A stretch of DNA of 28,260 nt, taken from contig JAFGOA010000127.1 of the NCBI GenBank assembly GCA_016926735.1, forward strand, positions 1 through 28,260. The letters are read 5' to 3'. This document shows positions 1 through 28,260 of this stretch, piece by piece; position 1 is the stretch's first letter, and every line of letters begins with the position of its first letter. The stretch comes from Promethearchaeota archaeon (lineage in GTDB: Archaea > Asgardarchaeota > Lokiarchaeia > Sigyniarchaeales > SOKP01). The position numbers and the translations under genes were made by a program. The notes below the pieces were generated by a model. It was given only the letters and a program-made list of their open reading frames with translations, searched no databases and was not told the origin of the DNA.

Positions 1-32
1 AATTTTTAATCTAAAAATATTAGATATAAGTA

Positions 33-591
33 ATGAAAATAGATGAAATAACAGATCATTAATATTTTATTTAATAACGAAAGAGAAAGTCTTACGAATA
101 TAGGGGAAAAAGTGCTTAAAGCAAATAAGGAATCCATGACCCATGCAGGCATTAATAAAAGAATTTTAAAAATGGAGAAAAATGATATCTTAAAAATACA
201 AGGAAATATAGCGATTGAAAATTTAGGATATAAAGCTTGTTTTATATTAATCGAAATGAAAAATTATGAAGAAACTAAAAATTTAATAAGTTCTTATTCA
301 AAATGTCCAAGAGTTTTTCTATTATCTCATGTAAATGGTCGTTATGATTTAATAATAGGTATTATAGGACAGTCTATTGAAATTTTACATAGATATATAA
401 ATAATTGCGGGCCTACAAATAAAGAGGGAATTTTACATTCAGATATCTTATTTGTATCAAATTTTATTAATCCAACATATATTCCATTAGATATATTTAG
501 TAAAGAAAGTCAAGAATGTAATTGCGGTAATCAATGTAGTAATTGTGAAGCATTTTTGAGTGGTGAATGTGAAGGATGCGGTAAATTCTAG
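33..591 (+). CDS. Lrp/AsnC-family transcriptional regulator with Cys-rich C-terminal tail; 5' frameshift near nt 50 (possible pseudogene or assembly error)
   Basis: ATG at 33 gives MKIDEI and then stops at 60-62. The frame of ORF 112..591 is open from nt 52 (QIINILFNNERESLTNIGEKV...KRILKMEKNDIL), which completes an Lrp HTH. A RAM-like domain (GRYDLII) follows, and the tail is CNCGNQCSNC...CEGC. Confidence 0.75.
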
Positions 592-760
592 TTTAATAAT
601 CGTTTCAAATTAAAACTACTTTTGTGAAAGTGTTTTATATTGAAACTAACGCTAATTTGATTGTTTAAATTATCCCTCATTAGGAAAGCTTAAATTCCCT
701 AAATTATTTATTAAGAATAGAAAATAAAATTAGCGTTTTTAAATAAATATTCTGAAAAAA

Positions 761-1018
761 ATGATTGTTGAAGATAGATATTTTGTATCAAATTACCAAG
801 AGAAAAAGAAATTAATTTCGTTATCACCATCGGGTAAATTCATTTTATATCTTTTAAAACAAAGAGGACCACTGAATCGAAATGAAATTCTCAATAGAAC
901 TCTCCTTCCAAAAAGAACAGTAGCATATGCATTAAAAATGCTTCAAGATGATAATTTTATTAATAAATTTAAGGATAAAAAAGATAAACGTGTAAGTATT
1001 TATCAATCTAATATATAA
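761..1018 (+). CDS. Small winged-helix (MarR/TrmB-like) DNA-binding protein
   Basis: LSPSGKFILYLL...GPLNRNEI...LPKRTVAYALKML...DKRVSIY is a typical archaeal wHTH with a D-x-R wing. Confidence 0.75.
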   Translation: MIVEDRYFVSNYQEKKKLISLSPSGKFILYLLKQRGPLNRNEILNRTLLPKRTVAYALKMLQDDNFINKFKDKKDKRVSIYQSNI

Positions 1019-1033
1019 GATCGTTCATTTAAG

Positions 1034-1414
1034 GTGTTAAATATATATTCCGATAAAGTCATGGATCATTTTAAAAATCCTCGTAATATGGGTGAAATGC
1101 TGGATGCTGATGCAATAGGAAAGGTTGGAAATCCTACTTGCGGAGATTTGATGTATATTTATATAAAAGTAAAGGATGACATAATTGATGATATATCTTT
1201 TCAAACTTTTGGTTGTGGAGCAGCAATTGCTACGAGTTCAATGATAACCGAATTAGCAAAAGGAAAATCTCTCGATGATGCTTTAAAGATTAAAAGAACA
1301 GATGTAGCACATGCTTTAGATGGTTTGCCTCCAATTAAGATGCATTGTAGCAATTTAGCTGCAGATGGATTGCATAAAGCAATCAATAAATATAGAAAAA
1401 AAAAGGATAATTAA
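1034..1414 (+). CDS. iscU: Fe-S cluster assembly scaffold IscU/NifU (true start possibly ATA at 1043)
   Basis: YSDKVMDHFKNPRNMG, GNPTCGD, FGCGAAIA, LPPIKMHCSNLA; all three scaffold Cys are present. Confidence 0.96.
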   Translation: MLNIYSDKVMDHFKNPRNMGEMLDADAIGKVGNPTCGDLMYIYIKVKDDIIDDISFQTFGCGAAIATSSMITELAKGKSLDDALKIKRTDVAHALDGLPPIKMHCSNLAADGLHKAINKYRKKKDN

Positions 1415-1514
1415 TAATTTCTTTATTTAAAAACAGATTAAATCAAGATAAGATTAATTATCCAAATAAGCTCATATCTATTCTTTTAATTAGTGAAACA
1501 AATTTGAAGATAAG

Positions 1515-2534
1515 ATGAAATCTGAAAATAAAAAAACAATTACAGGTATAGGTTTAGTTTCAGGAGGTTTAGATAGCCTTATTGCAACTCTCCTATTGAA
1601 AATCCAAAATATCAAGGTAATCATATTAAATTTTAAATCACCATTTTGTGTTAGTAAAAAAGAATGTAATAGGGAAAATTGTAGTTTAGATATTTATAAA
1701 GAGAAATTCAATATAGAAATAATTCATAAACAAATCCAAGATGATTATATTGAGATGCTAAAAAATCCAAAATTCGGATATGGAAAAAATTTTAATCCCT
1801 GTATTGATTGTAGAATCTATATTCTTAAAAAAACAAAAGAATTTGCAGAGGAAATAGGAGCTGATTTTATATTTACTGGAGAAGTGCTTAATCAAAGACC
1901 TAAATCACAAACTAAACAAGCTCTAGAAATAGTTGAAAAAGAAAGTAATTTAGAAGGAATATTACTTCGTCCTCTTTCTGCTAAGTTGCTAAAACCCACA
2001 ATATTAGAGGAAAAAGGGATAATTGATCGATCCCAACTATTAGGGATAGAGGGACGAAGTCGCAAAACTCAAGTAGAATTAGCAAGAAAATACAATTTAT
2101 TAACAGAATATTTTGCTTCTGGGGGATGTTTATTAACAGATAAATCTTATTCATTAAAAGCAAAAGATTTGATTAATCATTGTGAGAATTTAAAATTAAA
2201 AGATTTCAATATGTTAAAATATGGACGCCATTTTAGATATAAAAAAGCAAAAATAATAATAGGAAGAAATGAACAAGAGAATACAATTTTAGAACAATCT
2301 ATAAAACCTATGGATATTCTAATGTATGCTAAATATGTAAAAGGACCGATTACGATTATACAAGGAGATTTCAATGATGATATTGTTGAATTTGCGGCGA
2401 AAGTCACTTTGAGATATTCGGATCTTAATGAAAAAAATGGAATAGTTATATATAAAATTAATAACTCCAATGTAGAAAATGAATTATCTGTAAATAGAGC
2501 TTCTGAAGATTATTATAAAAACTACATGATATAA
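1515..2534 (+). CDS. ThiI-like PP-loop tRNA sulfurtransferase with C-terminal DUF814/NFACT-R-like RNA-binding domain
   Basis: PP-loop SGGLDS, NPCIDCR, TGEVLNQRPKSQ, GGCLLTD, then GRHFR...IIGRNEQEN. No N-terminal THUMP domain is visible. Confidence 0.8.
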   Translation: MKSENKKTITGIGLVSGGLDSLIATLLLKIQNIKVIILNFKSPFCVSKKECNRENCSLDIYKEKFNIEIIHKQIQDDYIEMLKNPKFGYGKNFNPCIDCRIYILKKTKEFAEEIGADFIFTGEVLNQRPKSQTKQALEIVEKESNLEGILLRPLSAKLLKPTILEEKGIIDRSQLLGIEGRSRKTQVELARKYNLLTEYFASGGCLLTDKSYSLKAKDLINHCENLKLKDFNMLKYGRHFRYKKAKIIIGRNEQENTILEQSIKPMDILMYAKYVKGPITIIQGDFNDDIVEFAAKVTLRYSDLNEKNGIVIYKINNSNVENELSVNRASEDYYKNYMI

Positions 2535-2561
2535 GAAAGAATTTTATTTAAAAAAAAATAT

Positions 2562-3470
2562 TTAAATTTCAAATAAGTCTGTTGTAAGATATCTCTCACC
2601 AGTATCAGGAAGTAAAACAACTATATTTTGTTTTTCATTAAAATCCTTAGCTGCAATATTTAATGTTGCCCATGTTGCAGCACCAGAAGAAATTCCTACA
2701 AATATTCCCTCTAATTTAGCTAGTTCTCTAGATGATTGAACTGCATCGTTATATTCTACTTGAATAATTTTATCATAAATTTTAGTATTTAAAACTTCAG
2801 GGATAAAACCAGCACCAATACCTTGTATTTTATGAGGACCTGAAGTGCCTCCTGAGAGCACTGGAGATCCTTTAGGTTCCACAGCATAGACTTTAATATG
2901 CTCTCCAACTTTTTTTTTAAGGATTTCACCCACTCCAGTAATAGTGCCTCCTGTTCCTACTCCTGCTATAAAACCATCAACTTCACCGTTTAAATCATTT
3001 ATTATTTCTTCAGCAGTTGTTTTTCTATGGATTTCTGGATTTGCTAAGTTTTTAAATTGTTGAGGAATAAATACTTTTTCATCATCATTTCCTAATTCTT
3101 CGGCTTTATTTATCGCTCCTTTCATTCCTTCCGTAGCAGGAGTAAGTATGATATCTGCCCCATAAGCTTTTAATATTTTTCTTCTTTCAATGGACATACT
3201 TTCTGGCATAGTTAATATCAGCTTATATCCTTTTACAGCACACACTAAAGCTAAACCAATTCCTGTATTTCCTGAGGTAGGTTCTACAATTATAGAACCT
3301 TTTTTTATAAGACCCTGATTTTCAGCTTTTTCTATCATAGCTAGAGCAATTCTATCTTTTACACTAGAACCTGGATTAAAAGCCTCGATTTTTGCGTAGA
3401 TATTTGGTTTCAAATTTTTATTAATTCTATTAAATTTAACTAAAGGTGTTTTACCGATTGTTTCGATCAT
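2562..3470 (-). CDS. cysK: Cysteine synthase (O-acetylserine sulfhydrylase); true start possibly ATT at 3491
   Basis: IGKTPLV, NPGSSVKDR (PLP Lys), EPTSGNTG, GVGTGGT, HKIQGIGAGF, PDTGERYL. Confidence 0.96.
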   Translation of the reverse strand: MIETIGKTPLVKFNRINKNLKPNIYAKIEAFNPGSSVKDRIALAMIEKAENQGLIKKGSIIVEPTSGNTGIGLALVCAVKGYKLILTMPESMSIERRKILKAYGADIILTPATEGMKGAINKAEELGNDDEKVFIPQQFKNLANPEIHRKTTAEEIINDLNGEVDGFIAGVGTGGTITGVGEILKKKVGEHIKVYAVEPKGSPVLSGGTSGPHKIQGIGAGFIPEVLNTKIYDKIIQVEYNDAVQSSRELAKLEGIFVGISSGAATWATLNIAAKDFNEKQNIVVLLPDTGERYLTTDLFEI

Positions 3471-3611
3471 ATTGTCATATATTGTAATAATTTATAGCAC
3501 CTCTTTTTTGAGAATCTTGAATTCATAAATCAAGAACATTATATAAATCTTCATGCGGTTTTTAGTCCTATTTTTAATTATCTATAATTAAATTTTTAAA
3601 ATATTTCTGAA

Positions 3612-4451
3612 TTAAATCCCTCCTCCATAGTTTCCGAAAAAGATCTCCACAGAATCATCTGATTTTTCTCTATCATTTAATATTTTTTTTTCTAAAAATT
3701 CAAGTCGAGAATTTAAGGTATTAATTGTAATAACCAGTGGATCTGGTAAATCTCCATGAGCCAAATCAATTTTTTTTATTTTATTTCCCTCTCTTGAAAT
3801 GACTTGCCCTGGAACGCCAACAACAACAGAATTTGGTGGTACATTCTTAACCACTACAGAGTTTGATCCAATTCGAGTATTATCTCCAATAGTTATTGGT
3901 CCAAGTAATTTTGCTCCAGTTCCAATAACAACATTATCCCCTACAGTAGGATGTCTTTTTTTATGCTCAAGAGAAACACCCCCCAAAACTACTCCTGAAT
4001 AAAGAGTAACATTATTTCCTATTTCTGCTGTTTCTCCAATAACAACCCCAGAACCATGATCAATAAAAAATTCACTTCCTATTTTTGCTCCAGGATGGAT
4101 TTCGATTCCAGTTAAATCTCTGGCAATGTCAGAGAGATATCTAGGGATAAATGGCATACCAATTTGCCAGAAAAAATGTGCAATTCTATATAATAACACT
4201 GCTTTTATACCAGGATAGCTTGTCAAAACTTCTAATATGGATTTAGCTGCAGGGTCTTTATTAAATGCAGAGCTAACGTCAGATACAAAAAAATCTAAAA
4301 TCTTCTGCAAAGATTTATCTAATTCTTCACGATTTATTTCTTGTACACTAAAATTTAAATCTAAAATACATTGTGCACAATAACTATGTTTTTCACTTTC
4401 TTTACAACTTAAATTTTTTCCGCAACTTAAACATTGTAAAAATTCTGCCAT
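3612..4451 (-). CDS. cysE: Serine O-acetyltransferase with N-terminal Cys-rich extension
   Basis: [39 protein letters not shown], hexapeptide repeats, HGDLPDP; N-terminus CLSC...C...CAQC. Confidence 0.95.
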
Positions 4452-4644
4452 ATATCATCCATACATGTTATTATTATTCAAAATTATTATTTCTAAAAAA
4501 AATTAGGTGCAAATATGTCATATATCACTATAAGTAAATAATTAAAAGATCCAATACCCTTTTTTAATTAAAAATAGTAATATGGATAATTTATAGTTAA
4601 GATTTATAACTTATAACATCAAATCAGAAATCTAATTCTATAAA

Positions 4645-4815
4645 TTAAAATATTAGCTTTTTCTTGTTATTTTGACTAACTTGTCTTTTTAGCCATTGTT
4701 GATTCCATTTTTGGAGACAGTTATTAGAACAAAAATTTTTAAGTTTATTAATGCAACAAGTCTTTCTTGTTATAGGATCTCCAATAATAATTTTATTACA
4801 ACCATTACATCTCAT
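4645..4815 (-). CDS. Unannotated 56-aa TRASH/YHS-like metal-binding microprotein
   Basis: Hand translation: MRCNGCNKIIIGDPITRKTCCINKLKNFCSNNCLQKWNQQWLKRQVSQNNKKKLIF*. It has the CxxC...FCSxxC TRASH pattern and lies co-oriented 23 nt after the sufS stop. Confidence 0.8.
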   Translation of the reverse strand: MRCNGCNKIIIGDPITRKTCCINKLKNFCSNNCLQKWNQQWLKRQVSQNNKKKLIF

Positions 4816-4838
4816 TTTAAATCATCTTCTTTTTATAT

Positions 4839-6035
4839 TTAATTAATTAATTCAGAGATATTCTTTAAAAAAATATCAATGTCTCTTTCATTATTGTATA
4901 AATACGTTGATAACCGAATAACGCCATTTGATGCATTGAAAGTGTTTCTTATTAAGGGTTCAGCACATAAGAATCCACTTCTTATGCAAATATTTGAAGA
5001 TATATTTAAAGATAAAGCAAGGTCATGAGGATTAACTCCTTTTATATTAAATGAGATTATTCCTATGCGATTTTTTAAATCTCCACCATATAATTCAATA
5101 TTTTTATTTTGTGACAAATTATTATATACTTTTTGAATTAGAGCTTTTTCATGATTTTCGATATTTTGTAATCCAATAGATTTTAAATATTTTATAGCTT
5201 TATCAAGTCCGATTAATTGGGCTATAGGTGGTGTTCCAGCTTCAAATTTATTTGTATTTGTTAATAACTTATAATTATAATTATTTACCCATTTAACTGC
5301 CCCACCACCAATAATTAAAGGACTAATTTCTTCTTGTAATTCTTTTTTAATAAATAAAATTCCAATCCCTGTCGGACTACACATTTTATGTGCTGAAAAT
5401 ACCAAAAAATCACAATTTAGATCATTTACATCAATACCAATATGAGGTACTGATTGAGCACCATCTATCATGACCATTGCTCCATTATCATGAGCAATAT
5501 TTATAATTTCTTTAATCGGAATTACTTTTCCAGTTACATTAGATAAATGTGTTATTGATACGATCTTTGTATGTTTACTAATCTTATTTTCAAAATCATT
5601 TATATCAAGATTACCATTATTATCTGAATTAACGATTTTCAAATCTATATTATATTGATCTTTTATTCTTAACCAAGGTAAATAATTAGAATGATGTTCT
5701 AATGATGTTGTAATAATATTATCTTCTTTATTCCAATTAATTCCATTTGCAATAATATTAATTCCTTCTGTTGAATTCTTAGTAACAATAATTTCCGATG
5801 AGTGTTTAGCGTTAATAAAATCTTGAACCGTAATTCTTGCTTTTTCATATTCTGCAGTAGCTTTTTGTGATATTTCATACATCCCTCTATTAATATTACT
5901 ACGATATTCTTTATAATATTCAACCATTTTATTTAAGACATTATTAGGGGTTAAACTAGTAGCTGCACTATCTAAATAAATAAGTTTATTCTTGTTTAAA
6001 ATTGGAAAATCCTTTCTTATTTTTTTAATATTCAT
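4839..6035 (-). CDS. sufS: Cysteine desulfurase, group II (SufS/CsdA type)
   Basis: IRKDFPIL, YLDSAATS, EHHSN, DGAQS, SAHKM (PLP Lys), FEAGTP, IRSGFLCA (RxGxxCA catalytic Cys). Confidence 0.93.
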   Translation of the reverse strand: MNIKKIRKDFPILNKNKLIYLDSAATSLTPNNVLNKMVEYYKEYRSNINRGMYEISQKATAEYEKARITVQDFINAKHSSEIIVTKNSTEGINIIANGINWNKEDNIITTSLEHHSNYLPWLRIKDQYNIDLKIVNSDNNGNLDINDFENKISKHTKIVSITHLSNVTGKVIPIKEIINIAHDNGAMVMIDGAQSVPHIGIDVNDLNCDFLVFSAHKMCSPTGIGILFIKKELQEEISPLIIGGGAVKWVNNYNYKLLTNTNKFEAGTPPIAQLIGLDKAIKYLKSIGLQNIENHEKALIQKVYNNLSQNKNIELYGGDLKNRIGIISFNIKGVNPHDLALSLNISSNICIRSGFLCAEPLIRNTFNASNGVIRLSTYLYNNERDIDIFLKNISELIN

Positions 6036-6058
6036 AAAAATATCCCTCTAATAAGACA

Positions 6059-6202
6059 TTATTTTATTTTCCCAAGTATTTTTGCACATTGTTTGCATAA
6101 TGAATGATGAAAATAACAATTATCACAAATCTTTCGAGAACATCTTCTACAAATGAAATTTGATTTGCTTTTTTTACAATTCTGGCAGAAATTTATCATC
6201 AT
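6059..6202 (-). CDS. Unannotated 47-aa zinc-finger microprotein (four CxxC; B-box-like)
   Basis: Hand translation: MMINFCQNCKKSKSNFICRRCSRKICDNCYFHHSLCKQCAKILGKIK*. It fills the thi4-sufS gap on the same strand. Confidence 0.78.
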   Translation of the reverse strand: MMINFCQNCKKSKSNFICRRCSRKICDNCYFHHSLCKQCAKILGKIK

Positions 6203-6244
6203 AGAGCATAGCTATTATAAAACCTAAAAAAAATTTTGACTATT

Positions 6245-7030
6245 TTATCTTTTTAAATCTTTTATTATTTCTTCAGCAACCTTTTTCCCTGATAATAACA
6301 TTCCACCAAATATAGGTCCCATTCTTGGAGTATTATATAATGTGCCTACTGCCATTCCTGTTGCGTATAATCCAGGAAACACCTTTCCTGTTTTTTCTAT
6401 TATTAATTCTTCACCAATCTTTGAATTCATTGATTTCTCTCCTAATGTTAATAAATTTAAATCAGGATTTTTTCTTGATGCTACTGCTAATATTTCAGCA
6501 TCATGTCCAGTTGCATCTACCAATGCTTTTGAGGCTACGCAAAGTGGATCCACATGAATTCCAGACATAATAACACTAACCCATTGTATAACTGCACCAG
6601 TAATTCTTAATGGATTTATATCAAACATAACATCATCAACTGTTATTCCAAGAATCATTTTTGCCCCAGCATCCATAACAGATGCAGATAATTTTGCAAT
6701 CATTTCTGCTGTATCAGTGGTATAAAATCCTTCTGATATTTTTTCTAATCTACATCCTACTTCTTTTAAGATGTCTGAGGCCGGATCTTGTATAACAAGC
6801 TTATGAAAAAGCATTCCTCCACCCCCAATTCCACCACCAAATGAAAGTCTTCTTTCAAATATTACAGTTTTTAATCCATTTTCAGCTAAAATTTTTGCTG
6901 CAATTAGACCAGATGGTCCTGCGCCAACAATTATTACATCTGACTCTGCAAGTTCTAACCAATCATCAGTTGCTTTTTTGATTATTGCTCTTGTTATATC
7001 TACTTCACTAACTGGCTTTAAATTGTCCAT
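6245..7030 (-). CDS. thi4: Thiazole synthase Thi4, His-type (sulfide-dependent)
   Basis: [28 protein letters not shown] (His where yeast Thi4 has Cys), [21 protein letters not shown]. Confidence 0.95.
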
Positions 7031-7269
7031 AATTTGATTACAAAGATTATTTAATTGCTTATTCCAAATTATTTTCTAAACCATTTATAATTAAATGTAA
7101 GTTTTGCATTTATTTTTCAATAATTACCTTCTTTAGCCAGATGAGAGTTCAAATTTAAAATTTAAAATTATCATAATTTTTAGTTTGAAATAAAAAATAA
7201 TCTTATACCTAAAATGAAAAAGATAAATAATAAAGTCGAGAAAATATCTTTAGAAAAAAACTATGAATA

Positions 7270-8211
7270 CTAATGTCTTAACATTTCCTCTATAGGTTTT
7301 AGTGCTCTTTTAGCTGTCTCATTAGGTACTTTAACTTCAAAGTTTTTATCATCTAGATGATTTAATAAATACTCTATTAACTCAAGACTATGTTTTTTCA
7401 TATTATAACATATCATTTTTTCATTAGCAAGAGTATATTTATTACCCGGAAAATCTATTTTTAATCTTTCTAAGAGACCTAATTCTGTTCCAATAATATA
7501 TTCTGTAATATTATTTAAATTCGACTCTACATATTTATACATATGTGCTGTTGAACCAACTATATCTGCTAATTCTCTAACTTCTCTCTTACATTCTGGA
7601 TGGACAAGAATTTTTGCTTTAGGATGTTTTGCTTTCATTCCTTTTATATCTCCTTGTGTTAATTGAGAATGTACAATACAATGCCCTTTCTCAGGCATTT
7701 TAATAGTTTTAATTCCAGATATTTGTTCAACATAATCAGCTAAATTAGCATCTGGTCCAAAAAGAACAGAATCGCAATGATGCTTATTTATCATATACTT
7801 TGTAATTTCTACACAATTGGATGATGTACAACAAATATCTGCCTCGGCTTTCACATCTGCAGTTGAATTAACATATACAATAATAGGATTATTAGGATAC
7901 CTCTTTTTAAACTCTAACACTTTTTCAGGAGTAAGAAATTTAGCCATGGGACAACATGATTCTGGATTAGGGATTAGTACATGTCTTTCTTGATTTAATA
8001 TCGAAGCTGTTTCTGCCATAAACCTGACACCAGCAAAAATAATATATTCAGTATTGGTTTTTTCCTTAGCAATCCGAGATAATCCTAAAGAATCTCCAAT
8101 ATGATCAGCAATTTCTTGAATTTCAATTGGTTGATAGTAATGAGCTAAGATAGTTACATCATTTTTCGATTTAAGGTCTAAAATTGTTGATTGTAATTGT
8201 TTTATTGTCAT
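7270..8211 (-). CDS. nadA: Quinolinate synthase ([4Fe-4S])
   Basis: ILAHYYQ, GDSLGL, GVRFMAE, CPMA, YVNS, CTSSN, HCIVH, VHPEC, GTE, CYNMK. Confidence 0.96.
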   Translation of the reverse strand: MTIKQLQSTILDLKSKNDVTILAHYYQPIEIQEIADHIGDSLGLSRIAKEKTNTEYIIFAGVRFMAETASILNQERHVLIPNPESCCPMAKFLTPEKVLEFKKRYPNNPIIVYVNSTADVKAEADICCTSSNCVEITKYMINKHHCDSVLFGPDANLADYVEQISGIKTIKMPEKGHCIVHSQLTQGDIKGMKAKHPKAKILVHPECKREVRELADIVGSTAHMYKYVESNLNNITEYIIGTELGLLERLKIDFPGNKYTLANEKMICYNMKKHSLELIEYLLNHLDDKNFEVKVPNETAKRALKPIEEMLRH

Positions 8212-8250
8212 TCTAAATTTATGCTCTTGATTTTTTTAAAATTTTTTTTA

Positions 8251-9465
8251 TTATTTAACATTATATGCCATATTTTTGTTTAAAGGAGACATTTTCCTCA
8301 ATCTTTCAACTATGGAAGGTAATATTTCTAACAAGTAATCTATATCACTTTCCTGATTAAATCGTCCTAATGATAGACGAAGAGATCCATGAGCTTCTTC
8401 TGGTTTTAATCCAATTGCAAGCAAAACATGAGAGGCTTCCAAAGATTTTGAAGAGCATGCGGACCCTGTAGATGCTGCTATTCCCTCCATATCTAAACTT
8501 AATAATATAGATTCTCCTTCAATATATCTAAAACCTATATTAGCATTATTAGGAAGTCGTTTAGTCGGATGTCCATTTAGATAAGTATCTTCAATATTTT
8601 CTAAAATAGAAGAAATTATTTTATCTCTCAATTTTTTTAATTTTCTATTATCACTATCCATTTCTTCTTTCGCTAATTCTGCAGCTTTAGCAAATCCTGC
8701 AATATTTGGAATATTTTCTGTGCTAGGACGATATCCCATTTCATGAGCTCCTCCAAACATTATTGGCCTGCAATAGGTTCCCCAACCCTCTTTTTTTCCT
8801 TTATTTCGCATATATAGCATTCCAACACCTTTTGGGCCATATAATTTATGAGCACTAGCGGATAACATATCAATCTTCAAATCATTCATATCTATGGGGA
8901 TTTTACCAAATGCTTGAACTGCATCTGTATGAAAGATAATATCAGATTCATTAGCAATTTCTCCAATTTCTTTTATAGGTTCTATGGTACCAATCTCATT
9001 ATTAGCAAACATTATACTGATAAGAATTGTTTTATTTGTGATTGTTTCCTTTAACTCCTCTAAGTCTATTAAACCAAATTTATCTACAGGTAAAAATGAT
9101 ACTTTAAATCCTTGTTTTTCTAATTCTTGAAAAGGACGCAATACAGCATGATGTTCTATTGATGAGGTTATTAAATGATTACCACGATTTTTATTCTTAT
9201 ATGCAACACCATTAATTGCAATATTATCTGCTTCTGTTCCAGAACCTGTAAAAATGATATCTTCTTTTACTGCATTTATTAAAGATGCAACTTTTTCTCG
9301 AGAGTTTTCTAAGGTTTCATGTGCTCTTAATCCCAAACTATGCAAACTAGAAGCATTCCCATAATCGGATTTAAGATGTTGATTAATAACATCAATTACA
9401 CGAGGATCAATAGGAGTTGTTGCTGCATTATCAAGATATATATATTTTTTATTCATTATAAGCAA
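8251..9465 (-). CDS. iscS: Cysteine desulfurase, group I (IscS/NifS type)
   Basis: YLDNAATT, GNASSLH, IEHHAV, ANNEIGT, HTDAVQ, SAHKLYGPKG, STGSACSS, GSLRLSLGR. Confidence 0.95.
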   Translation of the reverse strand: MLIMNKKYIYLDNAATTPIDPRVIDVINQHLKSDYGNASSLHSLGLRAHETLENSREKVASLINAVKEDIIFTGSGTEADNIAINGVAYKNKNRGNHLITSSIEHHAVLRPFQELEKQGFKVSFLPVDKFGLIDLEELKETITNKTILISIMFANNEIGTIEPIKEIGEIANESDIIFHTDAVQAFGKIPIDMNDLKIDMLSASAHKLYGPKGVGMLYMRNKGKKEGWGTYCRPIMFGGAHEMGYRPSTENIPNIAGFAKAAELAKEEMDSDNRKLKKLRDKIISSILENIEDTYLNGHPTKRLPNNANIGFRYIEGESILLSLDMEGIAASTGSACSSKSLEASHVLLAIGLKPEEAHGSLRLSLGRFNQESDIDYLLEILPSIVERLRKMSPLNKNMAYNVK

Positions 9466-9764
9466 ACCATAATTGATTTTTACTATAATAACAATTAATC
9501 AAGAAAATTAAGAATAAAATCATTAATTTTCATTCTATTGTAAGTATTATTTATAAAAAAAATTTTTGTTATAATTCGAAAATTGAAGTATTTTATCAAT
9601 AAAAAAAAAATGTGCTTAATTTTCACCATTTTTTAGAGAAGAAATGATATTTTTAAATAATTCGTATAACCTAAATTCTACTCATTGAATTAATATAAAA
9701 ATTGAATTAGATCGTGAAATTTAGGGTTTTTTAATAAAATTCTACAATAAACATCAAATTTAAG

Positions 9765-9801
9765 TATTGTGTTTTACACAATATATGTATAATACACAGT
9801 A
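9765..9801. promoter_or_regulatory. Candidate PadR autoregulatory operator (perfect 8-3-8 palindrome plus an imperfect second copy)
   Basis: TATTGTGT-TTT-ACACAATA at 9765-9783, with an imperfect repeat ATATGTAT-AAT-ACACAGTA at 9783-9801, directly upstream of the padR body. Confidence 0.6.
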
Positions 9802-10183
9802 TTCTAATTTGGTGTTCTTCATTTCAAAATCAAAAAATTCCTCAGAACAAATAATAAATAACTGGATAAAACAGTTGAGAAAAGGAATTCTAGAACTTGC
9901 AATATTATCTTATGTAAAAAATAAAGAATCTAAAACATATGGATATGAACTTATTAAAAATATGAAGAATAATAATATCAATATTGATTCAAATACGATG
10001 TATCCTATACTTCGAAGACTTGAAAAAAGTAAATTAATTGAATCCTTGTGGAAAACACAAAATAATCAACCAAGAAAATTGTTTAAAATAACAGAGGAAG
10101 GAAAATTTATACTTAGTGAATTAAGAAAGGAATGGAATATTTTTTATAGAAATACTAATAAAATTATAAATAAGGAGAATTAA
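9767..10183 (+). CDS. PadR-family transcriptional regulator (true start probably ATT at 9821)
   Basis: QLRKGILELAIL, TYGYELI, TMYPILRRLEK, W...PRKLFKITEEG, W near the C-terminus. Confidence 0.92.
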   Translation: MCFTQYMYNTQYSNLVFFISKSKNSSEQIINNWIKQLRKGILELAILSYVKNKESKTYGYELIKNMKNNNINIDSNTMYPILRRLEKSKLIESLWKTQNNQPRKLFKITEEGKFILSELRKEWNIFYRNTNKIINKEN

Positions 10184-10187
10184 ATAT

Positions 10188-10703
10188 ATGGATAAAGAAG
10201 CTATCTTATTAATAGAGAAGTATTTAGAGGGTGTTAAAAAATCAATAAAACATCTTTCAAAAGAAGAAAGAAAAGATTATATTAATACAATAAAATCACA
10301 TTTGTATGATGCATTAGAAGATCAAAAAGGAATATTATCTGAGATTGAAATTATTAAAAATACAATAAAAGATTTAGGTCCCTCTGAAAAAATCCATTAT
10401 ATGAGAGAACGATTCATCGAATTTTCTGTATTTACATTTATTCAAATAGTTTTTCTAATCGGGGTTCTTTTTTCTTTTATACCTCCACTAACGATTTCAT
10501 CATATATTTCAGAATTTTTAAAAATTCTAAGCATATTCTTAGCTATTTTTTTAGTAATTAATATACTACTTTCAAGTCTCCAATTAGCAATTAATAGAAG
10601 ATCATCTATTTATAAAAAAATACACTACTTACAGATAATATTAATGGCTATTAATATAGTTTTATTTGCCTCGATAGCAATATTGATAAAAGTTATCAAA
10701 TAA
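10188..10703 (+). CDS. HAAS-domain membrane protein (PadR partner) with about 3 TM helices
   Basis: IEKYLEGVKKSI...ERKDYINTIKSHL...IKDLGPSEKI followed by three hydrophobic segments; starts 4 nt after padR. Confidence 0.75.
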   Translation: MDKEAILLIEKYLEGVKKSIKHLSKEERKDYINTIKSHLYDALEDQKGILSEIEIIKNTIKDLGPSEKIHYMRERFIEFSVFTFIQIVFLIGVLFSFIPPLTISSYISEFLKILSIFLAIFLVINILLSSLQLAINRRSSIYKKIHYLQIILMAINIVLFASIAILIKVIK

Positions 10704-10894
10704 TAGTACGCATCCTTTCATTCTTTTGAAATAGATTCTGGATTAATGAGTGTAATTTTAATTGGAATGATTTGGATTTTTTTTTTATTTTAGTATTAAA
10801 TTTAAAATTATAAGTATTTCTTGAAATTAAAAGAATAGTTAAAACAATAATAGATATATGATTTATTTATCTATCTTTCATAGTTGGTTGAAAA

Positions 10895-11752
10895 ATGGAA
10901 TTGAATAAACTATTAGAAAAAAAATTATCTGAAATAATTGAATTTTTCAAAGAGAGAAAAATAATTATTGGATTTTCAGGTGGAGTAGATAGTAGTTTAT
11001 TAGCTTATTTATCAAAAAAATATGCAAAAAAAACTCTGCTTATTACAGAATATTCTATTCTTTATCCAAAAGAAGAAATTGATTCAGCAATCCAGTTTGC
11101 TAAAAAGTTCAACATTGAACATATACTGATAGAACGAGATCCTCTTAATAATGAAGAATTTAAAAAAAATCCAAGAAATAGATGTTATTTATGTAAAAAG
11201 GGATTATACTCTGAAATTGAGAGAATAAAAAATGATAGATCCTATGATTTTATTATAGATGGGACTAACAGCGATGACCTTTCAGACTATCGCCCTGGAG
11301 TATTAGCTTTAAAAGAATTACAAATTGAAACTCCTTATATAAAATTTGAGATTAATAAAGATGAAATTCGAAAATTATGTTCATTTTTTGATCTAGATGT
11401 AAAATCTAAACCATCTATGGCCTGTTTTTCTTCAAGAATTCCATATTATCAAGAAATAACCAAAAACAAATTAACGAAAATAATGAATGCAGAATCTTTT
11501 CTAAAAAAAGAATTTAATTTAAAACAACTAAGGGTAAGGTATCATGAGAATGATCTTGCTAGAATAGAATTTCTAAAAGAAGACTTACCTGACATATTAA
11601 CACAGGAGAATCTATTATTGATAAATAATGCCTTTAAAGCTTTGGGATTTAAATATATAACAATAGATATTGAAGGTTTTCGTTCTGGTTCTATGAATGA
11701 AGTTTTATCCACAGATGAGATTAAAAATGAACTAAATGTAAATACAAGATAA
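10895..11752 (+). CDS. larE: LarE-family ATP-dependent sulfur transferase
   Basis: FSGGVDS, NPRNRCYLCK, DGTNSDDLSDYRPG, KPSMACFSSRIPY, QLRVRYH, GFRSGSMN. Confidence 0.92.
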   Translation: MELNKLLEKKLSEIIEFFKERKIIIGFSGGVDSSLLAYLSKKYAKKTLLITEYSILYPKEEIDSAIQFAKKFNIEHILIERDPLNNEEFKKNPRNRCYLCKKGLYSEIERIKNDRSYDFIIDGTNSDDLSDYRPGVLALKELQIETPYIKFEINKDEIRKLCSFFDLDVKSKPSMACFSSRIPYYQEITKNKLTKIMNAESFLKKEFNLKQLRVRYHENDLARIEFLKEDLPDILTQENLLLINNAFKALGFKYITIDIEGFRSGSMNEVLSTDEIKNELNVNTR

Positions 11753-11755
11753 GGT

Positions 11756-12733
11756 ATGAGTAATTATAAAATTCATATAAAAACAGGAAAGTGCTTATTA
11801 TGCGATAAAACCTTAGTTATTGAGAGAAAATATTCAGACGAACTATTATGTCCTGATTGTTTCACAAAAGATATAGAAAATAAAATTCTCCAAACTATAG
11901 AACAGTATAATCTATTTAATCCATCTGATAAGGTTGTTGTTGGATTATCGGGAGGAAAAGATTCAGTAGCGCTGTTATATAACCTTATCAAATTACAAAC
12001 CAATCCAAAATATTCTAATGATATTAAAGCTCTAATTATAGATGAAGGAATTCCAAATTATAGAAATAAAAGTATTGAATCTGCTATTGAATTCTGCAAT
12101 GAATATAAAATACCTTATAAAATAATTGCCTTTAAAGAAAAAATAGGAAAAACTCTTGAAGAAATAGTTATTCATAAAAGGAAATCAAATAATTATAAAT
12201 ATGCATGTAATTATTGCTCAATTTTTAGAAGAAGGCTTTTAGATGAGGGAACAAAAGAATTAGGAGGAACGGTACTTGCAGTAGGACATAATTTAACTGA
12301 TATAGCAGAAACTTTTTTAATGAATATCCTTTTTAAACGTTTTTCATTAATAGCTCAAAAAAACATATTTATCCAGAGCTCTGAAGAAAATATTAATATC
12401 CATTCTATAAAAAAAATCAAACCTTTGATGATAATTCCAGAAGAAGAGATCTATCTTTATGTAAATGTTAAAAAACTAAAATATTATCCATCACATTGTC
12501 CTTATTCAAGGCAAGATCCTATCATTAGAAGAAAAGTACTAAATTTTTTGCTTGAATGTAAAAATATAGTTCCTAATTTAGAATTTAATTTATTAAAAAA
12601 GTATGATGTACTTTCTAAAACCTTAAAAGAAGTGTCTATTTTTAGAGAGAAATTGAGATGTAAGAAATGTGGATATCCTTCCAGAGATTCTATTTGTCAA
12701 TATTGTATTTATAAAAAAGATATAAATAACTAA
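11756..12733 (+). CDS. ttuA: tRNA 2-thiouridine synthetase, TtuA/NcsA/Ncs6 family
   Basis: N- and C-terminal zinc fingers (CLLC/CPDC; CKKC/CQYC), SGGKDS, IDEGI, ACNYC..FRR, GHNLTD.AE, KPL, CPY. Confidence 0.85.
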   Translation: MSNYKIHIKTGKCLLCDKTLVIERKYSDELLCPDCFTKDIENKILQTIEQYNLFNPSDKVVVGLSGGKDSVALLYNLIKLQTNPKYSNDIKALIIDEGIPNYRNKSIESAIEFCNEYKIPYKIIAFKEKIGKTLEEIVIHKRKSNNYKYACNYCSIFRRRLLDEGTKELGGTVLAVGHNLTDIAETFLMNILFKRFSLIAQKNIFIQSSEENINIHSIKKIKPLMIIPEEEIYLYVNVKKLKYYPSHCPYSRQDPIIRRKVLNFLLECKNIVPNLEFNLLKKYDVLSKTLKEVSIFREKLRCKKCGYPSRDSICQYCIYKKDINN

Positions 12734-12909
12734 CTCAATTTTATGATAATATCATATTTATTCACTTAAAGTAATTCTTGCTGTTTCATAGTGAACAAGA
12801 ATATATTTCTACAACATTTCCCAATTGGATTTTTAGTCTTACATTTTCCAGTAATAATTTCCTTTTTTGAAAATTCTTGAACTTCATCAATTGTTTTGCA
12901 TCCGTTCTG

Positions 12910-14268
12910 TCAAGTAGATAAAATTGATATCGAGTGATATAATTCATCATAATGACTTGCATCTCGAATAATGTGTTCCTTGAACTCACGGAGTTCTCCC
13001 AACATTATTTTCATCAATTGCATTTCAGCGGGAACGGGACTCGCTACATTTTTATGTTTATTAAAGTTTTTTAACCTATTTGTAAGATACTTTTTCGCAA
13101 TATTAATAGGGGCTTGAATCTGACGGTTTATAGTGAACCCACAGTGCTTACACACAAAGATTTGAGTTTTGCAAGGTGTAAGCTTTCCACATTTCAAGCA
13201 TTTTTTAGAAGTATTTCTTGGATTTTGATACTCAACGAGATGCCCCGTTGAGGTTGCTTTATAGTCAAGATATTGCTGAAACTGTTTGAAATTCCAGCGA
13301 TTTAATCTTCTTCTTATATTTTTAGATTTTCTCTGCTGCCATTTCTTTAAATTCTTTTGTCGAGAATTAATCTGGCGAATATTGGTTAGATCTTCCATAA
13401 TCACGAGTGAAGCATGCTTATTTATGATTTTATTAACTTTATTTGCAATCTCATGAAGATCATTCTTAGTTTTATTTCGTTCTATTTTACCATATTTACT
13501 TAGCAATTGTTTTCTTGTTAATGGTTGATATTTCACTCCATTATCAATACGATTAGCAATAGTTTTCCGCTTCAATGAATATGTATAATGGGTGGTCGAA
13601 ATATTAGACGTATCAATACGAGTTATTTCTGATGTTGTAGGATATAGGGTGATAAGGTCTATGCTTCTCTCATTAATATCAATACTAGTAAGTGATTTCC
13701 ATTCTTTTATTTTCACTTCAGTAATGAATGGGATAAAAATGTCCACTGTTCTATTTGGATTGATCTTTAATGTGATTTCTCCATGATTCTCTGTCTTAAG
13801 AAGATTATAATGGTTGCTTGGTTGAAATGGAATATAGAGTTTTCTTCTTGGCTCAATGACTAAAACAATATAATTTCCTTTAAGATGGCACAGACATCTT
13901 TCTAGTTTCATGGAATTTCGTTTATAGGCTGGATTATCAAGACACCTTCTCTTCTTAAAACACCATGTATTCCATGACTTAAGGATGTCTTTGGTTATTC
14001 GAGCAGAGGAATGACAATAATGTGTGTGTAATTGAGGAAATAATGATTTCCATTCGAAATAAAAGCTTTTTCTAATTTTTGGATAAGAAGAATAATCAAA
14101 ATAACTAGTTCCTTTCTTAGATACTTTTTGAAAATAAGCATTTTCTACACATTTTTCAATAAGAAAATTAACAGATTCTTTAAAACACGTGAGAACATAA
14201 GAAATTTTCTTATACTTTCTCGTAGTAAGTTTTAGAGAACGAATTCTTACCGTCTTTAGCGTTTTCAT
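12910..14268 (-). CDS. tnpB: TnpB RNA-guided nuclease family protein (RuvC-III Asp replaced by Gln)
   Basis: RuvC-I SIDINE, RuvC-II VIMEDL, WNFKQFQQYLDYKA, NTSKKCLKCG...FVCKHCG zinc finger, INRQIQAPINIA. Confidence 0.93.
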   Translation of the reverse strand: MKTLKTVRIRSLKLTTRKYKKISYVLTCFKESVNFLIEKCVENAYFQKVSKKGTSYFDYSSYPKIRKSFYFEWKSLFPQLHTHYCHSSARITKDILKSWNTWCFKKRRCLDNPAYKRNSMKLERCLCHLKGNYIVLVIEPRRKLYIPFQPSNHYNLLKTENHGEITLKINPNRTVDIFIPFITEVKIKEWKSLTSIDINERSIDLITLYPTTSEITRIDTSNISTTHYTYSLKRKTIANRIDNGVKYQPLTRKQLLSKYGKIERNKTKNDLHEIANKVNKIINKHASLVIMEDLTNIRQINSRQKNLKKWQQRKSKNIRRRLNRWNFKQFQQYLDYKATSTGHLVEYQNPRNTSKKCLKCGKLTPCKTQIFVCKHCGFTINRQIQAPINIAKKYLTNRLKNFNKHKNVASPVPAEMQLMKIMLGELREFKEHIIRDASHYDELYHSISILST

Positions 14269-14432
14269 ATTTTTACCTCAGTTTTTAACTTTCTTACAAT
14301 ATACTTTGCTTTATGACTTCTTATTCCATAGATCTTACTTGAAAAAAAAGTTACAATCGCAATTAAATCATCACCTAATCTGTGAGAGGCTTTTCCAATT
14401 CGATAAAGAGATTCTCCTAAAAACTCACTCAT
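14265..14432 (-). pseudogene. tnpA: IS607 serine-recombinase TnpA with an in-frame internal deletion (55 aa)
   Basis: MSEFLGESLYRIGKASHRLG|DDLIAIVTFFSSKIYGIRSHKAKYIVRKLKTEVKI*. The start of the MerR-like HTH is fused to the IS607 C-terminal DLxxIVTxFSxxxYGxRS motif. Its stop overlaps the tnpB start (ATGA). Confidence 0.85.
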
Positions 14433-14433
14433 T

Positions 14434-14453
14434 GTAATATCAAATGATATTAC
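14434..14453. repeat. Perfect 9-bp inverted repeat in the IS607 left end
   Basis: GTAATATCA-AA-TGATATTAC, 1 nt upstream of the tnpA ATG. Confidence 0.8.
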
Positions 14454-14879
14454 TTTTATTTAAAATATATGAGACTGATGAACTATTGATTTGCCTTTTT
14501 TTACAGCTTCAATAATTTCACCTCTGGTTAAATTACTGCAGTAACAAATTGGAGAATTCATACTTTTATCTTTAAACCAAATCGGAAACTTAAGGTCATC
14601 TGTAGTGAAAAAATTACCATCTGAAAAATAGGAGATATTGCATAAAGGGGATGTACATATTAAATAACGACATTTATAGAGAATATGATCTTTCTTTTCT
14701 TGTTTGATAATATTTTCTAAGACCTTAATATCTACTTCTACTCCAAGACATGAGCATTTTGGACAAATATTTATTATTTCCATGATAAAACTCTAGTTCC
14801 TTAATTTAAAATTTATCAATACACTTATTGCAATAATTAAAAGAATTTAAAAATATAATATTATTTTTTAAATATGTAG

Positions 14880-15992
14880 GTGAAATTAATGTATTGTCAA
14901 AATTGTGGCATTGATTTAGATCCATCAGCAATTTATTGCGAAAAATGTGGTGTAAAAGTTCGAAGAGAAGATGCTACTAATTATTTTCAATATTCAGATC
15001 CAATGACACGTTATTATGATTTGGAATATGAATTAGGTGAAATTAATGAACAAATTAGTAGTTTACCTCAAAAAGAATTATATTTGCAGAAATTAGAACT
15101 TAAAAAAAATGAATTATCAAATAAACTTAATCACGTTCATTGGATTATGCAAAAAGAGAGAAAAGATTATGAAGATCTAATGAAAATGAGTTTTTCTTCA
15201 CTAAAAGCTCGCCTAAAGGGACATTTAGATGAAGAAAAGAGAAAAGAAGAGGCAGAATATCTTGAAGCATTAGCAAATTACGAATATGTAGAAAAGGAAT
15301 ATAGAGAATTAAAAGATGTAATCAATAACTTCCAGGAAAAAATTGTATATCTTCAAAAATTAAAACTTAAAGTGAGTGAAATTGAGAAAGAAATGTTTAA
15401 TCTTTTAGCTGAACTAACTAAAGAAAAATCTTCAGATAGATTAGAAAGATTAGAAAGATCTTATAATGAAATGCAAGGAAAATTACATAAAGAAAAGAAA
15501 ATTGAAAATCAATTTAGAAAAACACAGGAAATACTTGGAAAAGCTCAAAATCATTTAGATATTGCACTTCATAAATTAAGTTCCGCTCAAGGATTGGGGA
15601 CTTGGGATACTTTTTTTGGAGGAGGATTTTTTGTTGATAGTATGAAGCATAATAATTTGAATTCAGCGAAGTCAGATATTAATTATGCACAATCATATAT
15701 CAGACAAGCAAAAGATATGATAGAAATTGTTGATGATATACATATTAATTTTGAAGCACCCAACATGTTTACAGATATATTTTTTGATAATTTTTTCTTT
15801 GATATGTTTGGAAATGCAAAAATCAGTCGAACTAGGGATAGTGTTCAAAATGCTTATCAGAAAGTAAGTGAAATAAGAGAAAACATTATTCATGATTTAA
15901 AAATACAAGAGCAAAACACATTAAATCTCATAGGTCAAGTCAATAATATAAGAAAAGAAATTAGAGCTGAAAGAAAACTTCTTTTACAATAA
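14880..15992 (+). CDS. Zinc-ribbon + long coiled-coil protein with hydrophobic WDxFxGGG and FxDxFFD motifs (true start likely ATG 14889)
   Basis: N-terminal CQNCG...CEKCG, heptad-rich helices, GLGTWDTFFGGGFFVDSMKH and FTDIFFDNFFFDMF. Confidence 0.8.
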   Translation: MKLMYCQNCGIDLDPSAIYCEKCGVKVRREDATNYFQYSDPMTRYYDLEYELGEINEQISSLPQKELYLQKLELKKNELSNKLNHVHWIMQKERKDYEDLMKMSFSSLKARLKGHLDEEKRKEEAEYLEALANYEYVEKEYRELKDVINNFQEKIVYLQKLKLKVSEIEKEMFNLLAELTKEKSSDRLERLERSYNEMQGKLHKEKKIENQFRKTQEILGKAQNHLDIALHKLSSAQGLGTWDTFFGGGFFVDSMKHNNLNSAKSDINYAQSYIRQAKDMIEIVDDIHINFEAPNMFTDIFFDNFFFDMFGNAKISRTRDSVQNAYQKVSEIRENIIHDLKIQEQNTLNLIGQVNNIRKEIRAERKLLLQ

Positions 15993-16144
15993 AAAAGGTT
16001 CAATTCTTTTCTTTTAATTTGATTAGAATTTCTATTTTTCTTAATAAAAGAATTATAATTCAGTAAATCGACAGTCTACAGATTTATGAATACAGATAAA
16101 TATTATAATATTAGAGCAAGATTCAATATTAAAAATGATACTGT

Positions 16145-16666
16145 ATGAGTGAGATAATTGTATTTTTTTTTTTAGGGGGATTCATTTTCATATTAATTTT
16201 CTGTCTTATTTATTATTTTAGTAGAAAGTCAATAAAAATAAAAAATAAGAGATATATTCCAGATAAAGCTCAAAAATATAAATGTTTAGATGGTCATATA
16301 ACAAAATCCAAAGGAGAAATGATAATAGATAATCATTTACATCGTTTAGGAATTTTACATATTTATGAAGATACACTCAAGGTTAATGGTAGTAAAATTA
16401 AATACGATTGGTTTTTACCAGAATATAAAATATATATTGAATATTGGGGGTATTTTGGTAAAAAATATTTTGAAAGAAAGAAAGAGAAGATAAAAATATA
16501 CAAAAAAGGAAATTTAAAACTCATTTCTATTGAAGAAAAGATGTTTGAAAATATATATGAAGAATTGGAGGGTTTTTTAAAAAGATATATTCCTCTTGAT
16601 AAAATCAATAATCAAATTCAATTTTGTCCAAATTGTGGAAATAGCTTAGATGATAGATTTATCTAA
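16145..16666 (+). CDS. Membrane-anchored PD-(D/E)xK-like nuclease-fold protein with C-terminal CxxC
   Basis: N-terminal TM (IIVFFFLGGFIFILIFCLIYYF), DGHITKSKGEMIIDN, YE, YDWFL...IYIEYWG, KIKIY, FCPNCG. Confidence 0.7.
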   Translation: MSEIIVFFFLGGFIFILIFCLIYYFSRKSIKIKNKRYIPDKAQKYKCLDGHITKSKGEMIIDNHLHRLGILHIYEDTLKVNGSKIKYDWFLPEYKIYIEYWGYFGKKYFERKKEKIKIYKKGNLKLISIEEKMFENIYEELEGFLKRYIPLDKINNQIQFCPNCGNSLDDRFI

Positions 16667-16749
16667 TTCTTTCATAATGGTAAAGAGATTTTTTTTAAGT
16701 TTTATTATTAGGAACTTTTATATTTCAAATAGTGATATAAAATATTAAG

Positions 16750-17838
16750 GTGAAATTTATGCGATGCAGAAATTGTAATATAGAATTAGATTCTTCAGTA
16801 ATATATTGTGAAAAATGTGGTGTTAAGGTAAGAAAAGAGGATATTATTAAATTCTTTACATATTCAGAGCTTTTGATTCATTATTATGATTTAGAATATG
16901 AATTAGATCATATAAATGAACAAATTAGTTCTTTAGCACTAAAAGAAGCCTATTTAGAAAAATTAATTAAAAGAAAAAAAGGATTATCAAATCACCTTGA
17001 TAAGGTTCAAATGCTTATACAAAAAGAGAAAAAGGACTATGATAATTTGCTGAAAATAAGTATTTCTTCAATAAAAGCTCGAATAAAGGGATTATTAGAT
17101 GAAAAGAAGAAAAAAGAGGAAATTGAATATTATGAAGTATTGATTAATTATAAAGAAAATCAAAAAATCTTTGAATCTGTATTAAAGGATATTGACCGTG
17201 AGAAAAAAGAAATTGAACATATTCAAAAATTAAAACAAAAAATCCCTGAAATTGATAAAGAACTTCAAAAAATACTATATAAATTGACTAAAGGGAGATC
17301 AACTAATAAATTAATAGAATTAGAGCAGGAATATAAAGATATAAAAACAGAATTATATACTTTAAAAAAAAATGAACCTATTTATATAAAAGCAATTAAT
17401 TATCTTGAGAAAGGGAGAATTCATTTAGGTAGGGCTGTTCATAAAGTTAGTTCTGCTCAAAAAATCATAGGTAATATCATTTTTGATTTAATAAGAAATA
17501 AGAAATTAAATATAGCAAAAAAAGAAATACATGATGCTATGTATTACATAGATCAAGCTAATGATTTAGTAGATATTTTGGATAATGTTCATATAGATTT
17601 TCTAATTCCTAATTCCTATATGATTGGTTTAAGGAATAATTTTATTTTTGATAGTATAGTGAGTCTTCAATTAAGTCAGACAATAAATAGTGTTAAACAA
17701 GCATATGAAAAAGTTCGTCAAATGAGGGAAGCTTTAATAGGTCTTTTAAGAATCCGAGAACAAAAAAGTAAGATTTTGATTGTTAAAATTAATAAAATAA
17801 GAAAAGAAATTATGAAAGAAAGAGAATCTCTTCTATAA
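16750..17838 (+). CDS. Diverged paralogue of 14880..15992 (zinc ribbon + coiled coil; true start likely ATG 16759)
   Basis: Shares IYCEKCGVKVR, YYDLEYEL..INEQISSL, KARxKG.LDE, SSAQ and AYxKV with the first copy, but lacks the WDTFFGGG segment. Confidence 0.8.
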   Translation: MKFMRCRNCNIELDSSVIYCEKCGVKVRKEDIIKFFTYSELLIHYYDLEYELDHINEQISSLALKEAYLEKLIKRKKGLSNHLDKVQMLIQKEKKDYDNLLKISISSIKARIKGLLDEKKKKEEIEYYEVLINYKENQKIFESVLKDIDREKKEIEHIQKLKQKIPEIDKELQKILYKLTKGRSTNKLIELEQEYKDIKTELYTLKKNEPIYIKAINYLEKGRIHLGRAVHKVSSAQKIIGNIIFDLIRNKKLNIAKKEIHDAMYYIDQANDLVDILDNVHIDFLIPNSYMIGLRNNFIFDSIVSLQLSQTINSVKQAYEKVRQMREALIGLLRIREQKSKILIVKINKIRKEIMKERESLL

Positions 17839-18021
17839 GAGTTCCCAATATTATTATACCTATAAATAGGGATTTTTTTTTTCAACATTAAAATACACTA
17901 ATTACATGATCAACAAAAGAAAATTTATGTTATTTCCTAAAATTTAACAATAGATTTTTTATATTTTACGTTATTATTATTAAATTAGCTATTATTTTAG
18001 AATAAAGTATATTAAATTAAA

Positions 18022-18471
18022 ATGAAATTACCCCCCGCAGAAGAGATAACTCTAATTAACATAAAGGACTCATTGCTTTTAGCTAAATATTTAAAGAAGG
18101 CATGGAATGAAGATTGCTTTATTGTTTTTGAAGTAATTAATCAAGGATCAAATTATTATACTCAATTTGCTTTAAGTAATGAAAGTTCATCATTAGAATG
18201 GGAATTTGTTTCTAATGAATATCTTGACCCCCAATTTAGGTTATCCGATGAAAAAATTCAATTATTAATTAATAGAGGTTTTATATATCAAGATCCAGAA
18301 TTATATAAATATCCCTCTCCGAATTTTGTTAAAAGTTTTGTTTTTAAGGAGATAGATGATAATAATACAACTTTAGAATTTCAAAAGATTATGAAAGAAG
18401 CTATTGAGATATTTATAGAGATATATGAATTAAAATATCCAATACAAATTAAGATAAAATTTGTAAAATAA
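18022..18471 (+). CDS. Hypothetical protein resembling T3SS-chaperone/YbjN-like (TY-Chap) domains
   Basis: YYTQFA...EFVSNEYL...LSDEKIQLLINRGF...SPNF pattern; recognised from memory only. Confidence 0.55.
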   Translation: MKLPPAEEITLINIKDSLLLAKYLKKAWNEDCFIVFEVINQGSNYYTQFALSNESSSLEWEFVSNEYLDPQFRLSDEKIQLLINRGFIYQDPELYKYPSPNFVKSFVFKEIDDNNTTLEFQKIMKEAIEIFIEIYELKYPIQIKIKFVK

Positions 18472-18489
18472 AAATAATTACTATATCTT

Positions 18490-19203
18490 ATGACAAATTT
18501 AAAAGAATCTTGTATTGTAGTTTTTAGTGGAGGTCAAGATTCAACTACATGTTTATTATGGGCTTTAAAAAAATTTAAAGAGATCTATGTTATAACATTT
18601 AATTATAGGCAAAGACATCAAGTTGAGATCGAATCCGCTAAAAAAATTATTTCAATTCTAAAATCAAAAGAAAATCATTCAATAGAATGGCTAACAGATA
18701 ATTCTATTAAAGAACATAAAATAATAGATATTTCTTTTCTTTCAGAAATTTCAAAATCAGCTATGATTCAAGAAACGGAAATTATATATAATGAGGAAAC
18801 TAATTTACCTTCTACATTTGTACCAGGAAGAAATATATTATTTCTAACTATTGTTGCTGCATATGCATATCAAAAGAAAATTCATTATCTTGTTACTGGA
18901 GTTTGTCAAGAAGACTATTCTGGATATCCCGATTGTAGAGATACAACAATAAAATCGATCCAAGCCTCTCTTCAGTTGGGTATGGAATTTGATTTTATTA
19001 TCCATACACCTCTTATGTGGAAATCAAAAGCTAGAACAATAAAATTGATGGAAAAATTAGGAGGATTAGAGTTATATAAATATACCCATACCTGTTATAA
19101 AGGGGAAAGACCTGCTTGTGGAGAATGCTTTGCATGTGAACTTCGGTTAAAAGGTTTTAAAGAAGCAGGGATAAAGGATCCATTAGAATATAAATCTTTA
19201 TAA
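18490..19203 (+). CDS. queC: 7-cyano-7-deazaguanine (preQ0) synthase
   Basis: VFSGGQDSTTCL, YRQRH, TFVPGRN, DYSGYPDCR, TPLM, TCY...CGECFACELR. Confidence 0.96.
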   Translation: MTNLKESCIVVFSGGQDSTTCLLWALKKFKEIYVITFNYRQRHQVEIESAKKIISILKSKENHSIEWLTDNSIKEHKIIDISFLSEISKSAMIQETEIIYNEETNLPSTFVPGRNILFLTIVAAYAYQKKIHYLVTGVCQEDYSGYPDCRDTTIKSIQASLQLGMEFDFIIHTPLMWKSKARTIKLMEKLGGLELYKYTHTCYKGERPACGECFACELRLKGFKEAGIKDPLEYKSL

Positions 19204-19215
19204 TAGATCTTTCAG

Positions 19216-19671
19216 TTATTCTTCATAGGATGCTATTGATCCTTTTGATTCTCCTACTTTTACTATAATTTTCTTGGTTTTGTATATAATTTTTAATTTA
19301 TCATAGATAAATTTAGCTAGAATTTCGCTAGTAGTAGCAGGTAAAGGAAGTAAACATACGTCTTGTTTGGGAAAAATGTATTTTTTTAATGAATTGATCA
19401 CTTCAATTGAATCACTTTTTTCTATTACCTCTATTTTCTTTGATTCTGTTGGAATTAAAATATAATGATCTAAAGGTTCAATAATTTCTTTTAATTTTTC
19501 TTTAAGTTCCATAAAATCAACTACAAAATAATTCTCATCTAAATTATCACTTATTTCCACAGAAACATAATAATTATGACCATGAAGTCTTGAACATTTA
19601 GGATGTTCTTTGAGGAAATGACATGCACTAAATTTAGCTTTCGCATCATTAACAATTATTTTATATCCCAT
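19216..19671 (-). CDS. queD: 6-carboxytetrahydropterin synthase
   Basis: FSACHFL, CSRLHGHNY, VDF, LDH, TTSE.LA, VGES. Confidence 0.92.
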   Translation of the reverse strand: MGYKIIVNDAKAKFSACHFLKEHPKCSRLHGHNYYVSVEISDNLDENYFVVDFMELKEKLKEIIEPLDHYILIPTESKKIEVIEKSDSIEVINSLKKYIFPKQDVCLLPLPATTSEILAKFIYDKLKIIYKTKKIIVKVGESKGSIASYEE

Positions 19672-19816
19672 ATAATATCACGTTTTATAGATTGTTTTAT
19701 ATTATGGATTTATTCTTTTATAATCAAATATATTAATGTATACTTAAACATAAATTTGGTTTTTCTGAAATATATAAAAATAAATTGTAAATCAATAATT
19801 TCTCATAAAAAATAGC

Positions 19817-20680
19817 TTATAGTAAATTCAGATATTTATGTGCTTGAATAGATAGGGATATGTTATTAGGAGATAGATATTCTGCTACTCTATAAAATAT
19901 TTGATTTAAATGATCTGTATTAATGGTATATTTTATTTTTAGATTTTCATCTACTAAAAATACTGGCTGAATCGCCAAACCAATATCATTTTTACCATTA
20001 TATTCAATATTTGCTAATCTTTTACTAATCAAATCTATATCTTCAATTTTCGTTTTTGATGTTACAATTAACTTTGCAAATGTTCTAATATTATAATCTG
20101 TAAATTTCTCAATAAATTTTAATTCTTTATCAATTATTTTATGCCACTCAATATTATTAGCAATATTTGAACTTCTATCCTTTATATCGCAACAACAGTA
20201 CTTGAAGTATTTAGCTATTAATTGCATTTGAGTGTTAGTAGGAATAATTGTCCCATTTGTTTCCAAATAAAGAGGATATTCAATCCTGTATTGATCAAAT
20301 GATTCTAAAAAAGATTCAATAAAATCGAGTTGACATAGAGGTTCTCCTCCTGTGAAACTAATTGAATGAACATCCTTAGTATATAAACTTTTTATAATAT
20401 CTGCAAGATCATGAGATTCTATAGGATTATTACGCTTTTTAAACTTTCCAGAACCAGGCTTTTCTTCGATTCTTACAATAGGATTTTTAAATATTTGCGC
20501 AGATGGAGAATCGCACCAAAAACAAGAAGAAACATTTTCAATTTTGTTGGAAAGATTACATCCAGAAAATCTTACAAAAATTTGTCGTTTTCCAAAACAA
20601 CTACCGTTTAAGGAACCACCTTCTCCTTGTAAAGAAGAAAATATTTCCATAATATAAGTTTTTGACTTCTCACTATTCAT
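19817..20680 (-). CDS. queE: 7-carboxy-7-deazaguanine synthase (radical SAM)
   Basis: EIFSSLQGEG, FVRFSGCNL...CFWCDS, SFTGGEP, LETNGT, QP, QAHKYL. Confidence 0.92.
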   Translation of the reverse strand: MNSEKSKTYIMEIFSSLQGEGGSLNGSCFGKRQIFVRFSGCNLSNKIENVSSCFWCDSPSAQIFKNPIVRIEEKPGSGKFKKRNNPIESHDLADIIKSLYTKDVHSISFTGGEPLCQLDFIESFLESFDQYRIEYPLYLETNGTIIPTNTQMQLIAKYFKYCCCDIKDRSSNIANNIEWHKIIDKELKFIEKFTDYNIRTFAKLIVTSKTKIEDIDLISKRLANIEYNGKNDIGLAIQPVFLVDENLKIKYTINTDHLNQIFYRVAEYLSPNNISLSIQAHKYLNLL

Positions 20681-20906
20681 TTTAGAATCCTTTTTCTTGA
20701 CAAAATTATATTAAGAAATTCTTAGATTAGTATAGATAATAATAATTATAACTAGTAAAGTAAAGAATTATAAATGATCTATATTTATTAATAACTTGAC
20801 TTTTATTTAAAATAGGAAAGGGAATATAAGTATTTTTGGATATAGTTTAGAAAACAATTTGAATTCTTATGTTTATTTAGTTAACGATTGAATTTGGTAT
20901 AATGGT

Positions 20907-21461
20907 GTGAAAGATTTGAATAACTCTGTGGATTTAACCTATAAACTATCTATTTTTGGTGTAAAAGGTGTAGGGAAGACAACTTTAATTCATAGATACA
21001 TTACAAATATATTTGATGTGAATGTTAAGTCTACATTAGGAGCGGCTATTCATGTTAAATATTTGAAAATAGATAATAAAACGGTATTAATTCAGATATG
21101 GGATTTTGGTGGTGAAGAAAAGTATAGATTTCTATTACCCTCATATGCATATGGCACATTTGGTGCAATCTTTATGTATGATACTACTAATAAAGAAACT
21201 TTAAATAATTTTAAAGAATGGATCTCTATATTTAAAAGTGGTTTAAGAGAAGATAAATTAGAAATTCCAATATTATTGGTAGGTGGAAAAACAGACCTTT
21301 TAAATCAAAGGAGTTGTTTTAAAGAAGATCTTGAGAAAATTATTCAATCGAATTTATTTTTCAATATCATGGAATGCTCTTCTAAAACGGGAGAAAATGT
21401 GGATAAAGTGTTTAGAATTTTATTAGAAGAAATAATGAAAAGGATTTCTTTAATAGAATAA
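20907..21461 (+). CDS. Rab-like small GTPase 1
   Basis: G1 GVKGVGKTT, G2 STLG, G3 IWDFGGEEKYR, G4 VGGKTD, G5 ECSSK; no C-terminal prenylation Cys. Confidence 0.93.
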   Translation: MKDLNNSVDLTYKLSIFGVKGVGKTTLIHRYITNIFDVNVKSTLGAAIHVKYLKIDNKTVLIQIWDFGGEEKYRFLLPSYAYGTFGAIFMYDTTNKETLNNFKEWISIFKSGLREDKLEIPILLVGGKTDLLNQRSCFKEDLEKIIQSNLFFNIMECSSKTGENVDKVFRILLEEIMKRISLIE

Positions 21462-21628
21462 ATTATTTTCTTCTAAATTATATTCTAATTATATCAATTG
21501 TGAAGGATTAATATTTGGTTAAATAAGGATCATGAAAAAACAATAATCATAATTTTAGTGATATATAAAATAGATAAGCAGGTTTTTTGAAAATATTTTT
21601 AAATTCTTAAATTTTAAGAGGTGTAACA

Positions 21629-22174
21629 ATTATCAAAACGGAAATAGACTATACATATAAAATAGCCATTTTTGGAGAGAGAGGTGTGGGAAAAACTTCT
21701 TTAATTACGAGATTTATTACTAATACATTTAATATAGATACAAAACCAACAATGGGTGCTGCAATTCATGTAAAATATATAGAAAGGGATAGTAAAACGA
21801 TATTACTCCAAATTTGGGATTTTGGAGGTGAAGACAAATACAGATTCTTATTACCCTCATATGCATATGGTACCTTTGGTGCAATCTTTATGTATGATAT
21901 TACTAAAATCGAAACATTAGCTAATTTTAGAGAATGGATTTCTGTTTTTAAAAGTGGTTTAAAAACAGATAATAATGAAATTCCTATACTATTAGTTGGA
22001 GGAAAATTAGATCTTGAAAGTAATAGAAATTGTTCAGAAAATGATATTAATAGTCTATTGAATACTGGATTATTCTTTGATAAAATAGAATGTTCATCTA
22101 TGACAAATAAAAATATAAATAAAGTATTTGTATTAATGTTAGATAAAGTAATAAAACTCCAAGAAAGAATATAA
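21629..22174 (+). CDS. Rab-like small GTPase 2 (ORF track starts inside the P-loop; real start probably ATT 21629)
   Basis: In-frame upstream sequence IIKTEIDYTYKIAIFGERGVGKTS supplies beta1 and G1. G3 WDFGGEDKYR, G4 GGKLD, G5 ECSSM. Confidence 0.9.
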   Translation: MIKTEIDYTYKIAIFGERGVGKTSLITRFITNTFNIDTKPTMGAAIHVKYIERDSKTILLQIWDFGGEDKYRFLLPSYAYGTFGAIFMYDITKIETLANFREWISVFKSGLKTDNNEIPILLVGGKLDLESNRNCSENDINSLLNTGLFFDKIECSSMTNKNINKVFVLMLDKVIKLQERI

Positions 22175-22263
22175 AATTAAAGTAGAATTTTATATAGTAA
22201 TATAAAGAATTAAAAACGAAAATAACATTATTTAATACTATTAATATTTTAAATGAAATTATA

Positions 22264-24612
22264 ATGAAGCAAATAAGTGATAAATATAAAATCATCTTTT
22301 TAAATAAACGATTTTATATCATTCTTATATTATTATTATTCATTTTTAGTTCCTTTTTATATTTTTTAAAATCATATGATTTCTCTGATTCTAAAATAAT
22401 AGAAACCCCTAATAAAAAATTTAATATAAGTCAATATTCAAATGAATCTATAACAATACCAAAACATTTTGAATTTCTTGAAAGCACAGATATTAACGAC
22501 ACTATTGAATGTTTTGATGATATTAATATCCCAATTATAGAAGGAGCTTGGAATCTTACAAAAATAGAATTAAATTTCACAGATATAAAAATGGAACGTG
22601 AAATAAAAAACGTTGAAGATAATATAGAGGGTGAGAATTCTGATTATCTCTATTTTAAAAATGGAGTTTTTTTTACAAGAGGACTTTCAGTTCAGATGGA
22701 AATTCTTAGACCTACCAGAATTTATGGCATTTATATTTTTGGTCAGCATATAGGACCAGAAGAAGATATTACTTTTGAAATAAGAGGGTATAATAATCTT
22801 AATAACAATCCAAATATAACCGTGTATGGAAATATAGAATTAAACATATCCTCAGCAGAGCAATGGTATTATCAAAATTTCACTTCTGAAAATATAATAC
22901 TTCAAAAGGGAAATTATTCATTAGTTATGAATGGAGAAAGTATGAATACAATCAACAACGCTTTTTATTTTTGGAAAAGAAATAATACGATTCCGACAAC
23001 ATACAATTTACATACTTCAATATTTGATCCTTCAGGTTGGACAGATGGAGTCATAAATACAACATTTTTATATAAAATAGATCAAAAAATATTAAATTAC
23101 ACATATTACCCAAAAGATATTAATATGACTGTAGAATTTAATCAAAACGGGACTGAACATGGAGTTAACAACGCAGTTGGTACAGGAAAAGGATATTTAC
23201 AATTAAAAAATTTAAACTTGCCAAATATTACGAGTTTTTTTCAAATTCAATATAAAATAAATCAGTCTATAAAGTTAAGCTTTAATCTCAGTTATAGACT
23301 AATGTTATGCAGAAAATTAGACAGTCAGGGTGAATTAATTTTAAAAGAAGGACTAATAAATACTTGGAAGATATTTCCTGTTTTTACAAGAATCGGAAAT
23401 AATTACACGATTAGAATGGATTTTTCTTCAAGTTGGAATAATATTACTGTTTTTAAGGATAATATCATTTTATTAGATCATTATCAGATATTAGGAAATA
23501 TTCTTTACATCTTCAATGAAACGATTACTGAAAACGATTGGATGATTACAGCTAATTCATTAAATAGAGATTTAAACATTTATATTCCTAAAACAGATTT
23601 CTTTGGTGGTGAGAGATTGCAATTTTCTGTAAGTCCCCCAGTAATTAATGGAAATCTCACATTTTTATTAATAGATTCTCTGGGATTTGAAGCATATTAC
23701 GAGGAAGTCACAGTTTTAACGAGTGAAACTACATTTATTTTTGATTTTCTTCCAAAACCATATGAAGGAGAATGGATAATATTGATTTATTGGCAAACTA
23801 ACAGTGAGGCAGGAATTCAATCATATTTGATACAAGTTAAAATTCCATTTGATCCTATGATAATTGTTTGGAGTTTATCCGTTGTTTTAATAGGTTTTGT
23901 TACCGTGACCAGTTCCATTATCTCGGTTAAAAAATATACAAAGATAAAGAAATATAAAAAACAGAAGAAAACCAATCAATTTCTTGATATTTTAAAATTG
24001 AATTATTTAATGATATCAGAGAGAAAAAGTGGACTAAACTTATACGAAAGATCTTATATAGGCAAAAATATTGATCCAACACTAATATCTGGTTATTTAA
24101 ATGCATTTAAAATATTTGGAGTTGAATTAGCAGGGAGTTATGAAAAATCACAAATAGCTAAATTAGAATATCAAAAAATCAAGATCATTATGGCTGATTA
24201 TAAAGATTTAAGATTAACCCTAATTTTTAATGGAGAACCTTCTAATGATTTTTATGAATTAATTGACTCATTATCATATGATCTTGAAGATATATTTAAA
24301 GAACAAATTAAATCATTCATGGGAGATCGAAGGAAATTTTCTGGTATTGAAGATATAATTGATAAGCATCTTAATATCTCTTTTATATTCCCTCTTAAGA
24401 TTTATGAGATTAAAGACTATAATTATAATAGATCGCAAATTGAAATCATAGATAAAATAAAGAATATAAAAAAAAAAAATAATATAGATTTTGTTTTTTC
24501 ATCATTTCTGATGGATAATCAAAATTTCGATTTAGAAAAAGCTGAAATTATAATGAATTTAATAAAAAATGGAACAATAAAACCAATAATTAATAATACT
24601 AAAATGAAATAG
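22264..24612 (+). CDS. Large membrane protein: N-terminal TM/signal, sequon-rich extracellular beta domain, TM helix, cytosolic longin-like domain
   Basis: Hydrophobic FYIILILLLFIFSSFLYFL; about 20 N-x-S/T sequons; TM MIIVWSLSVVLIGFVTVTSSIISV followed by a basic stretch; then LNYLMISERKSGLNLYERSY...IDPTLISGYLNAFKIFGVEL. Confidence 0.75.
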   Translation: MKQISDKYKIIFLNKRFYIILILLLFIFSSFLYFLKSYDFSDSKIIETPNKKFNISQYSNESITIPKHFEFLESTDINDTIECFDDINIPIIEGAWNLTKIELNFTDIKMEREIKNVEDNIEGENSDYLYFKNGVFFTRGLSVQMEILRPTRIYGIYIFGQHIGPEEDITFEIRGYNNLNNNPNITVYGNIELNISSAEQWYYQNFTSENIILQKGNYSLVMNGESMNTINNAFYFWKRNNTIPTTYNLHTSIFDPSGWTDGVINTTFLYKIDQKILNYTYYPKDINMTVEFNQNGTEHGVNNAVGTGKGYLQLKNLNLPNITSFFQIQYKINQSIKLSFNLSYRLMLCRKLDSQGELILKEGLINTWKIFPVFTRIGNNYTIRMDFSSSWNNITVFKDNIILLDHYQILGNILYIFNETITENDWMITANSLNRDLNIYIPKTDFFGGERLQFSVSPPVINGNLTFLLIDSLGFEAYYEEVTVLTSETTFIFDFLPKPYEGEWIILIYWQTNSEAGIQSYLIQVKIPFDPMIIVWSLSVVLIGFVTVTSSIISVKKYTKIKKYKKQKKTNQFLDILKLNYLMISERKSGLNLYERSYIGKNIDPTLISGYLNAFKIFGVELAGSYEKSQIAKLEYQKIKIIMADYKDLRLTLIFNGEPSNDFYELIDSLSYDLEDIFKEQIKSFMGDRRKFSGIEDIIDKHLNISFIFPLKIYEIKDYNYNRSQIEIIDKIKNIKKKNNIDFVFSSFLMDNQNFDLEKAEIIMNLIKNGTIKPIINNTKMK

Positions 24613-24616
24613 AAAA

Positions 24617-25012
24617 ATGGAAGAAATTCACTGGATATATTTAGTTGATTACACTGGAACACCAGTCGAAATTTATTTAAAGAATAAAAAGGAGATATTA
24701 AGACCAAATCAAGCTGTTATTTCAAATTTTTTATTCGGTATTAAAGAGATAAATAAAGATTTGGAAGAAAATAAAGTTAATAAAACAGAGATCAATGATT
24801 ATTATTTTTTTTTTATTGAAGAAAAACAAAAAGAGTTCTTTATTGTTATGAAATCTGAAAAATCACTATTTATTGAAAAATTTTTAACCCTTATTCTTAG
24901 AATAAAAGATAGATTTATGGAGATATTCCAAATGAATCAAGTTTTAGCTCAAGAAAGAAAAGTTGAACTGTTAAAAGAGTTTAGAAAAGAAGTTAAGGAA
25001 TACACCTTATAG
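24617..25012 (+). CDS. Stand-alone longin/roadblock-like protein
   Basis: IHWIYLVDYTGTPV...VISNFLFGIKEINKDL...YFFFIE...FFIVMKS...LILRIKDRF fits the longin beta-beta-alpha-beta-beta-beta-alpha-alpha pattern; 4 nt after the previous gene. Confidence 0.65.
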   Translation: MEEIHWIYLVDYTGTPVEIYLKNKKEILRPNQAVISNFLFGIKEINKDLEENKVNKTEINDYYFFFIEEKQKEFFIVMKSEKSLFIEKFLTLILRIKDRFMEIFQMNQVLAQERKVELLKEFRKEVKEYTL

Positions 25013-25073
25013 AACATTGTTGATTTATTAAAAGTTAAAAAAATTATTATTAATATATAGAAATATATAGAAC

Positions 25074-25649
25074 CTATTTTTCTTCTCTTAATTTAAATTC
25101 TAAATGAATAATTCCCGGAGTAATTTCCTCAATACTAGTTATAAAATCAAGATTAAAATGTGCATTTAGTAGATATTTATAAAAATGAGTAAAAAAATCA
25201 GAAAATTTTTCTTGTAAATCATGTATTCCTCTAAAAATTAATTTAGAATCAATAACTTCAATATCTAAAATATTAAACCATCTAAGACCTCTTTTTCCAA
25301 AAAAATTTATAGAGAATTGTGCATATTGTCTTAAAGTATCAGAATTCATTGGTTTTGCGACTAAAAATCTTAAAATATCTGCTGTAAGATTACCTAAATT
25401 AATTGCTAATTTATTCATATTTTCATAGTCTAAATATGAAATAAGATGAATAAAAAACGTTTTTGAAATAGTAATTATATTATTATTTTGGTTATATAAT
25501 TGTAATTCTACCCATTCTTGTAAGCCCTCTTTAGCTAGTAATCCACGACTTTTTCTCTCTTGTTTAGCAATTATATCTAGTTTTTTAAGAACATTTTCAG
25601 GAAGACGAAAACCAATATAATTGTCATCTTTAGGTTTTTTTAGACTCAT
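25074..25649 (-). CDS. Ribbon-helix-helix (CopG-like) N-terminal domain protein, paralogue A
   Basis: YIGFRLPENVLKKLDIIAKQERKSRGLLAKEGLQEW followed by an uncharacterised alpha/beta domain (FRGIHDL). Confidence 0.75.
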   Translation of the reverse strand: MSLKKPKDDNYIGFRLPENVLKKLDIIAKQERKSRGLLAKEGLQEWVELQLYNQNNNIITISKTFFIHLISYLDYENMNKLAINLGNLTADILRFLVAKPMNSDTLRQYAQFSINFFGKRGLRWFNILDIEVIDSKLIFRGIHDLQEKFSDFFTHFYKYLLNAHFNLDFITSIEEITPGIIHLEFKLREEK

Positions 25650-25752
25650 TTTTTTTCAATGGAAAATTTATTCTTTTCTTCATTAAATAATAAGTATTCT
25701 TATTTCTTATAAAAATAGTCTTTTTTTTGTATTTAGAATAAAGATATCCTAT

Positions 25753-26445
25753 TCATACATTATTAGAATCATTTTGGTTCTTTATATCTAAATCTAAATG
25801 AATAAAATTTGAAGTCATTTCTTCTAATTTAGGGTTATAATTTAGATTAAAAAATTTAGAAAGTAGATATTTATAGAAAAATATAAAAAAAAAAGAAAAA
25901 CTATCTTCTAAATCATGAATTCCTCTGAAAAGTAATATATTATTTTTAATTTCAATATTTAAAGAATTAAACCACCTTAATCCCGTTTTTCCAAAAAGAT
26001 TTATTATATAATGAATATATTCTGGGAATGTATTCTCATTCATAGGTTTTGCGACTAAAAACCTTAAAATATCTACCATATTATTACAGACGTCAATGGC
26101 AATTTCCTCAATATTGTTATTATCAATCATAGAAAGCAGAGTTCTAAAAAATGTTTTTGAAATAGATAATAAATTATTATTTTGATTATATAACTGTAAA
26201 TCAATCCATTCTTTTATACCATCTTTAGCGATTAATCCACGACTTTTATTTTCTTGCTTGACAATTATATCTAATTTTTTGAGGAATTCTTCTGCAAGTC
26301 TAAATCCTATATAATTTTCCTTGTCAGATTTTTTTTCATTCATTTTTCTCATCAAGATAATTATATGTTTTCTCATCCTATAAATGTTACCGTAACTTTT
26401 GACTGTTGTCTTTGAAAACATATATATATTATGATGTTTTTTCAT
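25753..26445 (-). CDS. Ribbon-helix-helix N-terminal domain protein, paralogue B (real start probably near 26343-26352)
   Basis: NYIGFRL..KKLDII..KSRGL; DILRFLVAKPMN, GLRWFN and FRGIHDL are shared with 25074..25649. Confidence 0.75.
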   Translation of the reverse strand: MKKHHNIYMFSKTTVKSYGNIYRMRKHIIILMRKMNEKKSDKENYIGFRLAEEFLKKLDIIVKQENKSRGLIAKDGIKEWIDLQLYNQNNNLLSISKTFFRTLLSMIDNNNIEEIAIDVCNNMVDILRFLVAKPMNENTFPEYIHYIINLFGKTGLRWFNSLNIEIKNNILLFRGIHDLEDSFSFFFIFFYKYLLSKFFNLNYNPKLEEMTSNFIHLDLDIKNQNDSNNV

Positions 26446-26463
26446 TATATGGTAATTTAAAAA

Positions 26464-28047
26464 ATGAGAATATTATATGTTAATCCAGCTAGAATTGAAT
26501 CTGGATTAGATGCAATAATAAAAGGTCCTCCTATGAGCCTTATATCTATAGCAGCTATGGTACCTGAACATGATGCTAAATTATTTGATTTTAAAATTCA
26601 TAAATTTAAAGAAAATCAATTTAGGAGAGAATTAAACCATTCAGATATAATTGCAATAACTTCTATGACGCCACAAATATCCCATGCACTTGAAATTGCA
26701 GAAAAAGCCAAAAATCAAGGATTGATTACAATAATAGGAGGATATCACCCCACTTTAGCCCCCGATTATGTTGCAAAACATCCATATGTAGATTACATAG
26801 TTAGAGGTGAAGGTGAGCATACATTTAAGGAGCTTATAGACTATATTGATGGTAATAAGAATCAAATGGAACTTAAGGATATTAAAGGAATTTCATTTTT
26901 GGATTCAAATAATCATATTCATCATAATGCTGAAAGACCACTAGAATTGAACTTGGATAATTTTCCTATGCCTAGAAGAGATTTATTAGATGATAAAAAA
27001 TATATATATTTAGGAGCTAGAGTAGCTCAACTTGAAACCTCAAGAGGGTGTCCACATTCATGCAAATTTTGTTGTATTGTTAAAATGTGGAAAGATCATA
27101 AACAACACATTGTATATCGTTCTAAAAGCATTTCTCGAATAATCAAAGAAATATATGATGTAAACTTAAAAAATGATTTCATCTTTTTTTGTGAAGATAA
27201 TTTTACTATTCAAGTAAAAAGAACGAAAAAAATTTTAGAAACAATTATAAGATCTGGTATTCAGAATAAGTTCTATTTTAGTGCTCAATCAAGAGTTGAT
27301 ACTTTATATAGAAATCCATGGATTATAGATTTAATGCATAAAGCTGGTATGCGTCAAATATTTTTAGGAATAGAGACAGTACATAAACAAAGCTTAAAGG
27401 CTATGAATAAAGGTAATCTTACACCAGAAATGACTCGAAAAGTAGTTTCTATGCTTCATGATCGAGGAATCTCTATATTTGGAGGAATAATTATAGGATT
27501 TCCAGGTGAGACCAAAACAATGGTACGTCAAACAATCCAGTTCGCGAGAAGCTTGGATCTAACATGTATGCAATTTACACCGATTACTGCTTTTCCAGGA
27601 ACTGAATTTTTTCAAGAAATGAAAGATGCTGATATGATTACTAGCAATAATTATAAGCATTATGATTTATTTCACCCGATGATGCGAACTTCTGAATTAT
27701 CAAGTAGAGAAATATATCGTTTAGTAGGTGAGGCTTATGCATCTACCTACTTAGATAGAGATTGGTTAATAACTCAAGGAAAAAGATTCTTAAATCCATT
27801 TGGAAAATTTAGTTGGATGTTTAAAAATATATTTAAACTTATGAAAGGAGTTGTGAGGAATGGATTAGAAATGCTTCATTCTCAAGGAATATCAAATGAT
27901 GTTATCTCAGATGAATTAAAAAATTTGATGAAAAATGGCTTGCCTCATGATCTTAATTTAAAAAGTAAGGTTAAGGAGGAACCTTTTCTTTTAACACTTA
28001 AATTGCCAAATAAAAAAAAAATTAAAGAAATATCCGAAATATTTTAA
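26464..28047 (+). CDS. B12-binding domain radical SAM protein
   Basis: GGYHPT, VRGEGE, ETSRGCPHSCKFC (CxxxCxxC), EDNF, GIET, GFPGET, FPGT. Confidence 0.92.
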   Translation: MRILYVNPARIESGLDAIIKGPPMSLISIAAMVPEHDAKLFDFKIHKFKENQFRRELNHSDIIAITSMTPQISHALEIAEKAKNQGLITIIGGYHPTLAPDYVAKHPYVDYIVRGEGEHTFKELIDYIDGNKNQMELKDIKGISFLDSNNHIHHNAERPLELNLDNFPMPRRDLLDDKKYIYLGARVAQLETSRGCPHSCKFCCIVKMWKDHKQHIVYRSKSISRIIKEIYDVNLKNDFIFFCEDNFTIQVKRTKKILETIIRSGIQNKFYFSAQSRVDTLYRNPWIIDLMHKAGMRQIFLGIETVHKQSLKAMNKGNLTPEMTRKVVSMLHDRGISIFGGIIIGFPGETKTMVRQTIQFARSLDLTCMQFTPITAFPGTEFFQEMKDADMITSNNYKHYDLFHPMMRTSELSSREIYRLVGEAYASTYLDRDWLITQGKRFLNPFGKFSWMFKNIFKLMKGVVRNGLEMLHSQGISNDVISDELKNLMKNGLPHDLNLKSKVKEEPFLLTLKLPNKKKIKEISEIF

Positions 28048-28118
28048 AGATATTTCATTAATTTGGTAATATTAAGATTTATCCATCTTGAGTTTAAAAT
28101 CTAAAGAATTTAAATGTT

Positions 28119-28259
28119 TTAGATATGGTGAGTTTTTTGAACTACTAAACCCTGAAGGATTTGGATTCCTAATTCCTCGACCACTGCCTCAATTAAATGA
28201 GGTTTCATACGATCTCCAAAGGCGTGAATTCCCGTAGTCCCTACGGTAGTATAATGATA
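28119..28259 (-). CDS. Probable C-terminal tail of a tnpB ORF that begins beyond the window
   Basis: Open frame YHYTTVGTTGIHAFGDRMKPHLIEAVVEELGIQILQGLVVQKTHHI*. TVGTTGIHAxGD is typical of TnpB tails that read through the omegaRNA. Confidence 0.5.
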   Translation of the reverse strand, partial: YHYTTVGTTGIHAFGDRMKPHLIEAVVEELGIQILQGLVVQKTHHI

Positions 28260-28260
28260 T
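28137..28260 (-). mobile_element. Right end/omegaRNA scaffold of an IS200/IS605-family (tnpB) element
   Basis: The minus strand reads ACTACCGTAGGGACTACGGGAATTCACGCCTTTGGAGA...GTCGAGGAATTAGGAATCCAAATCCTTCAGGGTTTAGTAGTTCAA. Hairpins: CCGTAG/CTACGG, CCTCA/TGAGG, AAATCC/GGGTTT. Terminus TTCAA; GC-richer than the flank. Confidence 0.8.

Follow-up and report, generated by a model that had tools for sequence, protein, structure and literature searches.

Sequence evidence for ATA and ATT start codons behind strong Shine-Dalgarno sequences in a Promethearchaeota genome

The codons ATA and ATT, and rarely ATC, very probably function as start codons on mRNAs with a strong Shine-Dalgarno (SD) sequence in the genome of a Promethearchaeota archaeon, a Loki-type Asgard archaeon. 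Support for these starts is comparative and statistical throughout, and the sequence comes from a metagenome-assembled genome whose contamination is estimated at 4.84%. A strong SD is present in only ~1 gene in 10 of this genome, and ATA or ATT would be the start of about one-fifth to one-quarter of those that have one. The affected housekeeping genes include those for Kae1, IscU, CysK, MTHFR, an XPD-type helicase, ESCRT-III, and GPN and Ras-type GTPases. An initial annotation of the window (the whole stretch of DNA analysed here, 28,260 nucleotides, to which all coordinates refer) had taken AUU and AUA to be real starts behind a GGTG-type SD, a reading supported by codon enrichment, Pfam domains, orthologues, NCBI proteins and an E. 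coli control. It had also held that the organism initiates routinely at these codons, through relaxed start-codon selection. Their use is upheld, but the scale is smaller, with about 60 genes affected, roughly 2% of all genes. The relaxation is confined to ATA and ATT (with ATC in orthologues), and there is no general loss of selectivity.

Candidate start sites in the window

All six SD-start sites described in the initial annotation are found in the window where it had placed them. Two are canonical comparison sites, read from the sequence on the forward strand, with AGGTG-N6-ATG at 14878..14891 (ATG 14889) and 16748..16761 (ATG 16759). In the remaining four, ATT or ATA stands in the position of the ATG. 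The iscU/nifU-type scaffold gene (1043..1414, forward strand, 123 aa) has ATA 1043 as its predicted start, 6 bases (TTAAAT) after the AGGTG at 1032..1036, a putative SD that is complementary to the 16S rRNA 3' end of a relative. Position 1 of the NCBIfam NifU model (TIGR03419) aligns with IscU residue 2, directly after the ATA, and the NCBI protein of this contig, also 123 aa, begins MYSDKV, corresponding to ATA 1043. Among 14 IscU orthologues, a single aligned codon reads ATA in four, ATT in three, ATC in one and ATG in six. The eight with ATT, ATA or ATC (ATH) have AGGTG, GAGGTG or GGAGGT as their SD; among the six with ATG, the SD-like motif is short or of another kind (AGGT in three, GAGGAG in one) or is lacking.

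Could the true start be the GTG inside GGTG, leaving the ATA or ATT three codons on as an ordinary isoleucine codon? With a 6-base spacer, this GTG is in frame by construction, as it is for GTG 1034 inside the iscU AGGTG and for GTG 9812 in padR, a point that the initial annotation had not raised. Such a start would account for most of the 32 of 77 candidate genes genome-wide that have an in-frame ATG, GTG or TTG (NTG) upstream of the ATH codon; this is usually the SD's own GTG, and it may be the true start of the genes concerned. In-frame GTG codons also occur in the equivalent element of the aIF1 genes of three relatives. As a general account, the GTG start is nonetheless highly unlikely. 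The IscU orthologues of G016, G017, G004 and G013 keep the ATH codon, with the GTG missing, in another frame or blocked by an in-frame TGA; an in-frame NTG start is impossible in four of the ATH orthologues. The NifU model opens after the ATA, and a GTG start gives no reason for isoleucine codons to be massed exactly three codons beyond it. Moreover, the enrichment described below is equally strong at a spacing of 7, which puts the GTG in another frame (30/45, vs 31/42 at a spacing of 6). For the iscU of the window, it takes the orthologues to set aside every in-frame NTG that would leave the protein intact.

The cysK gene (2562..3491, reverse strand, 309 aa) has ATT 3491 as its predicted start. 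Its putative SD, GAGGTG at 3498..3503 on the same strand, is followed by the spacer CTATAA and then by ATT 3491, with a second ATT at 3488 and the next ATG at 3470. The last three bases of this spacer, TAA, form an in-frame stop immediately ahead of ATT 3491. Hence, the GTG of this SD runs into a stop (CTA TAA) and cannot start the gene. In 7 of 12 CysK orthologues, ATG occupies the very codon that aligns with ATT 3491, and in 2 of the 12 it comes one codon later. The NCBI protein (308 aa) begins MTIYDN, corresponding to ATT 3488. The ATG of the window gene, at codon 8, is isoleucine or valine in the 10 loci outside this species pair. The lineage in which the codon 1 ATG was lost has gained one at codon 8, an observation that is also compatible with a start shifted downstream.

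The small GTPase gene (Pfam Ras; Rab/Ras-like; 21629..22174, forward strand, 181 aa) has a putative SD, GAGGTG at 21618..21623, 5 bases before ATT 21629, and the GTG of this SD is out of frame. The initial annotation had stated that no NTG lies between the in-frame stop and the P-loop, and this holds: after the TAA at 21608-21610, the first ATG, GTG or TTG is GTG 21686, within the P-loop. Position 1 of the Pfam Ras profile corresponds to residue 17 of the frame that opens at 21611. The nearest orthologue carries AGGTG-N8-ATA, those further removed show GTG, TTG or ATG at the corresponding N-terminus, and the same SD and ATT anatomy is repeated in three paralogues elsewhere in the genome. Public versions of this GTPase are cut to 162 and 140 aa; NCBI places the start inside the P-loop, half of which is missing. 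It had also been proposed that relatives be compared at these positions; IscU, CysK and the Rab-like GTPase do exchange ATA, ATT or ATC with ATG at the same codon or within one codon of it.

For padR (9811..9823, forward strand), the anatomy described earlier, GGTG (9811-9814), TTCTTC and candidate start ATT 9821, is present, but the SD is a 4-mer only and the start is ambiguous because GTG 9812, inside the GGTG, and TTG 9809 are both possible. TTG 9767 and ATG 9785, the NCBI start, are further in-frame codons upstream, which, like TTG 9809, the initial annotation had left unmentioned. Unlike the Rab-like gene, padR has in-frame canonical starts that would leave the protein intact. The orthologue in G011 has an ATG start 3 codons past the position aligned with ATT 9821. 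The region upstream of padR contains conserved palindromes, and in G001 there are stops in the reading frame there.

Genome-wide enrichment and protein domains

The enrichment was measured on 3,117 ORF-based genes covering the whole genome, by counting SD 5-mers positioned from -9 to +27 nt relative to the in-frame stop upstream of each gene. This gave 329 strong SD sites at gene 5' ends, 209 with an in-frame NTG at a spacing of 3-12 and 120 without one. At the 120 sites without an NTG, ATT, ATA or ATC occupies 80 of 151 in-frame positions at a spacing of 5-8, vs 25 of 314 out of frame (Fisher's test, 3e-26) and 97 of 720 in frame at a spacing of 13-30 (9e-24). The in-frame counts are 31/42 at a spacing of 6 and 30/45 at a spacing of 7. 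Among the 87 codons at these two spacings, ATA is observed 34 times vs 4.5 expected and ATT 24 times vs 4.8; ATC (3 vs 1.3), TTT (6 vs 3.5) and AAA (1 vs 8.7) are among the rest, none of which is prominent, and nearly all of the excess is ATA and ATT. The genome-wide excess that the initial annotation had led one to expect after GGTG is present, in frame and at a spacing of 6-7. The spacing profile of ATH matches that of NTG starts, with a maximum at 6-7. Non-ATG starts are tightly held to this spacing (ATH 61/77, TTG 34/40, vs ATG 54/100), and TTG starts are far commoner than GTG starts in this genome. Chance would supply about 20 of the 80 ATH site matches, so individual ATH calls can be wrong. 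The 77 candidate genes are spread over 51 contigs.

Three other ways of counting were set aside. Raw counts after every GGTG showed no ATG peak, since coding-sequence periodicity drowns the signal, and were replaced by the counts anchored on gene 5' ends. Counts of the codons before the NTG with 4-mer SDs gave a modest excess (ATT 73 vs 36, ATA 55 vs 31) that is confounded by 3-base periodicity. An expectation-maximisation start model covering all 61 codons was too noisy, and weighted AAA and TCA as high as ATA and ATT.

Protein domains were compared with proposed starts in 19 genes from contigs other than that of the window, selected by rule as having an SD 5-mer plus ATH, no in-frame NTG upstream, and 28 or more codons before the next NTG downstream. 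For 13 of these 19 genes, the start of a Pfam domain lies upstream of that NTG, often a few residues from the proposed start. For example, ATP_bind_1 spans residues 6-250 (profile 1-238), Ras 9-171 (profile 1-160), AA_kinase 4-218, and TsaD 29-300 (profile 7-264). For 9 of the 13, the match opens at or a few positions from profile position 1, and a few residues into the proposed protein. No in-frame canonical start keeps the protein intact in these 13 genes, in the Rab-like gene or in the gene for aIF1.

If translation began instead at the next downstream ATG, GTG or TTG, the proteins would simply be shorter and the upstream SD with its ATA or ATT coincidental. Such shorter forms are what gene callers produce and what public databases contain, cysK would lose only 7 residues to an ATG that is new in this lineage, and the domain of a CorA-type gene begins after its next NTG. 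The same reading would strip the Ras and GPN GTPases of their P-loop and the helicase of its N-terminus, and would delete a whole ArsR-type HTH and most of aIF1. Often tens of codons, and up to 204, separate the proposed start from the next NTG, and the frame- and spacing-specific enrichment would be left unexplained. We consider downstream starts even less probable than starts at the GTG of the SD.

The genes could also be pseudogenes, assembly errors or contamination, with the in-frame stops being breaks in longer genes. The metagenomic origin of the assembly, with the contamination estimate given above, allows for this. In a paralogue test, where the mapping of the paralogue start onto the query is imprecise, 81 of 1,289 genes with paralogues have alignments that extend 8 or more residues upstream of the first NTG. 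SD plus ATH precedes the alignment start in only 15 of the 81, and 26 of the 81 align inside longer paralogues, and have no SD plus ATH, as fragments could. For the proposed ATH starts, the Pfam profiles that begin near position 1 imply no missing N-terminal piece in those nine genes, and the same anatomy recurs at orthologous sites of separately assembled genomes and in a closed genome. The genes are scattered over many contigs and include those for Kae1 and aIF1, which are generally known to be indispensable. The probability of a wholesale artefact is accordingly very small indeed. A changed genetic code or stop read-through was rejected on similar grounds: no continuation of homology upstream of the stop is seen in the nine genes whose profiles start near position 1, and the stops that precede the proposed starts are of all three kinds, TAA (cysK, Rab-like), TGA (in AGGTGA) and TAG.

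Termination and reinitiation by ribosomes leaving an upstream gene could make the identity of the start codon of little weight. In many cases, AGGTGA contains an in-frame TGA shortly before the proposed start, and iscU begins 24 nt past the end of the upstream ORF. Gene distances rule this out as the general mechanism and make it scarcely credible as an explanation, because an upstream same-strand gene lies within 30 nt for 18 of 77 ATH genes vs 64 of 144 SD-led NTG genes, and the median distance is 223 nt.

Public annotation of these genes is mixed. The initial annotation had inferred systematic mis-annotation of N-termini, which applies to callers limited to ATG, GTG and TTG but not to NCBI throughout. 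NTG-only gene calls for these genes are truncated, and truncated Kae1, GPN GTPase and E2-like proteins are present in databases. NCBI already starts several at ATH: among 10 genes checked, 4 NCBI proteins begin at the predicted ATH codon and 4 more begin 1-6 codons upstream, ahead of any in-frame NTG.

Relatives, aIF1 and a possible mechanism

The ATA/ATT-start trait is common to this organism's family and is also found in another family of the same order; the SD and ATH signal is present in a congener and, for the other family, in a closed genome. Smaller samples are not significant alone (3/15 in 261 kb of G010; 2/8 in the first 400 kb of G026), and the G026 signal becomes significant at 1.2 Mb. 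The same script applied to 400 kb of E. coli gave 2/25 vs 8/108 (p = 1).

How might such codons be selected? The SD consensus in this genome is A-GGTG-A, part of AGGAGGTGATCC, and the 16S rRNA 3' end of a relative from the same order reads GGATCACCTCCT. The proposed pairing rests on this relative's rRNA because 16S rRNA was searched for and is absent from this assembly, as it is from the four family members searched. Pairing of the SD with the 16S rRNA 3' end would hold the small subunit in place, with its P site over the codon 6-7 nt downstream. The initiator Met-tRNA may then be accepted on a codon that matches only in its first two bases, with a strong SD at optimal spacing making up for the weak codon. 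ATA and ATT would readily derive from ATG by a G-to-A or G-to-T change in this 26% GC genome, and they interchange with ATG among relatives. A search with aragorn and a short anticodon-arm motif found no initiator tRNA in this genome; aragorn reported one CAT tRNA, within a 21-gene tRNA array, and a second tRNA, on C166, is intron-bearing and elongator-like.

The aIF1 gene itself appears, from its sequence, to start at ATT. Read with NTG starts only, aIF1 is reduced to a 26-codon ORF in this genome, and NCBI starts it at an ATH codon. No NTG precedes the zinc knuckle in the aIF1 genes of 16 of 25 genomes. In eukaryotes, the counterpart of this archaeal factor is eIF1, which polices near-cognate initiation and is autoregulated through an AUG in poor context. 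It is conceivable, though somewhat less than an even bet, that in this order of Asgard archaea AUA and AUU have joined the start codons in use on SD-led mRNAs and that aIF1, on an AUU, AUC or AUA start of its own, regulates itself, with its level tuning several dozen AUA/AUU-started genes. Such feedback would resemble that of IF3 through infC and of eIF1 through its poor-context AUG.

Comparison with known systems and functional implications

SD-assisted AUU and AUA starts are already known in bacteria. A literature search, with most subscription journals and supplementary files outside its reach, found no paper on AUU or AUA starts in Asgard or other archaea. The closest known cases are E. 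coli infC and pcnB and S. aureus infC, cvfC1, ccpN and citZ, which use the same codons, likewise behind a strong, well-spaced SD. According to an S. aureus study, all non-canonical sites there have extended SD motifs that help a weak start codon to be recognised (PMC13009471). In a study of E. coli and other bacteria, two E. coli genes are confirmed to have such starts, and annotated starts in 34 well-annotated bacterial genomes are 81.8% ATG, 13.8% GTG and 4.35% TTG (10.1101/063800). The difference is one of scale, with 2 genes in E. coli and 4 sites in S. aureus in those sources vs about 60 genes in this genome, including many with housekeeping functions. The gene for a start-fidelity factor is itself on such a codon in both settings, infC in bacteria and apparently aIF1 here. 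The machinery differs, being IF3 in bacteria and aIF1, aIF1A and aIF2 in this archaeon.

The same codons appear in genetic-code tables: NCBI table 11 lists ATT, ATC and ATA as possible starts, and table 4 and the mitochondrial tables do so more widely. These tables are merely permissive, and are silent on frequency, SD dependence and lineage. In eukaryotes, a weak start on the gene of the fidelity factor would share its feedback logic with aIF1 here, but start codons are positioned by scanning and Kozak context rather than by an SD, and CUG and GUG are preferred over AUA and AUU as near-cognates.

What are the implications of ATA and ATT starts? First, they bear on annotation. Prodigal states that ATA, ATT and CTG are ignored (PMC2848648). 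Most Asgard genomes are metagenome assemblies annotated by callers restricted to ATG, GTG and TTG. With true starts at ATA or ATT, such callers shorten these proteins, clipping or losing dozens in this lineage, which can bear on comparative claims that eukaryote-like proteins are "missing" or "short" in Asgard archaea. Second, these starts would show a trade-off in which SD strength and spacing are set against codon strength. Third, archaeal start selection uses eukaryote-type factors on mRNAs positioned by an SD. A lineage that adjoins the eukaryotic stem and would tolerate third-base mismatches at dozens of genes may hence offer a natural system for the stringency of aIF1, aIF1A and aIF2.

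Enrichment of ATT and ATA at Shine-Dalgarno spacing

The initial annotation had proposed that this organism routinely initiates at AUU and AUA behind a GGTG-type Shine-Dalgarno (SD) motif. That proposal is supported by codon enrichment, protein domains and orthologues, with padR as the exception. The assembly that holds the window, from a Loki-type Asgard archaeon, comprises 3.88 Mb in 238 contigs at 26% GC (99.3% complete, 4.8% contamination). SD-like words are enriched 8–15 nt upstream of the first ATG in its long ORFs, and GGTG occurs at a spacing of 5–8 in 69 cases versus 12 in a control window (1,978 ORFs). The GGTG-type motif precedes only about one-tenth of genes, in agreement with passages in two reviews that describe SD sequences as rare in Lokiarchaea (PMC12993045, PMC7531240). 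No 16S rRNA was found in this assembly. A relative from this order with a closed genome has the 16S 3' end GGATCACCTCCT, and the full SD complement would therefore be AGGAGGTGATCC; the SD consensus is A-GGTG-A.

Among 3,117 ORFs that passed a codon log-odds filter, the SD 5-mers GGAGG, GAGGT, AGGTG and GGTGA were counted from −9 to +27 nt of each gene's upstream in-frame stop, with spacing measured from the last G of GGTG. An in-frame ATG, GTG or TTG (NTG) lies at spacing 3–12 for 209 SD sites, with a peak at 6–7, and is absent at 120. At these 120 sites, the in-frame codon is ATT, ATA or ATC (ATH) in 31/42 cases at spacing 6 and in 30/45 at spacing 7. Across spacing 5–8, ATH is found in frame at 80/151 positions, versus 25/314 out of frame (Fisher p = 3e-26) and 97/720 in frame at spacing 13–30 (p = 9e-24). 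The corresponding ATH counts are 35/50 versus 9/108 with 6-mer SDs and 127/445 versus 82/823 with 4-mers. The 87 codons at spacing 6–7 include 34 ATA (4.5 expected), 24 ATT (4.8), 3 ATC (1.3), 6 TTT (3.5) and 1 AAA (8.7), and no other codon among them stands out. The same script applied to 400 kb of an E. coli chromosome gave 2/25 versus 8/108 (p = 1), or 5/114 versus 32/510 with 4-mers.

The ATH excess above background amounts to ~60 sites. The 77 flagged genes, on 51 contigs, have 41 ATA, 33 ATT and 3 ATC codons, next to 100 ATG, 40 TTG and 4 GTG in the census of SD-led genes at spacing 5–8, where chance would account for about one-quarter of the ATH calls. No in-frame NTG lies upstream in 45 of the 77, and the next one downstream is 2 to 204 codons away, commonly at least 20. 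The predominance of TTG over GTG among SD-led starts is also seen for the first NTG of long ORFs across the whole genome (491 versus 201), consistent with the genome's AT bias.

How might such codons be recognized? First, ATH starts rely on a strong SD. Their share grows as the motif lengthens: net ATH sites number 65 versus 517 NTG sites with 4-mers, and ~28 versus 71 with 6-mers. Second, the geometry is strict, with spacing 6–7 in 61/77 ATH and 34/40 TTG starts versus 54/100 ATG starts (Fisher 5e-4 each). Third, ATH starts are independent of an upstream cistron, which lies within 30 nt of 18/77 ATH genes versus 64/144 SD-led NTG genes. The second residue after ATH follows the usage seen after NTG, with Ser and Lys on top. 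SD pairing may fix the P site, such that Met-tRNAi would be accepted despite a third-base mismatch and the weak codon would be offset by SD strength and spacing. Compensation of this kind is reported at four S. aureus sites in passages of one study (PMC13009471). AT mutation pressure could be the source of the ATG to ATA/ATT changes.

An initiator tRNA was not found in this assembly by aragorn or with a short anticodon-arm motif. A CAT-anticodon tRNA on contig C166, which aragorn did not call, lies among GC-rich, intron-containing tRNA genes (minus strand, ~1790–2040); it apparently has two introns and a G1:C72-type, elongator-like acceptor stem. The only tRNA-Met(CAT) called by aragorn sits with a tRNA-Ile(TAT) on the 23.8-kb contig C157 (~7000–8400 and beyond), where 21 tRNA genes whose stems are low in GC form a tight array that looks like a mobile-element or viral set rather than that of the host. 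Six further tRNA genes lie on contig C42.

Start sites of the window genes

All six SD/start sites claimed in the initial annotation are present in the sequence as described. Two are canonical AGGTG-N6-ATG starts on the plus strand, at 14889 and 16759. They belong to adjacent paralogues (14880–15992 and 16741–17838) that encode proteins with an N-terminal zinc ribbon (CxxC...CxxC) and have this start region in common. Of the four ATH starts claimed, those of the Rab-like small GTPase and iscU are secure and that of cysK is the best start for the gene, while that of padR stays open.

The GTPase gene has GAGGTG-N5-ATT (21629, plus strand) in a frame that opens past TAA 21608–21610. As had been claimed, no NTG separates this stop from the P-loop; the first, GTG 21686, falls midway through the P-loop, and the 162-aa NCBI protein also begins inside this loop. 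The Pfam Ras profile begins at residue 17 of this frame. In the orthologue nearest to it, at 76% identity, the start region reads AGGTG-N8-ATA, and more distant ones start with GTG, TTG or ATG. Three more Ras-family paralogues in the same genome have an SD and ATT with no NTG ahead of the P-loop. Immediately 5' of the gene lies a second Ras-family GTPase (20892–21461) with TTG 20916 eight bases past a GGTG; thus, adjacent GTPase paralogues use different weak start codons.

A 6-base spacer places the GTG of GGTG itself in frame, a point missed by the initial annotation that concerns both iscU (GTG 1034) and padR (GTG 9812). For iscU (AGGTG-TTAAAT-ATA 1043, plus strand), GTG 1034 would be a rival start were it not for the orthologues and the family profile, which secure ATA 1043. 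The aligned codon in 14 IscU orthologues of the family is ATA in 4, ATT in 3, ATC in 1 and ATG in 6. Those with ATH carry AGGTG, GAGGTG or GGAGGT at spacing 6–7; in the six with ATG, the SD-like motif is short or different (AGGT in 3, GAGGAG in 1) or absent. In four relatives (G017, G016, G004 and G013), an in-frame NTG is impossible between the stop and the ATH. The 123-aa NCBI IscU starts MYSDKV, at ATA 1043.

ATG at the aligned position is also found in relatives for cysK (minus strand, GAGGTG-CTATAA-ATT 3491), at the exact codon in 7 of 12 loci and one codon later in 2. Within this spacer, TAA forms an in-frame stop immediately 5' of ATT. Because of the SD spacing and these aligned ATGs, ATT 3491 is preferred. 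It is possible that translation starts instead at the second ATT, 3488, chosen by NCBI (308 aa, MTIYDN), or at ATG 3470; in the orthologue alignment, the very lineage whose codon 1 is no longer ATG has gained the ATG at codon 8.

The SD of padR (GGTG-TTCTTC-ATT 9821, plus strand) is a 4-mer. Besides GTG 9812, three further in-frame NTG codons upstream, TTG 9767, ATG 9785 and TTG 9809, had been overlooked. Only one orthologue has an ATG nearby, three codons past the position aligned to ATT 9821. The region around the NCBI start, ATG 9785, contains palindromes conserved in relatives and has stops in the reading frame of a congener. These sequence features argue against ATG 9785, without favouring ATT 9821. 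The palindromes, of TTGTGT...ACACAA type, lie 5' of padR at 9730–9810 and are kept in three relatives; they are probably a PadR operator or promoter that overlaps ATG 9785.

Protein domains and public annotation

Outside the window's contig, 19 genes combine an SD 5-mer and ATH with no upstream in-frame NTG and a gap of 28 codons or more to the next NTG. In 13 of the 19, a Pfam domain begins ahead of that NTG: an XPD-type helicase (domain ResIII, starting at residue 12; NTG at 78), a flavodiiron protein (from 36, NTG at 92), Kae1/TsaD (29–300, profile 7–264, NTG at 120), an M28 peptidase (from 109, NTG at 163), an ArsR-type HTH (19–64, NTG at 59), MTHFR (from 11), Snf7 (from 26), a GPN-type ATP_bind_1 (6–250, profile 1–238), an amino-acid kinase (from 4), Ras (9–171, profile 1–160), an E2-like UQ_con (from 27, on profile position 25), Nitro_FeMo-Co (8–96, profile 1–93) and TPR (from 13). 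The other six comprise an uninformative CorA, one match below the Pfam cut-off and four genes with no family.

NCBI proteins of the same genome provide evidence independent of the SD/ATH method. For the first 10 of the 13 domain-supported genes, the NCBI start is the predicted ATH in four, lies 1–6 codons 5' of it and ahead of any in-frame NTG in another four, and truncates the protein at an NTG in one. Logan-derived entries contain forms starting at the next NTG for eight of the 10, and some of these forms also occur in ENA, JGI/IMG or further NCBI entries. The XPD helicase makes a ninth case, with the NTG form as its sole entry, which NCBI carries too. For the tenth, the NTG-truncated form of Snf7, used as a query, gave no entry in the protein collection. 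The claimed systematic N-terminal mis-annotation applies only to gene callers limited to NTG starts.

Relatives, aIF1 and functional implications

In-frame ATH at spacing 5–8 versus 13–30 was counted in relatives, whose samples are non-independent through shared ancestry: 7/12 versus 8/66 in G001 (same genus, 400 kb; p = 1e-3), 5/11 versus 6/48 in G018 (same family, 400 kb; p = 0.02), 3/15 versus 6/78 in G010 (same family, 261 kb; not significant), 8/26 versus 12/126 for G010 and G018 pooled (661 kb; p = 8e-3), 3/7 versus 4/36 in G024 (another family, 278 kb; p = 0.07) and 13/25 versus 12/132 in 1.2 Mb of G026 (another family, closed 4.36-Mb genome; p = 3e-6). G026 has out-of-frame ATH at 2/58 positions and 68 NTG sites. 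The trait therefore spans the family at the least and extends into a second one, where ATH starts are apparently less frequent.

The gene for initiation factor aIF1 in this genome (Pfam SUI1; G000:C86:5536-5862, plus strand) has its first in-frame NTG at codon 82 of 108, with two ATT codons 5' of the CxxC zinc knuckle. Of 25 genomes from the order, 16 lack an in-frame NTG ahead of the knuckle (14/17 in the family, 2/6 in a second, 0/2 in a third). In 15 of these 16, a common ATT, ATC or ATA lies five or six codons ahead of the knuckle Ile-Cys, and in G028 it lies nine codons ahead; the remaining aIF1 genes have GTG, TTG or ATG. The NCBI protein of this genome (105 aa) starts at the first ATT, NCBI gives relatives the name "YciH," and several other public versions are cut within or past the knuckle. 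The SD-like element of this ATT has a spacing of ~10 rather than 6–7; in many family members a AGGTNGTGA-like element lies ~10 nt 5' of the ATT, with its GTG out of frame. Pfam SUI1 scores of aIF1 are 50–54 bits in the window's genus, 37–53 bits in four other family members and 59–70 bits in most other genera searched. The window's genus, with its lower scores, has the highest ATA/ATT start usage, in a small sample of related genomes.

What do these starts mean for the biology of the lineage? ATT and ATA starts are already known as rarities: table 11 permits them, NCBI places some in this genome, and in E. coli two genes with such starts are confirmed and these codons have 1–2% of AUG activity (10.1101/063800). 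In a search of mostly open-access literature, no report was found of such starts at this scale, of such a lineage-wide trait in archaea, or of any aIF1 gene that begins at one of these codons. First, ATH starts bear on Asgard annotation in practice. Second, the putative ATT start of aIF1 resembles that of bacterial infC, for which AUU and AUA starts are described (10.1101/063800, PMC13009471), and its weakness parallels eIF1, which is autoregulated via a poor-context AUG. By analogy, this suggests the hypothesis that the aIF1 start codon could serve in feedback control of stringency. The ATH-start trait offers a testable link to the control of start-codon fidelity.
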